A stretch of 64,000 nucleotides of DNA, taken from the NCBI GenBank assembly GCA_040757555.1, contig JBFLWN010000001.1, positions 53,128 to 117,127 on the forward strand. The letters are read 5' to 3'. Numbering within the stretch: position 1 is the first letter of the stretch; the number at the start of each line of letters is the position of its first letter. The notes under the pieces are model-generated. The model saw nothing but the letters and a program-made list of their open reading frames with translations, was not told the DNA's origin and searched no databases. The DNA comes from Patescibacteria group bacterium. Lineage in GTDB: Bacteria > Patescibacteriota > Minisyncoccia > UBA6257 > GWB1-50-10. A program made the position numbers and the translations under genes. This document shows positions 1 through 64,000 of the stretch, one piece after another.

Positions 1-977
1 TCAAACTCTATGCAACAGGAAATTTTAATGTTTATGATCTTGGCGATCTTCTCTATAAAAAGGGGCTACGGACCAAACGCGGAGAAAAGATTGCTCCAAG
101 TCGTTTGTACGATATGCTGAAAAACCGCGTTTATCTTGGGGAAATTGTCTGGGGTGGTATGCATATAAAAGATGGAAAACATCCGCCACTCATTGATGAG
201 GGAACGTTTTCTGCAGTTCAAAGTATGCTCTCAAGTCATTCACACCATGCGTGTAGACGAAGAAAATACTCGTGGCTTCTTAATGGTTTCCTATTTTGTC
301 CAGATCACGGAAGGAGATTTACCGCCGAATGGCACCTCGACAAAAAACTCGCATATTATCACTGTAGTAACAAACACGGATGTGGACGATATATAGAAGC
401 GTCGAAAATGGAGGAAATGGTATCAGATAAATTCAACGACATACAATTCACAGATGAATTTATAGAAATAGTTACTGAAAAAACAAAAAGAATATTTTAC
501 CGGAGCAAAAAGGAATATGAACGACAACGACAGGGATTTATAAACAGAAAAACCGCACTTGAAGCAAAACGAACATCCGCAGAAAATAAACTCTTTGAAA
601 ATATTATATCGGATGAAGATTTTTCAAGAATACGAAAAGAGATAAATAAGGAAATCGATATCATAGAAGGATCGCTTTCAGAATTAGCGGAGCGTTACGA
701 AATACAAGTTGATATTTGCCAAGAAATCATGCAATTTATGCGAGATATTCGATCCGCCTATGAAAGTGCCTCTCCGACATTAAAACGTCATTATCTGGCG
801 TTCTTCTGGGAAAGATTCGAAGTTCTTGACGGGGTTATAATAAAATCCGTTCCTTCCCTACTTGTTCGTGAACTTTTGAAGGAAAAACAGATATACCTCA
901 AAAAAGAAAATCCCCAATTATCTGGGAATTCTCTTATGTTTTCGGAGGTTATATTAAACTCCTCTCTGGGTGCCTGA
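1..977 (+). CDS. Large serine recombinase, C-terminal part (recombinase domain + zinc-ribbon + coiled coil); 5' end truncated by window edge
   Basis: Frame stays open to position 3; 'YDMLKNRVYLGE' recombinase-domain motif, C-x2-C...HC...C zinc ribbon, long coiled coil. Stop codon lies inside the 3' end of tRNA-His. Confidence 0.7.
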   Translation, partial: KLYATGNFNVYDLGDLLYKKGLRTKRGEKIAPSRLYDMLKNRVYLGEIVWGGMHIKDGKHPPLIDEGTFSAVQSMLSSHSHHACRRRKYSWLLNGFLFCPDHGRRFTAEWHLDKKLAYYHCSNKHGCGRYIEASKMEEMVSDKFNDIQFTDEFIEIVTEKTKRIFYRSKKEYERQRQGFINRKTALEAKRTSAENKLFENIISDEDFSRIRKEINKEIDIIEGSLSELAERYEIQVDICQEIMQFMRDIRSAYESASPTLKRHYLAFFWERFEVLDGVIIKSVPSLLVRELLKEKQIYLKKENPQLSGNSLMFSEVILNSSLGA

Positions 978-1041
978 CGGGGGTCGAACCCGCGACATCT
1001 CGCTCCACAGGCGAGCGCTCTACCACTGAGCTACAGGCACC
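969..1041 (-). tRNA. tRNA-His (GTG) with encoded G-1
   Basis: Cloverleaf read by hand; anticodon loop CTGTGGA; extra 5' G pairs with C73. Confidence 0.85.
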
Positions 1042-1134
1042 ATGCGTTCTGCCTACGGCAGAGAATTTCTAACGTCTAATTTTAAAATTATAAATGAAAA
1101 ATAAGACAAATTCAGAATACAATTTTTTCTACTT

Positions 1135-1539
1135 TTATTCAACCTTAGATGTTTTTGCATCTCTTCGAGACTTCTTTTTTTGATAACGAAGACGTTTACG
1201 ATGGAGACGCTCCTCTATCGAGCCTTGATGGGGCCCCGTGGGAATACGAGGTTTCTCTTCGTGAAGCGCCTCTTCAATCAACTCATTTAATTTTTCAATT
1301 GCCCGATCTCTATTTTGTTCTTGCGCCCGCTCTTCATCACTTTCTGTCTCAAGTTCGTCTCGTTCGTTTATCTTATTCGCAAGTTTAATTCTTATTTTCT
1401 TTTTTTTCGCTTCCGAGATATCCAGATCATTGATATTCACCCATGCCTGTATGCGCGTTGATCGTTTATTTACGTTTTGTCCACCGGGACCACTTGATCG
1501 TGATGTTTTTATTTTTATATTTTCATTATTTACAAACAT
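1135..1539 (-). CDS. arfB: Peptidyl-tRNA hydrolase ArfB/ICT1 family (alternative ribosome rescue factor)
   Basis: GGQ motif 'SGPGGQNVNK', basic C-terminal tail; start placed at internal Met (MFVNNENIK). Confidence 0.75.
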   Translation of the reverse strand: MFVNNENIKIKTSRSSGPGGQNVNKRSTRIQAWVNINDLDISEAKKKKIRIKLANKINERDELETESDEERAQEQNRDRAIEKLNELIEEALHEEKPRIPTGPHQGSIEERLHRKRLRYQKKKSRRDAKTSKVE

Positions 1540-1597
1540 ATTGCTAAAAACTTCCAATATAAAAATTATACGGTATAATGGGTACGTGGACAATTTA

Positions 1598-2248
1598 ATG
1601 GAGATTGTGGGTTCGTGGATTTTACAAAATCCAACGTGGACCGATGCAATTTTAGGCATAAGCATGATTATTCAAGGAGAACTTACCATTCTCCTTGCTA
1701 TGTATTTGGCAATTAGTGGCAAAATAACGTGGCTTCAGTTTGTTGTACCAACCCTCGGCGCAATTATGTTCGCTGAGGTATTTATTTATCTTATCGGAAA
1801 GAATATCCGCAATACCCGATTCGGATGGAGACTTTCAAAAAAAATGAAAGGAAATAAAAGAGTGCAAACGTACACCTACTATCTGAAACAAAATATGACA
1901 AAACTACTAATTATTACAAAATTTATCCCCGCAACGAATCTTATGATTATGAGCCTTATTGGATGGACAAGAACGAAATTTAAAGATTTTTTTCCTTCAT
2001 ATATAAAAAGTCTTTTAGTGTGGTTTTTGAGCATGACTGTTGTTGCCTATTTCCTTATGTCGGGACTCCACTACTTAAGCTCCACAAAGGTATTTAAACA
2101 GGCTGAAATCGGAATTGTAGTGATTTTTGTGCTTATTTTTGCGGGGGAACATATTTTGAGCAAACTCTTCAAAAAATACACTTCGATTGAGGAAAAAGCG
2201 GAACTTATCGGAGAATCAGTCGAAGAAAAATTCGAAGAAAAAGGATAA
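1598..2248 (+). CDS. Integral membrane protein, DedA/SNARE-associated-like (putative)
   Basis: Multi-TM hydrophobic profile; -10 TATAAT at 1574-1579; start at MEIVGS. Confidence 0.4.
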   Translation: MEIVGSWILQNPTWTDAILGISMIIQGELTILLAMYLAISGKITWLQFVVPTLGAIMFAEVFIYLIGKNIRNTRFGWRLSKKMKGNKRVQTYTYYLKQNMTKLLIITKFIPATNLMIMSLIGWTRTKFKDFFPSYIKSLLVWFLSMTVVAYFLMSGLHYLSSTKVFKQAEIGIVVIFVLIFAGEHILSKLFKKYTSIEEKAELIGESVEEKFEEKG

Positions 2249-2260
2249 TAAAACAAAAAA

Positions 2261-2290
2261 TCCCCAGAATTTCTGGGGATTTTTTTATTT
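2261..2290. terminator. Bidirectional rho-independent terminator
   Basis: tccccagaa/ttctgggga hairpin flanked by A-run and T-run between convergent genes. Confidence 0.7.
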
Positions 2291-3268
2291 TTTACGATCG
2301 GGAATTCTCAAGAGAAAATTTCCTTTTGGAATTCCACTTTTGTTCTTGATATGAGTGTTTGCTCGGGTAAGTTCTTTGAGCGAAATATCATGTCCATTGT
2401 TTCGTAATTCCGACAAGAAAACTTTCCATGGGGTAAACTTCGAAAAATACTTTTCAATCACCACCATCTTGGGCCCCCCATAAGTTACTCCCTCTACAAA
2501 TCCATAGTGTTCTGGATTTTCAAGTATGAGCTTCAAGGCAATCATACATGGAATATATCGCTCGGTCTCACGGGGAAGTGAAAATAATTTGAAATATGAC
2601 TTTTCGCCGTCGGTGTGTATTGCCTTCCATATCCTTCCTGGACCCGCATTATAACTTGCGAGTGCAAACCACCAACTTTCCTCTTCACTGAATGTCTTTC
2701 GAAATTCTTGATAAAGGGTTTTCATCTCACTACACGATGCACGTGTCGCGCTCTCGAGTTGTCGTCTTTCATCAATATTATTATCCACCTTCAATCCATT
2801 ATGAATCGCAGTGCTCCGTATAAATTGCCAAAACCCCGTTGCACCCTTTGACGAAACGGCATTTGAATTGAATCCGGATTCTCCGATGCCCACAAATTTC
2901 ATATCAGTCGGCACTCCTTCTTCTTTAAATATTGGATCAATAATTGGTGAATACTCCTTAAGAAGACCGAGATATGAAACTATTCTCCATCTGTTTTTTG
3001 TGTTGGTAAAAAACCGTATCCATTCATCGGTATCTTCCCAAACGCCAAATACCTCAAATGGGACTCGCCCGCCAAAAAAGTAAACCGTATCGGGAATATA
3101 GGGAAAATCTGGAACAGGAAGCGGTGATTTAATACTTTGAATCTGAGCATATACATCTCCGTATCGCTTGTTGTTCTCAACTTTTGTGTCTATAACCAAA
3201 AAAAGAATAAAACACAAAACGAACACGAAAAGATATTTCGGCATTCCTCGTGTATTCGGTGCCATCAT
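2285..3268 (-). CDS. Lytic transglycosylase (SLT domain), membrane anchored
   Basis: N-terminal TM; 'ALASYNAGPGRI' SLT signature. Confidence 0.7.
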   Translation of the reverse strand: MMAPNTRGMPKYLFVFVLCFILFLVIDTKVENNKRYGDVYAQIQSIKSPLPVPDFPYIPDTVYFFGGRVPFEVFGVWEDTDEWIRFFTNTKNRWRIVSYLGLLKEYSPIIDPIFKEEGVPTDMKFVGIGESGFNSNAVSSKGATGFWQFIRSTAIHNGLKVDNNIDERRQLESATRASCSEMKTLYQEFRKTFSEEESWWFALASYNAGPGRIWKAIHTDGEKSYFKLFSLPRETERYIPCMIALKLILENPEHYGFVEGVTYGGPKMVVIEKYFSKFTPWKVFLSELRNNGHDISLKELTRANTHIKNKSGIPKGNFLLRIPDRKK

Positions 3269-3331
3269 TATTTCTCCTTTGAAAGTTAATTTTCTACTTT
3301 CAGAGTAATAAAAACACCCAATGAATACAAG

Positions 3332-3679
3332 TTAACTCCGTATGTTATTTATCTTCGCTGCAAGTATAAAATCATTTTCCGAAAGCCCTCCAATCGCATG
3401 TGTCCAAAGCTCAATCTGCACCTTATTGTAGAAAACATGGAGATCCGGATGGTGTCCTTCTTTTTCTGCAATTTCCGCAATATTATTTACAAATTGTATC
3501 GCCTGTAAAAAATCGGGAAGTGTAAATTCTTTTGAAATCTTTTTCCCTTCTTCAACCATATTCCATCCCAATACCTCAGCCAAATATTTCTGCGACTCCT
3601 CTTTCGTCATAGGTTTTATTCCCCCCTCGCATGGCACACATTTTTTGTTTAATAGATCCATGGAATTAGTATAGATCAT
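3332..3679 (-). CDS. phhB: Pterin-4a-carbinolamine dehydratase (PCD/DCoH)
   Basis: 'EGHHPD' motif; ~110 aa; start may be at 3661 (MDLLNKK). Confidence 0.75.
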   Translation of the reverse strand: MIYTNSMDLLNKKCVPCEGGIKPMTKEESQKYLAEVLGWNMVEEGKKISKEFTLPDFLQAIQFVNNIAEIAEKEGHHPDLHVFYNKVQIELWTHAIGGLSENDFILAAKINNIRS

Positions 3680-3713
3680 ATTGTATTAAGTATTAAACAC
3701 TTATTACTAACAG

Positions 3714-3941
3714 AAAATCCGCCGAATGGCGGATTCTTTTGTGCCGCGGGGGTGAATCGCCCGCGACTCAAATACTCGCCGTCGCTCGTATTTGGTCTGG
3801 GCACCACCTCGCGGTGTAATGTGCTCATTACACAACGCTCCGGTGTTCGATTTACCACACACACACAAAGCAGTTTGTGTGCTCCCCGACAAAACAAAAT
3901 CCGCCGAATGGCGGATTCTTTTGTGCCGCGGGGGTGAATCG
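3714..3941 (-). repeat. tRNA-Phe-linked mini-element B: 136-bp structured core bounded by perfect 46-bp direct repeats (3714-3759, 3896-3941) = last 18 nt of tRNA-Phe + trailer hairpin
   Basis: Direct sequence comparison; core homologous to elements at 40.7 kb and 47.7 kb. Confidence 0.8.
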
Positions 3942-3995
3942 AACACCCGACGCCAGCCTCTTCAGGGCTGCGCTCTACCACTGAGCTACCGCGGC
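3924..3995 (-). tRNA. tRNA-Phe (GAA)
   Basis: Cloverleaf; anticodon loop CTGAAGA. Confidence 0.9.
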
Positions 3996-4124
3996 ATTTC
4001 AATTGTCAATTTCTACATATTCGAGAATACCATACACATTTTTGTTTTTCAATTACCGACGAAAATTCATTTATTTAGTGCAACAATTAATGTTATACTT
4101 AAAAAACAATACAGGTTATAGATC

Positions 4125-4823
4125 ATGGAACAAAAAAACAAACAACCCGTTCTCACGGTAGAAGATCTCTCCCTTGTGATCGACGGAAAGAAAATACTGA
4201 AGGATATTTCATTTTCTATAATCCCGGAAGAAGTACTCGCCATTATCGGACCCAACGGATCCGGAAAATCTATGCTTCTCAAAACTCTTGTGGGTATCCG
4301 CACCCCAACATCAGGAACCATCACGTGGGCGCCCAATACGAAAGTTGGATATCTTCCTCAACGATTTCAAGTCGATCATTATCTCCCGATGACTATAGAA
4401 GAATTTCTATCGCTCAAAAAAAATCCTGAATATTCACTAAGTGAAGTTTTTTCACTTGTAAAAATAGAAAAGGGGTGGCGCACGAAAAATCTCGCCCATC
4501 TTTCAAGTGGACAATTGCAAAAAATACTTCTCGCATGGGCGGTTATTGATAAACCAGAGATACTTCTTTTTGATGAACCGATGGAAAATGTCGATATTGC
4601 TGGGCAAGAATCGATTTATCGTCTTCTTTATGAACTCCAGGAGACGCTCCATGTCGCCCTTGTTATCGTTTCACATGATTTAAATCTCGTGTATCGCTAT
4701 GCCGACCAAGTGCTTTGTCTCAACCAAAAAATGCTCTGCTACGGGGCACCACATGATGAACTTACCGAAAAAAGGATAAAAGAACTATTCGACACCCATA
4801 CACTTTTCCATCATACCCACTAA
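4125..4823 (+). CDS. Metal (Zn/Mn-type) ABC transporter ATP-binding protein
   Basis: Walker A GPNGSGKS, signature LSSGQ, Walker B LLFDEP. Confidence 0.8.
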   Translation: MEQKNKQPVLTVEDLSLVIDGKKILKDISFSIIPEEVLAIIGPNGSGKSMLLKTLVGIRTPTSGTITWAPNTKVGYLPQRFQVDHYLPMTIEEFLSLKKNPEYSLSEVFSLVKIEKGWRTKNLAHLSSGQLQKILLAWAVIDKPEILLFDEPMENVDIAGQESIYRLLYELQETLHVALVIVSHDLNLVYRYADQVLCLNQKMLCYGAPHDELTEKRIKELFDTHTLFHHTH

Positions 4824-4826
4824 TTT

Positions 4827-5597
4827 ATGACTGACTATTTTATTTACACGCTTATCTCCGGTGCATTTGTCGCTATTGCGAGCGGACTTATTGGTTCGTT
4901 TCTTGTGTTAAAAAAAATGACGCTTATGAGCGACGCACTTTCACACGTCGCGCTTCCCGGTATCGCGCTCGGAGTAATTTTCAAGTTTGAACCAATCATC
5001 GGAGGCCTCTTATTCCTCTTCCTCTCGATTATTCTCATCTGGGGAATAGAAAACAAGACAAAACTCGCCACCGAATCGATTACCGGCGTTCTTTTTGTGA
5101 CTGCACTTGCGGTAGGTTCAATACTCATCAGTGAAACAGAACTTCTCGAAGCGTTTTTTGGAAATGTCGAAGATATTTCTCCTCTACAACTCCTTATTCA
5201 AACAATTATCGCAATTGGGATTATTGGTATTGTCGCAAAGAATTTCAAGTCACTTATGCTCGTTTCTATCGCTCCCGATCTCACCTACTCCGAAAAAATA
5301 TCGCGAACAAAACTAGAACTCCTTCTCCTTGTTCTCATTGCACTCACCATTTCGATTGGAATTGGTTTCGTGGGAGTGCTCCTTATGAGCGCACTTTCAA
5401 TCATTCCTGCCGTTACTGCGCGGAATCTCTCAAGAAATCTCAAGATGTATATATGGTGGAGTATGTTTATCGCAACTCTATCACTCATCGGAGGAATAAT
5501 CATTTCACACTTCACCCAATCAATGAATCCCGGTGTTGCCACTGTCCTTATTAGTACATTCTTCTTTTTGATAAGTCTCTTCGGAATAAGAAAATAA
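4827..5597 (+). CDS. ABC-3 family metal transporter permease (ZnuB-like)
   Basis: 8 predicted TM segments, adjacent to ATPase; terminator hairpin 5607-5632. Confidence 0.7.
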   Translation: MTDYFIYTLISGAFVAIASGLIGSFLVLKKMTLMSDALSHVALPGIALGVIFKFEPIIGGLLFLFLSIILIWGIENKTKLATESITGVLFVTALAVGSILISETELLEAFFGNVEDISPLQLLIQTIIAIGIIGIVAKNFKSLMLVSIAPDLTYSEKISRTKLELLLLVLIALTISIGIGFVGVLLMSALSIIPAVTARNLSRNLKMYIWWSMFIATLSLIGGIIISHFTQSMNPGVATVLISTFFFLISLFGIRK

Positions 5598-5635
5598 AAA
5601 AATACCCTTACTTTTCTGTAGGGTATTTTATTCTT

Positions 5636-5854
5636 TTAATCTTCTGATTCTTGGGGTCTTTCTTTTTTTACAAAACACTTCTTTCTTGTGCATTTAAATT
5701 CCTCTTTTCCTCTGTACGGAACACCCGTGTGGCGCTTATTATGTTCTCTTTCAATAAGTTTTGTGAGAAATTCCTCAATAGGTATTTCATCTTCATTCGC
5801 AAGATTTGTTACCAATTCGGCGATTTTTCCGGTAAGTACAATGCTCTCTGCCAT
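5636..5854 (-). CDS. Hypothetical small protein
   Basis: ORF only; start set at internal Met (MAESIVL) because longer ORF runs into the tRNA. Confidence 0.3.
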   Translation of the reverse strand: MAESIVLTGKIAELVTNLANEDEIPIEEFLTKLIEREHNKRHTGVPYRGKEEFKCTRKKCFVKKERPQESED

Positions 5855-5955
5855 TGATACCTCCTTTTTATTATTGATAATTCTGAAAAAACTATACTCC
5901 AAACAAAAGGGGAAAACAATAAACACCGCAAGAATGCGGTGTTTATTGTTTTTTG

Positions 5956-6027
5956 TACCCCGAGCAGGAATCGAACCCACATTAAGGCCTTAGAAGAGCC
6001 CTGTTCTATCCATTGAACTATCGGGGC
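5956..6027 (-). tRNA. tRNA-Arg (TCT)
   Basis: Cloverleaf; anticodon loop CTTCTAA; terminator hairpin directly 3'. Confidence 0.8.
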
Positions 6028-6097
6028 AGCACATCTCTAACTTTCGCAAAAAAAAGAGAAAACTGCAAGAAAATCTTTTTGTCTTCCGTTTTTAGTC

Positions 6098-7261
6098 TTA
6101 CCTCAGCTCTGCGCCAAATTGAGATGCGGTTTCTTTATAAAGCGTATCCTGAATTTTATCAACTTCTTCGGACACTAATGTGCGATCGCTCGCGCGATAC
6201 ACCGCACGAAATGTGTAGCTTACACGATTCGGTCCAAATTTTTTTTCATCTTCATATTTATCGAGTAATTGAACCTCCTCAACAAGATCGCCTCCAATAT
6301 CCCGAATCACGTCATAATATTGATTCACAAAAAAATCTTTTCCGACAACGAATGAAATATCTCTTGTGATCGGAGGAAACTTACTCACCTCTTTATATTT
6401 ATTTCCGAGCACCAACTGTTTTATCACGCGTGGATCCTCCGAACGCAACAAACGAATATCAGGAAGTTCCATACTCACAATTGCGAGTCGTTCCGCACCA
6501 AATCCAAACGCCCATCCCGAATATTGTTTCGGATCAACCCCGAGTTTCTCGAGCACCACGGGACGCACCATCCCCCCTCCCAACACCTCAATCCACTGCC
6601 CATTTCTTTCGATTTCCATTTCGACACTCGGATCCGTATAGGGAAATGTATCCTCATTAAAACGGAATTTAATATCTTCTCCAAAGATTGCTTTTGCGAT
6701 TTTTCCAAGAATATTTTTTAATTCATCAAACGGCACTATTTTGTCGCTTGTGGGATGTAAATACCATCCGTCGATTTGATGAAAGACATTCAAATGAAAT
6801 CGATCGATTTCGTCCTTGCGATACACCTTCCCGTACGACAGCGAACCGAGTGGTTGATTGTTTTTTATCCTCTCCTGTATCTCTTTTGATTTCACGTAGT
6901 AATACCACATGATAGTCGTGTGAGTGCGGAGAATATATTCATCATTCACAAAATAGGTGTCCGATGCGCTCCGAGCCGGATGTTCGGGAGGAAAATTAAA
7001 CAAATCGAAACTTTGATCCGCGCGGACAATTTCGGGAACCTGAATATGATCAAAATTTTTAAATTCGGGGATACCAAAAATACGCGTTGCAACTTCACAT
7101 ATCGGGTGTCCTTGGGCGCGTGTTTGATCGGAAAGTGCAAGAAAGCGTGTTAAACGCATACTATCCGCATCATCCTTTTTTTTGAGCTCCTCACGTAACC
7201 GCGCTTCCTCGGGCGAAGTTATATTTAAACGAAGTTTTGGTAAATTTTCGTAGAATTCCAT
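6098..7261 (-). CDS. pheS: Phenylalanine--tRNA ligase, single-chain form: PheS catalytic domain fused to C-terminal FDX-ACB anticodon-binding domain
   Basis: 'FPPEHPARSASDTYF' and 'GWAFGFGAERLA' class-II PheS motifs; ~90-aa C-terminal ferredoxin-fold extension; no pheT adjacent. Confidence 0.8.
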   Translation of the reverse strand: MEFYENLPKLRLNITSPEEARLREELKKKDDADSMRLTRFLALSDQTRAQGHPICEVATRIFGIPEFKNFDHIQVPEIVRADQSFDLFNFPPEHPARSASDTYFVNDEYILRTHTTIMWYYYVKSKEIQERIKNNQPLGSLSYGKVYRKDEIDRFHLNVFHQIDGWYLHPTSDKIVPFDELKNILGKIAKAIFGEDIKFRFNEDTFPYTDPSVEMEIERNGQWIEVLGGGMVRPVVLEKLGVDPKQYSGWAFGFGAERLAIVSMELPDIRLLRSEDPRVIKQLVLGNKYKEVSKFPPITRDISFVVGKDFFVNQYYDVIRDIGGDLVEEVQLLDKYEDEKKFGPNRVSYTFRAVYRASDRTLVSEEVDKIQDTLYKETASQFGAELR

Positions 7262-7475
7262 ATAAATAAAAACCCTCTTTGTACAAGGGGTTCAAATTAC
7301 TAATAAGAATGAGAAAAGAACCCCCTTATGGGCTAAGTAAAGAAAAATCTAAAGAATTTCTTTGCGACTTTTTTCATTGTAGAAATAGTATACACAATTC
7401 ATCTCGGAGAATCAAACTTTGTTTGCTATCTCCATACTCATTGCAAAAAGGAGTCTTTTTCTGTTATTATGGTTC

Positions 7476-7547
7476 CGCGGGGAAGAGTAACGGTTGCTCG
7501 CAAGGCTCATAACCTTGAGGTAGTAGGTTCAATTCCTGCCCCCGCAA
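7476..7547 (+). tRNA. Initiator tRNA-fMet (CAT)
   Basis: C1:A72 mismatch, CGCGGGG...CCCCGCAA ends closely match E. coli tRNAfMet. Confidence 0.85.
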
Positions 7548-7591
7548 CAAAAAATAATATAAAGGTCATTTTGTAAAAAACAATATATAAC

Positions 7592-8041
7592 ATGTCTTAC
7601 GAAAAAATAGAGGACACCGATGTATTAGAAGAAAATGATGTGGTGGAAAAAGAAAAAACCGAAGGAGAAAATGATGGATTATACGAAATTTCGGTTGAAA
7701 AACACAATAAAGATCAATTTGGAGCATTTGCACAAAGAAAGGAATTAAGGGTTTCGGGAAATCAACTTGATGCACATTATTCTGACCAAACTCCGGATGA
7801 AGTAAACGAGGCAATGGATAACCTCATTGAAGAGGGTGAAGAGGACGGAGGCGAGACATCAGACGAGTTAATTTCCAAAAATAAAAACTTCATTGAGGGA
7901 AAAACTGGAAAAAAAATTGCCGGAATAAAAGCAAAATATTTTATCACAAACGAGCAGTGGAAAAATATGGATGAAAACGAAAGGAAGGAACTCCTTAAGA
8001 AGAAACAAGAAGAAATTAATAATTTGTACATAAAAAAATAA
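7592..8041 (+). CDS. Hypothetical acidic (Glu/Asp-rich) protein
   Basis: ORF with RBS-like context; low complexity. Confidence 0.4.
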   Translation: MSYEKIEDTDVLEENDVVEKEKTEGENDGLYEISVEKHNKDQFGAFAQRKELRVSGNQLDAHYSDQTPDEVNEAMDNLIEEGEEDGGETSDELISKNKNFIEGKTGKKIAGIKAKYFITNEQWKNMDENERKELLKKKQEEINNLYIKK

Positions 8042-8066
8042 GATAGGAGGAAATATTCCTCCTTAT

Positions 8067-8139
8067 GGCGGAGTAGCTCAGTGGTTAGAGCGAGCGCTTC
8101 ATAAGCGTTAGGCCGTGGGTTCAATTCCCACCTCCGCTA
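8067..8139 (+). tRNA. tRNA-Met or tRNA-Ile2 (CAT), elongator
   Basis: Cloverleaf; anticodon loop TTCATAA; Met vs lysidine-Ile not distinguishable from sequence. Confidence 0.8.
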
Positions 8140-8193
8140 CGGAGTAATCCAAATTGCAAAAAAATATACTGATTGATACACTAAATGAAGCTT

Positions 8194-8267
8194 GCGGGTG
8201 TAGCTCAGCTGGTTAGAGCGTCCGCCTGTCACGCGGAAGGTCGCCGGTTCAAGTCCGGTCGCCCGCG
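8194..8267 (+). tRNA. tRNA-Asp (GTC)
   Basis: Cloverleaf; anticodon loop CTGTCAC. Confidence 0.85.
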
Positions 8268-8479
8268 CAAGCAAATATAGAACTGTCCTAAATGGGCAGT
8301 TTTATATTTATTCTGTACGACTGGACTTGAACGGGAAAGGGGTCGGGAAAACGGAAGTTTTCCCGTGGTGGAGCACATGAACCGCTAGGTTCATGAGAGT
8401 GATATTATTCAATATCGCGATGTGAAATGTCCTCGCCCGCGCAAGCAAATATAGAACTGTCCTAAATGGGCAGTTTTAT
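8259..8479 (+). repeat. tRNA-Asp-linked mini-element D: 127-bp core bounded by 47-bp direct repeats (8259-8305, 8433-8479) = tRNA-Asp acceptor 3' strand + trailer hairpin
   Basis: Direct comparison; core homologous to element E at 45.2 kb including two hairpins with compensatory changes. Confidence 0.8.
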
Positions 8480-8514
8480 TTGAAAAATATCAAAAATCGA
8501 GTAAAGTCAGAAAT

Positions 8515-9204
8515 ATGAAGGCAATTATTCTAGCGGCGGGAGAGGGAGCTCGCATGCGTCCACTCACCCTCACTACACCAAAACCACTTGTAACTGTTGG
8601 CGGAATTTCATTGCTTCATCACCTTATTGAAAAATTTCCCCCTCATATAAATGAAATTATTCTTGTTGTTGGGTATCTCGGAGACAAAATAAAAGAAATA
8701 ATAGGAGATGAATATCTCGGAAAAAAAGTTACTTATGTTACACAAACAGAACGATTGGGTAATTTTCACGCATTGAAGTTGTGTGAACCATATCTTAATG
8801 AAGATGAATCATTTTGTATTTTTTTCGCGGATGATCTTATTGATAAAAAAACAATTGAAGATCTTCTCGCTCATGAGCTTTCGGTTGCAGTACACACCAT
8901 AGAGGACCCAAGGAAATTTGGTGTTGCAATTACCGATGAACATATGCACATCAAAGAAATAGAAGAAAAACCCGAACACCCAAAATCACGTCTTGCAGTA
9001 ACAAATGGGATGGTACTTAACAAAAAAATATTTTTATATCCTCCAGAGCCCCATGCAAATGGTGAGTTTTATCTCTCTGTCGCCGTGCATAACATGGCAA
9101 AAGAACACAACATAAAAGCAGTTATCGGAAACTTCTGGTTTCCCGTTGCAACACCAGAAGATATTTTAAAAGCTGAAGAAATACTTCGAGAAAAAGAAAA
9201 TTAG
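8515..9204 (+). CDS. Sugar-phosphate nucleotidyltransferase (NTP_transferase fold)
   Basis: 'KAIILAAGEGARMRPLT' N-terminal NTP-transferase motif. Confidence 0.7.
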   Translation: MKAIILAAGEGARMRPLTLTTPKPLVTVGGISLLHHLIEKFPPHINEIILVVGYLGDKIKEIIGDEYLGKKVTYVTQTERLGNFHALKLCEPYLNEDESFCIFFADDLIDKKTIEDLLAHELSVAVHTIEDPRKFGVAITDEHMHIKEIEEKPEHPKSRLAVTNGMVLNKKIFLYPPEPHANGEFYLSVAVHNMAKEHNIKAVIGNFWFPVATPEDILKAEEILREKEN

Positions 9205-10658
9205 TTTTTTTCGTAATACATCCCAAGTCCAAGGATATCTTTTTCGTACATTTTCTTCCCTATAAGTTGAAATCCAATGGGAAGTTCTTTTTTTTCTCTA
9301 TCGTATTTTTTTACAGGAAGGGAAAGCGATGGCACTCCGGCAAAATTTGTCGGAACAGTGAAAATATCTGAAAGATACATAGATACTGGATCTCCCGTTT
9401 TCTCACCAATCTTAAACGCCCGTGTCGGTGTGGTCGGCATAAATACCACATCAACCCCATCTTCTTTTTTATCAAACACCGCGTTAAAATTCTCGACAAT
9501 ACATTCCTGGATCTTTTTTGCCTTCCCGTAATATGCGTCATAATATCCGGCGGAAAGAACGAATGTTCCCAAAAGAATTCTTCGTTTTGTTTCGGGACCA
9601 AACCCAACTCCCCTGCTTTTTTCGTATAATTCTCTGAGGTTTGAAATTTCAGATTTTAAATCAGAAATATTTCCATATCGAATTCCATCAAATCGTGCAA
9701 GATTTGCACTTACCTCAGCGGGAGTAATGATATAATATGCGGGAACAGAATATTTTATATGGGGGAGACTTACTTCCTTCAGAGTAAATCCAAGTTTTTT
9801 AAACTTCTCAATTGCCATTTCAATCCCCTCTCTCACCTCTTTTTCTAGTTCAAATTCAAAACATTCTTTTGGAATTCCTATCACAAGTTTTTTGATATAA
9901 TCAACATCCATTTCAGTGGTTGATGGTTGTTCTCCTGAAATACTTGTTGCATCAAATCGATCATATCCCTTTATCGCATCATATAGTATTGCCGCATCTT
10001 CAACTGTCTTTGTAATTGGCCCAACGTGATCGAAACTCGAGGCCATTGCGATCAACCCAAAGCGAGACACCGATCCATAGGTGGGTTTCAGGCCTACCAC
10101 ACCGCAAAATGCGGCCGGCTGGCGTATAGACCCCGCAGTATCTGATCCGAGCGCTCCAACGGCCAATCCTGCGGAAACAGCAGCCGCAGAGCCTCCGGAA
10201 GAGCCTCCTGGCACTCTCGTTATATCGTAAGGATTTTTGGTTACGTGAAACGCGGAATTTTCAGTCGATGAACCCATCGCAAATTCATCCATATTTGTTT
10301 TCCCAAGAAACACTACATGTTCATCCTTTAATTTCCTGATGACCGTCGCATCATAGCTCGCAACATAGTGTTCCAAGATCTTGGATGCTGCGGTAGTTTT
10401 TGTTCCCTCAATAAGAAAATTATCTTTAATTGCGAGTGGAATACCGGTAATGGATGACGCCTTCCCTTCACGAAACAATTCATCGGCATATTTTGCTTCA
10501 ACGAGGGCTTGTTCATCCATAAGGGAAAGATATGAGCCTATATCTTTGTCTTTCTTTTTTATCTCATCAAAAAAATACTTTGTAACTTCGGTTACTGAGA
10601 ATTCTTTTTTCCGAAATCCCTCTCCAAGAGAGCGTATAGTAAATGTATGTAAATCCAT
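9201..10658 (-). CDS. gatA: Glutamyl-tRNA(Gln) amidotransferase subunit A
   Basis: Amidase signature 'GGSSGGSAAAVSAG'; downstream of gatC. Confidence 0.9.
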   Translation of the reverse strand: MDLHTFTIRSLGEGFRKKEFSVTEVTKYFFDEIKKKDKDIGSYLSLMDEQALVEAKYADELFREGKASSITGIPLAIKDNFLIEGTKTTAASKILEHYVASYDATVIRKLKDEHVVFLGKTNMDEFAMGSSTENSAFHVTKNPYDITRVPGGSSGGSAAAVSAGLAVGALGSDTAGSIRQPAAFCGVVGLKPTYGSVSRFGLIAMASSFDHVGPITKTVEDAAILYDAIKGYDRFDATSISGEQPSTTEMDVDYIKKLVIGIPKECFEFELEKEVREGIEMAIEKFKKLGFTLKEVSLPHIKYSVPAYYIITPAEVSANLARFDGIRYGNISDLKSEISNLRELYEKSRGVGFGPETKRRILLGTFVLSAGYYDAYYGKAKKIQECIVENFNAVFDKKEDGVDVVFMPTTPTRAFKIGEKTGDPVSMYLSDIFTVPTNFAGVPSLSLPVKKYDREKKELPIGFQLIGKKMYEKDILGLGMYYEKN

Positions 10659-10663
10659 ATGTA

Positions 10664-10963
10664 TTAATCGAACACTGGTGGAGTTTTTAAATATCCATTT
10701 TCCGACTTTGGAAATTGTTCTTTCAAAAGAGAAATATCAGAAACATCTTCTTCTTTATCCTCCCGATACACATTCTTTTCCAACGCACTTCCAATTGTGG
10801 GAGAAACATTGGTGGTGTCGACGTCCTTGAGGCTCTCAAAATAATTGAGAATTGAAGAAAGGTCCGTGTGTAGTTTTTTATTCTTTTCTGCGTCTTTTTC
10901 CAATTCAATGCGAGCGAGGGTCGCAAGATGCTCTATTGTTTTTTCGTTTATTTTTTCACTCAT
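10664..10963 (-). CDS. gatC: Asp/Glu-tRNA amidotransferase subunit C
   Basis: ~99 aa, conserved GatC profile, immediately upstream of gatA. Confidence 0.8.
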   Translation of the reverse strand: MSEKINEKTIEHLATLARIELEKDAEKNKKLHTDLSSILNYFESLKDVDTTNVSPTIGSALEKNVYREDKEEDVSDISLLKEQFPKSENGYLKTPPVFD

Positions 10964-10985
10964 AAATATATTTTACCTTATCACG

Positions 10986-13031
10986 TCACAAAAGAAGTGC
11001 AAGAAATTCTTTTTCATTCAATATCTTGACGCCAAGTTTTTTTGCTTTTTCTATTTTTGAACCAGGATGCTCTCCTGCCACTACGAAACTAGTTTTTGAT
11101 GATACCGTTTCCGATGCCTCTCCTCCTAATGATCGCACCCGCTCTTTTGCCTCTTCTCTTTCGAGAGAGCTAAGTGTTCCGGTAAAGACAAACGTTTTTC
11201 CGAAAAGTTTTTTCTCCTTATTCTTTTTTTCTTTTATAAAACGTATTCCTATGGTATCAAATTTTTCAATCAGTTTCTTGTTTTTTTCTTGAGAAAACCA
11301 AGAAAAAATACTTTCCGCGACCTTAGGACCGATGTCGGGAATTTGTTGTAATGAATCTTTTGATAGTTTCGAAATAACCGAAAATATATCTTTTGGTGAT
11401 TGTACACCCCTTCCTTCACATGTTTTTTCTGCAAGTAACCGAGCTGTTTCTTCTCCCACATGTAAAATCCCGAGACTATATAAAAAACGTGGAATGGTAA
11501 TATGCTTCTTTGTTTCTATCTCTCGTATAATATTGTCGGCTGATTTTTCTCCGAATCTTTCGAGCACCGCAATATCCCCTTTTTTCAAAACAAAAATATC
11601 TGACGCATCAGAAATTAATCCCTCATCTAAAAATCGATCAACAACCTTTTGACCAAGACCACGAATATCAAACGCCCCACGAGAAACAAAGTGATAAAGC
11701 TGTTCCTTGTGACGCGCGCCACATGTTGTATTTGCACATCGATACAGTGCACCCTCCTCGATTATTTTTCCTCCGTCTGCAGGACAACGCGTCGGCATCT
11801 TGAATATCTTTTCTCTTCCTGTCCTCAATTCAGGAAGCACGCGGACAATTTTTGGAATGACGTCGCCGGCACGATTCACAATAACCGTATCCCCAATTTT
11901 TACCCCTAGTCGTCGAATTTCATCATAATTATGTAGCGTTGCGTGTGTGATGGTAACTCCCCCGACAAACACCGGCCTTAGTTCGGCAACAGGAGTAAGT
12001 ACTCCCGTACGTCCAACCTGAATCTTAATTTCCTCAACAATTGTCGTAGCCTCTCGAGGAGAAAATTTATAGGCAATTGCCGCACGGGGTGCTTTTCCCA
12101 CAACCCCCCCACGTTCAAAAACAATATTGTTATTCTCAATAACCACAATTCCATCAATTTCGTATTCGAGTCCATCACGTTTTTTTTCCCACATATTTCG
12201 AAAACGAAACACCTCCTCAAGTGATTTTACCTTTTTGTCATGTGGATTTATCACAAATCCCCATGATGCAAGTATTTTATGTTTTTCTTCGTGTGTGACA
12301 ATCGGAAAATCAGTTTTTGTTGCAATATCATATTGAAACGAGTTTAATTTCCGCAATGCAGTGATTGACGAATCGAGTTGTCGCACAGAACCCGCCGCAA
12401 GATTTCTGGTGTTCACAAATGGTTTCAATCCTTTTTTTTCCTGCTCTTTATTAATCCGAAGTAATTCTTTTTTCGTAATAAAAATTTCTCCCCGTACGGT
12501 CAGGTTTTGTGGAATTGGCCATTTTCCGAGTTGGGTAAGAGTTTTGGGAATAGTAGGAATTGTTTTTATATTTTCCGTGATATCCTCACCAATATATCCA
12601 TCTCCTCGGGTTGATCCTTGTATTAAAATGCCCCCCTGATACTGCAACTCAATCGCCAACCCATCAATCTTCAATTCACAATAGAACCCCTTATCCCCCT
12701 CTTTTTCTCCACGTGAGGCAAGATAATTTTTTACCCGTTCCTGCCATTCATACATTTCTTCTTCGGAAAATGCATCGTTAAACGAAAGCATGGGGGTCTC
12801 GTGTGATACCTTTTCAAACTTTTCGAGTATACTTCCTCCCACCCTTTGTGTTACTAAATTGTCTTTTATGAGCTCGGGATGTGTCTTTTCAAAAGTTTTC
12901 AATTCGTTGTTTAATGCATCAAAGGCCGCATCAGAAATTTCCGGCGTATCAAATGTATAATAGAGCATCCGATGATACTCAATAAGTTTTTGTAATTTTA
13001 TAATTCGCTCTCGTATCTCATCGTGTTTCAT
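10986..13031 (-). CDS. ligA: NAD-dependent DNA ligase
   Basis: Adenylation motif 'KIDGLAI', Zn-finger cysteines, HhH and BRCT C-terminus. Confidence 0.9.
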   Translation of the reverse strand: MKHDEIRERIIKLQKLIEYHRMLYYTFDTPEISDAAFDALNNELKTFEKTHPELIKDNLVTQRVGGSILEKFEKVSHETPMLSFNDAFSEEEMYEWQERVKNYLASRGEKEGDKGFYCELKIDGLAIELQYQGGILIQGSTRGDGYIGEDITENIKTIPTIPKTLTQLGKWPIPQNLTVRGEIFITKKELLRINKEQEKKGLKPFVNTRNLAAGSVRQLDSSITALRKLNSFQYDIATKTDFPIVTHEEKHKILASWGFVINPHDKKVKSLEEVFRFRNMWEKKRDGLEYEIDGIVVIENNNIVFERGGVVGKAPRAAIAYKFSPREATTIVEEIKIQVGRTGVLTPVAELRPVFVGGVTITHATLHNYDEIRRLGVKIGDTVIVNRAGDVIPKIVRVLPELRTGREKIFKMPTRCPADGGKIIEEGALYRCANTTCGARHKEQLYHFVSRGAFDIRGLGQKVVDRFLDEGLISDASDIFVLKKGDIAVLERFGEKSADNIIREIETKKHITIPRFLYSLGILHVGEETARLLAEKTCEGRGVQSPKDIFSVISKLSKDSLQQIPDIGPKVAESIFSWFSQEKNKKLIEKFDTIGIRFIKEKKNKEKKLFGKTFVFTGTLSSLEREEAKERVRSLGGEASETVSSKTSFVVAGEHPGSKIEKAKKLGVKILNEKEFLALLL

Positions 13032-13046
13032 CGTGGCGTAGAGGGA

Positions 13047-13487
13047 TTAATTGAAACGAGTCGAGAACAGTGAATCCACCACGCGCTCAACCGTATCTTT
13101 TTTCCCAATTGATTTAATACGAATTCCATACACTACCGAATCTTCTTTATTTAAATCCAAACAGTTCACAATTTGAAATTTACTTGCATCCACACATGAA
13201 AGTTCTGTAGTATATGAAGTTCCATTTGATAATCCTCCCGAAAGTTTACATTTCTGGCTGTAATCCAAATTTTCCGCCCCCTGTTCCTTAAAATAACAAT
13301 TTAATGTCGCCTCAACTCCACTATCTGCGGCAAAAAGAGCCATACTCGACTTCACGGTGTCGTTTACTTCACGTAATTGATAAAACGTCATCATCCCCGC
13401 AATCACCGAGGCGCTCAACACTATTCCCCCCGTAATAATTGCGGTGAGTATCATTGTTTGTCCTGAGTTTTTCTTCATTTGGTCCAT
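13047..13487 (-). CDS. Hypothetical membrane-anchored protein (distal gene of pilus operon)
   Basis: N-terminal TM, no canonical prepilin motif. Confidence 0.4.
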   Translation of the reverse strand: MDQMKKNSGQTMILTAIITGGIVLSASVIAGMMTFYQLREVNDTVKSSMALFAADSGVEATLNCYFKEQGAENLDYSQKCKLSGGLSNGTSYTTELSCVDASKFQIVNCLDLNKEDSVVYGIRIKSIGKKDTVERVVDSLFSTRFN

Positions 13488-13603
13488 CCCGTTAAAAACA
13501 GATCGCGATCAAAAAACACGATTTGTACTTATATTGCTTATGTTCGACGATAATGTTCATAGTTTTTAAATTAAAATTATATGTGACCGCGGTTTCTAAC
13601 GGG
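13488..13603. repeat. MITE-like ~116-bp element with ~19-bp terminal inverted repeats (CCCGTTARARACMGMKCGCG...)
   Basis: Near-identical copy at 60031-60147; TIRs read directly. Confidence 0.7.
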
Positions 13604-13613
13604 ACTCATATAT

Positions 13614-14222
13614 TTATTGAGATCTTCTACATTGATACGGATCAGTACTTATTTCTATTGGAAGAATTCTCATACTTACCGCCGTCTCAATGTATGTTCG
13701 TGTATCAGATTTTGAGTCTTTTGGTTTCACCGAAAGCGCCACCCCAATTCTCCACGGATTACAATTATAGTCGGGATGTGCTGATGGATTCGTGGATTTT
13801 TTGTATTGTTGTACTCGAAAACAAAGTGTCTCCACTGATACATTCTTTCCGGTGATATTCTCTCCATTTTTTTGTATCGCCTTGTTCGCGTATGAATATG
13901 TTACTGTCTCCCCGTCGACACTCGGATCGTTTGTCTGCATTGTTCGAAATGAAATAGAAGAAAGACATGGTTCGGTATTTATTTGAGGTAGTAATGCTTC
14001 ATATTGAGAGATATCAAAATATCCCATACGTATCTCTCGAGCCATCTGTTCAAGGATGAGATTCAAATTGTTGTTCACCGACATGAGATCAGTGAGATCT
14101 CTCTGTGCCTTTATTCCACTTACAAAGACCCCAATCGCAAGTGACATAAGAATTCCAAACACTGCCATTGCAACCAATAGTTCAACAAGTGTAAATCCTT
14201 TTTTGTTATTTTTTATATCCAT
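13614..14222 (-). CDS. Type IV pilin-like protein (pseudopilin / minor pilin)
   Basis: Prepilin motif 'KKGFTLVELLVA' after short leader. Confidence 0.75.
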   Translation of the reverse strand: MDIKNNKKGFTLVELLVAMAVFGILMSLAIGVFVSGIKAQRDLTDLMSVNNNLNLILEQMAREIRMGYFDISQYEALLPQINTEPCLSSISFRTMQTNDPSVDGETVTYSYANKAIQKNGENITGKNVSVETLCFRVQQYKKSTNPSAHPDYNCNPWRIGVALSVKPKDSKSDTRTYIETAVSMRILPIEISTDPYQCRRSQ

Positions 14223-14229
14223 CGTTCGC

Positions 14230-14748
14230 TTATTTTTCCCTCCAATTTTGGAATATTTCTTCAAGGTTTACGACGCTTCTTTCTCCATTTATTACCCACT
14301 CAACCTCGGATTTTATTGTCATCTCGTTTCCTCCGCTTCCCACCGTCACTGTACGTTTGTAGGGCGTTTCCTTTCCCGCTGCATTATATCCATAGAGCCC
14401 AGTTACTTCATTGAGCCATAGCGCTGTTGTTGAAGAACCAAATATTTCAGTTAATCCGAGGTCTTTATCGGTATCATATTGAACCTCATAGTTTTGATTA
14501 TGGTCGAGTGTTGAATTAAAAAAAACACTTTCAGGAATTGCCACATCGGTATCAATAATATGTTTCATAATCTCTATCCCCTCCGCCGCGAGATATGTCG
14601 CTTCAAATCGATGTACTACATTCTTATTCATACTTGTCGAATGGATAAGGAGTGAAAAAATACCGATAAGCCCAACCATAATAAGTGTGGCGGTTACCAT
14701 AAGTTCAACCATTAAACTCCCTTTTTTATTTTTTATCAGTGAATACAT
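14230..14748 (-). CDS. Type IV pilin-like protein (minor pilin)
   Basis: 'KKGSLMVELMV' prepilin-like N-terminus. Confidence 0.65.
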   Translation of the reverse strand: MYSLIKNKKGSLMVELMVTATLIMVGLIGIFSLLIHSTSMNKNVVHRFEATYLAAEGIEIMKHIIDTDVAIPESVFFNSTLDHNQNYEVQYDTDKDLGLTEIFGSSTTALWLNEVTGLYGYNAAGKETPYKRTVTVGSGGNEMTIKSEVEWVINGERSVVNLEEIFQNWREK

Positions 14749-14749
14749 A

Positions 14750-15250
14750 TTATTGTGTTGAAATCCCCCCCACACTACTTACCACCACATCCGCTTTTAA
14801 TATCGGGGATGATCCACTTACGTGCAATTCAACCGTCTTCCCTCCTTCAAGTACTTTTATATATGGGCCCTCAAATGTGATTTGTCCGGGGGAATTTGCA
14901 ATAACTATTGGGGTGTTCATAGTAAACATCTCTCCATATGATATCGCTTGAGTCTCATCACACGTTGCATACGGCTGGCCACTTACTTGAATATTTGGAA
15001 CTTGTATAATTTCATATGTATTGGATCCGGTAAACCGCACCCCATATGCACAGACGGTTTCTGCCATATTTCTCTGTAGTGCAAGTGATTTTGCTCTATT
15101 TAAAATTCCAATTAATTTTGCCTGTTCGGTATAGAGCGTAATCTGCTTTCCCGAAGATCGTGTATAGGCAATTAGGGTAGTGGTAAGCACCATCAAAATA
15201 CCAATAACCACGAGAGTTTCCACCAATGTAAATCCTCCGTTCTTCTTCAT
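14750..15250 (-). CDS. Type IV pilin-like protein (minor pilin)
   Basis: 'GGFTLVETLVVIGIL' prepilin N-terminus. Confidence 0.75.
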   Translation of the reverse strand: MKKNGGFTLVETLVVIGILMVLTTTLIAYTRSSGKQITLYTEQAKLIGILNRAKSLALQRNMAETVCAYGVRFTGSNTYEIIQVPNIQVSGQPYATCDETQAISYGEMFTMNTPIVIANSPGQITFEGPYIKVLEGGKTVELHVSGSSPILKADVVVSSVGGISTQ

Positions 15251-15284
15251 TACCCTTTATTCTAGCAAAAAAAACCGTTCCTCT

Positions 15285-16187
15285 CTATAGATTAAAAAGA
15301 GAGAAATATCCTTTGATGAGATCAAAACCAAAAAATATGGTAATTACAAATGCAACAACAAAAAACGGTCCAAAAGGAAGTTTGTCTTTCATTGTCTTTT
15401 TTTTTGAAAAATAGAGCGCCGCAGCCCATACCCCCCCGAAAATAAAGGCGATCATGCTCGTCAATATGACGTCGGGCCACCCCAACACGATTCCAGAGGC
15501 AAATGCGAGTTTTACATCACCCATTCCCATTCCCCTGCCATTACTTACGAGAAAGAGAAAGAGGAAAAAAAGTCCCGCACCAAAAAACCCAAGAATGTGG
15601 TTATAATATATATTTTGAAATGGTGAAAATATGAGCGCATAATTTCTCATAAACGATTCACGAAAAGGAAGAATGTGGGCTGTATTTGCCACAAAAAGGA
15701 ATATAAGTAGTATTCCCAATATGAAAATAAAAATATTCAATCCGTCGGGAATAATGTAATGGTGTAAATCAATAACAAAAATAAGAAGAAGAGAAAGAAA
15801 TATGAGAATCCAAACAAAAATGAAAAGATAATAGACTCCTGGAGCTAAGAGAGAAACGAAGAGGGTATTTTGTACTCCAAAAAATGAATTCAAAAAAAGC
15901 GGAACAAGAACAAAGGTAGCACCACTTAAAAATTCAACAATCGGGTATTGAAAAGAAATTTTTTCTCCACACGAAGAACATTTCCCCCGAAGAAATAAAA
16001 AACTGAAGAGAGGGATAAGTTCTTTTACTTCAAGTGTTTTTTGACATGACATACAATGCGATCGTCCTGATATCTTTTTTATATCAAAAAATCTCCCCTC
16101 GGGAGAATAACGGAGAATAAGTACATTTAAAAAACTTCCGATTGCGAGACCAAAGAGAAATAAACAAACAAAAACAACTGATGTCAT
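15285..16187 (-). CDS. pilD: Prepilin peptidase (A24 family)
   Basis: Tetracysteine CxxC...CxxC cytoplasmic loop, multi-TM; in pilus operon. Confidence 0.8.
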   Translation of the reverse strand: MTSVVFVCLFLFGLAIGSFLNVLILRYSPEGRFFDIKKISGRSHCMSCQKTLEVKELIPLFSFLFLRGKCSSCGEKISFQYPIVEFLSGATFVLVPLFLNSFFGVQNTLFVSLLAPGVYYLFIFVWILIFLSLLLIFVIDLHHYIIPDGLNIFIFILGILLIFLFVANTAHILPFRESFMRNYALIFSPFQNIYYNHILGFFGAGLFFLFLFLVSNGRGMGMGDVKLAFASGIVLGWPDVILTSMIAFIFGGVWAAALYFSKKKTMKDKLPFGPFFVVAFVITIFFGFDLIKGYFSLFNL

Positions 16188-16249
16188 AAAAAAATTATAT
16201 CATAGATATAAAAAAACACCCCTCACACGGGGTGTTTTTGAAGACATAA

Positions 16250-16654
16250 TTACGGGGCTGGAGTACACGCGCTTCCACTTGCTGTTCCCATACCACTGAA
16301 TCCAGTACTATCGGCACAAAAAGTTTTTGTAGCATCGCTCTTGAGCGGCGCCGAAATTACATATTCATTCGTGGCGTCCCCGGTGTGGGTAAGTGTACTG
16401 TCTTGTGCGGTCACATCATCTTCAAGTTGACCTAATTTTGTCGTCGTCTCTGCACTTAATTCGTAAGTTCCCTTGGTAGCATCATAACTCGCTTCATAGA
16501 GTGCTCTTGCTTGCTGAACTGCACCCATAATCCTTGAGTCTCTTGCTTTGTCTCGTGATGGACCGAGTGCGACCAATACCGTAGCTGATAAAATACCAAT
16601 GATTGCAACCACAACCAACATTTCGATAAGTGTAAAACCTTTATTATTTTTCAT
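16250..16654 (-). CDS. pilA: Type IV major pilin
   Basis: 'NKGFTLIEMLVVVAIIGIL' class III signal; C-terminal Cys pair. Confidence 0.8.
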   Translation of the reverse strand: MKNNKGFTLIEMLVVVAIIGILSATVLVALGPSRDKARDSRIMGAVQQARALYEASYDATKGTYELSAETTTKLGQLEDDVTAQDSTLTHTGDATNEYVISAPLKSDATKTFCADSTGFSGMGTASGSACTPAP

Positions 16655-16704
16655 ATAAAATCAAAATTTGCTCGACCTTATGTATTGTATTTATTATACC
16701 AAAT

Positions 16705-17910
16705 TTAGAAACTTTGTGTGAGGCTGTAAAGTGGAAGAAGAATTGAGGCAAAAAGGAGTGCAACTCCACCTCCAATCAATACCATGAGCGCCGGCTGGAT
16801 GAGCGTAACTAAATTATCCACCATGTCTTCAATTTCACGCGTATAAAAATCATTTATTTTTTTAAGCAAATCTTCGAGTCGTCCCGTCGATTCTCCAATA
16901 CTGATAAGTTGTGGAACAAGAGGAGGAAATTCCTCAATTCCCTCAAGGATTTTTGATAGTAACTTTCCTTTTCGAATTTCCGAAGACGCATTTTGTAGAA
17001 GATTTTGATATACCACATTCCCGATTGTTCGCGAAGAAATTTCAATTGCTTGTGGAATAGTAAGCCCCCCCTTAATCAGCACGCGTGTCGACTCCGCAAA
17101 GCGGGCAATATACATTTTCTGAAATAATTTTCCAATAATAGGGAGTCTTAAACTCAATTCATCAAATACAATTTTTCCCTCTTTACTTTGAAAATAATCA
17201 ATGAGAACAAACACAAATACCCCGAACATAATAAGTGTTGCCCACCACCATGTGCTCACAAACGCGCCAAAACTCACCAACATCTTTGTATAGAATGGGA
17301 GCTCAACCTTTGCTTCCTCAAAAATCGGCATAATTTGAGGAATAACAAACGTCACCATAACAAGGATTACTATAAAAAACAGCACAATGACAAACGCGGG
17401 GTAAAAGAGTGCGTTTTTGACCTTCGACTTAAGGATGGCCTGTTTTTCGAGATAGTCAGCCAAGAAATCCAATACCTCTCCCAATCGCCCCGTAACCTCT
17501 GCTGATCTCACCATGTTCACATAAAAATCAGAAAAAATCCCCGGATGTTTTTCGAGTGCTTGTGAAAGCGAAAACCCCGCATTCACATCATTTCCCACAT
17601 CATAAATTGTTTCTTTTAAAATCGGGTTTGTTGTTTGTTTATATAGGTTCGTCAAACTATCCGAAAGAGACACTTGAGAAGCAATAAGCGTTGCAAATTG
17701 ACGGGTAAACACCATAACATCCGATGTTTTTATGCGCTTCAAAAATCCAAGTATACGGTCATACCATTGATCCCCCCTCATCTCTTCCAAATTCAAAATA
17801 AAAAGCCCATGACTCAACAAAATATTGAGTGCAGTATCTCGGTTTGTTGCCTCCACATTACCCACTTGAAGCTCTCCTTCTTTTGTTCGTGCTTTATAAT
17901 TAAATTTCAT
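16705..17910 (-). CDS. pilC: Type IV pilus assembly platform protein PilC (GspF family)
   Basis: Two GspF repeats, 3 TM. Confidence 0.85.
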   Translation of the reverse strand: MKFNYKARTKEGELQVGNVEATNRDTALNILLSHGLFILNLEEMRGDQWYDRILGFLKRIKTSDVMVFTRQFATLIASQVSLSDSLTNLYKQTTNPILKETIYDVGNDVNAGFSLSQALEKHPGIFSDFYVNMVRSAEVTGRLGEVLDFLADYLEKQAILKSKVKNALFYPAFVIVLFFIVILVMVTFVIPQIMPIFEEAKVELPFYTKMLVSFGAFVSTWWWATLIMFGVFVFVLIDYFQSKEGKIVFDELSLRLPIIGKLFQKMYIARFAESTRVLIKGGLTIPQAIEISSRTIGNVVYQNLLQNASSEIRKGKLLSKILEGIEEFPPLVPQLISIGESTGRLEDLLKKINDFYTREIEDMVDNLVTLIQPALMVLIGGGVALLFASILLPLYSLTQSF

Positions 17911-17976
17911 TGAATTTATAAACCTCTTGTTTTAACCATCTGAATTTTTGAGATTTGAGATTTAAAATTTTACTTT

Positions 17977-19047
17977 CTATGACCGTTCAAGAAGAATTCT
18001 TAGTTCGGAAGGATTCAATGAATAACTTTCTGCTTGTTCAATTGATATTTCTTTCTTTTTAATAAGATTTACCAATGATCGATTTAAAGACATCATTCCT
18101 TCCTGTACACTTGTCTCAATAACAAGATCTACTTGATAGATTTTTTTCTCCCGAATAAGATTTCTGATCGCGGGATTTACCAACATAATCTCAGTTGCGG
18201 GAACTCGTCCCCCCCCCACTCGGGGAACAAGACGTTGAGAGATAATTGCAACAAGCGTTGAAGCAAGTTGAGAAATAATTTGTCCCTGTTGATTTGGAGG
18301 AAAACTATCAATAATACGATCAATGGTCTGTGATGCAGAATTTGTATGTAATGTGGAAAAAACCAAATGTCCGGTTTCAGCGGAAGTCATTGAAATCGCC
18401 ATTGTTTCGGGATCGCGAATTTCCCCAATCATGATAACATCGGGGTCCTGGCGGAGAATTGAACGAAGACCACTTTCAAAAGAAATCGTATCCTGCCCCA
18501 CCTCTCTTTGAGAGATAATTGCTCTATCTTGAGAAAAAAGATATTCAATCGGATCCTCAATAGTAATAATATGATCGTTTCGTGTGTGATTTATTTCATC
18601 GAGTATCGATGCAAGAGTTGTTGATTTCCCATGTCCTGCGGGTCCCACAATCAAAATGAATCCCTGATTCAAATGAGTGAAATCATGGAGAATGGGGGGA
18701 AGCATCAATTCTTCAATGGTACGAATTTGTGCGGGAATTAAACGAAGCGCTGCAGCCATAAACCCTCTTTGAAAAAACACATTTACACGAAATCGGGCTT
18801 TATCCTCGTAATTATATGAAAAATCAACTTGTTTCTTTTCAAAAAACACTTTTTTCTGCTCTTCGGTGAGAAGCGCCATAATTAACCCTTCTGCATCTTC
18901 TTTTGTAAGTACTGTTTCTTTGGTGAGAGGAATGAGAACACTATCAACACGAATAGTTGGCCTTCGTCCAACCGCAATATGTAAGTCAGATGCATTTTGT
19001 TTTGCGGTAAGGAGTAATAATTCGTTTAACTTTTCTTGATAATTCAT
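17977..19047 (-). CDS. pilT: Twitching-motility retraction ATPase PilT
   Basis: Walker A 'GPAGHGKSTT', ~356 aa, no N-terminal extension. Confidence 0.85.
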   Translation of the reverse strand: MNYQEKLNELLLLTAKQNASDLHIAVGRRPTIRVDSVLIPLTKETVLTKEDAEGLIMALLTEEQKKVFFEKKQVDFSYNYEDKARFRVNVFFQRGFMAAALRLIPAQIRTIEELMLPPILHDFTHLNQGFILIVGPAGHGKSTTLASILDEINHTRNDHIITIEDPIEYLFSQDRAIISQREVGQDTISFESGLRSILRQDPDVIMIGEIRDPETMAISMTSAETGHLVFSTLHTNSASQTIDRIIDSFPPNQQGQIISQLASTLVAIISQRLVPRVGGGRVPATEIMLVNPAIRNLIREKKIYQVDLVIETSVQEGMMSLNRSLVNLIKKKEISIEQAESYSLNPSELRILLERS

Positions 19048-19076
19048 ATGAGTGGTATTTCTTTTATTATAAATGA

Positions 19077-20828
19077 TTAATCGTCCGATGTCTCGCGAAG
19101 TATATCCTCAAGTCCCACCAATCCCTCAAGCGCCTTCAAGATACCGTCCTGGCGAAGGGTGAGCATTCCTTGTCGTATCGCTTCCTCCCATAGTTTTGCT
19201 TCAGTAAATCCTCCCGCCACAATTGCCCCAAGTTGCTTTGTCATTTCAAATATTTCGAATAATGCGACACGCCCCGAAATTCCCTTTCCTTTACACACCT
19301 TGCATTCCGGATTTGGCTCTATTTTCCATGCTTGTCCAGGTTTTGCGCCATATTTTTGTTTTACTTCTGCTTTTAATTTCTCCGGTAATTTATCTATCTC
19401 ATTTTGCACCTCCTTTTTTAACTCATCCGATAATTCAATTTGTTTCTTACATTCACTACATAACCGTCCTACAAGACGTTGTGCAAGCATCACATTTAAC
19501 GCAGAGGGAAGAAGAAATTGTGGAACTCCCAAATCAATAAGACGTGGAATAACCCCCACTGAATTATTTGTATGAATTGTTGAAAGCATGCGATGTCCTG
19601 TGAGCGCCGCATTCACCGCAAGTGCTGCTGTTTCTGAATCTCTGATTTCTCCCACCATAATTACATCGGGATCCTGGCGGAGAATCTGACGCAATCCAGA
19701 AGCAAATGTATATCCAATTTCCGGTTTCACTTGTGACTGGTTAATTCCATTCATAAAATATTCCACAGGATCTTCAAGGGTTACCACATTAATTCCTTCG
19801 GAATTTACTGTCTGCATAATTGCATAGAGCGTTGTACTCTTCCCTGATCCCGTAGGACCCGAAATGAGAATCATTCCGAATGGCGCATTTATTGCACGCT
19901 CAAGTATCGCAAGATTATAATCGTTTAATCCAATTTCTTTTAATCCTTTCAATCCCGTCACTGAATCAAGAACACGGAGTGCAACCTTTTCTCCCGCTGG
20001 AGTTGGAAATGTCGCTACACGAAAATCAATTTCTCTCCCACTAATCATTGTTCGAAATCTTCCATCTTGTGGAACACGCGTCTCATCAAGTTTCAAATTT
20101 GAAAGCACTTTAATACGGGAAATAACTGGCTGACTCAATACCGCAGGGAGTGTCGCCACTTCTTTTAGTTCTCCATCTAATCGAAATCGAATACGAAGAT
20201 ATTTTCTCTGTGGCTCAACATGAATATCAGACGACCCACTTTCAATCGCGTGTCGGAGTGTTGCGGCAACAATTTTAATGATTGGTGCATCCTCTGATGA
20301 TCGCGCACCTTCTTCAAGCATGACAAGACGATTTTCATCACCGGTATCTTTTCGTAAATTCATTTCCTTCACCGCAGATTCTACTTCATCCCGATAGGGC
20401 ACATACCGCCTCCATACAAGAGAAAGATCTGTCGGAGTAACTACATACACTCCCAAACTTACCCGCTCCCGTTTCGCAATAAAACGCAACGCCTCTTGCG
20501 CCCGCACGTCATCAGGACGAAGCATTCCGACCACCAACATACCATCTCTTTTTTCAACGGGAATAATTCGATAGTTTTGTGATGTATCTTTTGGGATAAT
20601 TTGTAATAATTCGGTAGAAATTGAAGTGGGATCAATTTTTTTATAGGGCGCACCAAAGAGTGCGCTTTTTACTTTTGCTACCGCAATCTCATCGGCAACT
20701 CTGCGCTCGTACAATAATTCTTCTGCCGAGGACGCCGAAAGCGTTGCTTCCTTCATTATCTGATCGGAAACACTTTGCGAAATAACTTTTTTGTCTACGA
20801 GTTCTTTAAATAGTTCTTGATCGGTCAT
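19077..20828 (-). CDS. pilB: Type IV pilus assembly ATPase PilB (GspE family)
   Basis: Walker A 'GPTGSGKSTT', tetracysteine motif, N-terminal GSPII domain. Confidence 0.85.
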   Translation of the reverse strand: MTDQELFKELVDKKVISQSVSDQIMKEATLSASSAEELLYERRVADEIAVAKVKSALFGAPYKKIDPTSISTELLQIIPKDTSQNYRIIPVEKRDGMLVVGMLRPDDVRAQEALRFIAKRERVSLGVYVVTPTDLSLVWRRYVPYRDEVESAVKEMNLRKDTGDENRLVMLEEGARSSEDAPIIKIVAATLRHAIESGSSDIHVEPQRKYLRIRFRLDGELKEVATLPAVLSQPVISRIKVLSNLKLDETRVPQDGRFRTMISGREIDFRVATFPTPAGEKVALRVLDSVTGLKGLKEIGLNDYNLAILERAINAPFGMILISGPTGSGKSTTLYAIMQTVNSEGINVVTLEDPVEYFMNGINQSQVKPEIGYTFASGLRQILRQDPDVIMVGEIRDSETAALAVNAALTGHRMLSTIHTNNSVGVIPRLIDLGVPQFLLPSALNVMLAQRLVGRLCSECKKQIELSDELKKEVQNEIDKLPEKLKAEVKQKYGAKPGQAWKIEPNPECKVCKGKGISGRVALFEIFEMTKQLGAIVAGGFTEAKLWEEAIRQGMLTLRQDGILKALEGLVGLEDILRETSDD

Positions 20829-20899
20829 ATAAAATAAAATATGTCACTACTTCGATGGAGAGCGATAGAAAAGAGAAAAAATGAGACCCGCCTCTCCAT

Positions 20900-21193
20900 T
20901 TAGAACGGCTTAAACGGATTTTCTCTTCCAGGTATCTGCGTCGAAGTAGTACTTGATCCATATTGGCGAAGCGATTTAAACGAAGGTGAATTTACTACAT
21001 CTTCTGGTTTAAACGAGATCTTTGAAAGTTTATTTATCTGGTCGAGTTTTCCAGGGGTTGCCATTTCGATCACGTCGGGTCTCTTAAAAAATAAAAAGTA
21101 TGCACCGGAAAATACCACCACCACAATGACAAGTACTACCACCACCATAAACCAATTTACCGATTTTTTTTCTTCCTCAACGATAATAGCCAT
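20900..21193 (-). CDS. Hypothetical small membrane protein in pilus operon
   Basis: Single TM, ORF only. Confidence 0.4.
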   Translation of the reverse strand: MAIIVEEEKKSVNWFMVVVVLVIVVVVFSGAYFLFFKRPDVIEMATPGKLDQINKLSKISFKPEDVVNSPSFKSLRQYGSSTTSTQIPGRENPFKPF

Positions 21194-21196
21194 AAT

Positions 21197-21760
21197 TTAT
21201 TGGTAAAAAATATCGACGCCTAGATTTAATTCATAAAATTCTTCCGACCCTTGTAAGTCTTTTGCGGGAGCAAGTGATACGGTTTTTGTATTTGCCACAC
21301 GCACATTTGTTTCAAGACCCCTCAGAAACCCCTTTACTCCCTGGTACGTTCCTTTTACCCCAATATCAAGTGAAAGTGTGTTGAGACTTTGTACTAGTAA
21401 CCCCTGGGAAGCAAGAGGAGGGTTTTGTTTTATAGAAAATTTTATAAATTGCACCTGATTATTTCTCGCGATTGCTTGCAACTGACCGAGGGCATTTGTT
21501 ACCCCTGGATGTTCTGGTATTGCGAGAGATACAGTTTCTTTAAATTTATTTGCATTTTGAAATGTCGAAATAACTTGTTCCACCTGACTCACCGCAATCT
21601 GCTGAGATTCAAATAATGTTTGTTTTGCGTTTACCTTTGATCTCTTCTCCTGAATAGCATCCATTTCCGGAGTAATAAAATTCCCATATACCGCAAGCGC
21701 CGCGATAAAAAATATAGCAGAAAACCCAATACTTAAAATTCTTTTTGTTGATCCTTTCAT
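21197..21760 (-). CDS. pilO: PilO-like pilus assembly protein
   Basis: N-terminal TM + coiled coil, position after pilN. Confidence 0.55.
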   Translation of the reverse strand: MKGSTKRILSIGFSAIFFIAALAVYGNFITPEMDAIQEKRSKVNAKQTLFESQQIAVSQVEQVISTFQNANKFKETVSLAIPEHPGVTNALGQLQAIARNNQVQFIKFSIKQNPPLASQGLLVQSLNTLSLDIGVKGTYQGVKGFLRGLETNVRVANTKTVSLAPAKDLQGSEEFYELNLGVDIFYQ

Positions 21761-21762
21761 AA

Positions 21763-22326
21763 TTATAATTTTGAAAGCGCATCTGCTTTCGGAGAAAGAA
21801 TAATAGTGAATCCGACTCCTTGGGGAACAAAATTCATCTGTTGTAGTACCGAACCCGAAAATTCCGTAGACTTATCGAATACCCCGAGTTGTTCCACTAA
21901 ATCCTCTGTGCTTCTTGCAACACCTGATAACTGTACCTTATTTGTTTCGATATTTATTGATGCACCATTAAAATACACAGATGGAATTGTATATTTTTCG
22001 AGTAAATCAAATACTCGAACGCTGAACCTGTGTTTTCCTAATACATCCTTCAGGTTATTTAGTTGAGAGTAAAAAGAGATAAGTGTCTTCTGTTGATCCT
22101 GACTTATTTTTGTCGCAAGATCATCAATTTTTTGATCCAAACTCTTATCCTTACTATCAATATACGAATTATATCCAAACTTTAATCCCAAAAAGATAAA
22201 AAGAGAAAATACAAACAAAATCCCGGCAAACAATAATATGCGCCACGGCAATCCAATTGATGTTGGGGTATATGTTGATTCTTCAGAAAAGTTATTTTTA
22301 AGATTTGGAGAGATATTGCTTGTCAT
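21763..22326 (-). CDS. pilN: PilN-like pilus assembly protein
   Basis: N-terminal TM + coiled coil, immediately after pilM. Confidence 0.55.
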   Translation of the reverse strand: MTSNISPNLKNNFSEESTYTPTSIGLPWRILLFAGILFVFSLFIFLGLKFGYNSYIDSKDKSLDQKIDDLATKISQDQQKTLISFYSQLNNLKDVLGKHRFSVRVFDLLEKYTIPSVYFNGASINIETNKVQLSGVARSTEDLVEQLGVFDKSTEFSGSVLQQMNFVPQGVGFTIILSPKADALSKL

Positions 22327-22329
22327 GTG

Positions 22330-23430
22330 TTATAAAAAGTAACGCTTTGCAAGCCCGAAACTCACTACGAATTCATTATCAAGGTTTTTCTCAATAGGAT
22401 GGAGTGTGTCGGGATACTGAATTCCCATAAGTAATGACTGATGAGCGATAGTGAGTCCTATTTGATTTGAAAAATACTTCTCAATACCAATAAGGTTTGC
22501 GCCACCTCCGATAAGCATTATTTTTTCTACCTTTTTTGCATACCGACGCTCATACACATCCTTGGCGTGCCTTACTTCTTGTATTATAACATCTAAAAAC
22601 GGAAGGAGTAGTGTTGATAACTCCGAATCAACCCCTTCCCCAGAAAGTCCCTTTCTTCGCTTCAATTCTTCAGCACGAACCATACTCACATCAAGACTCT
22701 TCGCAATAGCCTGGGTGAGATAAATTCCACTATAATCGGTCTGACTCGCATCGCGAATTAGTTTCTTATCCAGCACCATAATATTCGTCGATTGGGCCCC
22801 GATATCAACAACAAGGGTGGGAACATCCGTAAGAAATTTATCGAGTGCGCGTACGATAGCAAACACATCTACCTCCATAGAAACAAGTTTAAGTCCCGCA
22901 TCTTTATGTATTTTTTTGTATTTTATAATAACGTCATTCGGAATACCGATGAGAAGGATACGTTGATATCTTTGTCCATTATCAGCATCAAACTCTTCTA
23001 TCACAAACCATTCAACCGACACCTGGTCGAGTGGCATAGGAATATACTGTTGTGCTTGAAACATCACTACTTTATGAGTTTCTTCCTTTGAAAATTTTGG
23101 CATTTCAAAAACGGTTACAAATGTCGCAAAAAGCGGAATTGAAGTAATTGCGAGATGTGAGCGCGTTTTCATTTCCGAAAGGAGTGTTTTCAATAAATGC
23201 GTCGCATCCTTCTCTATAATACGCAGTGAACTTGTTTGTATCGCCTGGTTTGGGTAATCAAGATATTTCTTTGTTTCCAATATCCCGTAATTCGACAATA
23301 CGAAAGAATCTCCCCGTTTTGAAAGTTCTACTACTTTTATGGATGCAGTTCCTATGTCGGTTCCCAACACCCTTCCTCCTTTGAAGAAATTTTGTATATC
23401 TGTGATAAAATCAAAAATACCAAGCCTCAT
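22330..23430 (-). CDS. pilM: Type IV pilus assembly protein PilM (actin-like ATPase fold)
   Basis: Actin/HSP70-like fold motifs 'DIGTASIKVV', 'VVDIGAQSTN'. Confidence 0.8.
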   Translation of the reverse strand: MRLGIFDFITDIQNFFKGGRVLGTDIGTASIKVVELSKRGDSFVLSNYGILETKKYLDYPNQAIQTSSLRIIEKDATHLLKTLLSEMKTRSHLAITSIPLFATFVTVFEMPKFSKEETHKVVMFQAQQYIPMPLDQVSVEWFVIEEFDADNGQRYQRILLIGIPNDVIIKYKKIHKDAGLKLVSMEVDVFAIVRALDKFLTDVPTLVVDIGAQSTNIMVLDKKLIRDASQTDYSGIYLTQAIAKSLDVSMVRAEELKRRKGLSGEGVDSELSTLLLPFLDVIIQEVRHAKDVYERRYAKKVEKIMLIGGGANLIGIEKYFSNQIGLTIAHQSLLMGIQYPDTLHPIEKNLDNEFVVSFGLAKRYFL

Positions 23431-23475
23431 ATCTTTATTTTATCATAGGTAAGAAAAAACCGTTAAGACACAACT

Positions 23476-24204
23476 ATGGACGGGTTTCTAAAAACTTTTT
23501 ATTCGATGATATTTCCTCCTGTGTGTGTTTCATGCACACGGAGGATAAAAAACGAAGAGATAGTACTCTGTGTTCCCTGCACAAAAAGTATTATTCTTTA
23601 TGATTCTTTATTCTGTCCCGTGTGTAGCGCGCGAATTCCTCCAGGAGAAAAAATTTGTCATCCTAATGCTGGATATACCCTCGCTGCCGCAACATCATAT
23701 GAACAAAAAACAGTACGCGACCTTGTGCACGCATTAAAATACGACGAAACAAAAGAAGGAGCGATACTTATTGCTCATATCATATTCGAATATTTAAAAC
23801 GCGCACTTCCCCTCTCGTTACTCAATTTTTCTGATTATCTCATCATTCCTATCCCCCTTCACAGAAAAAGAGAGAGGGCACGCGGATACAATCAATCATT
23901 TCTTATTGCGCAAGAATTAAAAAAAATTTTTGAGGCACATGGAATGATGTCTCCGAACATATATAAAAATATACTCATCCGAGATGCTCATACACTCTCC
24001 CAAACAGAGTGTCATAACATACAAGAAAGAAGAAAAAATGTTTTGGGATGTTTTTCTATCTCTAATAAAGAACTTATTGAACAAAAAAATATTATTTTGA
24101 TTGACGATGTACACACAACGGGCGCAACTATCGGGGAAGCAACGCGAGTGTTAAAACAATGTGGTGCAAAACATATTTTTGCGCTTACATTTGCAAAAAC
24201 ATAG
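23476..24204 (+). CDS. comF: ComF family phosphoribosyltransferase (competence)
   Basis: N-terminal double CxxC zinc finger; PRTase motif 'ILIDDVHTTGATI'. Confidence 0.8.
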   Translation: MDGFLKTFYSMIFPPVCVSCTRRIKNEEIVLCVPCTKSIILYDSLFCPVCSARIPPGEKICHPNAGYTLAAATSYEQKTVRDLVHALKYDETKEGAILIAHIIFEYLKRALPLSLLNFSDYLIIPIPLHRKRERARGYNQSFLIAQELKKIFEAHGMMSPNIYKNILIRDAHTLSQTECHNIQERRKNVLGCFSISNKELIEQKNIILIDDVHTTGATIGEATRVLKQCGAKHIFALTFAKT

Positions 24205-24282
24205 AAATAAAAAATCAAAAAAAAACAAAAGGCCTATAAAGAAATGTATCTTATAGGCCTTCTTACTTTATAAACTAATTAC

Positions 24283-27200
24283 CTATCTTTCTTGGAACGA
24301 CTGCCCATATCTTCCCACTTCCTTACAATCGATATTTGAACTACATTGTTGCTCGGTATTTTCCATCTTCACTTTTGCATTTGGATCATTTGAAGAATTA
24401 TACGAGTTCACCGAAAAATCACAGTAACTATTTCTCGTACACACCCCTCTCTTCGCTACCGATCCACCACTATTGTCTCGTAATGTTTTTGTCGCCCCGG
24501 AATTACTCCACTCTGTTATTCTATTCGATCCATCTTCATAAATGACGCGCACACGGTAGAGATACACAGTGTCCACCTCAAGATTTTTATCAACGTAGAC
24601 CGGCGCAGTAGTGGTTGCAACTGATTTGAAATATATATCAAGAGGATTTCCCGCCGATTGCCCCTCAGCTACTTTTGCGTTTTCTTGCGCGAGTTTTATC
24701 GCCGCCTCTTCCGCTTGTTTCATCATTTCGGAAAATAGCGAAGTAATGTTTCCCCATCCTTCTTCAAATCCTTTTACAATACGTGAAAGACTTGCCGAAA
24801 GTGTCGACACTCTTTCTTGACTATGATCGACAAATAATCCTTTCCACATATACTTCGCGTTACTCCACAAATCAGCAAAGAACGATCCTTTGTATACAAT
24901 CGGTGGAGTGCTTGTACTTTTTAGTTCAAATGTCGCACTCACATTTGCATCTCGAGAGGGCATAGTGAACGAACACGATGGATTTGTTCCACTGCAATCT
25001 CCCCACCATGATTTAAATACCGTACTTGTTGATCCGGGGGTTGCTACCAATGAAACTGATGAACCCTCTTCAATTGAAGTGCTACACTGGCTCTTTCCGT
25101 TTCCACAATTAATACCCGAACCCGAAATATTTCCATTTCCGGTAACAAATGCAGAAAGGGTAAACACGATTTGTCTGAAGTTTCCTGTCACACTTGAATT
25201 CCCTGGACCAAATGTGCATGAAGTTCGTTTATTACAGTTTGGATCATAAGGACTACAAATACATGAAACACCAGTCCATCCGGTAAACGTATAATCTGAA
25301 TCTGCGGTTGCCGAAACAGTTACCGTATTTGGATTTGTGGTCCATGGGAAAAATGCAGTACAACTTCCCGGACAACTCGCCAAATCACCGGAACCCGTTA
25401 CACTCCCTCCTCCACTTGTCGCAAGATCAACTTGGTAGTAAGTATCAGTATTTGTGTATGTCGAGTCTGAATATACTCGTGCAATTCCATTTCCCCCGTT
25501 TTCTGCGGGAATCACATAATATCCTCTTATTTCATATGAATAGTTTGTTCCCGGACTCAATGCGGAATTATTTTTATTATTTGAAGACGGGGTATCAACA
25601 TGGGTAAGCGTTGCGGTTGCATTACTGTTGTAACTCTGCTCATGAATAAGTATTCCCTCTCTCCAAATCTGATATCCACTCTCACGTTTTGAATTATCAT
25701 TCCATCGAAGCGTGATACTATGCACTCCGGTCGATTTACTATATGCAGCAGTAGAGGTAGCGCGTGTTGGTGTCATTGGGGGTGTGGTGGTCGCAACCGC
25801 AGGAGTTCCCCCTCCATTTAAGTTCGGTGGCACCATTGCAAGTTCTGGGGACGGCGCATATTTTCCACACACTGGATTTGGTCTGTCCACTTTTCCCGCA
25901 ATAAGATCTGGCGGTTCTTTTGTATATGACTCATCGAGTGTTGAATCTTTATATGTTGAACATGCCTTCACGCGATAATAATACGTGGTCGCGTCTTGGA
26001 GCCCTCCATCAAAATATGAATATGTCTTTAACCCGTCCGACGGAGAAGTACTTCCTGTGGACTCGAGTTTTATCATTGCCTTATCATTCCCCGCGTCATT
26101 CGGTGGAAGATTATTTAAAAATCTATTTGAGGTACTTGTGCTCCGTTCAATCCAATTGAAGTAGGGAGTTGAAGTGGTTCTGTTTTTCCATTCGAGATTA
26201 ATACTTGAATCAGTGGCGCCCAACACTTTTATATCGGTGCTTGATGCGGGGGTAAGTTTTATCCGTTGTACGCTAAATTTATACGGCTTTGTGGTGGTGG
26301 TATTGTCTTTCCAGTTTACATAAATCGTCGAGGCATCAACCCCAAACGCTTTTAATTTACTGGGAGTGTCGTTTAGTTGTGGTGCGGTAATAAATCCACA
26401 ATTACTCACCTGTGTCGATGTTGAATAACCGTCTGAAGTATATTTTACGGTAAGTACATAAGTATATTTTGTGCTTGTCGAAAGTCCCCTATCCAAATAA
26501 CTCCCCGGAATGTCCGACATGGAAGAAATTGTTTTATTCGCAGCAGGAAGTGCTGTGCCATTTCGGGTAATTGAAATAGTGTGTGGCGCATATCCGGTAT
26601 ATCCCCCTTCGTGTCCGGTATCAACGGGAGCTTTTGACCAATTATAGGTGAGTACCATTGTTGATGTGCCATTTGCATCGCAATTTATCACATAGGGAAA
26701 TTTCACCGTTGTGGTCGCTCTCCCCGTTTCGTTTGATGCGGTCGAACTTGCTTTCACGGTAAATGGCCCACCGGAGTTCGGTGCTTGATATGTTGTCTTC
26801 GCTTTTGCCACAGTATTTTGTGGTGACACACTCCCCACTGTACCAATACTTCCTCCCAAAATATTATTCACAAACCATGTTGCACTTTTTTCAACGGAAA
26901 AATCTTGTTTTTCTTTTGGAAATAGGGTCACGGGACCCGCAGGAGTTAATCCAAACGATGAAACAGGAGCGGTGAATCCAAACATAATCCACCCGCCGAT
27001 TGAGGGTCCTCCCCACGCAGTTCCATTTACCTCAACTTGATTATTATTTATTGATCCATCCCAAACACAATTCTCTCCGGTAATAAGCACTACCGTCCCA
27101 TCTGAAGTATCAATAGTATATTTTCGTTCTCCCGTTCTTCCAAGACATAATCCATATTTCACATTATTATCAGTATTTCTTAAACTCACCCATCCATCCC

Positions 27201-27690
27201 ATGAACCCACCGAAGAACCAACGGGACATCCCCCCGCAACACAAATAAATCTCGCCCATCCACTTATCTTTCCTGTGTCATAATCAAGTGTTGCCTTACA
27301 ATTTTGAGGTTTTGTATCTCTTTCTGGACAATCCCCGAGATCACTATTATTAAACGAAAGCCATCCATATGAATCTTTCCCCGTTTTTGGATCTTTTATT
27401 GAGGCCCATCCCTGTCCTTCAAGTGTTGTTTTATTTTTTACACTGACTTTAAATGACGCGCCACTTGGTTGCCCTGTTGGATTTTCGGAATTCAACACTA
27501 TCCATCCAAGCCCTTTATTGTCCTGTGCGCTCCATCCGATTCCATATAAATCAAAATTAGCGTTATCCGCATAAATTTTCACCGCCCCAATCACCCCAAT
27601 AAAAAATATCGCGGCAATCAAAACAGAAAAGAGAGACTTCTTTTTTATCCCGTTAGAAAATAACAAAAAATGTTTTTTATGTAGCATCAT
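24283..27690 (-). CDS. Large secreted/surface protein with Thr/Ser-rich FN3/Ig-like repeats
   Basis: N-terminal TM/signal; repeated W-x-D/N-N-T-T modules; 1135 aa. Confidence 0.55.
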   Translation of the reverse strand: MMLHKKHFLLFSNGIKKKSLFSVLIAAIFFIGVIGAVKIYADNANFDLYGIGWSAQDNKGLGWIVLNSENPTGQPSGASFKVSVKNKTTLEGQGWASIKDPKTGKDSYGWLSFNNSDLGDCPERDTKPQNCKATLDYDTGKISGWARFICVAGGCPVGSSVGSWDGWVSLRNTDNNVKYGLCLGRTGERKYTIDTSDGTVVLITGENCVWDGSINNNQVEVNGTAWGGPSIGGWIMFGFTAPVSSFGLTPAGPVTLFPKEKQDFSVEKSATWFVNNILGGSIGTVGSVSPQNTVAKAKTTYQAPNSGGPFTVKASSTASNETGRATTTVKFPYVINCDANGTSTMVLTYNWSKAPVDTGHEGGYTGYAPHTISITRNGTALPAANKTISSMSDIPGSYLDRGLSTSTKYTYVLTVKYTSDGYSTSTQVSNCGFITAPQLNDTPSKLKAFGVDASTIYVNWKDNTTTTKPYKFSVQRIKLTPASSTDIKVLGATDSSINLEWKNRTTSTPYFNWIERSTSTSNRFLNNLPPNDAGNDKAMIKLESTGSTSPSDGLKTYSYFDGGLQDATTYYYRVKACSTYKDSTLDESYTKEPPDLIAGKVDRPNPVCGKYAPSPELAMVPPNLNGGGTPAVATTTPPMTPTRATSTAAYSKSTGVHSITLRWNDNSKRESGYQIWREGILIHEQSYNSNATATLTHVDTPSSNNKNNSALSPGTNYSYEIRGYYVIPAENGGNGIARVYSDSTYTNTDTYYQVDLATSGGGSVTGSGDLASCPGSCTAFFPWTTNPNTVTVSATADSDYTFTGWTGVSCICSPYDPNCNKRTSCTFGPGNSSVTGNFRQIVFTLSAFVTGNGNISGSGINCGNGKSQCSTSIEEGSSVSLVATPGSTSTVFKSWWGDCSGTNPSCSFTMPSRDANVSATFELKSTSTPPIVYKGSFFADLWSNAKYMWKGLFVDHSQERVSTLSASLSRIVKGFEEGWGNITSLFSEMMKQAEEAAIKLAQENAKVAEGQSAGNPLDIYFKSVATTTAPVYVDKNLEVDTVYLYRVRVIYEDGSNRITEWSNSGATKTLRDNSGGSVAKRGVCTRNSYCDFSVNSYNSSNDPNAKVKMENTEQQCSSNIDCKEVGRYGQSFQER

Positions 27691-27841
27691 TTATTTTAGA
27701 AGGTATATTAATCTATCCCCTTCACATACCCGTTATTTTCTAACGGGACGAGTTGTTTTTATTATAGCAAATCAACTGACGACTAGTAATAAGTAATTAA
27801 TAACAACAAACAAAAAGAGCCTTACTTTTTACAAGGCTCTT

Positions 27842-28735
27842 TTATTTTACTAATAGCATTTTTTTTGTTTCCGAGAAGTTTCCTGCTTGGAGAACATAAA
27901 AGTATGTACCACTGGAGAGTTGTGATCCATTGAATTGGATCTCATACTCACCAGGAATTTTTTCTTCGTTCACGAGAACAGCCACCTCTCTGCCAAGTAT
28001 GTCATATACCGCAAGTCTTACGTTTGTAATACTTGATACTTCATACTTAATACTTGTTGTGGGGTTGAACGGATTGGGATAGTTCTGGAATAATTTGAAG
28101 GAGTTTGGAATGACTGGTTCGTCCTCAACGCCAACAATCGTGGTGTCCTCAAAATTATCAATTGGATAGGGAACTACCGAAGCGTCGTCTGTCCAACCAT
28201 ACCTATCAAACAAAACAACTATGTCCTCCTCATCAAAAAATTCAAAAGTAAACATAACCTTTTTAATTTTTTGAGTTCCAAGATTTTCAAACGGGCCACC
28301 AACGGGAATAGGATACCATACTGTATATGCCCACCCAGGAATAAATATTCCACCAGCAGAAACAACATCAGAAGACTCCATCACAAAGGAAACATACACA
28401 TGAAAAAATGAATTATTGGGAAAAGTACTTCCAAATTTTTCAAGATACACCCACATTATTGTCGCCTTACTAGGAATATTTTGAATTGGAGTGGTAAGTG
28501 TTTTTTCAAATTTCACCTGTCCGCCATATCCATTCTTTTTGAAGATAAATTTTTGGGATTTTTTAGAATCAGTTCCGATAACGTTGTTTGATATCTCAGA
28601 ATATGCAACTTTAATATTAGAACTTTTTTCTTTCACTCCCCATCCATTCACCGTTCTATTTGTATCAATCTGTCCACTCAAAACGAGTGGGACGAAGAAA
28701 ATAATAACTGCAAGAAAAAGCATCAACTTTTTCAT
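27842..28735 (-). CDS. Secreted protein with T9SS-type (Por_Secre_tail-like) C-terminal sorting domain
   Basis: Signal peptide; C-terminal 'FKLFQNYPNPFNPTTSIKY...VYDILGREVAVLVN...SSGTYFYVLQAG'. Confidence 0.65.
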   Translation of the reverse strand: MKKLMLFLAVIIFFVPLVLSGQIDTNRTVNGWGVKEKSSNIKVAYSEISNNVIGTDSKKSQKFIFKKNGYGGQVKFEKTLTTPIQNIPSKATIMWVYLEKFGSTFPNNSFFHVYVSFVMESSDVVSAGGIFIPGWAYTVWYPIPVGGPFENLGTQKIKKVMFTFEFFDEEDIVVLFDRYGWTDDASVVPYPIDNFEDTTIVGVEDEPVIPNSFKLFQNYPNPFNPTTSIKYEVSSITNVRLAVYDILGREVAVLVNEEKIPGEYEIQFNGSQLSSGTYFYVLQAGNFSETKKMLLVK

Positions 28736-28785
28736 TTTCCACCTCGTTTTTGTTGTTATTAATTGAATTGGGTATCCAATTCTTT

Positions 28786-28814
28786 ACTGTTTGTATTATA
28801 GCACACTCCCCTAG
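28786..28814 (-). promoter_or_regulatory. Sigma-70-type promoter (-35 TTGATT, 17-bp spacer, extended -10 TGCTATAAT); copy 1 of ~115-bp module
   Basis: Read directly; identical module at 32283-32395 and inverted at 30537-30610. Confidence 0.6.
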
Positions 28815-29024
28815 AAAAATCAAGTTTTACCACATCTTGTCAAGTCCTGTTGTTACCAATTACTAGTCACGAGTTACCAGTTGATTGAATATAACACAAT
28901 TAAACCGAACGATATGCTTATATTATCTCTAAATCAAGTTTACGAAGTCCGACTTCGTAAAATTTGGGACGAAAAAACCACACACCAAAAACCCCCGCCG
29001 AAGCGAGGGGTTTTTAATTTTATT

Positions 29025-37698: not shown

Positions 37699-38898
37699 AT
37701 GAGTATTATCACTGACAAAAAAAGGGTGGAAGAAATTGTGGCTCGCGGGGTGATTGCGGAAGTGCTCCCCACGAAAGATGAATTTTTAAAACTTCTCCTC
37801 TCCGGAAAAAAACTCAAAATCTACATTGGGTTTGATCCAACTTCGAGCACACTTCATTTGAGTCACGCAAAAAATTTCATCCTTCTCGAGGAATTCAGGC
37901 AACTTGGACATGAAGTAATTGTGCTCTTTGGAGATTTTACAGCACAAATTGGTGATCCCACAGGAAGAAGTGATGCAAGACCACAACTCACTGAAGAAGA
38001 GGTAAAAAAGAACGTGAAGGATTGGATCGCTCAAATTAAGCCACTCATGAATTTCGATGATAAAAAGAATCCTCCACGGGTACTTTTTAACAGCGCGTGG
38101 CTTTCAAAACTTTCACTTAAGGATTTGATTCCGCTCGCATCACAATTCACGGTTCAACAAATGATTGAACGCGATATGTTCGAAAAAAGATGGAATAACG
38201 ATATTCCAATTCATTTGCATGAATTTTTGTACCCGCTTATGCAAGGGTATGACAGCGTTGCAATGGATGTTGACGTCGAATTGTGCGGCACCGATCAAAT
38301 ATTTAATGCGCTCGCAGGACGAACATTAATGAAGCGTCTGAAAAATAAAGAAAAGTTTGTAGTTGCGGTAAACCTTATGGCGAATCCAAAAACAGGGGAA
38401 CTTATGTCAAAAAGCAGGGGCACTGGAGTATTCCTCTCATCACCACCAAATGAGATGTTTGGCGCAGTAATGGCACAACCAGATGAAATGATTGAAGTTC
38501 TCTTTATAAATATCACAAGAATTCCACTTAATGACATCAAAGAGATTCTTAACACCGGACCAAAGGAGGCAAAAATGCACGTTGCGTTTGAAATTGTAAA
38601 AAAGTTTTACGGGGAAGAAAAAGCAACTCTCGCAAAAGACGAATGGATCTCCGTATTTTCAAAAAAAGAAGGTCCTCACAATGCGCCAGAATTAAAACTC
38701 AAGAAAAAAAACATTTCTATTCTCGATCTCTTGTTGGAAAGCGGTATAAAAAGTAAAAGCGAAGCACGACGTCTCGTCCTACAAAACGCAATATCTATAG
38801 ACAGTGAAGTGAAAAAAAATCCAGAAGAAATTATTTCACTAAAAGGAGGAGAAATATTAAAAGTAGGCAAAAAAACTTTTTTTAAGCTTTTAAAATAA
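37699..38898 (+). CDS. tyrS: Tyrosine--tRNA ligase
   Basis: HIGH-like 'STLHLSHA', 'LMSKSRG' KMSKS, C-terminal S4 domain. Confidence 0.85.
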   Translation: MSIITDKKRVEEIVARGVIAEVLPTKDEFLKLLLSGKKLKIYIGFDPTSSTLHLSHAKNFILLEEFRQLGHEVIVLFGDFTAQIGDPTGRSDARPQLTEEEVKKNVKDWIAQIKPLMNFDDKKNPPRVLFNSAWLSKLSLKDLIPLASQFTVQQMIERDMFEKRWNNDIPIHLHEFLYPLMQGYDSVAMDVDVELCGTDQIFNALAGRTLMKRLKNKEKFVVAVNLMANPKTGELMSKSRGTGVFLSSPPNEMFGAVMAQPDEMIEVLFINITRIPLNDIKEILNTGPKEAKMHVAFEIVKKFYGEEKATLAKDEWISVFSKKEGPHNAPELKLKKKNISILDLLLESGIKSKSEARRLVLQNAISIDSEVKKNPEEIISLKGGEILKVGKKTFFKLLK

Positions 38899-38917
38899 TC
38901 CCCGCATTCAGCGGGGC

Positions 38918-39595
38918 TTATTTTATCACAGTCATTGTACCAGTTTCTCCCGCTCCCGCATGACCAGGAACTGAACAAGTAAATGTATACATCCCTGCTT
39001 TAGGAACTTTAAATTTCATGGTGCGCGTCTCATCGGGGCCAACTCCTATTGCTACCGCCATTAACACCTCACTATCAAAAGTAAGAATGTGGGTGCGTTT
39101 ATCTCCTGAGGTAAATGCAAGGGTAATTTCTTCCCCTTCCCTCACCGCAAAATACTGCGGAGTGAGTTTCCCATCTTTTGCAATAATTTGTGGAGTGCCT
39201 GTTGGAAGTGAAGATGGAGAAATTGGCGCCGATTGTTGTGGCGCATCAGGCGAACCAGCGGGCACATCAAGTCGCACATCGCGTTTTACAGGAGGAGGAG
39301 TCACCACCGGAGTCGGGGGAGGAGTTTGATTTACTTTGTTTTCCGTAGGTATAGTATTTTCTATTACAGGAACAGAAGAGGTTGGACCCTCTTTTGTTTT
39401 TTCATTTTCCAAATCAATATTTTTTGATGTTTCTGACTTTCCATCATTTAATACAATCTCTTCTGAAACTTTTGGAGTTTTATTTTTTCCTACCTGACCC
39501 AACGGAGCTAATCCAAATACACCAAAAAGAATAATAGCGAGAGCAATAAGTCCAACAAAGAAAATGGTGATGATAATACGTAATGTGTTTTCCAT
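38918..39595 (-). CDS. Membrane-anchored cupredoxin-like (type-1 copper) domain protein
   Basis: N-terminal TM, Pro-rich linker, C-terminal 'CSVPGHAGAGETGTM' copper-site pattern. Confidence 0.55.
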   Translation of the reverse strand: MENTLRIIITIFFVGLIALAIILFGVFGLAPLGQVGKNKTPKVSEEIVLNDGKSETSKNIDLENEKTKEGPTSSVPVIENTIPTENKVNQTPPPTPVVTPPPVKRDVRLDVPAGSPDAPQQSAPISPSSLPTGTPQIIAKDGKLTPQYFAVREGEEITLAFTSGDKRTHILTFDSEVLMAVAIGVGPDETRTMKFKVPKAGMYTFTCSVPGHAGAGETGTMTVIK

Positions 39596-39658
39596 TTTTT
39601 ATTATTCAGAAAAAACTTCACTCACTTTATTTATTTTATCAAAAAAAATATCTTTTAC

Positions 39659-39732
39659 TGGTGCGGGCAAGGAGAATCGAACTCCTGTCTCAACCTTGGC
39701 AAGGTCGTGTTCTACCACTAAACCATGCCCGC
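39659..39732 (-). tRNA. tRNA-Gly (GCC), CCA encoded
   Basis: Cloverleaf; loop TTGCCAA. Confidence 0.85.
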
Positions 39733-39769
39733 TCAATCGGTATTCGTTGAAATTTTCAATTCGTAATTC

Positions 39770-39940
39770 CTAATTTTTAACAGCGGGAGAGGGAATGGTC
39801 GGTCCTTTTGTGTAGGGATCCCCGACAGGACCCTTGAATTGCACAGGCGCCTCAGCACGATCATTGATAAAAACAAACATAATCACCCCAACCAAAAGAA
39901 GGATAAAAACCAACAAAATAAGCTTGTTTCTTTTCTCCAT
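39770..39940 (-). CDS. Small single-TM protein between two tRNA genes
   Basis: ORF; start set at MEKRNK. Confidence 0.3.
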   Translation of the reverse strand: MEKRNKLILLVFILLLVGVIMFVFINDRAEAPVQFKGPVGDPYTKGPTIPSPAVKN

Positions 39941-39995
39941 TCTCTTAATTCTATTGTAATAAAAAATATGGAATAAATCCATATTTTTTATTCTG

Positions 39996-40067
39996 TGCCC
40001 TCGAGAGGAGTCGAACCTCTGTTACGAGATCCGCAATCTCGCGTCCTATCCATTGAACGACGAGGGC
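39996..40067 (-). tRNA. tRNA-Arg (anticodon reads GCG)
   Basis: Cloverleaf with perfect CGAGA/TCTCG anticodon stem; loop TTGCGGA. Confidence 0.7.
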
Positions 40068-40136
40068 GTCGTCTCTCTTTCTTCAAAATGATAATACTAC
40101 ATTATTAAATACTTACAAGAAAAAACTAATAAACTG

Positions 40137-40637
40137 TTAAAACCCAATATAATCAAAAATAATATCAATAATTGATTCATCGTGCTCCTCTTCGGGAAGT
40201 TTTTCCAAAAGAATTTCTCGTGCTCTCTTCGCGAGTTCTGAGTCAATTGGGATATGAATGGTAGGATTAATCATTGATTTCTTTCTCACTATAATTTCAT
40301 CCAGATATCCTTCGCGTGAACGCATTGCGAAACTTTCAATTTGATCATATTCAAGTGCAACCACTTTTCCGATATATACTCCCTTATCTGAAATAGTGAA
40401 TTCAAATATCTGAGGGCGACGACGTGCAAACATAATAATCAATGCCCCCGCAATGAGTGAAAACGCTCCAAAGAAAAAATTTCCCTTCAAAAAAGAAAAA
40501 ATAGAAATTCCACCCGCTATCACTACAACCCACACAAACCATTTTGTGGATTTCTCAGAATGACTATATTCTGCAGCTTTCCATGTTATACTTGTCCCCG
40601 TCTCTCCTTTTTCTTCAATTTCTTTTTTCTTTTCCAT
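40137..40637 (-). CDS. Hypothetical membrane protein (2 TM, PH-like C-terminus)
   Basis: ORF with TM segments. Confidence 0.4.
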   Translation of the reverse strand: MEKKKEIEEKGETGTSITWKAAEYSHSEKSTKWFVWVVVIAGGISIFSFLKGNFFFGAFSLIAGALIIMFARRRPQIFEFTISDKGVYIGKVVALEYDQIESFAMRSREGYLDEIIVRKKSMINPTIHIPIDSELAKRAREILLEKLPEEEHDESIIDIIFDYIGF

Positions 40638-40720
40638 TGTTTAAGTATAAATGTTTTTAACAACAATCCCAAATTTATCCGCTTATGACGGAGGGAATCC
40701 TCTTCCCCTATTCACAACTA

Positions 40721-40865
40721 GGGGGAATCGCCCGCGACTCAAAATGTTTCCGTCGAAACATTTTGGCCCGGGCACCGCCTCGCGTACTCGTCTACTGACT
40801 CACATACACTCCGGCGTTCGATTCACCACGCGAAACAAGCAGTTGTTTCGCTTTGGGACAAAATA
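40721..40865 (-). repeat. tRNA-Glu-linked mini-element A (core homologous to B and C; only 9-nt tRNA 3'-end copy remains)
   Basis: Aligned by eye to elements B and C; sits 3' of tRNA-Glu after its terminator hairpin. Confidence 0.7.
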
Positions 40866-40893
40866 AAAAACCTGGTAGGTTTTTTATTCTTTG

Positions 40894-40965
40894 TAGTCCC
40901 AAGGGGAATCGAACCCCTATTTCCGCCGTGAAAGGGCGATGTCCTAACCGTTAGACGATGGGACC
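40894..40965 (-). tRNA. tRNA-Glu (TTC)
   Basis: Cloverleaf; loop CTTTCAC. Confidence 0.85.
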
Positions 40966-41036
40966 AGACACAAACAAAGTGTATCCTGACTTATTTATAA
41001 AATCAATTTTTTGACGCATCTGCAAAAATTGTAAGT

Positions 41037-41122
41037 GCGGAAGGTGGAGGATTCGAACCTCCGATGCCTTGCGGCATACCGCATTTCAAGTGCGGCGCAT
41101 TCGACCACTCTGCCAACCTTCC
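41037..41122 (-). tRNA. tRNA-Ser (TGA)
   Basis: Long variable arm; loop CTTGAAA. Confidence 0.85.
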
Positions 41123-41162
41123 AGTGTCAAAAATAGTGTACCCTAGGATATCTATTTGGTAA

Positions 41163-41268
41163 ATCCCGTTAGAAGTTCATTTGGTGCACTAAGCCCACTT
41201 GTTTACTAAAAGATCCATCATTATTCATTCTTAATTTGGAATATTAGGCGTGCTACTTTTAACGGGAT
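41163..41268. repeat. Degenerate MITE-like element with ATCCCGTTA / TAACGGGAT termini
   Basis: Shares terminal inverted-repeat core with 13488 and 60031 copies; interior diverged. Confidence 0.4.
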
Positions 41269-41416
41269 AAATCCCCTGGAAAATAGCCAAAAATAGGGCC
41301 TTGACAGGGGTATTGACTTATTCTGTGTAACATGCTAGAATATATTCAGAATTAGGTAATAAAAAATTATTTACTAATTGATAACAATAAATAAAAAAAA
41401 TCCTCAGGAGGATCCA

Positions 41417-42142
41417 ATGACTACCGATCAAAAAACCCGTTTAGGCATCTTAATAGTGCTAGTATTAATTCTTGCTGTTTCATTATTAAACTGGTTTAAA
41501 GCACCAACAGCTGACGACATGACTAATTCAGTTAATGTCGGAGCTGTAAAAATTGATAGTTCCCTGAATGCTTTGGGAAAAAAAGTTGATGTAACAAACG
41601 AAACACTTAAAACCACAAATAGTACGCTTGGTGATATCAGTGGGTACACAAGTGACATCGCGGAAAATGCAGGAAACATCGCAAACAATACTTATTACAG
41701 CTCTCTTGAATCGAGACGTGCAGAAAAAGCCCGTGAAGATTCTGTTGTCAAAACAAAAAAATTAGAAAAAGCGCAGAAAGCAGTAGAAGATGCGCAGAAA
41801 GAACTGGAAGCCGTAAAAAATCCAAACAAACCAGTGGTTGTTGCACCATCATCAAATAATCCAAATGGAGATCTATTAAGTTCCATTGGGACAATGATTG
41901 ATGGTAAATTGAAACCGATATCTGATCGCCTTGGAAATCTTGAAACTGGGCAAAAAACAATGGAAACCCGGATGACTAGTTTGGAAACCCGGATGACAAC
42001 AATCGAAACGGATGTCAATAAAATGACATCTCTTTCAGATATTAATGCGCGCATTTCTCTTGGGGAGGAAGGATATCTCAAAATGAAAAAGAAACAAATG
42101 CGGGAACAGAAGGACTGCGACGACTTGTCGGGAAATAAATAA
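41417..42142 (+). CDS. Hypothetical membrane-anchored coiled-coil protein
   Basis: RBS AGGAGGA; -35 TTGACA / -10 TAGAAT upstream; N-terminal TM; repeated 'METRMTSLETRMTT' heptads. Confidence 0.5.
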   Translation: MTTDQKTRLGILIVLVLILAVSLLNWFKAPTADDMTNSVNVGAVKIDSSLNALGKKVDVTNETLKTTNSTLGDISGYTSDIAENAGNIANNTYYSSLESRRAEKAREDSVVKTKKLEKAQKAVEDAQKELEAVKNPNKPVVVAPSSNNPNGDLLSSIGTMIDGKLKPISDRLGNLETGQKTMETRMTSLETRMTTIETDVNKMTSLSDINARISLGEEGYLKMKKKQMREQKDCDDLSGNK

Positions 42143-42197
42143 CGAATTTTTATAATAATTAAGAGCGAAGGAAAAACCTTCGCTCTTAAACTTTTTG

Positions 42198-42270
42198 TGG
42201 ACCGTGCGGGATTTGAACCCGCTACCTTTCGCATGCCATGCGAACGCTCTACCAATTGAGCTAACGGCCC
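42198..42270 (-). tRNA. tRNA-Ala (GGC)
   Basis: G3:U70 identity pair; loop ATGGCAT. Confidence 0.8.
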
Positions 42271-42947
42271 ATTGTAATTACTTTTATACTTCCTAATAGA
42301 TCATTTAACACTTCTGCGGAGAAATAATCAATTCGGCACACTCCTTTATAGTCAGGTTTTTTTGATATAATTCCTCTTGTTCTCGGATCAATGCGCGCTA
42401 AATAAAATTGTTTGCGTGGAATTTTTGTTACCCCAACCCAAAAATTTTCCAGAGTATTTATATCTTGCCCAACCCTACATTGCACCGTACATCGAAACTT
42501 AGTCTCATCAATAACATAATTTTTCCTCAATAGTTCCAAAAATAATGAAATTATCTTTGGATCTGAATTTCCAAATACTATCGAACCACGATTTGGATTT
42601 TTTGATCCTTCCCCCAGGTAGAGTGTTGTAAGAACAATTTTTGCGATGTTTTTATTGTCCAACAGATGAAAGAGATTTTTATTTTTCTCGAAGAAAAAAA
42701 CATTTTTTTCATTTTTTATTCTTTTTTTCTTTTCTTGTGCTGCAATTCTCGCTTTTTTTAAGGAATTTTCCTTTGTTTTTTTAAGTATTCCCGCAATTAT
42801 GGGATTTTTTTCAAGTCCATGAAACCAAAACGAAAATGTAGATTTTGGGATATGTATTTTTAGTAGGGACTCTATTTCGATATATGTCTTCCCCTGTTTC
42901 CGTAATTCAATCGCTTTTTCTTTCACAATCCTTTGATATGTGCGCAT
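42261..42947 (-). CDS. Hypothetical HTH / LAGLIDADG-like (homing-endonuclease-like) protein
   Basis: N-terminal HTH-like segment; 'TLYLGEGSKN' weak LAGLIDADG-like motif; stop overlaps tRNA-Ala 5' end. Confidence 0.35.
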   Translation of the reverse strand: MRTYQRIVKEKAIELRKQGKTYIEIESLLKIHIPKSTFSFWFHGLEKNPIIAGILKKTKENSLKKARIAAQEKKKRIKNEKNVFFFEKNKNLFHLLDNKNIAKIVLTTLYLGEGSKNPNRGSIVFGNSDPKIISLFLELLRKNYVIDETKFRCTVQCRVGQDINTLENFWVGVTKIPRKQFYLARIDPRTRGIISKKPDYKGVCRIDYFSAEVLNDLLGSIKVITMGR

Positions 42948-43003
42948 ATGTGTATTGTACCATAGAATACTTCAACGTACACACTCTAAAAAAAAAAATC
43001 AAA

Positions 43004-43303
43004 CTAACAACTCTTTGATATCTCTATTATTTTTTCAAAATTATCTTCTTCTCTCGTTTTATTTTTTCTTTTAAATCCACATCGTTCACATTTCTGGGTG
43101 AGAATCCATTCATCTCCTTTTTTCTCAACGCTTATTGGCTCCATCATTCCTTTACACGTTTCCAATCGGTCTCCTGGATTTTTATCAACATGTTTACTCC
43201 ACAAACAACGCGGACAATGATTGGTATATCCATCCCCCGACACATTCATTCCGCATTTCTCACATACAAAATTTTCTTCGTTTCTCTGAAATTTCTTTTC
43301 CAT
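43004..43303 (-). CDS. RNHCP-domain zinc-ribbon protein
   Basis: 'CEKCG...YTNHCPRCLWSKH...CERCG' motif. Confidence 0.6.
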   Translation of the reverse strand: MEKKFQRNEENFVCEKCGMNVSGDGYTNHCPRCLWSKHVDKNPGDRLETCKGMMEPISVEKKGDEWILTQKCERCGFKRKNKTREEDNFEKIIEISKSC

Positions 43304-43308
43304 TCTGT

Positions 43309-43381
43309 GCGCGATAGAGGACTCGAACCTCTGGCCTTCACAATGTCAATGTGACGCTCTAACCAGCTGAGCTAATCGCGC
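43309..43381 (-). tRNA. tRNA-Val (GAC)
   Basis: Cloverleaf; loop TTGACAT. Confidence 0.85.
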
Positions 43382-43698
43382 GTATTTTTTTCCTTGCGCT
43401 CTTCTTTCATTTTTTTCAAAGCATCGGAAATTTTTTCATTGGGATATTTTATACTCGCTTCCACTACATCAGAAAAATTTTCTTCTACCCCATTTACTGG
43501 AATTTTGTCGCCAACTTTCGTAAATCCCATTCCCACCTTTCCCCGTTCTGGATCGTTTCGTCTCACCATGAGTGTGTCTGTCGTTTCCTCTACGGTAAAA
43601 CTATAAGGAATCTCACTCTTTACTCGCTCAAGCATCTTTGTGAGTCTTTTATCTTCCGCATCGGAGATTTTATTGTACTCAAATTTAGCTCGTTCCAC
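43372..43698 (-). CDS. Hypothetical protein
   Basis: ORF only. Confidence 0.35.
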   Translation of the reverse strand: MERAKFEYNKISDAEDKRLTKMLERVKSEIPYSFTVEETTDTLMVRRNDPERGKVGMGFTKVGDKIPVNGVEENFSDVVEASIKYPNEKISDALKKMKEERKEKNTRD

Positions 43699-43785
43699 GG
43701 ACTAAGAATAGCAGATAAAAAAGGATTTCCGCAAGCGAAAAGGTTGCGATAGTCATTTATTTTTGCAATGATAAACAAGGTATTT

Positions 43786-43857
43786 GCCCCCGTAGTTCAA
43801 TGGATAGAACAGGTCCGTCCTAAGGACAAAATGGGAGTTCGATTCTCTCTGGGGGCA
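43786..43857 (+). tRNA. tRNA-Arg (CCT)
   Basis: Cloverleaf; anticodon CCT. Confidence 0.75.
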
Positions 43858-43945
43858 CATACGAAAAATATTTTCGTAGGGAGGGGTGGCTGACCACCGC
43901 CCTTGGCGGGGCCCCGCTTTTTAAGCGGCGGGTGGTCGGAATAAA

Positions 43946-44191
43946 ATGTATTACACATATATTTTAAAAAGTGAAAAGACTGGGAAACATTATGTCGGTT
44001 CCTGTGAAAATATCGAATCGAGACTGAAACGACATACCTCGGGAAGAAATAAATCTACTAAAGCAGGAATTCCATGGAAACTTATTTATTTCGAGGCATT
44101 CTTAACGAAACAGGATTCATATAGACGCGAATTTCAAATAAAAAGTTTTAAGGGTGGTGAAGCATTTAAAAAGTTGATAATATCTAACTAA
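43946..44191 (+). CDS. GIY-YIG family nuclease (small, stand-alone)
   Basis: 'YTYILKSEKTGKHYVGSCENIESRLKRH' GIY-YIG core. Confidence 0.75.
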   Translation: MYYTYILKSEKTGKHYVGSCENIESRLKRHTSGRNKSTKAGIPWKLIYFEAFLTKQDSYRREFQIKSFKGGEAFKKLIISN

Positions 44192-44196
44192 TATAT

Positions 44197-44283
44197 GGAG
44201 GGGTGGCTGAGTGGTCGAAGGCACACGACTCGAAATCGTGCAGGGATGAAAGTCCCTCGAGAGTTCAAATCTCTCCCCCTCCG
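44197..44283 (+). tRNA. tRNA-Ser (CGA)
   Basis: Long variable arm; loop CTCGAAA; terminator hairpin after. Confidence 0.85.
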
Positions 44284-44450
44284 CAAAACAACAACGCTTT
44301 TGGCGTTGTATTGTTTTATAGAGTGGATAAGAGATTTGAAGGGTATTTGAAAAAGGCAAACTGCTTTGCGTTTTTCAAAACCAAGACCTTGACACCAAAC
44401 CCCGTTCTGGTGTTTAGTGTATGTAGAACTATTTATATAAGAGGTGGCAC

Positions 44451-45179
44451 GTGGAAAAAAATGAAAAATATTTTGTATGGAGTTTTATATTCGAATCCGA
44501 TCTCATTGAACAAATTCCTAACAACCGACAACAACTTCGCGATGATATCATTGCCGAGAAACAAGATGGACACGTTGGCGCTATTCTCTTCGCTCGCTCT
44601 AAGGCAGACAAACAAGAGATGATTGATGAGGATTTTATAAAAACCATCCAGAAACTGATTTGTGCCGAACAACACCTGAAGGGCGCAAAGAAAATGAAAG
44701 ATGAAACAATTGGAAAATATCGTGAAGGAAATGTATCCGTGGTTTCAAAATATCCTGTATTTACAACCGGAGGAATTACATGGGTTAAAAAAATTTTGAA
44801 AAAAGGACCAGATCCAAGGCTTGTCCCCAAATTGATGGAAGAATGGGTAGAAAGTGTTCTGGAGTGGGAGAAAAATTTCAAATCATTTTCACCGGAAGAA
44901 AACGTGAAAAGAATTGCGGATTTCCATTTTGATTTTGAAGATATTCATCCATTTGCTGATGGCAACGGAAGAACCGGGAGAATACTTACCTACTACATGC
45001 TCCGCTACGCAAAACTCAATCAATTTATCTTTTGGGAATGCACAAAATCATACGATTATTATCCGGCATTCAAAGATAAAAAATTAATGCAAGAATATTT
45101 TCGAATTCACATATTTGAATCAAGAAAAATAGCTGGAAGAGTTGAATCGCTCACTGAAGATGAAATTGTCATATTTTAA
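44451..45179 (+). CDS. Fic/Doc family protein (AMPylase-type)
   Basis: 'HPFADGNGRTGR' Fic motif; GTG start, true start uncertain. Confidence 0.75.
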   Translation: MEKNEKYFVWSFIFESDLIEQIPNNRQQLRDDIIAEKQDGHVGAILFARSKADKQEMIDEDFIKTIQKLICAEQHLKGAKKMKDETIGKYREGNVSVVSKYPVFTTGGITWVKKILKKGPDPRLVPKLMEEWVESVLEWEKNFKSFSPEENVKRIADFHFDFEDIHPFADGNGRTGRILTYYMLRYAKLNQFIFWECTKSYDYYPAFKDKKLMQEYFRIHIFESRKIAGRVESLTEDEIVIF

Positions 45180-45210
45180 TACAGAAAATCCGCTTAAAAG
45201 CGGATTTTTA

Positions 45211-45395
45211 TTTGTGCCCGGGGTCGGACTCAAACAAAATTTCATAAACGAAATTTTTTGAAACCTTGCGGTTCCAATACCTCCACCACGGGGAAACTCC
45301 TGTTTCCCCGACCCCTTTTCCGTTCAGGGCCGGCTAAAATAAAAAACAATTGCATTAAATACAATTGTTTTTCTGTTTGTGCCCGGGGTCGGACT
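45211..45395 (-). repeat. tRNA-Leu-linked mini-element E: 143-bp core bounded by 21-bp direct repeats (45211-45231, 45375-45395) = tRNA-Leu 3' end + CAAA
   Basis: Direct comparison; core homologous to element D. Confidence 0.8.
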
Positions 45396-45462
45396 CGAAC
45401 CGACACGTCCTTGCGGACAACAGATCTTAAGTCTGTCGTGGCTGCCATTACACCACCCGGGC
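45380..45462 (-). tRNA. tRNA-Leu (TAA)
   Basis: Long variable arm; loop CTTAAGA. Confidence 0.85.
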
Positions 45463-45548
45463 GTTTTTTAATTCTTTTATATTCTGTTTCAATTTTGAAT
45501 AAAAAACAAGCGCCTTCATTCAACGAAAGCGCTTCTCATAGACAAGCG

Positions 45549-45621
45549 AGGTGTGGGCTGGATTCGAACCAGCGCATGACGGTTTTGCAGACCGCCGCGT
45601 TCACCACTTCACCACCACACC
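45549..45621 (-). tRNA. tRNA-Cys (GCA), copy 1
   Basis: Cloverleaf; loop CTGCAAA; discriminator U. Confidence 0.75.
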
Positions 45622-45643
45622 AAATATGTAAAAGAGCTTTTGG

Positions 45644-45715
45644 AGGCCTGAGTGGGAATCGAACCCACGTATAAGAGTTTTGCAGACTCTTGCCTTACCA
45701 CTTGGCTATCAGGCC
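45644..45715 (-). tRNA. tRNA-Cys (GCA), copy 2 (divergent body)
   Basis: Cloverleaf; loop CTGCAAA. Confidence 0.75.
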
Positions 45716-46021
45716 TTATTCTTCATTCTCGCGCTTATGCGTATCAATTTCAAATTTCAAATGGGGCACCGCGCGAATTCTCATCTTCTTCAATAACTGG
45801 TGTTCCAATTGTTTCTTTTTCGAATCAATTGCAAAAAACGCCTCTAATTCTTTTTCATAAGGAATTATAGAAAGCATTACTTTCGCTTGCAAGAGATCTT
45901 CGGAAACCTCAACCGATGTGATAGTCACGAGTGCGTTATCAACTTCGCAGTCTTCAAGAATCATTTGCGAAAGTTCCTGCTCAATGAGACTCCCCATTTT
46001 AAGGTTACGGTATGGGCGCAT
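45716..46021 (-). CDS. rbfA: Ribosome-binding factor A
   Basis: ~100 aa, conserved RbfA profile, downstream of infB. Confidence 0.75.
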   Translation of the reverse strand: MRPYRNLKMGSLIEQELSQMILEDCEVDNALVTITSVEVSEDLLQAKVMLSIIPYEKELEAFFAIDSKKKQLEHQLLKKMRIRAVPHLKFEIDTHKRENEE

Positions 46022-46027
46022 ATAAAT

Positions 46028-47476
46028 TTAAATAAAAATAAGTGTATCCCCGATGCGAATATCAATATCACTTTCCGCTAACAGTCCCGCTTCAACTCCC
46101 GTCTCTGCTGATGAGACATCTTTTCTTCCTGACTGAAGATTTAAAATTTTTCCACTTCCAATTAATTTCCCTCCTCTCCATAAATCAAAAGTGCCCTGAT
46201 TTTTCACTGGTCCGAGAATTACTTTTCCTCCTACAATTCGTTCCTTCCCCTTTCCTCCAAATACTCCCAATATTTCAATACTCGGCATTTCCTTCGGATT
46301 CCTTCTTTTTATGTATTCAATCAACTCTTTCTCAAGTTCATAAATGATATCAGACTGAATCATCATCACTTTTTCATTTCGCGCCATATTGAGCGCTGCC
46401 TTATCTACCCTCACTTTAAATCCAAGAATAATTCCATGTGTACTCTGCGCAAATTTTATATCGGTTTCATAAATATCTCCGACACTTGCTGATGCGATAA
46501 TAATCGGCCGATCGCTCGGAATGCGTTCCGCAATTCCCCTTACCGCCTCCAAGGATCCCGCTTCGTCTGCTTTCACCACCAACGAAATAGTTGCTTCTTC
46601 TTTTATATTTTTTCCAAGTCCGGTTTGCACCGATGTATTCCCTACATGAAGTTTTTTTATTTCGTCTCCGCACACAAACTGCTCTCCAACTTCAGGAAGT
46701 GTTTCAAACCCAAGAATAAGTGCAGGGGCACTTGGCACAAGTGATTTTGCTGATTTCCCGAGAAAATCATTTAATATTTTTATCTTTCCCTTTGCACTCT
46801 TTGTGGCGATGACTTCCCCTTGAGATAGTGTTCCGTTTTTCACAATCACTCCCACAATTCCTCCGCGACGCGGATCAAGCTTACTTGTGATCACAACTCC
46901 CGTTGGACTTGCGGACGGATCATATGAGAGATCCTGCATCTCCGATGCGAGGATAACTAAATCCAAAAGATCGTTTACTCCTTCTCCGGTTTTCGCTGAA
47001 ATCGGATGCCACGACACATCTCCTCCAAATCCCTCGAGATACAGTCCAATATTTGCGAGATCGGATTTCGTCTTCTCAATATTCGCGTTTGGTTTATCAA
47101 TTTTATTGATTGCAACAATGCACGTGATATTTTCTTTTTTTATATATTCAAGCGCATTCTGCGTTTGTGGTTTCACCCCATCGTCGGCAGCCACCACGAG
47201 AATTGCGAGATCGGCGATACGCGCACTGTGTTCTCGCATCTTCGAAAATGCCTCATGTCCCGGGGTATCGATAAATGTAATTTTGCTTCCTTTGTGAGTA
47301 ATCTCATACGCCCCAATAGACTGAGTGATTCCTCCTGCCTCCTTTTCTGCCACGGTGGTTTTGCGGATATAATCAAGAAGCGTGGTTTTTCCATGATCCA
47401 CATGTCCCATAACTGCGATGACTGGAGGACGTTTTTCCATGTTTACAACCGTAACAGAGAAAACACATAAATACAA
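46028..47476 (-). CDS. infB: Translation initiation factor IF-2 (short form: G domain to C-terminus only)
   Basis: 'VIAVMGHVDHGKTTLLD' G1, 'DTPGHEAF' G3, 'NKIDK' G4; likely start at MEKRPP (47440). Confidence 0.85.
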   Translation of the reverse strand: MYLCVFSVTVVNMEKRPPVIAVMGHVDHGKTTLLDYIRKTTVAEKEAGGITQSIGAYEITHKGSKITFIDTPGHEAFSKMREHSARIADLAILVVAADDGVKPQTQNALEYIKKENITCIVAINKIDKPNANIEKTKSDLANIGLYLEGFGGDVSWHPISAKTGEGVNDLLDLVILASEMQDLSYDPSASPTGVVITSKLDPRRGGIVGVIVKNGTLSQGEVIATKSAKGKIKILNDFLGKSAKSLVPSAPALILGFETLPEVGEQFVCGDEIKKLHVGNTSVQTGLGKNIKEEATISLVVKADEAGSLEAVRGIAERIPSDRPIIIASASVGDIYETDIKFAQSTHGIILGFKVRVDKAALNMARNEKVMMIQSDIIYELEKELIEYIKRRNPKEMPSIEILGVFGGKGKERIVGGKVILGPVKNQGTFDLWRGGKLIGSGKILNLQSGRKDVSSAETGVEAGLLAESDIDIRIGDTLIFI

Positions 47477-47541
47477 GAAAAACCATAATAAATCTACTTG
47501 AATGCAGATCTGTTTTGCATTATTCTCAATTGGTAAGTCTT

Positions 47542-47628
47542 GGAGGCGTGGCTGAGTGGTTTAAAGCGGCATCCTGCTAAGATGTCGACCGGGAAACCGG
47601 TCCGAAGGTTCGAATCCTTCCGCCTCCG
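47542..47628 (+). tRNA. tRNA-Ser (GCT)
   Basis: Long variable arm; loop CTGCTAA. Confidence 0.85.
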
Positions 47629-47815
47629 CAAGAAAACAGCGCATTTATGTGCTGTTTTTGTATGCGGATGCGGGAGCGAGACAACTGCTTGTCTCGCGTC
47701 CGGATTCGAACGCCGGAGCATGCGCAACTCAGTAGAATTGCACGCGAGGCGGTGGCTAGACAAATTCTCTCTGACGAGAGAGAATTTAGTCAAAGCCGAA
47801 TCCTTCCGCCTCCGC
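47611..47815 (+). repeat. tRNA-Ser(GCT)-linked mini-element C: 168-bp core (includes tRNA terminator hairpin) bounded by 19-bp direct repeats (47611-47629, 47797-47815) = tRNA T-loop/acceptor 3' strand
   Basis: Direct comparison; core homologous to A and B. Confidence 0.8.
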
Positions 47816-47858
47816 CAAAATTAGACCCCATCCGAAAAACAGAAAAGTATAAATAACT

Positions 47859-49175
47859 ATGACAAATACAAGAACAAAAAAACGAAATATAGTCATATTT
47901 CATAAAGTTTTTCCACGTTACAAAATTAACCGAAGTAAAGATGGGAGGGTCGAACGTCAAGAAATTTTTCCAATATCATCTGTAGATGTCCGCAAGTCAT
48001 TTTTAAAATTTAATCTTCATCCAATTTTCTCAGACTTTGAGGAAGAAACAAAACAATCTTTGAGTGGTTTCGGTATAAAATTTGATTCGGGTTTTTTTAG
48101 GAGAGGGAATTCTGAAACAGAGATATTTTTAGGTAATCATATATTGGTAATAGTAGAGAAATATAGTGATTTCGGAAGCACGCTTCTGCAAATAGTATTT
48201 TGTTATGATTCTGAAAAAAAATATCATGCCGTCTTGGCGGCAATCAGGCGATTAAAAAATTTCAGAGGTCTGAAAGAGGGTACTTATTTTGAGTCAGCAA
48301 TGAAACAAAAACTCGACGAAGTGTTAAAGAATGATAGTCCTAACGGAAAAACAATTAAGAACACAAAGTTGAAGAAAATATTTACCGTTATGGAAAAGGA
48401 CTCCAACAAAGATATCATAAAAAAAATAGTCAAAAATTTGGGGATAACATCACTCTCAGATGTTAAAGATAATATTATTAATAGTTTTGAAAGCGAAGAT
48501 GATAAAAAAATCGCCGAGAATCTCCTAAACAACCAATTTTTATTTACGAAACAATATAGATTACGGTGCAAGGATTGTAATTGGATATTTACTGATTTCA
48601 CTTATAGAAACTTTAGTGAGGCACAAAGCGTAATTAAGAAAGGAAGATACACTTGCTCTCGGCGTCGATGCCCACGAAAATTAAATGAGTTGGTTCCAGT
48701 AGAAGTATTTTCTGTGCAGTCTGATGCAGTGCGTTGTCTGGGGGGTGTTTGGTTAGAAAAGTATTTCAACGACATTATACATAAAAGGACAAAATATAGT
48801 TGGGCTGGGAAAATGAACGAAGATGATGAGTTAGATAACGTCTTCGTATTCGCTGAAAAGATTTTTCTTGTCGAATGTAAAGATACCTCCTTTGGGATGT
48901 CCGACCTTTATTCAATCATGATAAAAGCAAAAAATATGGAAGCCGATAGAATTCTGATCATAACAACTCAAAATATTAACAAAAATGTTTCTAATAAAAT
49001 CAAGGAATTGAATAAAGAGGGAGAATACAACATCTCCACTATCGTGGATTTACCAAACAAGATAGAGACAAAACTAGACGATATATTATCTAAGGATCGG
49101 GACCTGTTTTTTGAGCAGATTCTGGTTGGTAGTAGATCAAGACCAAGGATTAATCTTCCTTACCTTCTTGATTAA
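47859..49175 (+). CDS. Hypothetical protein with internal zinc ribbon and C-terminal PD-(D/E)xK-like nuclease motif
   Basis: 'CKDCNW...CSRRRCPRK'; 'DNVFVFAEKIFLVECKD' D...ExK pattern. Confidence 0.4.
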   Translation: MTNTRTKKRNIVIFHKVFPRYKINRSKDGRVERQEIFPISSVDVRKSFLKFNLHPIFSDFEEETKQSLSGFGIKFDSGFFRRGNSETEIFLGNHILVIVEKYSDFGSTLLQIVFCYDSEKKYHAVLAAIRRLKNFRGLKEGTYFESAMKQKLDEVLKNDSPNGKTIKNTKLKKIFTVMEKDSNKDIIKKIVKNLGITSLSDVKDNIINSFESEDDKKIAENLLNNQFLFTKQYRLRCKDCNWIFTDFTYRNFSEAQSVIKKGRYTCSRRRCPRKLNELVPVEVFSVQSDAVRCLGGVWLEKYFNDIIHKRTKYSWAGKMNEDDELDNVFVFAEKIFLVECKDTSFGMSDLYSIMIKAKNMEADRILIITTQNINKNVSNKIKELNKEGEYNISTIVDLPNKIETKLDDILSKDRDLFFEQILVGSRSRPRINLPYLLD

Positions 49176-49296
49176 ATCCCAATTAATTTAAAATCCCCAA
49201 CTAACACCGCACTTGTCGCGGTGTTATCTTTTTTCTTGACACTCCTCCCCGACTCCCCCTATAGTACAATCAGCCACTTAACTTAGCGGAGAAGTA

Positions 49297-49563
49297 ATGC
49301 CCACAACAGATGAATATCTCGTGAAAACTGTAAAACGCATCGAAAAAGATAAGAAAAAATTCGATGAATTTATTACAACAAAACCTCAGTTCAAAGACAA
49401 AAAGTTCTTCAAGGAATACCGCCTCGGTCTCCCCCAGAAAAGATCTGTCGTTGTTCAATACAATGATGAATTATGGACAGTAAGTTTCGGAAATGGCCCC
49501 GGCTCAAAAATATCAATGAAAAAACTTCAAAGTGCATTGGAATTTCTGCTTTTCCAAAAATAG
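49297..49563 (+). CDS. Hypothetical small protein
   Basis: ORF; terminator hairpin at 49578-49600. Confidence 0.35.
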   Translation: MPTTDEYLVKTVKRIEKDKKKFDEFITTKPQFKDKKFFKEYRLGLPQKRSVVVQYNDELWTVSFGNGPGSKISMKKLQSALEFLLFQK

Positions 49564-49634
49564 TTCCTAAACACAAATCGCCAAAACATCGGCGGTTTTT
49601 TATTGTTTCAAAGAAAACTGATACAATTGAATAC

Positions 49635-50081
49635 ATGAATCCCGTACCGAAACAGATTCTTTATTTGAGAATCCTTTTTCTTATTTTTACCCTCTATTGG
49701 AGCCTCATCGCCTTCTTTTCCCTTGGATTTTTAATTATTGGTGCCGCTGATTCGGGCGCCCCTAATTCCATTTTTATAATCATTTTCTCTCTATTATTTC
49801 TCCTCCCAATTGTTTTTTCCCTCATTTTTCTTTTTGTCATAAAAATACAAAAGAAGTGGATTCATCTCACCGCTCTTTATTTTTTTACACTCTTTGAACT
49901 TTTTCTTCTCCCCGGCGCATTTTCAGAATTACAAACAAACCAATTCCCCGAATATTTCATTGGAATCATCCCGCTCATCATTTCGTGGCAAAAACTAATC
50001 GCATTCATTTTAATCGGTGTAATTCTTTCCCTACTCCTCAAAAAACAAGTCCGAGAATATTATCTCAATAAACAAGTATAG
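49635..50081 (+). CDS. Hypothetical polytopic membrane protein
   Basis: 4 TM; start at MNPVPK; terminator 50088-50125. Confidence 0.4.
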   Translation: MNPVPKQILYLRILFLIFTLYWSLIAFFSLGFLIIGAADSGAPNSIFIIIFSLLFLLPIVFSLIFLFVIKIQKKWIHLTALYFFTLFELFLLPGAFSELQTNQFPEYFIGIIPLIISWQKLIAFILIGVILSLLLKKQVREYYLNKQV

Positions 50082-50122
50082 GTATACAAATCAATAAAAA
50101 AACCGCCATTATCGGCGGTTTT

Positions 50123-50992
50123 TTATTTCTTCAATTCCTCAAAAATATTTTTTATATATTCCGCTCGCTCGGGCGTCCACTTGATGAATATATCTTGCCC
50201 TGGATAAAACCATATTAACTTCACCCCACTCACCGCAACGTTTTTTATCTGCATCGCCACTTGTTGTGGTGTCGGCCAATCGATTAATCCATGTCCCCCG
50301 ATACTCGAAATAATATCAACATATTTTCCCTTCATCCCCTCCTCATACAATAATCGGGCGTGGGTTTGCACAATTGGTTGTATTTCAAATCCATCGTTTT
50401 GCATTCTTTCCACAAGTCGGCGTTGTGTGCCATATATTTTGAGTGGCCCCATGATCGGATAGGTATCGGGCTGAAATCCTATTTCTTTCAAATTGGGAAT
50501 ATTAAGAAGTTCCTCATATGTCCCCGTTCTCGGTGTGGCAATAAATATTTTTTTATCGGGAAATTTTTCTTTACTCCACGTGATCCATTTTTCAATATCG
50601 GTATTTTTGTAGTTTGCTTTATGCACGTGTGGTTCGTCGAGAAAAAAACCCTCAACCACTTTATTTCCGCCAAATTTTTCCATTCTCATAAAATCATCGG
50701 GATGAAGTGTTCCTGCGCTGATATATACCATAAGACCATTTTTCTCCGCTTCACTGAGTCTCCTCATGGCATCTTCTTCGCTATAACTTCCAATAAGTAC
50801 GTAATCAATTCCCAATGATTTAAATTCCTTGTAATACTCAGTATCATCCGCGGGGAGAAACCCAAATTTTAAATCGGGAGAAATGGTGTTTTTATACGGA
50901 CGCTCAAAAAGATAGAGAAATAAAAATATGCCCGCCACACAAGAGAACACAATCAACAGAATAAGGGTTTTCTTTTTCATTGTCTTTCTCAA
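50123..50992 (-). CDS. Hypothetical membrane-anchored extracytoplasmic protein
   Basis: N-terminal TM; no diagnostic motif. Confidence 0.35.
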   Translation of the reverse strand: MRKTMKKKTLILLIVFSCVAGIFLFLYLFERPYKNTISPDLKFGFLPADDTEYYKEFKSLGIDYVLIGSYSEEDAMRRLSEAEKNGLMVYISAGTLHPDDFMRMEKFGGNKVVEGFFLDEPHVHKANYKNTDIEKWITWSKEKFPDKKIFIATPRTGTYEELLNIPNLKEIGFQPDTYPIMGPLKIYGTQRRLVERMQNDGFEIQPIVQTHARLLYEEGMKGKYVDIISSIGGHGLIDWPTPQQVAMQIKNVAVSGVKLIWFYPGQDIFIKWTPERAEYIKNIFEELKK

Positions 50993-51074
50993 TTATACCA
51001 CCCACTCTAACACTTAGCGCACATATAAAAAACTGCTACAATTATATGTATGAATCCCGTTAACAATTAACTAT

Positions 51075-52130
51075 ATGAACACCGAAAAAAGAGTTATTAA
51101 AACAATCAAAAATGTCATGCCTGCGGTGGTAACTATTGTGATTAAAAAAAGTCTTGAGGAGGTAAAAAAGGATTTAAAAGCGGAACAAGCGAGCACAAAA
51201 AATATGCTCGATAAAATTGATGTATTCTCTATTCCAAAAGATAAAATTGACTCTCACGGCATGGTGCAAATCGACGGAGGCTCGGGTTTTATTGTTGATA
51301 AAAAGGGAATTGTGCTCACTAATAAACATGTAATTAGTGATTTGGGTGCTGAATACACCGTTATCATGAATAATAACGAAGAATATAAGGCGACACTCCT
51401 TGCACGCGACCCGGTTGATGATGTGGCAATACTTAAAATTGAATCTCCGAAAAAACTTCCCACTCTTGAGTTTGGTAATTCACAAGTGGTACAAATCGGA
51501 CAAACCGTGCTTGCGTTTGGAAATGCGCTTGGGATATTTCAAAATACCGTTTCTATGGGAATTATTTCGGGCCTTTCACGTTCCATTCTCGCACACCCCG
51601 ATCCAAAAGCTCCCGCACAAGAGATGAGAGGACTCATTCAAACTGATGCCGCGATTAATCCAGGAAATTCAGGGGGACCTCTCACTGATATCTACGGACG
51701 CGTCATCGGTATTAATGCCGCAATTGTTTCAGATGCCGAAAACATCAGTCTCGCTATTCCAATAAATTCCGCGATAAGAGATCTGGAGGATATAAAAAAA
51801 TATGGGAAAATCAGACGTCCTCTTCTTGGACTTCATTATCTTATTTTAGGAAACGATCTCGCCGAAAAACTCCGTCTCCCTGTTTCCTACGGGGCGATTG
51901 TGATGCGCGAACACCCAATGGAAAAGGCAATTATTCCCGAAAGCCCCGCAGAAGACGCAGGACTTAAAGAGAATGATATTATTCTCGAATGGAATGGAGA
52001 AAAAATTACTACCGAGAAAACAATTCTTGATTTCCTTGAAACCCAAAACGTGGGCGATTCCGTAAAACTAAAAGTGTTCCGCGATGAAAAAGAAATTAAT
52101 CTCACGCTTATACTCGGCGAAAGAAAATAG
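51075..52130 (+). CDS. htrA: HtrA/DegP family serine protease with PDZ domain
   Basis: 'GNSGGPL' catalytic Ser motif, His/Asp upstream, C-terminal PDZ. Confidence 0.85.
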   Translation: MNTEKRVIKTIKNVMPAVVTIVIKKSLEEVKKDLKAEQASTKNMLDKIDVFSIPKDKIDSHGMVQIDGGSGFIVDKKGIVLTNKHVISDLGAEYTVIMNNNEEYKATLLARDPVDDVAILKIESPKKLPTLEFGNSQVVQIGQTVLAFGNALGIFQNTVSMGIISGLSRSILAHPDPKAPAQEMRGLIQTDAAINPGNSGGPLTDIYGRVIGINAAIVSDAENISLAIPINSAIRDLEDIKKYGKIRRPLLGLHYLILGNDLAEKLRLPVSYGAIVMREHPMEKAIIPESPAEDAGLKENDIILEWNGEKITTEKTILDFLETQNVGDSVKLKVFRDEKEINLTLILGERK

Positions 52131-52187
52131 ATTCCCTGATTTAAAATTCGAAATCTAAAATTATTAAAAACTCCCTTAAGGGAGTTT

Positions 52188-53129
52188 TTAATATGTGTAT
52201 TCATCCACTAAGAGTCCGTTTCGGTCATAAAGGAGTATCCGATCGTGATCTCTATCAAAAGAAAATTGCTGATCTATCCATGCGCGCCATTCAGTCGAAA
52301 AGAAATCGGGTTGATTTTTGTATTTTGAATAACACCCCCCATAATTTAACGAATTAAGATATGCACTACATCCCGCATCTTCGGATAAGGAGAATTGATT
52401 TTTTTCATTTGAAGACGGTTCGCGACATGTTCCTAATGAATAAATGAATGATTGACATTTCCCCGAGAATGAAACCATTGTGGTCCTATCTGCCGATGGA
52501 CAATTGTTAGGAAGTGCAGGAGAAAATGTATATGAATTATTTAAATATCCGATACACTTGTTCAAACGAAAGTTTTGGTTATTTGGACTCCTCCCGCTAT
52601 ATACCACAAGATATTCTCCTTTTTTCAAAAGAATATCAGACACCTGAGGAGACCCTTGTATTCCGTAGTCCGCAATTCCCCGAGGAACAAATATTTCTGC
52701 TCCTCTATTTCCTTTTATCTTCCAATCAGTCACATTCGCCGCATCTTCGAGCGCATAATCAGTGCGAAGGGTGAATTGTGCCTGAGAATAGGAATCATAC
52801 GCACGCGTTACATTTTCGAGCCTAACTTTATCGTAATAGGGAGAAAGTTGTGAAAGTGAAAATCCAGTAGGAGGTACAATAACTGGTTTTTCCGGCTCGC
52901 GCTGGGGAGGAATAACTTCTTTTTGACGAGCCTCTTCAAGGGCTTTTTGCGCATCTTCATGTGCAGGATTCGAAAAACCCAAATTTAACTTGAATCCCCC
53001 CGTCGAACTTGAATTTGAAAATGCCGGAAATAACTTTGAAAACTGAAGATCGCTTTTTGTATTGGTGAACGCCAAATACGCGCCAACCACTACCACGAGA
53101 GCAACAATAACATAAATAATATATTTCAT
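52188..53129 (-). CDS. Hypothetical secreted protein
   Basis: N-terminal TM/signal; Cys-containing C-terminal half. Confidence 0.35.
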   Translation of the reverse strand: MKYIIYVIVALVVVVGAYLAFTNTKSDLQFSKLFPAFSNSSSTGGFKLNLGFSNPAHEDAQKALEEARQKEVIPPQREPEKPVIVPPTGFSLSQLSPYYDKVRLENVTRAYDSYSQAQFTLRTDYALEDAANVTDWKIKGNRGAEIFVPRGIADYGIQGSPQVSDILLKKGEYLVVYSGRSPNNQNFRLNKCIGYLNNSYTFSPALPNNCPSADRTTMVSFSGKCQSFIYSLGTCREPSSNEKNQFSLSEDAGCSAYLNSLNYGGCYSKYKNQPDFFSTEWRAWIDQQFSFDRDHDRILLYDRNGLLVDEYTY

Positions 53130-53146
53130 CTTATCTATTAATCATA

Positions 53147-55540
53147 TCAAACGACGATATTAATAATCTTTCCCGGAACGTAGATAAATTTCTTTATCGT
53201 TTTTCCCTCAGTATATGATTTTACCTTTTCATTCATAAGCGCTAGACGCTCCATTTCTTCCTGTGGGATATTCTTTGCCACCTCAATCTGTCCGCGTACT
53301 TTTCCATTCACTTGCACTACAACCATAAAGAGATCTTTTTCGACAAGGGTCGCATCAAATACGGGCCACGCCGAAGTATGAATTGAATTTTCATTTCCAA
53401 GTTCGTGCCACAATTCTTCTGCGATATGCGGAGTAAGTGGCGCGAGAAGTTTCAAAAATATTTCTTTCGTTTCTCTGCTTATTTTTTTATTCTCTATTTG
53501 ATTTAAAAGAATCATAAGTGCTGAAACAACGGTGTTAAATTTAAACACTTCAATGTCTTCACCCACTTTCTTTATTGTTTCATGAAGTGCACCCCTCACC
53601 ATACTCTCTTCCTCACCCTCATTCTCTTTTGATTGAAAAAGTTTATATACTCGCTCAAGAAATCTACTTACTCCCAAAATCCCTCGCTCGTTCCAACTTA
53701 CCGTTGCTTCATGTGGACCTAAGAAAAGTTCATACATACGAAGTGCGTCGGCGCCGAATTCTTTTACAATTGCGTCTGGGTTTGCGACATTCCCACGACT
53801 CTTCGACATCTTCTCTCCGTCGGCACCAAGAATAATTCCGTGAGGAATTCTTCTTTTATAGGGCTCGGGTGTTGGAACAAATTTTTCATCATATAAAAAT
53901 TCGTGCCAAAACCGTGAATATAGTAAATGAAGGGTAGTGTGTTCCATTCCTCCGAAATATACATCCACCGGAAGCCATCGCTTCAATAACTCTTCTCCTG
54001 CAAATTCTTTTTCATTCTTTGGGTCAGTGTAACGGAGATAATACCACGAACTTCCCGCCCACTGGGGCATTGTATTTGTTTCACGTTTTCCGGAACCTCC
54101 ACATTTCGGACATGTTGTATTTACCCATGACTCAATCGCGGCAAGCGGTGATTCACCGGTTCCTGTTGGTTCATATTTTTTTACCTCAGGGAGTGTCACG
54201 GGAAGTTCTTCTTCCGGAACGGGGACAATTCCGCATTTTTCGCAGTGAATAAGAGGAATTGGTTCTCCCCAATAGCGCTGTCTCGAAAACACCCAATCAC
54301 GAAGACGATACTGAACTTGTTTTTTTCCTTTTACAAATTCCGTTATTTTTTCTTTTGCTTCCTCAATTGATAGCCCATTAAATTTCTTCGAATTCACGAG
54401 TACACCATCGCCCACATATGCTTCGTGGAGTGGTTCGGAAATTTTTCCATCCGAGATAACAATTTTTATTGGCAACTCAAATTTCTTTGCAAATTCAAAA
54501 TCACGTTCATCATGTGCGGGCACCGCCATAATTGCCCCCGTGCCATATCCTGAAAGTACATAGTCCGCAGCAAAAATTGGAATTTCTTCATTGTTTACCG
54601 GATTGATCGCTTTTATTCCTTTCAACTCCACGCCGGTCTTTTCTTTGTTTTCTATTCGTTCTTCTTCGGACTTATTTTTTGTCTCTGTAATATATTTCTC
54701 TACATCACTAAAATTTGAGATTTGAGATTTTAATTTTGAGACAATTTCGTGTTCCGGCGCCACCACCATATATGTCGCACCGAACAATGTGTCGGGCCTT
54801 GTGGTAAATACTTTTAACCAGAACTCGGAATTTAAAATTTTAAATTCTATTTCGGCTCCTTCTGAACGACCAATCCAATTTTCCTGCTGTATTTTTATTT
54901 TATTTTCCCACTCGAGTGTCTTTAATCCTTGAAGTAATTTTTCCGCATATGCGGTGATTTTCAGATACCATTGCCGCAATTCTTTTTTTTCTACCGTTGT
55001 TCCACATCGTTCACATATTCCTCCTTCTACCTCCTCATTTGCTAAACCCGTCTTACAACTCGGACACCAATTGATTAACCCCTTCGCCTCATATGCTAAT
55101 CCTGCTTTAAAAAGTTTTAAAAAAATCCACTGCGTCCATTTGTAGTAATTCGGGTCGGTAGTGTTCACTTCGCGGGACCAATCAAATCCCATCCCCCAAC
55201 TCTTGAGTTGTACTTTCGCGTTCGCAATGTTTTTTGCCGTCGAGATAGATGGATGTATTCCTTTTTTGATCGCAAAATTTTCCGCAGGTAATCCAAATGC
55301 ATCCCATCCAATCGGATACATCACTTCATATCCTTTCATCCTCAAAAGTCTGCTATACGTATCACCCGCAACATAAGGACGTAAATGACCCATGTGCAAT
55401 CCCTCTCCGGATGGATAGGGAAATTCTATGAGAACATATTTTTTTTCTTTTTTACTTTTATCATCAGCGATATACGTGCCATCTTTCTCCCATATATCCT
55501 GCCATTTTCGCTCGATTTTTGAGGGATCGTATTTCTTCAT
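53147..55540 (-). CDS. leuS: Leucine--tRNA ligase
   Basis: 'HMGHLRPY' HIGH, 'KMSKS', CP1 editing domain length. Confidence 0.9.
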   Translation of the reverse strand: MKKYDPSKIERKWQDIWEKDGTYIADDKSKKEKKYVLIEFPYPSGEGLHMGHLRPYVAGDTYSRLLRMKGYEVMYPIGWDAFGLPAENFAIKKGIHPSISTAKNIANAKVQLKSWGMGFDWSREVNTTDPNYYKWTQWIFLKLFKAGLAYEAKGLINWCPSCKTGLANEEVEGGICERCGTTVEKKELRQWYLKITAYAEKLLQGLKTLEWENKIKIQQENWIGRSEGAEIEFKILNSEFWLKVFTTRPDTLFGATYMVVAPEHEIVSKLKSQISNFSDVEKYITETKNKSEEERIENKEKTGVELKGIKAINPVNNEEIPIFAADYVLSGYGTGAIMAVPAHDERDFEFAKKFELPIKIVISDGKISEPLHEAYVGDGVLVNSKKFNGLSIEEAKEKITEFVKGKKQVQYRLRDWVFSRQRYWGEPIPLIHCEKCGIVPVPEEELPVTLPEVKKYEPTGTGESPLAAIESWVNTTCPKCGGSGKRETNTMPQWAGSSWYYLRYTDPKNEKEFAGEELLKRWLPVDVYFGGMEHTTLHLLYSRFWHEFLYDEKFVPTPEPYKRRIPHGIILGADGEKMSKSRGNVANPDAIVKEFGADALRMYELFLGPHEATVSWNERGILGVSRFLERVYKLFQSKENEGEEESMVRGALHETIKKVGEDIEVFKFNTVVSALMILLNQIENKKISRETKEIFLKLLAPLTPHIAEELWHELGNENSIHTSAWPVFDATLVEKDLFMVVVQVNGKVRGQIEVAKNIPQEEMERLALMNEKVKSYTEGKTIKKFIYVPGKIINIVV

Positions 55541-55937
55541 ATTGTTTTATAGTAATTCAAAAAACCCATTATCTCAATAAATTCTCCGCACAACCGCAAA
55601 GGGTGTATAATAAAATCAGATCATTTTTGGCGGTCAGCTAATATAATGAAATGTGCCTGTAGTTTAAGGTAAAACCAACTTTACGGCCCCGCCACAATAT
55701 ATAAAACCCTCCCCTATTCGAGGGTTTTTCTTTATTCTCTTGAACTTAAAAAGTATAGGGGTATCATGTAAATTCTGATGCGTTCGTTGAAAATATGAGA
55801 CAGTATATGTGGTGCGCGTCCACGCCAATACTGTACGACGGAAAAAATTTTTCCGGAAAACAGGGTAACACCTGCAAAAAATATTGTTCGCCTCTGTGCG
55901 AATAAAACAAATTAACCCCTCTCGCGAGGGGTTCCTT

Positions 55938-64000: not shown

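Follow-up and report, generated by a model that had tools for sequence, protein, structure and literature searches.

At the left edge of a 64,000-nucleotide stretch of Patescibacteria DNA (the whole stretch is referred to here as the window), an open reading frame (ORF) for a large serine recombinase (LSR) ends inside the 3′ end of a histidine tRNA gene that lies on the opposite strand. This arrangement raises the question of whether the junction marks the end of an integrated mobile element, and if so, how a serine recombinase would use a tRNA gene as its target. The 3′ two-thirds of the LSR gene are present in the window (positions 3..977, plus strand; 324 codons and a stop), as defined by the translation, by Pfam matches and by identity to the recombinase P0001. 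The ORF is in frame 3, is open at the 5′ end of the window, and terminates with a TGA at 975-977. The tRNA-His(gtg) occupies 969..1041 on the minus strand: Rfam places it at 969-1040 (68.7 bits) and ARAGORN at 968-1040, the G-1 was read from the sequence as the complement of base 1041, and the cloverleaf was recovered by folding. The two genes are convergent and overlap by 9 nt (969-977), and ARAGORN found this tRNA-His as the sole copy among the 18 tRNAs of the window. The first-pass annotation of this DNA had placed the tRNA at 969-1041 on the opposite strand and the TGA of the recombinase 9 nt inside its 3′ end, and both placements stand, the first as the Rfam interval plus G-1 and the second with the stop at 975-977 and the tRNA 3′ end at 969. 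The annotation had also taken the junction for one end of an integrated element, with the body of the element upstream of the window. This reading is borne out by close relatives with an empty tRNA-His and by family members in which both island ends were found, and we conclude that the window very probably holds the right-hand junction of an LSR integrative island at the 3′ end of tRNA-His.

The 324 residues encoded in the window match the Pfam families Recombinase (PF07508, E=5.6e-14) and Zn_ribbon_recom (PF13408, E=8e-07), and comprise a recombinase domain, a zinc ribbon and a coiled coil, followed by a disordered tail. This segment corresponds, at 100% identity, to residues 192-515 of P0001, a 515-aa recombinase of a Patescibacteria MAG that is encoded on a 170,774-bp contig. 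The resolvase-type catalytic domain (PF00239), which lies upstream of the window start, is present in the full-length P0001. Residues 1-133 of P0001 match the catalytic domain of the TP901-1 integrase (E=1.1e-15), including the serine motif YCRVST, and residues 215-363 match the C-terminal domain of the A118 integrase. The AF2 model of P0001 (mean pLDDT 83.6) contains a catalytic domain, helix E, a recombinase domain, a zinc ribbon and a long coiled coil, the latter built from the antiparallel helices 342-389 and 395-438 between zinc-ribbon strands. When this model was compared using Foldseek, the best matches were full-length serine integrase-att DNA complexes (E=1.7e-17), with 13-18% identity between P0001 and the solved LSRs over the full length. 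The last 23 residues of P0001 are predicted to be disordered (AF2, pLDDT <50), and the codons of this tail are exactly those that overlap the terminator hairpin, the att arm and the core/tRNA segment described below. P0001 was filed in the LSR family because every testable defining feature is present in it. Judged from its sequence and predicted structure, P0001 is a complete canonical LSR, and integration by attP x attB recombination is the activity predicted for it from the LSR class.

The family alignment was used to scan a single genome for each species, which gave 46 loci, and JGI metagenomes, which gave 80; together these comprise 109 distinct loci, of which 88 had at least 100 nt downstream of the LSR and were testable. 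ARAGORN detected a convergent tRNA, with its 3′ end overlapped by the end of the LSR ORF, at 59 of the 88 testable loci, and inspection added about six more, in which the tRNA carries a group I intron or is cut by the contig end, bringing the count to approximately 65/88. The tRNAs at the 59 ARAGORN junctions are predominantly tRNA-Asn (29), followed by tRNA-His (13), tRNA-Lys (10) and tRNA-Arg (1), with six intron-bearing tRNAs of uncertain anticodon. No tRNA-joined LSR ORF supplies its own stop codon; each is closed by the first stop that the tRNA antisense offers, 9-118 nt into the tRNA. The three closest relatives of the LSR (80-82% identical; L001, L066 and L146) have the same tRNA junction; in L001 the stop is a TAA, which arises from a compensated acceptor-stem change. 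Conserved host tRNA clusters, for example His-Leu(gag)-Val-Arg, contain the target tRNA in other lineages. The LSR-tRNA arrangement exceeds chance and is a trait of the family.

The junctions also share a fixed geometry. In an alignment of 61 junctions anchored on the T-loop, we found a 10-nt arm motif (consensus GTTAtAaTAA, also given as GTTATAtTAA), followed by a spacer of 10/11 nt and then by the discriminator base. From the start of the motif it is 36 nt to the T-loop TCGAACC and 21 nt to the discriminator complement, irrespective of the tRNA, and this start falls at the same index in most of the 61 junctions (GTTATA in 16, GTTAGA in 8, CTTATA in 6, GTTACA in 6, and others). The corresponding positions in the window are 948 for the motif start, 969 for the discriminator complement and 984-990 for the T-loop. 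The element-side att arm of the window, a P-type half-site with the sequence GGTTATATTAAACTCCTCTCT (947..967, plus strand), comprises the conserved distal motif GGTTATATTAA with a 10-nt spacer, all of it within the LSR ORF.

Host relatives of the window were reached via homologues of the neighboring DedA protein, and among them the conserved tRNA-His shows an insertion polymorphism: the site is empty in L147/L148 (DedA 94% identical) and in L150-L155 (84%), occupied in the window, and filled by a different island in L156 (DedA 83%). The gene order tRNA-His-ArfB-DedA-SLT-pterin-4a-tRNA-Phe in L147/L148 and L150-L155 is the same as in the window, and both the LSR and the RNA motif LOOT (see below) are absent from them. 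The 3′ half of tRNA-His in the window is identical to that of the empty-site relatives, and the similarity between the window and the empty sites of L147 and L150 stops immediately left of GGGTGCC. In the empty sites a terminator hairpin abuts tRNA-His, and no recognizable motif was seen in the trailer-side half of these sites. The LSR of the L156 island, which is 22% identical to P0001, runs into the same TGA. The LSRs of the window and L001 share 82% identity, whereas the identity of the adjacent host proteins is 58% for the ArfB-like protein, 63% for DedA and 50% for SLT; the higher conservation of the LSR relative to its flank points to horizontal movement. The empty sites, the occupancy of L156, and the identities of the LSR and of the flanking proteins together demonstrate that elements are gained and lost at a hot spot and that the element moves horizontally.

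The opposite ends of the islands were sought upstream of the LSR genes. A first scan, which combined the tRNA tip with the reverse complement of the arm of the same locus, gave 40 matches versus 31 in the control, barely above it; clean far ends were obtained only with a shared arm consensus that was built from the best matches of this first scan. Using this consensus (GAACAKGAGATTATTATAAC), far ends were located in L002, L006, L007, L009, L016, L017, L019, L036, L042, L071 and L075, and each of these 11 far ends consists of a T-run or terminator, a 4-7-nt core that copies the tRNA tip, and then the inverted arm. The arm of the window and the far-end arm consensus of the 11 loci, GAACAKGAGATTATTATAACC, form a near-perfect inverted repeat; the comparison is between GGTTATATTAAACTCCTCTCTGGG in the window and GGTTATAATAATCTCCTGTTCTGGG, the reverse complement of the far-arm consensus. 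Three of the 11 far-end arms come from loci without a mapped tRNA junction, and the eight islands that have both a far end and a mapped tRNA junction measure 7.6-11.4 kb. In L009, which is inserted at tRNA-Arg, the host synteny on the left is that of the empty tRNA-Arg sites of L008/L016, and the far end, located near base 3160, has a 7-nt copy of the tRNA tip followed by the inverted arm motif. The contig of the closest relative extends 6.9 kb upstream, and the far end is not within this segment.

As a test for an island, the first-pass annotation had proposed a search for a second copy of the 3′ segment of tRNA-His. This segment, GGTTCGACCCCCGTCAGGCACC, occurs once in the window even when three mismatches are allowed, and blastn-short searches of the 10 kb upstream in 26 loci gave no significant direct repeat of the 3′ part of the tRNA. 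The lack of a long tRNA repeat is as a serine recombinase predicts: strand exchange would take place within approximately 4 nt at the tRNA tip, and therefore no 22-nt repeat of tRNA-His is expected. The proposal that a missing repeat would speak against an island is likewise unsuited to an LSR, since only 4-7 nt of the tRNA recur at the far end. A comparison of the left and right junction sequences of eight loci showed that their common part intersects at index 20-23 only, corresponding to tRNA positions 74-71, and the center of symmetry of the arms lies at index 22-23. By extrapolation from these eight other family members, the crossover is predicted at tRNA positions 72-71, which are positions 970-971 (GT) of the window, within a putative hybrid att core at 968..974 (no strand assigned). 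With regard to free elements, no terminal repeats were found in circular contigs, and no excised circle or free attP was seen.

Approximately 20 loci have no tRNA at the end of the LSR ORF and instead show an attP-like junction, composed of an arm, a core and a half-site of the far-arm type; some of them lie on long chromosomal contigs. At these loci the ORF runs on into a conserved tail, WLRxLxEvRT.... L002, L031 and L071 are tandem arrays, with a second LSR or LOOT downstream and a junction of the form P_A-core-P′_B. A second element within 10 kb was not visible at the attP-like loci L017, L133 and L107, and the DNA comparison of attP-like loci with their tRNA-joined relatives (L133/L036, L017/L019, L071/L073 and L107/L095) provided no boundary information.

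Based on these observations, we propose that the left edge of the window cuts through the integrase gene of a small island, probably of 8-11 kb, and that this gene lies at the right-hand end of the island. Site-specific recombination by the serine recombinase would have placed the island at the very 3′ end of tRNA-His. The att site of the island would straddle the end of the integrase ORF, which lacks a stop codon ahead of the predicted crossover; once integrated, the ORF would continue for a few codons into the tRNA antisense and end at the first stop, the TGA at 975-977. The body of the tRNA, as the integration target and B′ half of the hybrid att site, would be host DNA, with the last 2 nt and the trailer contributed by the element, and the tRNA would stay intact because these last 2 nt are identical in attP and attB. 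If the crossover is at 970-971, then the stop codon at 975-977 would be host DNA, and excision would give the integrase another tail. The left junction of the island in the window would be expected to have the form [hairpin/T-run]-GGGT-CC(A/G)GAACA(G/T)GAGATTATTATAACC.

The placement of the conserved motifs suggests how the tRNA could be recognized. The distal motif of the far arm, TATAACC, occupies index 41-47 and the T-loop TCGAACC occupies index 36-42, which is 5 bp nearer to the center. In the structural work on the LI (A118) integrase bound to attP, the zinc-ribbon motif is reportedly located 5 bp further out in the attP half-sites than in those of attB. The element arms would form an inverted repeat with a GGTTATA-type motif, and the tRNA side would offer the similar, universally conserved T-loop sequence GGTTCGA, 5 bp nearer to the center. 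The T-loop is thus a candidate for the recognized motif of the tRNA-side half-site; in the window it lies at 984..990 (minus strand; TCGAACC on the plus strand), where it would be the distal motif of that half-site. The moves among Asn, His, Lys and Arg tRNAs would also be explained by such recognition, since the T-arm is universally conserved and its distance from the acceptor tip is fixed.

A terminator-like hairpin, GAGAAUUCCCAGAUAAUUGGGGAUUUUC followed by UUUUUU on the tRNA-sense strand, is located at 897..933 (minus strand; dG -12.9 on folding), inside the LSR coding sequence and about 35 nt downstream of the 3′ end of tRNA-His. It was found by folding and was not flagged by a simple consensus terminator scan. 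Comparable hairpins with other stem sequences are present at 23 of 62 loci, about a third, at dG <= -5. The hairpin in the window is probably the replacement terminator of tRNA-His and, within the proposed scheme, would take over from the terminator that was displaced by the insertion. The exact crossover, the model of T-loop recognition and the terminator role are held with lower confidence, at best moderate.

Several genes recur upstream of the LSR in the family: an AAA_25 ATPase that matches primase/helicase PHROGs, an HTH_36 protein that weakly matches replication initiators and, in the Asn group, an HTH_17 (excisionase-like) protein. The cargo of the family islands has the character of islands rather than of phages and includes type I restriction-modification systems and C5 and N6/N4 methylases; L001 carries an OLD-family nuclease with an RNase_T/DEAD protein, and L009 carries a 711-aa reverse transcriptase. 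The orphan Rfam motif LOOT (RF03000) was detected at 12 of the 14 loci scanned with Rfam, and a covariance model made from the LOOT matches detected it in 51 of about 100 loci. On the strand opposite to the LSR and 1.7-4.5 kb upstream of its start, LOOT heads a leftward cargo operon, and it is found in L001 and also in L156, despite the unrelated LSR of the latter. LOOT is a core component of the LSR islands. By analogy with L001, the island of the window would contain an HTH_36 replication-type gene, the LOOT RNA and a leftward defense-type operon.

These data also bear on other explanations of the locus. The LSR could be a resident gene, domesticated or decaying, that is inherited vertically beside tRNA-His and no longer mobilizes anything; the site and the downstream synteny are common to the window and L001, no excised form was seen, and pseudogene fragments of the LSR exist at some loci (e.g., L026, L033, L036 and L041). 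However, hosts much closer to the window than L001, namely L147 (94% DedA) and L150 (84%), have no LSR beside an intact tRNA-His and flank, the 82% identity of the LSR stands against 50-63% for the flanking host proteins, the full-length ORF contains the catalytic motif YCRVST, and L156 has a different island at the same site, making a resident gene improbable. We regard it as more improbable still that the LSR is the integrase of a temperate phage with its prophage upstream of the window. The eight family islands with both ends mapped are only 7.6-11.4 kb long, no match to virion families (capsid, terminase or tail) was found with Pfam and PHROGs among the recurrent and delimited-island cargo proteins of the family, and IMG/VR contained only relatives of <=31% identity; these results outweigh the facts that LSRs are classic phage integrases, that the best structural matches of P0001 are phage integrases, and that the gene is located at the end of the element beside att.

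The window also contains tRNA-linked mini-elements of about 130-180 nt, which have 47-51-nt direct repeats that include a terminator, and the LSR had been suggested in the first-pass annotation to be their autonomous partner. Beyond the attachment of both to tRNA 3′ ends in the same genome, the data lend no support to this partnership. Repeats of 47-51 nt do not fit the 4-7-nt core of the LSR islands; the mini-elements lack the LSR arm motif, which shows no enrichment in the window (22 copies versus 32.6 expected), and no copy of it lies beside a mini-element or another tRNA there; the relatives that lack the island, L147/L148 and L150-L155, have the Phe and Asp mini-elements in synteny and at 82-89% conservation; and the island of L009 separates such an element from its tRNA. 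We consider this relationship extremely unlikely, and equally so the idea that tRNA-His is cargo of the element rather than its host target. Mobile elements often carry tRNAs, and here the ORF and the tRNA physically overlap, but the same tRNA-His accompanies ArfB-DedA-SLT in relatives that lack the element, no second tRNA-His is found among the 18 tRNAs of the window, and the targets at other loci are embedded in conserved host tRNA clusters.

An LSR island integrated at the tip of a host tRNA gene, the reading that we favor, differs from what is known for this class of enzymes. Serine integrases are usually regarded as targeting protein-coding genes. Phage-type LSRs (Listeria A118/LI, Bxb1, phiC31 and TP901-1) share the domain architecture of P0001 and, like the P0001 family, have short att sites with imperfect inverted-repeat half-sites and few shared central bases; such short inverted-repeat att sites, with no long duplication, were found in the eight family members with both junctions. 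In the P0001 family, by contrast, the target appears to be the tip of a tRNA gene and not a protein-coding gene, the end of the integrase ORF overlaps with the predicted attP so that integration would alter the C-terminal tail, and the elements are 8-11-kb non-phage islands of Patescibacteria. The C-terminal codons of an integrase or another gene are also exchanged for host-derived ones by integration at an attP inside that gene in the SSV1-type archaeal integrases and in the integration-dependent immunity of mycobacteriophages. These are tyrosine integrases, and the SSV1 integrase gene is split by integration, whereas the P0001 family would exchange only a disordered tail.

The islands also resemble tRNA-associated elements of other kinds. 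As in the Islander-type and P4-like tyrosine-integrase islands, the integrase is located at the end of the island beside a regenerated tRNA, insertion takes place in the 3′ region of the tRNA, the function of the target is kept, and multiple islands compete for a single tRNA or are stacked at it. Islander-type islands use a tyrosine integrase and have a displaced direct repeat of 15-50 nt of the tRNA, whereas the P0001 family has a serine integrase and shares 4-7 nt. The tycheposons of Prochlorococcus (bioRxiv 10.1101/2020.12.28.424599) are likewise small and tRNA-associated, with a site-specific integrase, primase/helicase replication genes and adaptive or defense cargo; 910 of the 937 tycheposons carry a tyrosine recombinase and the remainder an LSR. 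They occur in another host phylum, and the P0001-family islands differ from them by the LOOT RNA. Targeting of the tRNA tip, an attP inside the integrase ORF and the LOOT RNA together appear to set these LSR-mobilized islands apart.

Targeting of tRNA genes by LSRs was barely documented before. In the survey of PMC7192596, t(m)RNA genes are used by 44.5% of the tyrosine integrases versus 4.9% (14/297) of the large serine integrases, which agrees with the earlier remark on this locus that tRNA targeting is atypical for serine integrases; the same study describes tRNA use by large serine integrases as previously unreported and in need of proof. The large catalogue of LSRs for genome engineering (PMC10083194) does not mention tRNA. 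In the literature searched, a single paper joins "serine recombinase" with "Patescibacteria", and by its title and abstract it concerns viral ecology. The systematic use of tRNAs across the clade (approximately 65/88 testable loci), together with a defined site geometry, yields a testable model of tRNA-gene recognition by LSRs. It also provides a first handle on mobile DNA and on the flow of defense genes in the small-genome, poorly understood Patescibacteria, and gives the orphan LOOT RNA a genomic context. The LSRs of the family are candidate integrases for genome engineering, with a natural landing pad, the T-arm plus acceptor tip, in every genome.

On a broader scale, these islands might represent a Patescibacteria-wide class, a generalization that we offer tentatively and consider somewhat less likely to hold than to fail. 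Its LSRs would read the T-arm and acceptor tip as attB and hop among tRNA species, the exchange of tails by an attP in the ORF would act as a sensor of the integration state or a control of directionality, LOOT would be a regulatory or replication RNA, and at least two LSR clades that are 22% identical would share this lifestyle.

The P-type arm sequence additionally has an internal copy in the LSR ORF of the window, GGTTATAATAAAATCCGTTCC (833..853, plus strand), which was matched in the scan with the far-end-arm consensus and recurs at this position in almost the whole family. The segment encodes GVIIKSVP, which forms a beta strand in the AF2 model.

LOOT (RF03000), an orphan motif in Rfam, is one of the core components of the serine-integrase islands, the small elements that carry a large serine recombinase (LSR) and are inserted at tRNA 3' tips. 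The RNA is present at 51 loci, with no copy within the window, and is exemplified by minus-strand copies at the homologous LSR locus L001 (5180-5295) and at L156 (4820-4941), the locus of a close host relative. It lies at the start of the cargo operon, which runs leftward, and is oriented divergently to the replication/integrase module. Conservation extends past the Rfam model, with ACAACTGAATA on the upstream side, and downstream of the RNA there is a conserved hairpin with the loop GGGCTTTTTG.

At L156, the island carries a LOOT RNA as well as N6_N4 methylase/ResIII cargo, and the recombinase belongs to a second clade. This 531-aa LSR (7597-9192) is 22% identical to P0001, the full-length protein that matches the window-encoded enzyme at 100% identity. 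Its integration is at the identical tRNA-His position, and its ORF stops at the same TGA as that of the window's LSR.

A copy of the att-arm sequence, GGTTATAATAAAATCCGTTCC, was observed inside the window's LSR ORF (833-853), 114 nt upstream of the real att arm. The segment codes for a conserved beta strand, GVIIKSVP, and its nucleotide sequence is likewise conserved across the family. This internal copy may serve for accessory binding or be left over from a duplication.

Tandem or nested islands were found at the homologous LSR loci L002 (about 1340-1380), L031 (11440-11520 and 19600-19693), L016 (2700 and 3901), and L071, which has two LOOT copies (8007-8127 and 13800-13916). The upstream integrase ORF in these arrangements terminates in the arm-core-far-arm of the next island, and this organization implies that hybrid att sites can serve as targets. 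Use of hybrid att sites as targets is unexpected for serine integrases.

Several of the target tRNAs adjoining LSR genes are interrupted by group I introns, all on the minus strand in L002 (11583-11767), L027 (6900-7107), and L032 (11516-11732). Such intron-bearing targets were missed by ARAGORN run without intron mode, and its anticodon calls are unreliable for them.

A structured-looking element adjoins tRNA-Arg at L009 (2950-3160) and L008 (17280-17445). Its 3' end is a tRNA-like T-arm/acceptor, and the tip of the tRNA forms part of a long bidirectional terminator hairpin at this place. At L009, the island has inserted between the element and tRNA-Arg. In the window, mini-elements of about 130-180 nt are joined to tRNA 3' ends, at tRNA-Phe (3709-3941), tRNA-Asp (8259-8479), tRNA-Leu (45205-45400), and tRNA-Ser (47611-47820), with a further one at 40721-40852. 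The mini-elements have cores related to one another and are flanked by 47-51-nt direct repeats made of the tRNA end and terminator. The Phe and Asp mini-elements are conserved and syntenic in relatives lacking the LSR island.

Other repeats were also noted in the window. Two direct repeat blocks (27760-32395; 83-95% identical, spaced about 3.55 kb apart) flank paralogous ORFs of 297 aa (27842-28735) and 293 aa (31401-32282), with an inverted 86-nt copy at 30533-30618. Two tRNA-Cys(gca) genes stand in tandem, 20 nt apart (45548-45621 and 45641-45715), which is unusual for a small genome with otherwise single tRNA genes. The two copies of an 84-nt direct repeat (13469-13552 and 60012-60095) are 80% identical and separated by 46.5 kb.

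Follow-up and report, generated by a model that had tools for sequence, protein, structure and literature searches.

Gene-less structured units behind tRNA genes of Patescibacteria: candidate integrative mini-elements with a target-antisense segment

In integron attC sites and in the attP site of CTX phage, a folded single strand mimics a double-stranded target, and the same logic may apply to the units described here. For classical double-strand integrases, a target-antisense segment and a covarying fold are both dispensable, and a plain site of that kind is hard to reconcile with the target-antisense segment of these units. IS110 bridge RNAs, the EBS-IBS pairing of group II introns and trans-splicing group I ribozymes with a replacement 3′ exon offer possible models for a guide that works by base pairing. 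We analyzed a window of 64,000 nucleotides (nt) from a Patescibacteria group bacterium, in which a first-pass annotation, having rightly guessed a CPR host, had described five elements, each lying 3′ of a different tRNA gene. The tRNA genes were placed with ARAGORN and Rfam, and their positions agreed with that description (Table 1). No ORF was found inside any unit of the window. In every unit the gene end is followed by a spacer or terminator, a segment antisense to the gene end, a folded core and, in displaced position, the gene end once more.

Table 1. Positions of the five units and of the tRNA genes that they follow (DR1 and DR2, first and second gene-end copies)
Feature	Coordinates	Strand	Basis
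tRNA-Phe(GAA), target gene of element 1	3923..3995	-	ARAGORN, Rfam
DR1, Phe unit: tRNA nt 56 to 3′ end plus terminator hairpin	3891..3941	-	repeat search
Terminator-like site inside DR1, Phe unit	3919-3896		
Subfamily-1 folded element behind tRNA-Phe (P1 hairpin, GGAGCG/CGCGAGG junction, P3, P4/P5; terminates in tRNA part of DR2)	3742..3890	-	model R1 147.9 bits, E 5e-38; sequence
Phe element, anti-acceptor segment	3881-3890		
Phe element, T-loop antisense segment	3845-3856		
DR2, Phe unit: second tRNA-Phe 3′ end plus terminator	3709..3759	-	51 nt, 96%
tRNA-Asp(GTC), target gene of element 2	8194..8268	+	ARAGORN, Rfam
DR1, Asp unit: tRNA-Asp 3′ end plus terminator	8259..8305	+	47 nt, 100%
Subfamily-2 core behind tRNA-Asp (GGGAAAGGGGT, hairpin 1, GTGGTGGAG, hairpin 2 (GAACCGCTAGGTTC), GAGTGAT-hairpin-ATCGCGA module)	8306..8432	+	sequence; alignment with 42 relatives
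Asp core, antisense copy of tRNA-Asp T arm, CGACTGGACTTGAAC	8318-8332		
DR2, Asp unit	8433..8479	+	repeat search
tRNA-Glu(TTC), target gene of element 3	40893..40965	-	ARAGORN, Rfam
Subfamily-1 element behind tRNA-Glu	40713..40859	-	model R1 147.8 bits; sequence
Glu element, T-loop antisense segment	40816-40827		
DR2, Glu unit: shrunk to CGATTCCCC	40722-40730	-	
tRNA-Leu(TAA), target gene of element 4	45379..45462	-	ARAGORN, Rfam
Leu unit: spacer with terminator hairpin, then subfamily-2 core	45236..45369	-	sequence, alignments
Leu core, antisense segment	~45322-45334		
DR2, Leu unit: 21 nt exact copy of tRNA-Leu 3′ end, then different terminator	45205..45235	-	
tRNA-Ser(GCT), target gene of element 5	47542..47629	+	ARAGORN, Rfam
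DR1, Ser unit	47611-47634		
Subfamily-1 element behind tRNA-Ser, closing in DR2	47664..47815	+	model R1 159 bits, E 6e-41; sequence
Ser element, T-loop antisense segment CCGGATTCGAAC	47700-47711		
DR2, Ser unit	47797..47820	+	repeat search

Direct repeats of the tRNA 3′ end closed four of the five units, as had been claimed. They measured 51 nt for Phe and 47 nt for Asp, both with the terminator included, 31 nt for Leu (90% identity, 21 nt exact) and 24 nt for Ser (92%, 19 nt exact); in the Glu unit, the repeat search returned nothing of 12 nt or longer, and only CGATTCCCC is left. Across the family, the repeat usually spans C56 in the T loop to the tRNA end: of 76 repeats, 41 started 18 to 19 nt ahead of the tRNA end and 39 stopped at position 0 or +1. 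The two copies had an identical acceptor 3′ strand in 106 of 132 cases.

The cores fall into the two subfamilies proposed at the outset. Column identity was 74 to 76% within subfamily 1 (Phe, Glu and Ser) and 76% within subfamily 2 (Asp and Leu), and perfect matches to the subfamily-defining motifs numbered three or two in the window; by dinucleotide shuffling, only ~1.6 to 2.3 matches to the two subfamily-1 boxes were expected, even with two mismatches allowed. When a covariance model was derived from the subfamily-1 copies (Phe, Glu and Ser), it matched these three and nothing else in the window, with E values of ~1e-37 or below. The compensatory stem changes noticed in the window were greatly extended by homologues: among those of subfamily 1, 86.8% of cells were paired, versus 34 to 44% in a control with partners slid, compensatory double changes occurred at 52 of 54 pairs, and the covariation score was 0.49 versus 0.06 in the control. 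Hairpins 1 and 2 of subfamily 2 covary as well, and a GNRA loop was present in 26 of 41 hairpin-1 loops. The fold is under strong purifying selection across CPR classes. Read on the tRNA strand, G.U pairs far outnumber A.C pairs in P1, P3 and P5, and the fold contains tandem G.A pairs; together with the GNRA loops, these signatures suit a transcript better than DNA.

One feature of the first description did not hold, namely, a T-arm-like hairpin, since its CCGG/CCGG stem is fully formed in only 12 of 102 family members. The segment so named is antisense to the T loop and T stem of the tRNA itself; the first-pass annotation made no mention of a target-antisense segment. In the Glu element, the anti-acceptor GTCCCAA complements the tRNA-Glu 3′ strand TTGGGAC, and in the Ser element, GCGGATGCGGGAG pairs at 12 of 13 positions with CTTCCGCCTCCGC. 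Cognate duplexes of anti-acceptor and repeat were stronger than noncognate ones (p = 2e-4), and where tRNA and DR2 differ, the antisense segment agreed with the tRNA at 72 positions and with DR2 at 13. Between the window and the relative L120, three parts of the orthologous Asp locus have changed in concert: the T stem of the tRNA, the antisense segment and DR2. The rnhA sites of L164 and L173 differ by a compensatory change (GGATT/AATCC versus GGGTT/AACCC). In tRNA units, the segment also complements G53 to T55, which lie to the left of the repeat. L140 contradicts a simple definition of the unit, as its antisense segment and DR2 match a tRNA-Asp allele other than the resident gene.

Ends of tRNA genes were the commonest target. 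A same-strand tRNA ended less than 400 nt upstream, mostly at 22 to 100 nt, in 97 of the 126 subfamily-1 matches listed, and an upstream tRNA was present in 41 of 56 subfamily-2 matches; the former lie behind tRNAs of at least 35 anticodons and the latter of at least 24. The ends of typA, rnhA and rpsI are also occupied, in either orientation. The two gene-end copies differ at three positions, all synonymous, at the typA 5′ end in L131; they read MNNKLFGLNKVIIYTDGGARGNPG versus MKKQLFNLNKIVIYTDGGARGNPG at rnhA in L164 and RRPQQWRKR* versus RRSIWRKR* at rpsI in L132. These synonymous or conservative differences show that one of the two copies is of foreign descent.

Comparison with relatives revealed that orthologous tRNA genes are occupied in some genomes and empty in others. 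The tRNA-Asp element is shared with L120 (89% identical) and absent from the 76% and 72% relatives L124, L121 and L122, in which the next gene begins 18 to 53 nt past the tRNA. Leu-taa and Glu-ttc are occupied in the window and empty in L103 and L117; the reverse holds for Gly-gcc. Ser-gct is occupied in the window, L057, L103 and L117, and its occupancy persists between relatives whose genes are only ~65% identical. Among the relatives compared, no filled allele had a clean, highly identical empty counterpart. In L117, a mixed array follows tRNA-Gly, in which a subfamily-1 unit and a subfamily-2 unit each possess their own repeat and terminator; same-type tandem arrays are present in L053, L055, L063 and L168.

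The occupancy differences, the tandem arrays, the C56-to-end repeat, the use of protein-gene ends and the lack of ORFs all speak for the first of two interpretations offered initially, non-autonomous mini integrative elements. We therefore consider it probable that the units are ORF-less, non-autonomous integrative mini-elements that restore the gene end and are mobilized in trans. The mobile unit would comprise four parts: a copy of the end of a highly conserved gene (mostly tRNA nt 56 to 73), a spacer (in the form of an intrinsic terminator or of a linker of the GAACGAAGTGAG type), the antisense segment and the folded core. It would enter at a fixed point of the T loop, near nt 55 to 57, and displace the original gene end (DR2) beyond the core, where it would slowly decay; the target gene would stay intact because its end would now be supplied by the copy that the element brings (DR1). 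The reaction may be a conservative site-specific recombination with the enzyme supplied in trans, and the substrate recognized may be the gene-end/antisense hairpin together with the adjacent folded core, on a single strand of gene-end polarity. The 47- to 51-nt repeats of the Asp and Phe units, which include the terminator, can be accommodated only by additionally assuming that a second unit follows in truncated form; in the Phe unit, DR2 probably marks where such a remnant begins, and comparable second units, likewise truncated, occur in L089 and L063. As for the tRNA-targeting recombinase postulated earlier, targets are not limited to tRNAs and no enzyme was identified: among the window genes scanned, Pfam revealed no tyrosine recombinase and only a large serine recombinase fragment at the window edge, and neighbor-gene clustering returned only tRNA-syntenic genes (YraN, CCA-adding enzyme and LepA). 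In a few copies, variable cargo genes separate the core from the tRNA or from the tRNA's repeat; they encode a PEP-utiliser-domain protein and an IS30 transposase. In L109, genes for a reverse transcriptase and a hydrolase are located between two units.

Alternatively, core and antisense segment could form an RNA or single-stranded DNA guide, or a ribozyme, that selects the target by pairing and is inserted by a trans-acting enzyme or by itself. We regard this as unlikely, even though the antisense segment tracks the target (T loops of every isotype, rnhA and rpsI) and extends over G53 to T55, the order antisense-scaffold-distal target copy is that of a 3′-exon-replacing ribozyme, the fold has RNA-type signatures and the element is accompanied by no protein gene. 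Exon replacement at the RNA level would be senseless at typA and rnhA, where the unit is antisense to the gene, and pairing of the segment with the element's own gene-end copy would mask a guide. Moreover, the repeat-adjacent helix in L131 is built of element rather than target sequence, Rfam revealed no resemblance to introns of group I or group II or to known ribozymes, and reverse transcriptases are not regularly nearby (1 of ~120 loci by tblastn).

The second initial interpretation, a tRNA-linked noncoding RNA generated by 3′-end duplication, gains from the conserved fold and its RNA-like signatures, but such an origin of the repeats is disfavored. In its wider form, a host-beneficial RNA co-transcribed with tRNAs for processing, stabilization or as a decoy would mimic the tRNA 3′ half with its ends and spread slowly by duplication or recombination among tRNA genes. 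Strong selection on the fold, a DR2 that in most cases has not diverged from the tRNA end and the Ser-gct copy kept in divergent relatives agree with this, and the persistence of such sites could indeed mean a host function; in addition, many subfamily-1 copies have no terminator between tRNA and element and one behind the element. Nevertheless, all subfamily-2 copies and the subfamily-1 copies of the window have an intrinsic terminator directly upstream and no promoter-like site. Copies at protein-gene ends in either orientation, variable occupancy of the same tRNA among relatives without a preferred isotype, mixed tandem arrays and copies persisting with a decayed DR2 (the Glu unit of the window and L103) likewise argue against a host RNA, which we consider quite improbable.

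It is very unlikely that the units spread, instead of by a recombinase, by repair of a double-strand break (such as a homing-endonuclease cut) with an occupied allele as template, or by natural transformation and recombination of the incoming DNA, with the gene body as left homology arm and DR2 as right arm. The targets are conserved sequences of the kind used by homing systems, one gene-end copy is foreign, and the window encodes type IV pilus genes, which typically belong to DNA-uptake machinery. A LAGLIDADG-like endonuclease family, whose profile matches I-DmoI (E = 0.002), adjoins tRNAs in these genomes: its gene separates tRNA-Glu from the core in L004, stands alone behind tRNA-Glu in L117 and is absent from L057 and L103. 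However, the family occurs in only 7 of ~175 loci, two of which (L109 and L172) may, judging from sequence context, represent genes inside tRNA introns; a right arm of 18 to 19 nt is very short for RecA, and both the fold and the antisense segment would be left unexplained.

Degenerate tandem tRNA duplicates or tRNA pseudogenes can practically be dismissed: the 5′ flank of long forms resembles the 5′ acceptor strand of the tRNA followed by AGC and their 3′ end equals that of the tRNA, but the cores have their own covarying non-tRNA fold, are not called by ARAGORN or the Rfam tRNA model, and show homology to one another behind tRNAs of at least 35 anticodons as well as at protein genes, which refutes degenerate tRNAs of the same isotype.

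Cores measure ~110 to 150 nt, and whole units, with spacer and repeat, 145 to 230 nt. No family in Rfam 15 matched them, and neither subfamily pattern was found in viral contigs. Model R1 gave 123 matches in 747 kb; a genome scan placed subfamily 1 at a minimum of 119 loci, mostly in records labeled as CPR lineages and several with other or generic labels, and subfamily 2 was present at 55 metagenome loci. Both are widespread and, among the matches listed, almost confined to Patescibacteria/CPR. The mobile mini-elements probably form a superfamily that spans the CPR and includes two or more related core types, and the five noncoding inserts, of 130 to 230 nt, are apparently members of a large, undescribed family of gene-less insertion elements.

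Five of the 18 tRNA genes that ARAGORN and Rfam identified in the window, those for Phe, Asp, Glu, Leu(TAA), and Ser(GCT), are followed on the same strand by one of the elements, in agreement with the first-pass annotation. The direct repeats of the tRNA 3′ ends that it had described were recovered by a repeat search of the window. They measure 51 nt at 96% identity for Phe and 47 nt at 100% for Asp, both including the terminator hairpin, 31 nt at 90% for Leu (21 exact), and 24 nt at 92% for Ser (19 exact), and the Glu repeat is reduced to CGATTCCCC only. The 47- to 51-nt repeats of Phe and Asp probably represent the start of a truncated second unit, as in L089, L063, and L168 (L numbers designate homologous loci from other genomes and metagenomes). 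The proposed division into two subfamilies also held, since the three cores of subfamily 1 (Phe, Glu, and Ser) are ~75% identical in alignment and the two of subfamily 2 (Asp and Leu) likewise. When the 64 kb were searched with R1, a covariance model built from the three window copies of subfamily 1, exactly these three cores were retrieved, each with an E value of ~1e-37 or lower. Just past the shortened Glu repeat lies GAATAGGGGAAGAGGATTCCCTCCGTCA, a degenerate copy of the tRNA-Glu variable loop, T arm, and acceptor, which may be left over from an earlier insertion or from the displaced native end. Around the Leu element, a tandem pair of tRNA-Cys(GCA) genes, neither carrying an element, is found directly upstream of tRNA-Leu(TAA), and a gene for a Fic/DOC-domain protein converges on the element from the opposite strand.

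The distribution of subfamily 1 was determined by scanning one genome per species for the conserved boxes TCGAACNCCGGAG...CGCGAGGNGGTG, which revealed at least 119 loci. Among the matches listed, most records bear labels of the candidate phyla radiation (CPR), including Saccharibacteria, Paceibacterota, and Magasanik-, Uhr-, Woese-, Yanofsky-, Kaiser-, Jorgensen-, and Kerfeldbacteria, and several have other or generic labels; a few records labeled as Gammaproteobacteria hold true subfamily-1 copies, the labels being those given in the records. Three matches (L027, L093, and L065) are false positives with no tRNA nearby, and in the first two the surrounding sequence is unlike the element. R1 yielded 123 matches in the window and 97 loci, and the subfamily-1 copies defined by the sequence pattern reside behind at least 35 anticodon types. 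The subfamily-2 pattern matched 55 metagenome loci, several of them from Hainich groundwater samples. The element family is almost exclusively specific to CPR bacteria, and the window too comes from a metagenome-assembled genome of a Patescibacteria group bacterium.

For the description of individual copies, we defined a unit as the gene end that completes the target gene (DR1), a spacer, an antisense segment, and the core, after which comes the displaced original end (DR2). The segment immediately preceding the core is the antisense of the cognate tRNA's T loop and T stem and covaries with that tRNA: AATCG goes with TTCGATT in tRNA-Phe and tRNA-Glu, ATTCG with TTCGAAT in tRNA-Ser, and TTGAAC with an A at nucleotide 57 in tRNA-Asp and in the tRNA-Pro of L021. 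Long forms contain a second antisense segment, set off by helix P1, whose pairing partners are the 3′ strand of the acceptor, the discriminator, and a few bases of the trailer. In the Ser element, 12 of its 13 positions are paired, and the cognate duplexes formed by this segment are stronger than noncognate ones (p = 2e-4). Short forms have neither P1 nor the second segment. The linker GAACGAAGUGAG is recurrent, and the linker motif (A)ACGAAGTGAG replaces the terminator directly 3′ of the tRNA at many loci with long-form units of both subfamilies (e.g., L001, L028, L034, L042, L113, and L168).

Among 76 cases, the repeat starts at C56/G57, 18 to 19 nt short of the end of the tRNA, in 41 and stops at that end (0 or +1) in 39, and the acceptor strand is identical between the two copies in 106 of 132 cases. 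At positions that distinguish the tRNA from its distal copy, the antisense segment agrees with the tRNA in 72 cases and with the copy in 13. What is conserved is therefore a long hairpin composed of the gene end, the spacer, and the antisense of the gene end, and the distal copy (DR2) behaves as a relic. Because a terminator hairpin serves as the spacer in the window and in subfamily 2, it forms one extended stem with the pairing of gene end and antisense. As the native end, DR2 might be expected to pair better with the tRNA 5′ strand, yet DR1 always did so among 26 differing pairs; L004 is a single counter-example. An origin of DR2 by copying from mature tRNA was rejected, because CCA follows the discriminator in 16 DR2 copies versus 10 genes (9 versus 3 among discordant cases), a difference that is not significant. 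One subfamily-2 unit, in L140, has an antisense segment and a distal repeat that match the tRNA-Asp allele of L120 (…AATCCCATCGCCCGCGCA), and the resident tRNA-Asp upstream of it differs (…GTCCGGTCGGCTGCGC). This mismatch suggests that the tRNA gene was replaced or that the unit moved between alleles.

Occupancy of a given tRNA gene varies among relatives. The gene next to tRNA-Asp in the window has relatives at 89%, 76%, and 72% identity. A subfamily-2 unit is present in the 89% relative (L120), where the tRNA T stem, the antisense segment, and DR2 all differ in concert from their window counterparts. The 76% and 72% relatives (L121, L122, and L124) have no unit, and there the gene starts 18 to 53 nt after tRNA-Asp. 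Both L103 and L117 have small protein genes next to empty tRNA-Leu(taa) and tRNA-Glu(ttc) genes and an occupied tRNA-Gly(gcc), whereas the window shows the opposite state. Presence/absence polymorphism is thus found at orthologous Asp, Leu, Glu, and Gly sites. The tRNA-Ser(gct) site is occupied in all four genomes compared, and this copy has been long retained.

Units also occur in arrays. Tandem units of the same type were found in L053, L055, L063, and L168, and L089 carries a truncated second unit after DR2. In L117, tRNA-Gly is followed by a subfamily-1 unit and then by a subfamily-2 unit, each with its own repeat and a different terminator, and the second unit is absent behind tRNA-Gly in its close relative L103. 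Such a mixed array cannot be made by unequal crossing-over, but it can arise from successive insertion at a regenerated target.

Targets are not confined to tRNA genes. Subfamily-2 units reside at the 5′ ends of typA/bipA and rnhA (opposite strand) and at the 3′ end of rpsI (same strand), and each of these genes is intact, with a further copy of its end lying past the core. The three differences between the typA copies are all synonymous; the rnhA copies are two intact homologous N termini, both with YTDGGARGNPG; and both rpsI copies read WRKR-stop with synonymous Arg and Lys codons. As the two gene-end copies differ in the way functional sequences do, one of them comes from another lineage rather than from duplication in place followed by decay. 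At the protein-gene sites, the antisense segment is retargeted, with a compensatory change between L164 and L173.

A few units carry additional genes in the interval that separates the core from the tRNA or its repeat, namely a PEP-utilizer-domain protein (L055) and an IS30 transposase with membrane proteins (L017). L055 contains a perfect tandem duplication of a 1.8-kb unit made up of the 3′ end of tRNA-Asn with at least 36 further nt, a 463-amino-acid (aa) PEP-utilizing-enzyme mobile-domain gene, and a core of subfamily 1. Although an assembly artifact is possible, this duplication shows that genes enclosed by the repeats can be amplified through them. In L109, two subfamily-1 units at one tRNA flank a gene for a 377-aa reverse transcriptase (RVT_1, YGDD) together with a PNPOx-like gene and a gene for a serine hydrolase. 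Coordinates are compiled in the table.

Coordinates of individual features in the window and at homologous loci
Sequence	Position	Strand	Feature
Window	105-977	+	Serine recombinase, C-terminal part
Window	968-1040	-	tRNA-His
Window	13614-23430	-	Type IV pilus cluster
Window	40687-40713	-	Degenerate tRNA-Glu copy
Window	44451-45179	+	Fic/DOC-domain protein gene
Window	45548-45621	-	tRNA-Cys(GCA)
Window	45641-45715	-	tRNA-Cys(GCA)
L004	5457-6149		LAGLIDADG-like gene
L031	2170-2400		Element in tRNA-Ser(GGA)
L055	737-4443	-	Tandem duplication
L109	5248-6381	-	Reverse transcriptase gene
L117	6840-7529		LAGLIDADG-like gene
L140	~11850-12060	-	Subfamily-2 unit

The core itself adopts a conserved fold. 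In the R1 alignment, standard pairs fill 86.8% of the cells versus 34 to 44% with the partners slid, and both partners have changed in 52 of 54 pairs. The covariation score was 0.49 versus ~0.06, and the observed values were reached by none of 500 shuffles; this support is on par with that of many accepted RNA families. Furthermore, G·U far exceeds A·C in helices P1, P3, and P4/P5 (33 versus 6 in P1 and 24 versus 0 at one P3 pair), which places the structure on the tRNA strand. Tandem G·A pairs occur at the invariant junction CGCC-GGA-GCG / CGC-GA-GGCG and at the base of P5. The sequence of subfamily 2 is even more highly conserved, with the order GGGAAAGGGGU-hairpin 1-GUGGYGGAG-hairpin 2-GAG-hairpin 3-GACGU, in which hairpins 1 and 2 covary and GNRA loops are present in 26 of 41 copies of hairpin 1. 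The two subfamilies are related, since reading of the sequences revealed a GAGCGAU-hairpin-CGCGA module in both; the loop motif AACUGCUUG is also common to P1 of subfamily 1 and to some insertions in hairpin 1 of subfamily 2. More core types share the same outer architecture (e.g., L017, L054, L076, L050, and L018). The local "T-arm-like hairpin" pointed out in the first-pass annotation is not conserved across the family, and kissing of the P1 loop AACUGCUU with the loops of P3 or P5 was rejected (4.0 for cognate versus 3.9 for shuffled combinations).

Covariation beyond the controls and an excess of G·U over A·C on one strand are what a structured RNA shows in general, and a folded single-stranded DNA of the same polarity fits these data as well. 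The fold may work purely as RNA. Against this stand the intrinsic terminators located directly upstream of all subfamily-2 copies and of the window copies of subfamily 1, together with the lack of any promoter-like site there. No sigma-70-type promoter was detected directly upstream of the elements in the window, and a positional −10 signal was absent from 123 subfamily-1 upstream regions and only weakly hinted at in 48 subfamily-2 regions. The typA and rnhA copies, moreover, are antisense to the gene. Alternatively, the fold may work purely as DNA, in the form of a folded single strand, but the GNRA loops, the G·U bias, and the tandem G·A pairs are typical of RNA.

We then compared the elements with known systems. 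Integrative elements that target tRNA genes, such as islands with P4-type integrases, prophages, and the tycheposons of Prochlorococcus, resemble them in many respects: insertion in the T-loop region with a replacement 3′ end, the displaced partial tRNA as a direct repeat, tandem arrays at one tRNA, and variants at protein-gene ends with imperfect, coding-constrained repeats. The repeat begins at the T-loop crossover in most of the 76 cases, and no integrase is found inside the element. Unlike those islands and prophages, the elements have no integrase or any other gene, consist of a core of ~110 to 150 nt with a covarying strand-specific fold and a target-antisense segment, and were not found on viral contigs. 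The insertion logic is the classical one of a gene-end-restoring integrative element; what departs from the classical pattern is the gene-less, structured design with its target-antisense segment.

Integron attC sites and cassettes and the folded attP of CTX phage and IMEX share with the elements their small size, the lack of a recombinase of their own, strand specificity, and a long, imperfect hairpin in which the tip varies and the stem mimics a recombination site in double-stranded form; integrons also build arrays by repeated insertion at one proximal site. However, the RYYYAAC/GTTRRRY core boxes of attC are absent. The stem is GTTCRA...TYGAAC, in the opposite order, with GTTCRA on the 5′ arm and TYGAAC on the 3′ arm of the hairpin base, and, as read from the sequences, the nucleotides before DR2 are not GTT. 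Moreover, the targets are gene ends rather than dif or attI, and an extra conserved multihelix core is present. No intI or attI context was noticed in the flanks of 8 to 15 kb available around the loci. Identity with attC was rejected on account of the missing boxes and the reversed order at the stem base.

Structured noncoding segments that are complementary to the target and change with it are known from the bridge (seek) RNAs of IS110/IS1111 and from the EBS-IBS pairing of group II introns. Our units differ from these in having no gene for a DEDD recombinase or a reverse transcriptase, no similarity in sequence or in Rfam, and a long duplication of the distal part of the target, which is missing from those systems. 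The absence of any open reading frame (ORF) within the units and the long duplications led us to reject an IS110-type element with a bridge RNA.

MITEs, REP/BIME, and Correia-type repeats are likewise short, multicopy, noncoding, hairpin forming, and dependent on an enzyme acting in trans, and the elements described here differ from all three in strictly targeting conserved genes. MITE identity was rejected because the inverted pair is not intrinsic but derived from the target, different at every target, and because the repeats, ~18 to ~80 nt long and ending near the gene end, do not form a target duplication of fixed length.

Group I introns of Patescibacteria, which sit in the anticodon loop of tRNA genes (position 35/36), interrupt the gene, and self-splice (PMC13011429), are RNA-structured, tRNA-gene-associated insertions in the same host phylum. 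In contrast to them, the elements follow an intact tRNA, with L031 as the exception, and match no intron model of Rfam. In L031 (Candidatus Yanofskybacteria), a short-form subfamily-1 element lies in the T loop of tRNA-Ser(GGA) with no intact copy upstream, and removal of ~130 nt in silico restores the tRNA; this gene is either a pseudogene or one from which the element must be removed at the RNA level. An intron of the T loop was rejected for the family, as an intact tRNA is found upstream in 100 of 129 subfamily-1 motif matches (window included) and only that of L031 is interrupted.

The suggestion that the cores belong to no known family was upheld by Rfam 15, which at the gathering threshold returned the 18 tRNAs only for the window (the models included tRNA, tmRNA, group I/II introns, and self-cleaving ribozymes) and showed nothing over the cores in the Ser and Asp regions at E values up to 10. 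A full-text literature search retrieved no description of the elements, the only paper found being an unrelated one on group I introns in Patescibacteria tRNAs. A tRNA pseudogene or a tandem duplicate of the same isotype was rejected, given that neither ARAGORN nor Rfam calls the cores as tRNA and that homologous cores lie behind tRNAs of at least 35 anticodons as well as at protein genes. Phage origin was dismissed because both subfamily patterns had 0 matches in 2.9 million viral contigs.

Candidate mobilizing enzymes were sought within and around the elements. The window units are 145 to 230 nt long and contain no ORF, no tyrosine recombinase was present among the window genes scanned, and no tyrosine or serine integrase was found among the cargo genes (PEP-utilizer-domain protein, IS30 transposase, reverse transcriptase, and hydrolase). 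A LAGLIDADG-like family of ~200 to 255 aa, with an N-terminal helix-turn-helix and the motif LYWGEG...NSDP, adjoins some tRNAs; the proteins have no significant Pfam match at default thresholds, and their profile matches the LAGLIDADG endonuclease I-DmoI (E = 0.002). Seven loci carry it (L004, L117, L038, L085, L109, L168, and L172), of which two may, to judge from the sequence context, be intron borne. The gene is located inside the unit, between tRNA-Glu and the core, in L004 and is free-standing after tRNA-Glu without a core in L117; it is absent in L057 and L103. As a general mobilizer this endonuclease was rejected, since it is restricted to 7 loci and stands alone in L117. A link to the reverse transcriptase was rejected too, because tblastn finds the enzyme only in L109 among L001 to L124 and the window, and the recurrent neighbor proteins obtained by clustering ~175 loci (UPF0102/YraN, CCA-adding enzyme, and LepA) reflect synteny with particular tRNAs. 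In an ORF at the window edge, beside tRNA-His, a large serine recombinase is matched over its C-terminal part only (Recombinase and Zn_ribbon_recom domains), and the N-terminal catalytic domain would either precede the window start or be missing; this fragment may be a sign of another integrated element at tRNA-His. The window also contains a type IV pilus cluster with three prepilin-type N-terminal-methylation proteins, a prepilin peptidase, a T2SS-F platform protein, two T2SS-E ATPases, and PilM. Type IV pili are typically part of the DNA-uptake machinery in CPR bacteria.

Taken together, the units possess a strand-specific conserved fold and a hairpin arm antisense to the target, with no gene of their own. 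We infer that they insert at a fixed point in a conserved gene, which is restored by the element-borne end while the native end is displaced. The process is probably conservative site-specific recombination with an enzyme supplied in trans, for which the recognized substrate would be the single-stranded hairpin of the gene end and its antisense together with the core. By analogy with integron attC or CTX-phage attP, the folded strand would mimic the double-stranded target. A single strand exchange at nucleotides 55 to 57 between a folded circle and the tRNA gene would yield exactly the observed order of tRNA, DR1, spacer, antisense segment, core, DR2, and native flank. More speculatively, and in our estimate less likely than not, the fold and the target-antisense segment could be the active part of a gene-less, "programmable" module of ~130 nt that directs guided or self-structured integration. 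Conserved gene ends would then be recognized by base pairing, either as RNA or as folded single-stranded DNA, and insertion would be helped by a possibly housekeeping enzyme, with the hit gene repaired meanwhile.

These elements have practical consequences for annotation, as their repeats create partial tRNA fragments and duplicated gene starts or ends that can mislead gene callers, and their presence or absence provides a ready-made strain marker for CPR metagenomes. If base pairing sets the target, they would be of direct interest for programmable DNA insertion. CPR bacteria, or Patescibacteria, account for a large share of bacterial diversity, and their mobile DNA and noncoding RNAs are almost unknown. 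The family described here has hundreds of detectable copies, is found behind a substantial proportion of tRNA genes (5 of 18 in the window), and may supply terminators behind tRNAs. It poses the question of which enzyme moves a structured unit of 130 nt and why that unit carries an antisense copy of its own target. Guided integration, if true, would make it a minimal system native to ultrasmall CPR bacteria and categorically new; if mobile as proposed, its members would be the smallest known gene-end-restoring integrative elements.

Follow-up and report, generated by a model that had tools for sequence, protein, structure and literature searches.

The 387-aa protein encoded on the minus strand at positions 6098-7261 of the window, i.e., of the whole 64-kb stretch of DNA analysed here, is probably a housekeeping phenylalanyl-tRNA synthetase (PheRS) of the single-polypeptide mitochondrial type, and most likely the only PheRS of its organism. 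It appears from its domains and residues to be built like a known kind of enzyme and is predicted to work like it. The gene is no oddity of one genome, since thousands of database members are found in Patescibacteria.

Gene and neighbourhood

The open reading frame (ORF) starts with ATG, and its TAA stop codon lies inside the coordinates given by the ORF list. The gene, the parts of its product and the adjacent elements are as follows.

3923..3995, minus strand: tRNA-Phe(GAA), the predicted substrate (ARAGORN; A before the final base of the predicted gene)
5913..5952, minus strand: terminator-like hairpin with an 18-bp stem and a T-rich tail, just past tRNA-Arg
5955..6027, minus strand: tRNA-Arg(TCT), 70 nt downstream of the PheRS gene on the same strand (ARAGORN and Rfam)
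6098..7261, minus strand: predicted single-chain PheRS gene, complete (ORF list; homologs of equal length, 95-62% identical, that share both Pfam domains)
6101..6385, minus strand: predicted FDX-ACB (B8-like) anticodon-binding domain, aa 293-387 (PF03147; E. coli PheT alignment; conserved RD motif and other shared positions)
6416..7126, minus strand: predicted class IIc catalytic core, aa 46-282 (PF01409, E 6.5e-59; residue conservation table)
aa 146-165, within the catalytic core: motif 2, VYRKDEIDRFHLNVFHQIDG
aa 206-209, within the catalytic core: FPYT loop of the Phe pocket
aa 253-260, within the catalytic core: motif 3, GFGAERLA
7127..7261, minus strand: N-terminal region, aa 1-45, with two short helices where canonical PheS has its coiled coil (no PF02912; AlphaFold2 helices at aa 17-28 and 32-42)
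7476-7548, plus strand: tRNA-Met, upstream of the PheRS gene and divergent from it
7592-8041: 149-aa ORF beyond tRNA-Met, no Pfam match

The flanks are thus those given in the initial annotation, i.e., tRNA genes and a small ORF without family match. We found no terminator-like site between the PheRS stop codon and tRNA-Arg, and the strong hairpin with its T-rich tail after the tRNA is the probable end of the transcription unit. Given this layout, the PheRS gene and tRNA-Arg may be co-transcribed on one transcript. The tRNA-Phe(GAA) gene lies 2.1 kb from the PheRS gene. With regard to the upstream side, hairpins are present where a 5' leader or attenuator was considered, but the fold is no better than that of shuffled sequences (z -1.3) and Rfam reports only tRNAs, such that we rejected this idea. 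Promoter-like sites near the gene occur at chance frequency.

Beside the PheRS gene, the window encodes LeuRS, MetRS, LigA, GatC/GatA, type IV pilus genes and 18 scattered tRNA genes. Its GC content is about 39%, the PheRS locus equals this average, and no phage genes were found adjoining the gene.

Domain composition

The proposed fusion of a PheS core to an FDX-ACB domain is confirmed by Pfam, which places tRNA-synt_2d (PF01409) at aa 46-282 (E 6.5e-59) and FDX-ACB (PF03147) at aa 293-387 (profile positions 1-94 of 94, E 2.9e-23). The two segments on which the fusion was originally recognised, ITRDISFVV and RAVYRASDRTL, both fall within the FDX-ACB match. In ordinary bacteria, FDX-ACB forms the end of the beta subunit PheT, and the N-terminus of canonical PheS is a coiled coil of about 100 aa. 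The 387-aa protein has no Pfam match to Phe_tRNA-synt_N (PF02912), B3_4 (PF03483), B5 (PF03484) or PF17759. That is, by profile comparison the B3/B4 editing domain is shown to be absent from it.

The claim that no pheT is nearby holds for all 64 kb: six-frame tblastn with PheT from E. coli and from a second bacterium matches only the FDX-ACB part of this ORF, and E. coli PheT (aa 696-794) aligns solely to the last ~100 aa of the protein. Likewise, six-frame tblastn with PheS queries detects no second PheS in the window, i.e., only ORF 6098-7261 is matched. The single ORF of PheT size in the window (797 aa, 53147-55540) encodes LeuRS. The infC-rpmI-rplT genes, sought in the window as an anchor for pheST, were not found, and the genes flanking pheST at seven loci of the Candidate Phyla Radiation (CPR) have no orthologs there that would mark a synteny scar.

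Structure and active site

The AlphaFold2 model, computed with 30 homologs, has a pLDDT of 93.5 and a pTM of 0.89. Its top Foldseek matches are closed human mitochondrial PheRS structures (5mgh/3cmq), onto which the model superposes over its full length (TM 0.75, ~390 columns, E 1e-33). The match is lower for the open, tRNA-bound mitochondrial PheRS (3tup; TM 0.56) and for PheS alpha chains (TM ~0.53), which extend over the core alone. A sequence search of solved structures gives the same order, with human FARS2 best (E ~1e-54) and bacterial PheS at 1e-40 or weaker over the core only. The mitochondrial-type monomeric arrangement, for which the initial annotation had proposed a comparison with FARS2, is thus supported by both sequence and predicted fold.

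We aligned 121 members of the CPR family, 5 SrmL ('PheS-related mystery ligase') sequences, 12 canonical PheS and 95 mitochondrial or other fused forms to the core profile. Among the 121 CPR members, conservation is complete or almost complete for the motif 2 and motif 3 arginines, R148 and R258, and for H156, F160-H161-Q162, F206-P207-(Y/F)208-T209, S212, E214, G228, G230, A251, G253 and G255. R148 and R258 correspond to R195 and R301 of E. coli PheS, and F206, Y208, T209, A251 and G253 to its F248, F250, T251, A294 and G296. Here, A294 and T251 are positions at which mutation relaxes the specificity for para substituents. Two positions deviate. Asp164 is family-specific where most PheRS have Glu, with Asp also found in 27/95 mitochondrial or other forms; Tyr208 replaces Phe and also occurs in 3/12 canonical PheS. 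Both changes are conservative and occur among groups of bona fide PheRS. The FDX-ACB domain retains S293, P296, R300-D301, V330, L332, D334, Y336, T361-L362 and E366, i.e., positions common to the PheT and mitochondrial domains.

Family and phylogeny

A word-indexed search returned more than 7000 matches, of which the best 120 all have 368-406 aa, the same two domains and 62-95% identity; a second search from a divergent member added at least 118 further matches. The named homologs among the matches listed are Giovannonibacteria, Azambacteria, Doudnabacteria, Liptonbacteria, Yanofskybacteria, Parcubacteria, Paceibacterota and Minisyncoccia, all of them Patescibacteria/CPR. Judged by these homologs, the window comes from a CPR genome of the Parcubacteria type. 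In an exhaustive search of 1.84 billion representatives at 50% identity, the CPR family makes up about one cluster. It is followed by diverse fused proteins of 35-46% identity, and canonical PheS appear only from E ~1e-38. Database names differ, with 'phenylalanyl-tRNA synthetase alpha chain' used by JGI and mostly 'hypothetical protein' by NCBI.

The protein does not reach any of the curated NCBIfam cutoffs for PheRS, scoring 223.1 vs. 258.35 for pheS_mito (TIGR00469) and 174.3 vs. 237.45 for pheS (TIGR00468). The 50%-identity representative of its family, P0121, exceeds the pheS_mito cutoff (264.3 vs. 258.35).

We computed a neighbour-joining tree from 193 core columns of 133 sequences with 100 bootstraps; being distance-based, without archaeal outgroup and sampling only the nearest canonical PheS, it limits claims about the deep root. 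Canonical PheS is separated from all fused forms (CPR, SrmL, mitochondrial, plasmid- and virus-borne) with 96% bootstrap support. The CPR family forms a clade of its own (99%), which groups with a small number of further bacterial sequences, among them an Oligoflexia metagenome-assembled genome (MAG) (88%); SrmL forms a long-branched clade (100%), and the remaining mitochondrial and other fused forms group with 57-58% only. In this phylogeny of the catalytic core, as suggested by the initial annotation, the protein groups with fused forms against canonical PheS and is not placed inside the mitochondrial clade. The identity of the window core is ~40% to mitochondrial and other forms and 42% to canonical PheS.

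The second domain was compared as well. Seven FDX-ACB positions (S303, F304, N313, R320, E328, R352, R356) are common to the CPR family and the mitochondrial and other fused forms, whereas CPR PheT has A, V, E, N, R, H and Q there. Taking both domains, i.e., core tree and FDX-ACB signature positions, the sequences indicate a single origin of the fusion rather than a recent local fusion of a CPR pheS with the end of pheT. More tentatively, we consider it possible, though with less than even confidence, that one fusion event in bacteria or their viruses gave rise to all these forms, that the fused enzyme displaced the heterotetrameric, proofreading PheRS in about 1/5 of CPR genomes, and that mitochondrial PheRS descends from this prokaryotic or viral single-chain lineage.

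With regard to gene order, the series of pilin genes, LigA, GatC, GatA, a few variable genes and PheRS is conserved in three genomes including the window. The other two are a 680-kb contig of GCA_041917695.1 and a JGI contig that encodes a 95%-identical protein. Between the window and GCA_041917695.1, identity is 65% for PheRS, 56% for GatA, 55% for LigA, 46% for PilD and 43% for GatC. No integration boundaries or phage structural genes were seen around the locus in relatives.

Fused forms are also found elsewhere. Compact ones have ~350 aa and mostly exceed the pheS_mito cutoff where tested; they occur on a 340-kb phage-like contig and in a 635-kb record of an uncultured phage. Such compact forms are also carried by 43 IMG/VR contigs, many of them 200-540 kb long, with several giant-virus MAGs among them and one contig of 1.47 Mb. 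Fused homologs from plasmids of Glutamicibacter and Azotobacter are annotated as 'hypothetical protein'. Given their presence on phages, giant viruses and plasmids, the fused architecture is mobile and can be an accessory trait outside the CPR.

Canonical PheRS across CPR

To locate canonical pheST, we searched for the PheT motif GQPxHxFD as a codon-biased DNA pattern and obtained 120 random genome loci. True PheT is encoded at 117/120 of them, and 7 come from CPR-labelled genomes, 3 of these labelled Parcubacteria, Paceibacterota or Minisyncoccia. A canonical pheS is adjacent in 6/7 CPR loci; the seventh (L155) is a 2.5-kb contig without PheS match. A Minisyncoccia PheT has 677 aa, lacks the B2 domain and has thousands of relatives, with named ones from Nealsonbacteria, Pacebacteria and Minisyncoccales. 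Loss of B2 in CPR PheT was noted before (PMC5370408). Trimming also affects the alpha subunit, as seen in a 262-aa CPR PheS without coiled coil. That is, canonical PheRS is not absent from the CPR superphylum.

Several routes to CPR seeds of canonical PheRS or to a mutual exclusivity of both forms were discarded or gave nothing. Lineage names do not serve as evidence, as coarse labels (Paceibacterota, Minisyncoccia) occur in both the fused-gene and the PheT lists. No long contig is common to the two lists, a test that is powerless for the best 120 of thousands each. The best 80 metagenome matches to a PheT alignment are all ordinary PheTs without any from CPR, and the nearest canonical PheS representatives, considered as CPR seeds, have the gene contexts of ordinary diderm bacteria.

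Genome-wide counts are available from Supplementary Data 1 of Meheust et al. 2019 (PMC6744442), which tabulates CPR, non-CPR-Bacteria, DPANN and non-DPANN-Archaea. Among 2321 CPR genomes, canonical PheS alpha (PF02912+PF01409, K01889) is found in 1645 and PheT beta in 1642, compared to 2118 for AlaRS, 2053 for HisRS, 2017 for SerRS, 2002 for GatB, 2167 for S13 and 2261 for L5. For the 1198 non-CPR bacteria, the values are 1011 (PheS) and 1046 (PheT) vs. 1039 (AlaRS), 1023 (HisRS) and 946 (SerRS). From these counts, about 400-500 CPR genomes are without both canonical subunits, and no comparable deficit exists outside CPR. Such genomes need a PheRS, and no candidate other than the fused family was seen. 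The family is not listed in the table of 921 widespread families (PMC6744442). The same study names fam000662 for a 45% admixture of alpha and beta annotations, as would be expected of a fused protein; we treat this as a lead and not as a finding.

For a Parcubacteria MAG in which pheT and pheS are neighbours, the complete annotation table contains PF01409 once and PF03147 once, i.e., there is no fused gene in that genome. The CPR set of 43 marker genes contains a single Phe-tRNA synthetase marker. Together, the counts, the pheST-bearing MAG and the marker set favour a displacement of canonical PheRS, and based on the CPR-wide family counts and these other genomes the fused enzyme is probably the only PheRS of its organism.

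Alternative explanations

The fused protein could be an accessory paralog, i.e., a second and perhaps specialised or stress-related PheRS beside canonical pheS/pheT elsewhere in the genome. Only 64 kb of that genome are visible, some Parcubacteria-labelled genomes do have canonical pheST, and fused homologs are present on the Glutamicibacter and Azotobacter plasmids and in the Oligoflexia MAG, whose hosts are expected to have chromosomal pheST. Still, we rate this as rather unlikely: the ~400-500 CPR genomes without both canonical subunits must have some PheRS, no fused gene is present in the fully annotated pheST-bearing MAG, the family counts leave room for ~110 surplus PheS-family proteins at most in 2658 genomes, and the fused gene is better conserved than LigA and GatA. 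A further reduced arrangement, in which the protein is a catalytic subunit that still works with a separate, reduced beta-like partner, would be in line with the trimming of PheRS parts in CPR lineages (PheT without B2, the 262-aa PheS). It is very unlikely given that the anticodon-binding domain is already present in cis, that the CPR deficit affects both canonical subunits together (1645 vs. 1642), that the model shows the closed domain packing of the mitochondrial type, and that no conserved partner gene lies beside the PheRS gene.

The enzyme might also not be a PheRS at all but a PheS-derived ligase of another substrate, comparable to SrmL. The SrmL model (NF051887) is in fact the best-scoring NCBIfam model (237.7 bits), and the PheRS cutoffs are not reached. 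The fused architecture, the similar length and the membership in the same fused superfamily, set apart from canonical PheS with 96%, are shared with SrmL, too. On the other hand, 237.7 bits are below the SrmL cutoff of 300, true SrmL score 359-420 and form the separate 100%-bootstrap clade outside of which the window protein falls. In the SrmL pocket, F206 is replaced by His, S212 by Gly, G228 by Glu and F252 by Leu, while the window protein and 121/121 relatives have the PheRS residues F, S, G and F/Y. Score, clade and pocket thus all speak against an identity as SrmL, and with P0121 above the pheS_mito cutoff we regard another substrate as highly improbable. The neighbourhood of an SrmL gene (L009) gave no functional clue. 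Finally, the gene may be cargo of a mobile element or prophage, as related fused genes ride huge phages, giant viruses and plasmids. Compact fused homologs in the 43 IMG/VR contigs, the 635-kb phage record and the 340-kb phage-like contig as well as the tRNA genes on both flanks would fit this idea. However, in the tree the viral forms fall on the other main branch, the housekeeping synteny is kept across genomes with 65-95% identical proteins, local GC is unremarkable and no phage genes are adjacent, such that cargo is the explanation to which we give next to no chance.

Comparison with known systems

According to PMC3275996, PheRS comes in three forms: every known prokaryote has the conserved heterotetramer, and among synthetases with a class II core the mitochondrial enzyme alone is monomeric. 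With mitochondrial PheRS (FARS2, MSF1; TIGR00469; the mitochondrial-like family PheRS-M of AARS Online), the window protein shares the class IIc core with C-terminal FDX-ACB/B8-like domain, the lack of coiled coil and editing domain, and, according to the model, the full-length closed state. The Phe-pocket residues are the same, including Thr at the position equivalent to Thermus Val261 and human Thr235 discussed in PMC3275996, and the FDX-ACB signature positions are those of the fused type and not of PheT. In contrast to mitochondrial PheRS, the gene is bacterial, chromosomal and part of a housekeeping synteny. Its product lies in its own clade, has a core no closer to the mitochondrial forms than to canonical PheS, does not have the insertion by which the mitochondrial matches are broken into two stretches, and stays below the family cutoff.

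Relative to canonical (alpha-beta)2 PheRS (TIGR00468/TIGR00472), the core is homologous (36% identity to E. coli PheS), as is the anticodon-binding domain, and the specificity residues agree. The differences are one chain instead of two, no N-terminal coiled coil of PheS, the absence of all of PheT B1-B7 and hence of the B3/B4 editing site, and no adjacent pheT. The virus- and plasmid-borne compact forms have the same two domains. Unlike the window protein, they have a shorter N-terminus, belong to the mitochondrial/other branch and reside on phage contigs of 200-540 kb, giant-virus MAGs and plasmids instead of in a conserved chromosomal synteny.

Proposed mechanism

By homology, the class IIc module would activate phenylalanine with ATP and transfer it to tRNA-Phe, whose GAA anticodon would be read by the C-terminal FDX-ACB domain. 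By analogy to human mitochondrial PheRS, the free enzyme may rest in a closed state with the anticodon-binding domain packed on the catalytic domain. In that state, this domain would clash with the tRNA acceptor stem, implying a large movement on tRNA binding (PMC3275996); the domain of the window protein would likewise have to swing open. As no B3/B4 editing domain is present, the 387-aa protein would be unable to proofread Tyr-tRNA-Phe in cis. The gene would be inherited vertically as a housekeeping gene within a large Parcubacteria/Patescibacteria clade, where the fused enzyme presumably displaced the ancestral (alpha-beta)2 PheRS.

Significance

A full-text search of the literature outside subscription journals brought up no account of a single-chain PheRS from CPR or other bacteria. 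On the other hand, thousands of such sequences are already in the databases and the gene is ordinary within its own lineage. NCBI labels many of the proteins 'hypothetical protein', and the PheRS of these organisms is therefore overlooked by pipelines for annotation and genome completeness.

A housekeeping single-chain PheRS in much of Parcubacteria would, if so, revise the picture of PMC3275996, and it would supply a minimal bacterial PheRS of 387 aa for structural and engineering work. Specialists may be interested mainly in the lineage-wide swap of an editing heterotetramer for a minimal single chain and in the origin of mitochondrial PheRS, which becomes testable given the fused forms in bacteria, plasmids, huge phages and giant viruses. 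If the single-origin reading is true, mitochondrial PheRS would not be a eukaryotic trimming of an alphaproteobacterial PheST, and a large bacterial radiation would translate Phe codons without cis editing of Tyr-tRNA-Phe. For these ultra-small bacteria themselves, the predicted enzyme implies translation without PheRS editing.

Probable transcript end and neighbourhood of the PheRS gene

In window 5913-6100, no terminator-like site was found between the PheRS stop codon and the tRNA-Arg(TCT) gene. A hairpin of 18 bp and its T-rich tail come directly after the tRNA. Given this arrangement, the PheRS mRNA and tRNA-Arg(TCT) could possibly form one co-transcript. A few kb from the PheRS gene, both the window and GCA_041917695.1 (locus L001) encode a small ArfB-like RF-1-domain protein (138-176 aa), the two being 50% identical.

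RF-1-domain proteins, ArfB-like
Window 1135-1665
L001 13757-14173

Within window 105-1040, a 290-aa ORF resembles a serine-recombinase-type protein in its C-terminal parts alone, namely the Recombinase and zinc-ribbon domains. Its 3' end overlaps tRNA-His (968-1040) on the opposite strand by 10 bp, and the ORF may be a remnant of an integrated element. Altogether, the 64-kb window carries 18 tRNA genes. Dispersed tRNA genes are unusually dense at 39659-47629 (12 in 8 kb), a region that includes two tandem tRNA-Cys(GCA) genes (45548-45621 and 45641-45715). Adjoining the type IV pilus gene cluster is a 1135-aa ORF (24283-27690), which has an InlB B-repeat-like domain as its sole family match and may encode a large surface protein.

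Compact and fused PheRS forms elsewhere

Canonical PheRS of the CPR is trimmed as well. PheT of Woesebacteria and Minisyncoccia (650-677 aa) is without the N-terminal ~150 aa, i.e., the B2 domain, and one Paceibacterota PheS comprises 262 aa only and is without the coiled coil.

Trimmed subunits of canonical PheRS
L122 1528-3480, PheT
L206 3983-6016, PheT
L123 1163-1951, PheS

Huge phages, on contigs 200-540 kb long, encode compact single-chain PheRS proteins of ~350 aa, and so do giant-virus MAGs and one 1.47-Mb viral contig. IMG/VR contributes 43 such loci (L230-L272), and most of the compact representatives tested pass the pheS_mito model. Fused PheRS-like genes annotated as 'hypothetical protein' are furthermore found on plasmids of two bacteria, both of which presumably possess a normal PheST.

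Virus- and plasmid-borne forms
L007 (340-kb ENA contig), compact single-chain PheRS
LR745206.1 613857-614882, compact single-chain PheRS
NZ_CP142605.1 49764-50816, fused, Glutamicibacter nicotianae plasmid
NZ_CP066311.1 46129-47046, fused, Azotobacter chroococcum plasmid

The same architecture, a PheS core fused to FDX-ACB, is found in the NCBIfam 'mystery ligase' SrmL (e.g., P0221, P0172, P0253, P0232 and P0225). Its amino-acid pocket is remodelled, i.e., the FPF loop begins with His in place of Phe, Ser212 is changed to Gly and Gly228 to Glu (window-protein numbering). This remodelling suggests that the substrate is not Phe. One SrmL neighbourhood (L009) contains peptidases, an IstB-like ATPase and ThrRS, and no functional clue was found there.

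Fused forms may also bear on the reading of fam000662, which shows a K01889/K01890 annotation admixture of 45% that its authors ascribe to alpha/beta homology (PMC6744442, main text). The table of the same study, however, lists the alpha and beta families clean and separate (Meheust et al. 2019; PMC6744442). Instead of such a homology-based admixture, fam000662 may represent the fused single-chain PheRS.

Follow-up and report, generated by a model that had tools for sequence, protein, structure and literature searches.

In a 64-kb stretch of Patescibacteria DNA, which we call the window (G+C content 39%), a small open reading frame (ORF) encoding a GIY-YIG nuclease lies between tRNA-Arg and tRNA-Ser, and the sequence upstream of the ORF repeats the beginning of the tRNA-Ser gene. 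The locus raises the question of whether the nuclease gene is an insertion and, if it is, of what kind, and why a piece of the neighboring tRNA gene stands on its far side. The initial annotation described the 81-aa ORF between the 2 tRNA genes correctly, and it attributed the repeat to a target-site duplication produced by a homing-type insertion. The homing-type origin remains the best reading of the insertion, while the wording as a simple duplication does not hold (described below). We propose, with a probability of about 0.6, that positions 43880–44196 represent a 317-bp homing-type selfish cassette in tRNA-Ser(CGA), which would use the tRNA sequence as homology in a manner analogous to that of SegB of phage T4. 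The features of the locus are listed in Table 1.

Table 1. Features of the tRNA-Arg/tRNA-Ser locus, in window positions.
Feature	Position	Strand	Basis or remark
tRNA-Arg(CCT)	43786..43858	+	ARAGORN; Rfam tRNA 55.2 bits; opens the tRNA operon in which the insert lies
Native Arg–Ser spacer, 21 nt, ATACGAAAAATATTTTCGTAG	43859..43879	+	Matches the empty site of L087 at 19/21 nt
Left stub (T'), tRNA-Ser(CGA) nt 1–14, ending in A14, GGAGGGGTGGCTGA	43880..43893	+	Exact 14-mer repeat
Element H, 2 neighboring GC-rich stem-loops at D-loop position 14/15	43894..43931	+	Covariance model; covariation
H stem-loop SL1	43894–43911	+	
H stem-loop SL2	43912–43931	+	
Right stub GTGGTCGGAA, GTGGTCG (tRNA-Ser nt 15–21) and then G-AA	43932..43941	+	Exact block; 4 nt before the ATG
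GTGGTCG block alone, directly 3' of the hairpins	43932–43938	+	tRNA-Ser nt 15–21
GIY-YIG nuclease ORF, 81 aa, catalytic domain only	43946..44191	+	Pfam PF01541, E 2e-13
Gap TATAT, 5 nt, from the ORF stop codon to tRNA-Ser	44192..44196	+	
Intact tRNA-Ser(CGA)	44197..44284	+	ARAGORN and Rfam
Intrinsic-terminator-like hairpin and T-run, operon end	44291..44319	+	Terminator scan; kept in L087 and L089

A 317-bp insertion in a tRNA operon

A scan of metagenome contigs with an internal 55-mer of tRNA-Ser(CGA) retrieved 3 contigs (L087, L088, and L089). L087, which comes from a syntenic metagenome relative and is approximately 97% identical to the window in the upstream flank (the start of a 108-aa ORF and the intergenic region), contains tRNA-Arg, a 21-nt spacer, an identical tRNA-Ser gene, and the terminator, and it lacks exactly the 317 bp. 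Because its spacer is equal in length to that of the window and identical at 19 of the 21 positions, the left stub starts exactly where the resident tRNA-Ser started. L088 is likewise empty at the Arg–Ser site, and the insert is present there in L089 (L003 on a longer contig); the tRNA-Ser(CGA) gene is 100% identical in the occupied (window and L003/L089) and the empty (L087 and L088) versions. The reverse situation exists at a second site, the junction of infB and tRNA-Ser(GCT) (47477–47629), which is empty in the window and holds a stub, H, and the ORF in L001, L005, and L009. The 317-bp segment 43880–44196 is an insertion, and presence or absence at a fixed site with conserved flanks was found at both sites. 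The comparison with relatives lacking the insert, which the initial annotation had suggested, bore out the insertion next to tRNA-Ser.

Between the window and L089, the synonymous divergence (pS) of the ORF is 0.43, and that of the host genes is about 0.5–0.65; these values would be compatible with vertical descent of the ORF together with its host at this site. Because the divergence of the ORF approximates that of the host, gain and loss (in L087 and L088) are equally likely here, and a long vertical residence followed by these losses would fit the pattern at the window site as well as recent homing would. A recent transfer at the window site was also considered and is not supported, given the similar synonymous divergence of ORF and host genes.

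A protein identical to the window ORF product has been recorded from a Patescibacteria (CPR) metagenome-assembled genome; the exact-protein look-up with the window ORF yielded no contig. The 64-kb window contains no second GIY copy. No Rfam family, introns included, matched the region of stub, H, and ORF (43859–44196) even at E ≤ 1, and the only Rfam matches at the gathering threshold in the whole window were tRNAs. A 228-aa ORF beside tRNA-Ala, considered as a LAGLIDADG gene with its own stub, had no match in Pfam or NCBIfam and no tRNA-Ala stub.

Split tRNA stubs at the window site and at homologous loci

The 14-mer GGAGGGGTGGCTGA at 43880–43893 recurs exactly at 44197–44210, where it forms the first 14 nt of tRNA-Ser(CGA); the initial annotation had recognized this repeat and placed it at 43879–43892, so that its coordinates need to be shifted one base to the right. 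With 43877–43893 compared with 44194–44210, the direct repeat reaches 16 of 17 nt. When up to 2 mismatches are allowed, GGAGGGGTGGCTGA has 3 matches in the 64-kb window against 0.14 expected. The one outside the Arg–Ser locus lies at 47542, where tRNA-Ser(GCT) begins, so that all 3 matches are at tRNA-Ser 5' ends. GGAGGGGTGGCTGA is therefore not a common upstream motif, and the promoter-like match that the initial annotation had named as a counter-explanation is ruled out. A chance likeness, or a decayed tandem duplicate of the tRNA gene that is independent of the ORF, might be entertained since the repeat has only 14 nt and duplication of tRNA genes occurs. The chance of either is negligible; both are refuted by the excess of matches, all at tRNA-Ser 5' ends, by the recurrence of the order stub, H, ORF, and tRNA, with co-varying sequence, in dozens of independent assemblies, and by the empty site of L087.

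The block GTGGTCG that follows the hairpins, a part absent from the earlier description, is identical to nt 15–21 of tRNA-Ser. Therefore, the whole stub comprises approximately 21–24 nt of the tRNA-Ser 5' part (about nt 1–21) and is split after A14 by the 38-nt element H.

The data set of homologs comprised 56 homologs, 80 genome loci, and several contigs holding individual homologs; the locus search used the narrower alignment A2, the broad alignment A1 being too diverse. A tRNA gene on the same strand begins between −45 and +70 nt relative to the stop codon in 41 of 95 distinct homologous ORFs, whereas the tRNA density of the flanks predicts 0.64. The associated tRNAs are Ser (all 5 anticodons), Tyr, Thr, Cys, Met, and Pro, and the distance from the stop codon to the tRNA is −38 to +19 nt in most homologous loci and up to +53 nt in L032. 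Of the 41 tRNA-adjoining loci, 27 have a collinear 5' copy of the adjoining tRNA in the 230 nt that precede the ORF, well above the null. The search for further GIY-YIG copies and their flanks, also suggested in the initial annotation, thus found the same layout at many tRNA genes in other bacteria. Several copies of the cassette occur per genome, at different tRNAs and each with its own stub, together with tandem arrays and truncated copies.

Structural comparison of these stubs revealed that (i) the stub starts at about tRNA position +1 and is 7 to approximately 50 nt long; (ii) a stub of nt 1–14 matching the local tRNA is present in 9 loci (L001, L003, L005, L008, L010, L011, L028, L039, and L041), and its sequence co-varies with the neighboring tRNA, as in L001 (GGAGGCGTGGCCGA...GTGGTTGAAGGCA) and L005 (GGTGAGGTGGCTGA...GTGGCCGAAAG); (iii) the right stub extends over nt 15–27 in L001, nt 16–30 in L041, and nt 15–24 in L003; (iv) the stub usually derives from the tRNA next to the ORF, with exceptions in L031, L050, and L052, in which it mismatches the adjoining tRNA; and (v) the stub is always interrupted by a GC-rich insert, which is located after nt 14 (D-loop) in the clade of the window, after the anticodon-loop G (nt 34/35) in another clade, and occasionally after nt 6/7, 21, or 60. 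A neighbor-joining tree, for which an 81-aa protein provides weak evidence, suggests that the position of the insert follows the protein clade.

The direct repeat bracketing the insert could also be read as the product of ordinary transposition with a 14-bp target-site duplication, or of integration by an integrase with an att duplication, tRNA genes being classic integration sites. Both routes are very improbable. The 317 bp contain neither a transposase nor an integrase gene and encode only the 81-aa nuclease; the repeat varies from 7 to approximately 50 nt among homologous loci, begins at about tRNA +1, and is broken at a defined loop position by H; and the duplicated part is the 5' end of the tRNA and not the 3' part, which is the part that integrase att duplications contain. 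The locus has the features of neither a transposon with a target-site duplication nor a tRNA-integrase island. The target-site duplication of the initial annotation has to be abandoned on the same variable, H-broken stubs, and also because, in the long forms described below, the other half of the tRNA stands beyond a complete replacement tRNA.

The long form has the order of stub (nt 1 to s), H, a few nucleotides, ORF, complete tRNA, spacer, a few nucleotides, H, and the remainder of the tRNA (nt s+1 to the end), and was found in L013, L027, L032, L034, L050, L052, and L018. The acceptor strands of the 2 outer stubs pair at 7 of 7 positions in L034 and at 6 of 7 in L050 and L052, and in these 3 loci the outer stubs differ from the enclosed tRNA. 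Thus, the outer pieces belong to a resident tRNA that was split, and the tRNA that works is the one enclosed by the insert. Such foreign replacement tRNAs speak for transfer in other parts of the family. L018 has a left stub from tRNA-Thr, a right stub from tRNA-Tyr, and both of these tRNAs in complete form within the insert; L032 has a duplicated terminator in addition. The window represents a short form with one H and no downstream tRNA half, which can be derived from the long form if the enclosed tRNA recombined with the downstream half.

Other arrangements were also found. A mirror form, in which a full tRNA is followed by the ORF and an H-bearing 3' part, is present in L026 and L017. In Bacteroidota and Ignavibacteria, a full tRNA and the ORF are followed by a pseudo-tRNA with a tetraloop hairpin in place of the anticodon arm, sometimes in tandem arrays. 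The homologs in L047 and L048 are inserted in the loop of 16S rRNA helix 6, and other relatives are bracketed by inverted repeats of 13–14 nt in unrelated intergenic sites.

Element H and the GIY-YIG protein

An alignment of 25 copies of H from 25 loci gave consensus stems of CC(A)CCGCC/GGCGGGG for SL1 and YCCCGC/GCGGGR for SL2. The fold into 2 hairpins is 91% paired, compensatory changes occur in 6 of the 13 pairs, and none of 500 shuffles was as good. The initial annotation rightly noted a GC-rich structure following the 14-mer (43894–43931) and drew it as a nested hairpin; the covariation favors 2 adjacent hairpins. The nested single hairpin, which is the minimum-energy fold of the single sequence, has no covariation and scored below shuffles. 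The window H scored 40.6 bits (E 4e-6) against the covariance model R1 and is the sole copy in the window. In 441 kb (the window and 82 loci), the covariance model found approximately 51 distinct copies of H, each with a GIY ORF no more than approximately 520 nt away. An H nested within the SL1 loop of another H was found in L003/L089 and L052.

The stub and H together are approximately 94% conserved between the window and L089, whereas the adjoining spacer between tRNA-Arg and the stub is unalignable and the synonymous sites of host genes differ by 51%–65%, which argues that H is under selection. Most likely, H is a cis site that the nuclease would bind or cut, at the hairpin loop. This role is more likely than that of a mere breaker of the target site, because a breaker would need no conserved sequence. 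The counts of G-U versus C-A pairs and the folding energies of the sense and antisense sequences single out neither strand of H, and the covariance model matches both strands. An intrinsic terminator was rejected as an identity of H, as the T-rich loop exists only in the window copy and the loops differ elsewhere.

The product of the ORF matches PF01541 with 50.9 bits (cut-off 22.6) over residues 1–67. The catalytic residues Y5 and Y16 (the tyrosines of the GIY and YIG motifs), R26, and E62 do not vary among 44 homologs, and H30 and N31 hardly vary; dN/dS values of 0.09–0.13 reveal an intact ORF under purifying selection. On the strength of the dN/dS of about 0.1 and the invariant catalytic residues, the ORF appears to be functional, presumably as a nuclease. 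The AlphaFold2 (AF2) model (pLDDT 91.7), whose elements are ordered E-E-H-H-E-H-H and thus contain the beta-beta-alpha-alpha-beta-alpha core of the GIY-YIG superfamily, superposes on Slx1, BH0048, and I-TevI. The nearest sequence of solved structure (phmmer against PDB) is the UPF0213 protein BH0048 (1ZG2, E 1.4e-7); 1ZG2 is also the top Foldseek match, followed by Slx1 (TM 0.70, RMSD 2.0 Å), and the I-TevI catalytic domain gives a TM of 0.52. The protein has 81 residues and no further domain; like UPF0213/YhbQ-like proteins, it is a single domain in the range of approximately 80–110 aa with BH0048/YhbQ as its closest relatives. By contrast, the intron endonuclease family TIGR01453 matched only residues 5–40 with 29.5 bits, below its cut-off of 56, and the locus has neither an Rfam intron nor the extra domain of intron-type GIY-YIG homing endonucleases such as I-TevI. 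Taken together, the protein resembles UPF0213 proteins and Slx1 more than I-TevI. Its family is large, with 28,003 clusters at 50% identity (E ≤ 1e-3), and the best 150 of these 28,003 are mostly 80–130 aa long.

These properties would also suit a domesticated host nuclease for DNA repair or processing that is kept in tRNA operons for its expression and has ceased to move. The stub and H would then be a 5' leader, acting as an element of translation or stability and possibly as an autoregulatory binding site. The strong purifying selection on the ORF, its divergence similar to that of host genes, the very large family, and nearest solved relatives (UPF0213 and Slx1) that are not homing enzymes are all consistent with such a gene, as is the conserved stub and H, which ends 2–7 nt before the ATG and overlaps the ribosome-binding region. 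We nevertheless regard domestication as unlikely in view of the presence/absence polymorphism among relatives at 2 sites, the several copies per genome at different tRNAs with their own stubs, the resident tRNAs split around a foreign replacement tRNA, the copies in 16S rRNA and between inverted repeats, the tandem arrays and truncated copies, and scars with no ORF.

Another alternative concerns targeting. A transcript or single-stranded DNA consisting of stub nt 1–14, H, and stub nt 15–21 might program the nuclease, with H as a protein-binding scaffold and the tRNA flanks pairing with a strand of the intact tRNA gene, so that the cut falls opposite the junction. Such a guide would supply what a nuclease without a targeting domain lacks, and it would suit a conserved sequence and structure that lies within the leader of the ORF itself and always has the sequence of the targeted tRNA on both sides, the flanks varying with the tRNA while H is constant. 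We know of no nucleic-acid-guided GIY-YIG enzyme. The right flank is as short as 6–7 nt, the stubs of L031, L050, and L052 mismatch the adjoining tRNA, the pair counts single out no RNA strand, and the neighboring intact tRNA would be a target too; on these grounds, we consider guidance quite improbable.

Possible mode of spread and comparison with known systems

In the homing-type cassette that we propose, the insert would formally lie between nt 14 and 15 of the tRNA, in the D-loop. Its left end would consist of H and a few tRNA nucleotides (nt 15–21), its body of a minimal GIY-YIG gene, and its right end of a fresh copy of nt 1–14, which would restore a complete tRNA-Ser together with the resident nt 15–88. 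The original nt 1–14 would remain on the upstream side as a dead stub with H as its cap. Because it lies inside the tRNA-Arg/tRNA-Ser operon, the cassette is probably co-transcribed with the tRNAs and freed by tRNA processing; a simple consensus scan found no sigma-70-like promoter on the + strand from tRNA-Arg to the ORF, and with the terminator located after tRNA-Ser, expression would probably occur by read-through of the operon. The nuclease would break an unoccupied tRNA gene, and an occupied allele would then be the template from which repair copies the cassette. Its homology arms would be the stub and, at the opposite end, the full tRNA (or the other tRNA half), and these arms would move along with the target gene. 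Since the tRNA sequence itself would provide the homology, the genomic flanks need not match, which would explain the spread among tRNA genes in differing genomic contexts.

Several observations weigh against homing. The protein is a catalytic domain alone, and, to our knowledge, every characterized GIY-YIG homing endonuclease has a DNA-binding domain. The rebuilt tRNA beside the cassette keeps an intact D-loop, with no evident self-immunity. A left homology arm of 14 nt is short for RecA-type recombination. The conserved sequence of H speaks against homing in which H serves as a mere disruption of the site, and no relatives were found in viral contigs.

Recognition of DNA structure is an attractive possibility because the inserts are always located in hairpin loops and the fold is Slx1-like. 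As a tentative extension, these loci could be very widespread and unrecognized autonomous elements of approximately 300 bp, in which a domain-less, Slx1-like GIY-YIG nuclease recognizes by their structure the hairpin loops in genes for structured RNAs (in tRNA, the D-loop, the anticodon loop, and the T-arm; in 16S rRNA, the helix 6 loop) and the loop of its own H, H is the cis-acting site, and the long form splits the resident tRNA and carries its only working copy. We regard this combination as possible though doubtful when taken as a whole. If it were true, recombination between the H-containing repeats would leave a dead, H-interrupted tRNA, and the element would be addictive.

The closest functional analog of the proposed cassette is a phage gene. 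SegB of T4 is a GIY-YIG homing endonuclease encoded in a tRNA cluster that recognizes a tRNA stem-loop motif and carries neighboring tRNA genes; it is absent from close relatives and spreads with these tRNA genes by break repair (PMC2330249). The free-standing GIY-YIG gene in a tRNA cluster, the presence/absence polymorphism at the window site, and the replacement tRNAs of the homologs are similar. The window protein differs in having 81 aa and only the catalytic domain, whereas SegB is larger (approximately 220 aa) and has a DNA-binding region; in addition, the window protein is encoded in a cellular Patescibacteria genome and not in a phage. We know of no tRNA stub or H-like hairpin associated with seg genes. 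UPF0213/YhbQ proteins (BH0048, 1ZG2) and Slx1 are the best matches in sequence and structure and share the size class and the single domain; Slx1 differs in its structure-specific nuclease activity, its partnership with Slx4, and its RING/PHD domain. No described link of UPF0213 proteins to tRNA genes was found in the literature.

In geometry, the closest conceptual parallel is a disrupted tRNA gene of Caldiarchaeum, in which a 5' tRNA fragment, an inserted element, and a full tRNA follow one another in a heterogeneous population (Sugahara et al. 2012; PMC3293823). As in the window, a 5' fragment precedes the insert and a full tRNA gene follows it. The Caldiarchaeum element is 1.8 kb long, archaeal, and encodes a recombinase, and the tRNA has spliced introns (PMC3293823). 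By contrast, the window has a 0.3-kb insert with a nuclease, a bacterial host, and a stub capped by a conserved hairpin element. The rRNA genes of CPR bacteria carry endonuclease-bearing insertions, and the 16S helix 6 insertions of L047 and L048 resemble the window in occupying a hairpin loop of a structured-RNA gene. The rRNA insert differs in being tolerated in place with no duplication, while the architecture of stub and replacement copy exists because a tRNA gene must be rebuilt.

Neither the nuclease family nor free-standing homing genes are new. Full-text literature searches did not turn up a description of tRNA stubs split by a hairpin next to GIY-YIG ORFs, of the long form with a split resident tRNA and a replacement tRNA, or of the breadth of the tRNA association; absence there is no proof of novelty. 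If the homing-type reading is correct, the cassette, with one 81-aa nuclease and a 38-nt hairpin element, would be among the smallest self-contained mobile elements known, and it would embody a distinctive answer to insertion in a tiny essential gene, namely, to rebuild or replace the tRNA alongside and leave a capped stub. It would also provide a natural test of how a GIY-YIG enzyme with only a catalytic domain is targeted: the structure of the DNA, a hairpin in cis, or a nucleic-acid guide could each direct it. Such targeting in an enzyme that lacks a binding domain would bear on the origin of homing endonucleases and on the engineering of compact site-directed nucleases. Such cassettes may further explain swaps of tRNA-gene alleles and rearrangements in the reduced genomes of Patescibacteria.

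The stubs and H-bearing pseudo-tRNAs also affect genome annotation, as they are miscalled as tRNAs: L026 contains a 97-nt "tRNA-Ser", and L049 and L056 each contain a "tRNA-???". It is likewise plausible that annotation takes stub or tRNA sequence upstream of an ORF for an N-terminal extension.

Empty alleles, scars and possible tRNA gene exchange

Comparison of the window with homologous loci revealed that the junction between infB and tRNA-Ser(GCT) (47477-47629) is an empty allele; in L001, L005 and L009 the site is occupied by a stub (a partial copy of the neighbouring tRNA gene), the conserved element H (two adjacent GC-rich stem-loops, SL1 and SL2) and a GIY-YIG ORF. The tRNA-Leu(TAA) region is a "stub plus hairpin" scar that lacks an ORF: the 3'-terminal ~21-23 nt of the tRNA recur 143 nt downstream, at 45212-45235, with GC-rich hairpins in the intervening sequence and a terminator-like hairpin after each copy. 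This scar is missing from L001 and from L089, a longer contig of L003 that is occupied at tRNA-Ser(CGA). A comparable event seems to have left a scar at the neighbouring tRNA in L088 (reverse strand), which is empty at tRNA-Ser(CGA). There, ~100 nt upstream of tRNA-Arg(CCT), lies a 12-nt stub that matches the 5' end of the window tRNA-Arg exactly. It is followed by several GC hairpins that represent a second type (TCTCCC-nnnn-GGGAGA) and then by a distinct tRNA-Arg allele; no ORF is present.

The tRNA-Arg(CCT) body (43786-43858) differs at ~10 of 73 positions between the window and L087, the other contig empty at tRNA-Ser(CGA), whereas both flanks are ~97-98% identical. The L087 allele is similar to that of L089. 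This pattern suggests that the tRNA body was exchanged in a gene-conversion-like manner. Gene order around the tRNA cluster (39600-45500) also differs between the window and L087: the Glu/Arg(GCG)/Ser(TGA) block and a Fic gene are positioned differently, with breakpoints at tRNA genes.

The loops of inactivated tRNA copies seem to accumulate hairpin inserts. In L003 (1225-1276; also L089) and L052 (2860-2960), H copies lie within the SL1 loop of a further H, and in L034 (2900-2990) more hairpins occupy the variable loop and T loop of the dead tRNA half.

Coordinates of features beside tRNA genes (window positions unless L003 is named)
Feature	Position	Strand	Remark
infB	46028-47476	-	
tRNA-Leu(TAA)	45379-45462	-	scar region 45185-45462
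GC-rich segment	47660-47830		downstream of tRNA-Ser(GCT)
GC-rich segment	L003 1700-1880		downstream of tRNA-Ser(CGA)
228-aa ORF	42261-42947	-	adjoins tRNA-Ala(GGC)
tRNA-Ala(GGC)	42197-42270	-	

Homologs at other sites and annotation hazards

Homologous GIY-YIG ORFs lie within the 16S rRNA gene in L047 and L048 (2386-4182); the L048 ORF was read as located in the loop of 16S helix 6 (CCCTGTCCATC … ORF … GATGGACAGGG), and L047 additionally carries a group I intron. In an ORF sub-clade (L057, L072, L077 and L085; about 2480-2770), a 13-14 nt inverted repeat brackets the ORF (CCCCGTTAGAAAC … GTTTCTAACGGGG), the right arm contains the stop codon, and the four intergenic contexts are mutually unrelated. 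This arrangement resembles a miniature inverted-repeat element, but one with its own nuclease.

Two features of the family are a hazard for annotation: (i) ARAGORN reports H-bearing or hairpin-substituted pseudo-tRNAs as genes in L026 (2752-2848), L049 (2724-2799) and L056, miscalls that include a 97-nt "tRNA-Ser" and "tRNA-???" entries; and (ii) many of the proteins have N-terminal extensions of 20-55 aa, plausibly translated stub or tRNA sequence.

Segments beside tRNA-Ser and tRNA-Ala

A GC-rich segment (…CAGTAGAAT…CGCGAGGCGGTGGCTAGA…) is conserved downstream of a tRNA-Ser gene: in the window this gene is Ser-GCT, and in L003, L087, L088 and L089 it is Ser-CGA. The segment matched no Rfam family, even with the cut-off relaxed to E <= 1, and may be an unannotated structured RNA.

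No Pfam or NCBIfam family matched the 228-aa ORF, and the sequence upstream of it contains no tRNA-Ala stub. L087 lacks this ORF, and there tRNA-Ala comes immediately after the RNHCP gene. The stop codon of the ORF falls within nt 1-10 of tRNA-Ala(GGC), the same geometry of an ORF against a tRNA 5' end as in the GIY-YIG cassette. An "LYLGEGSK" motif was spotted in the ORF, by eye only.
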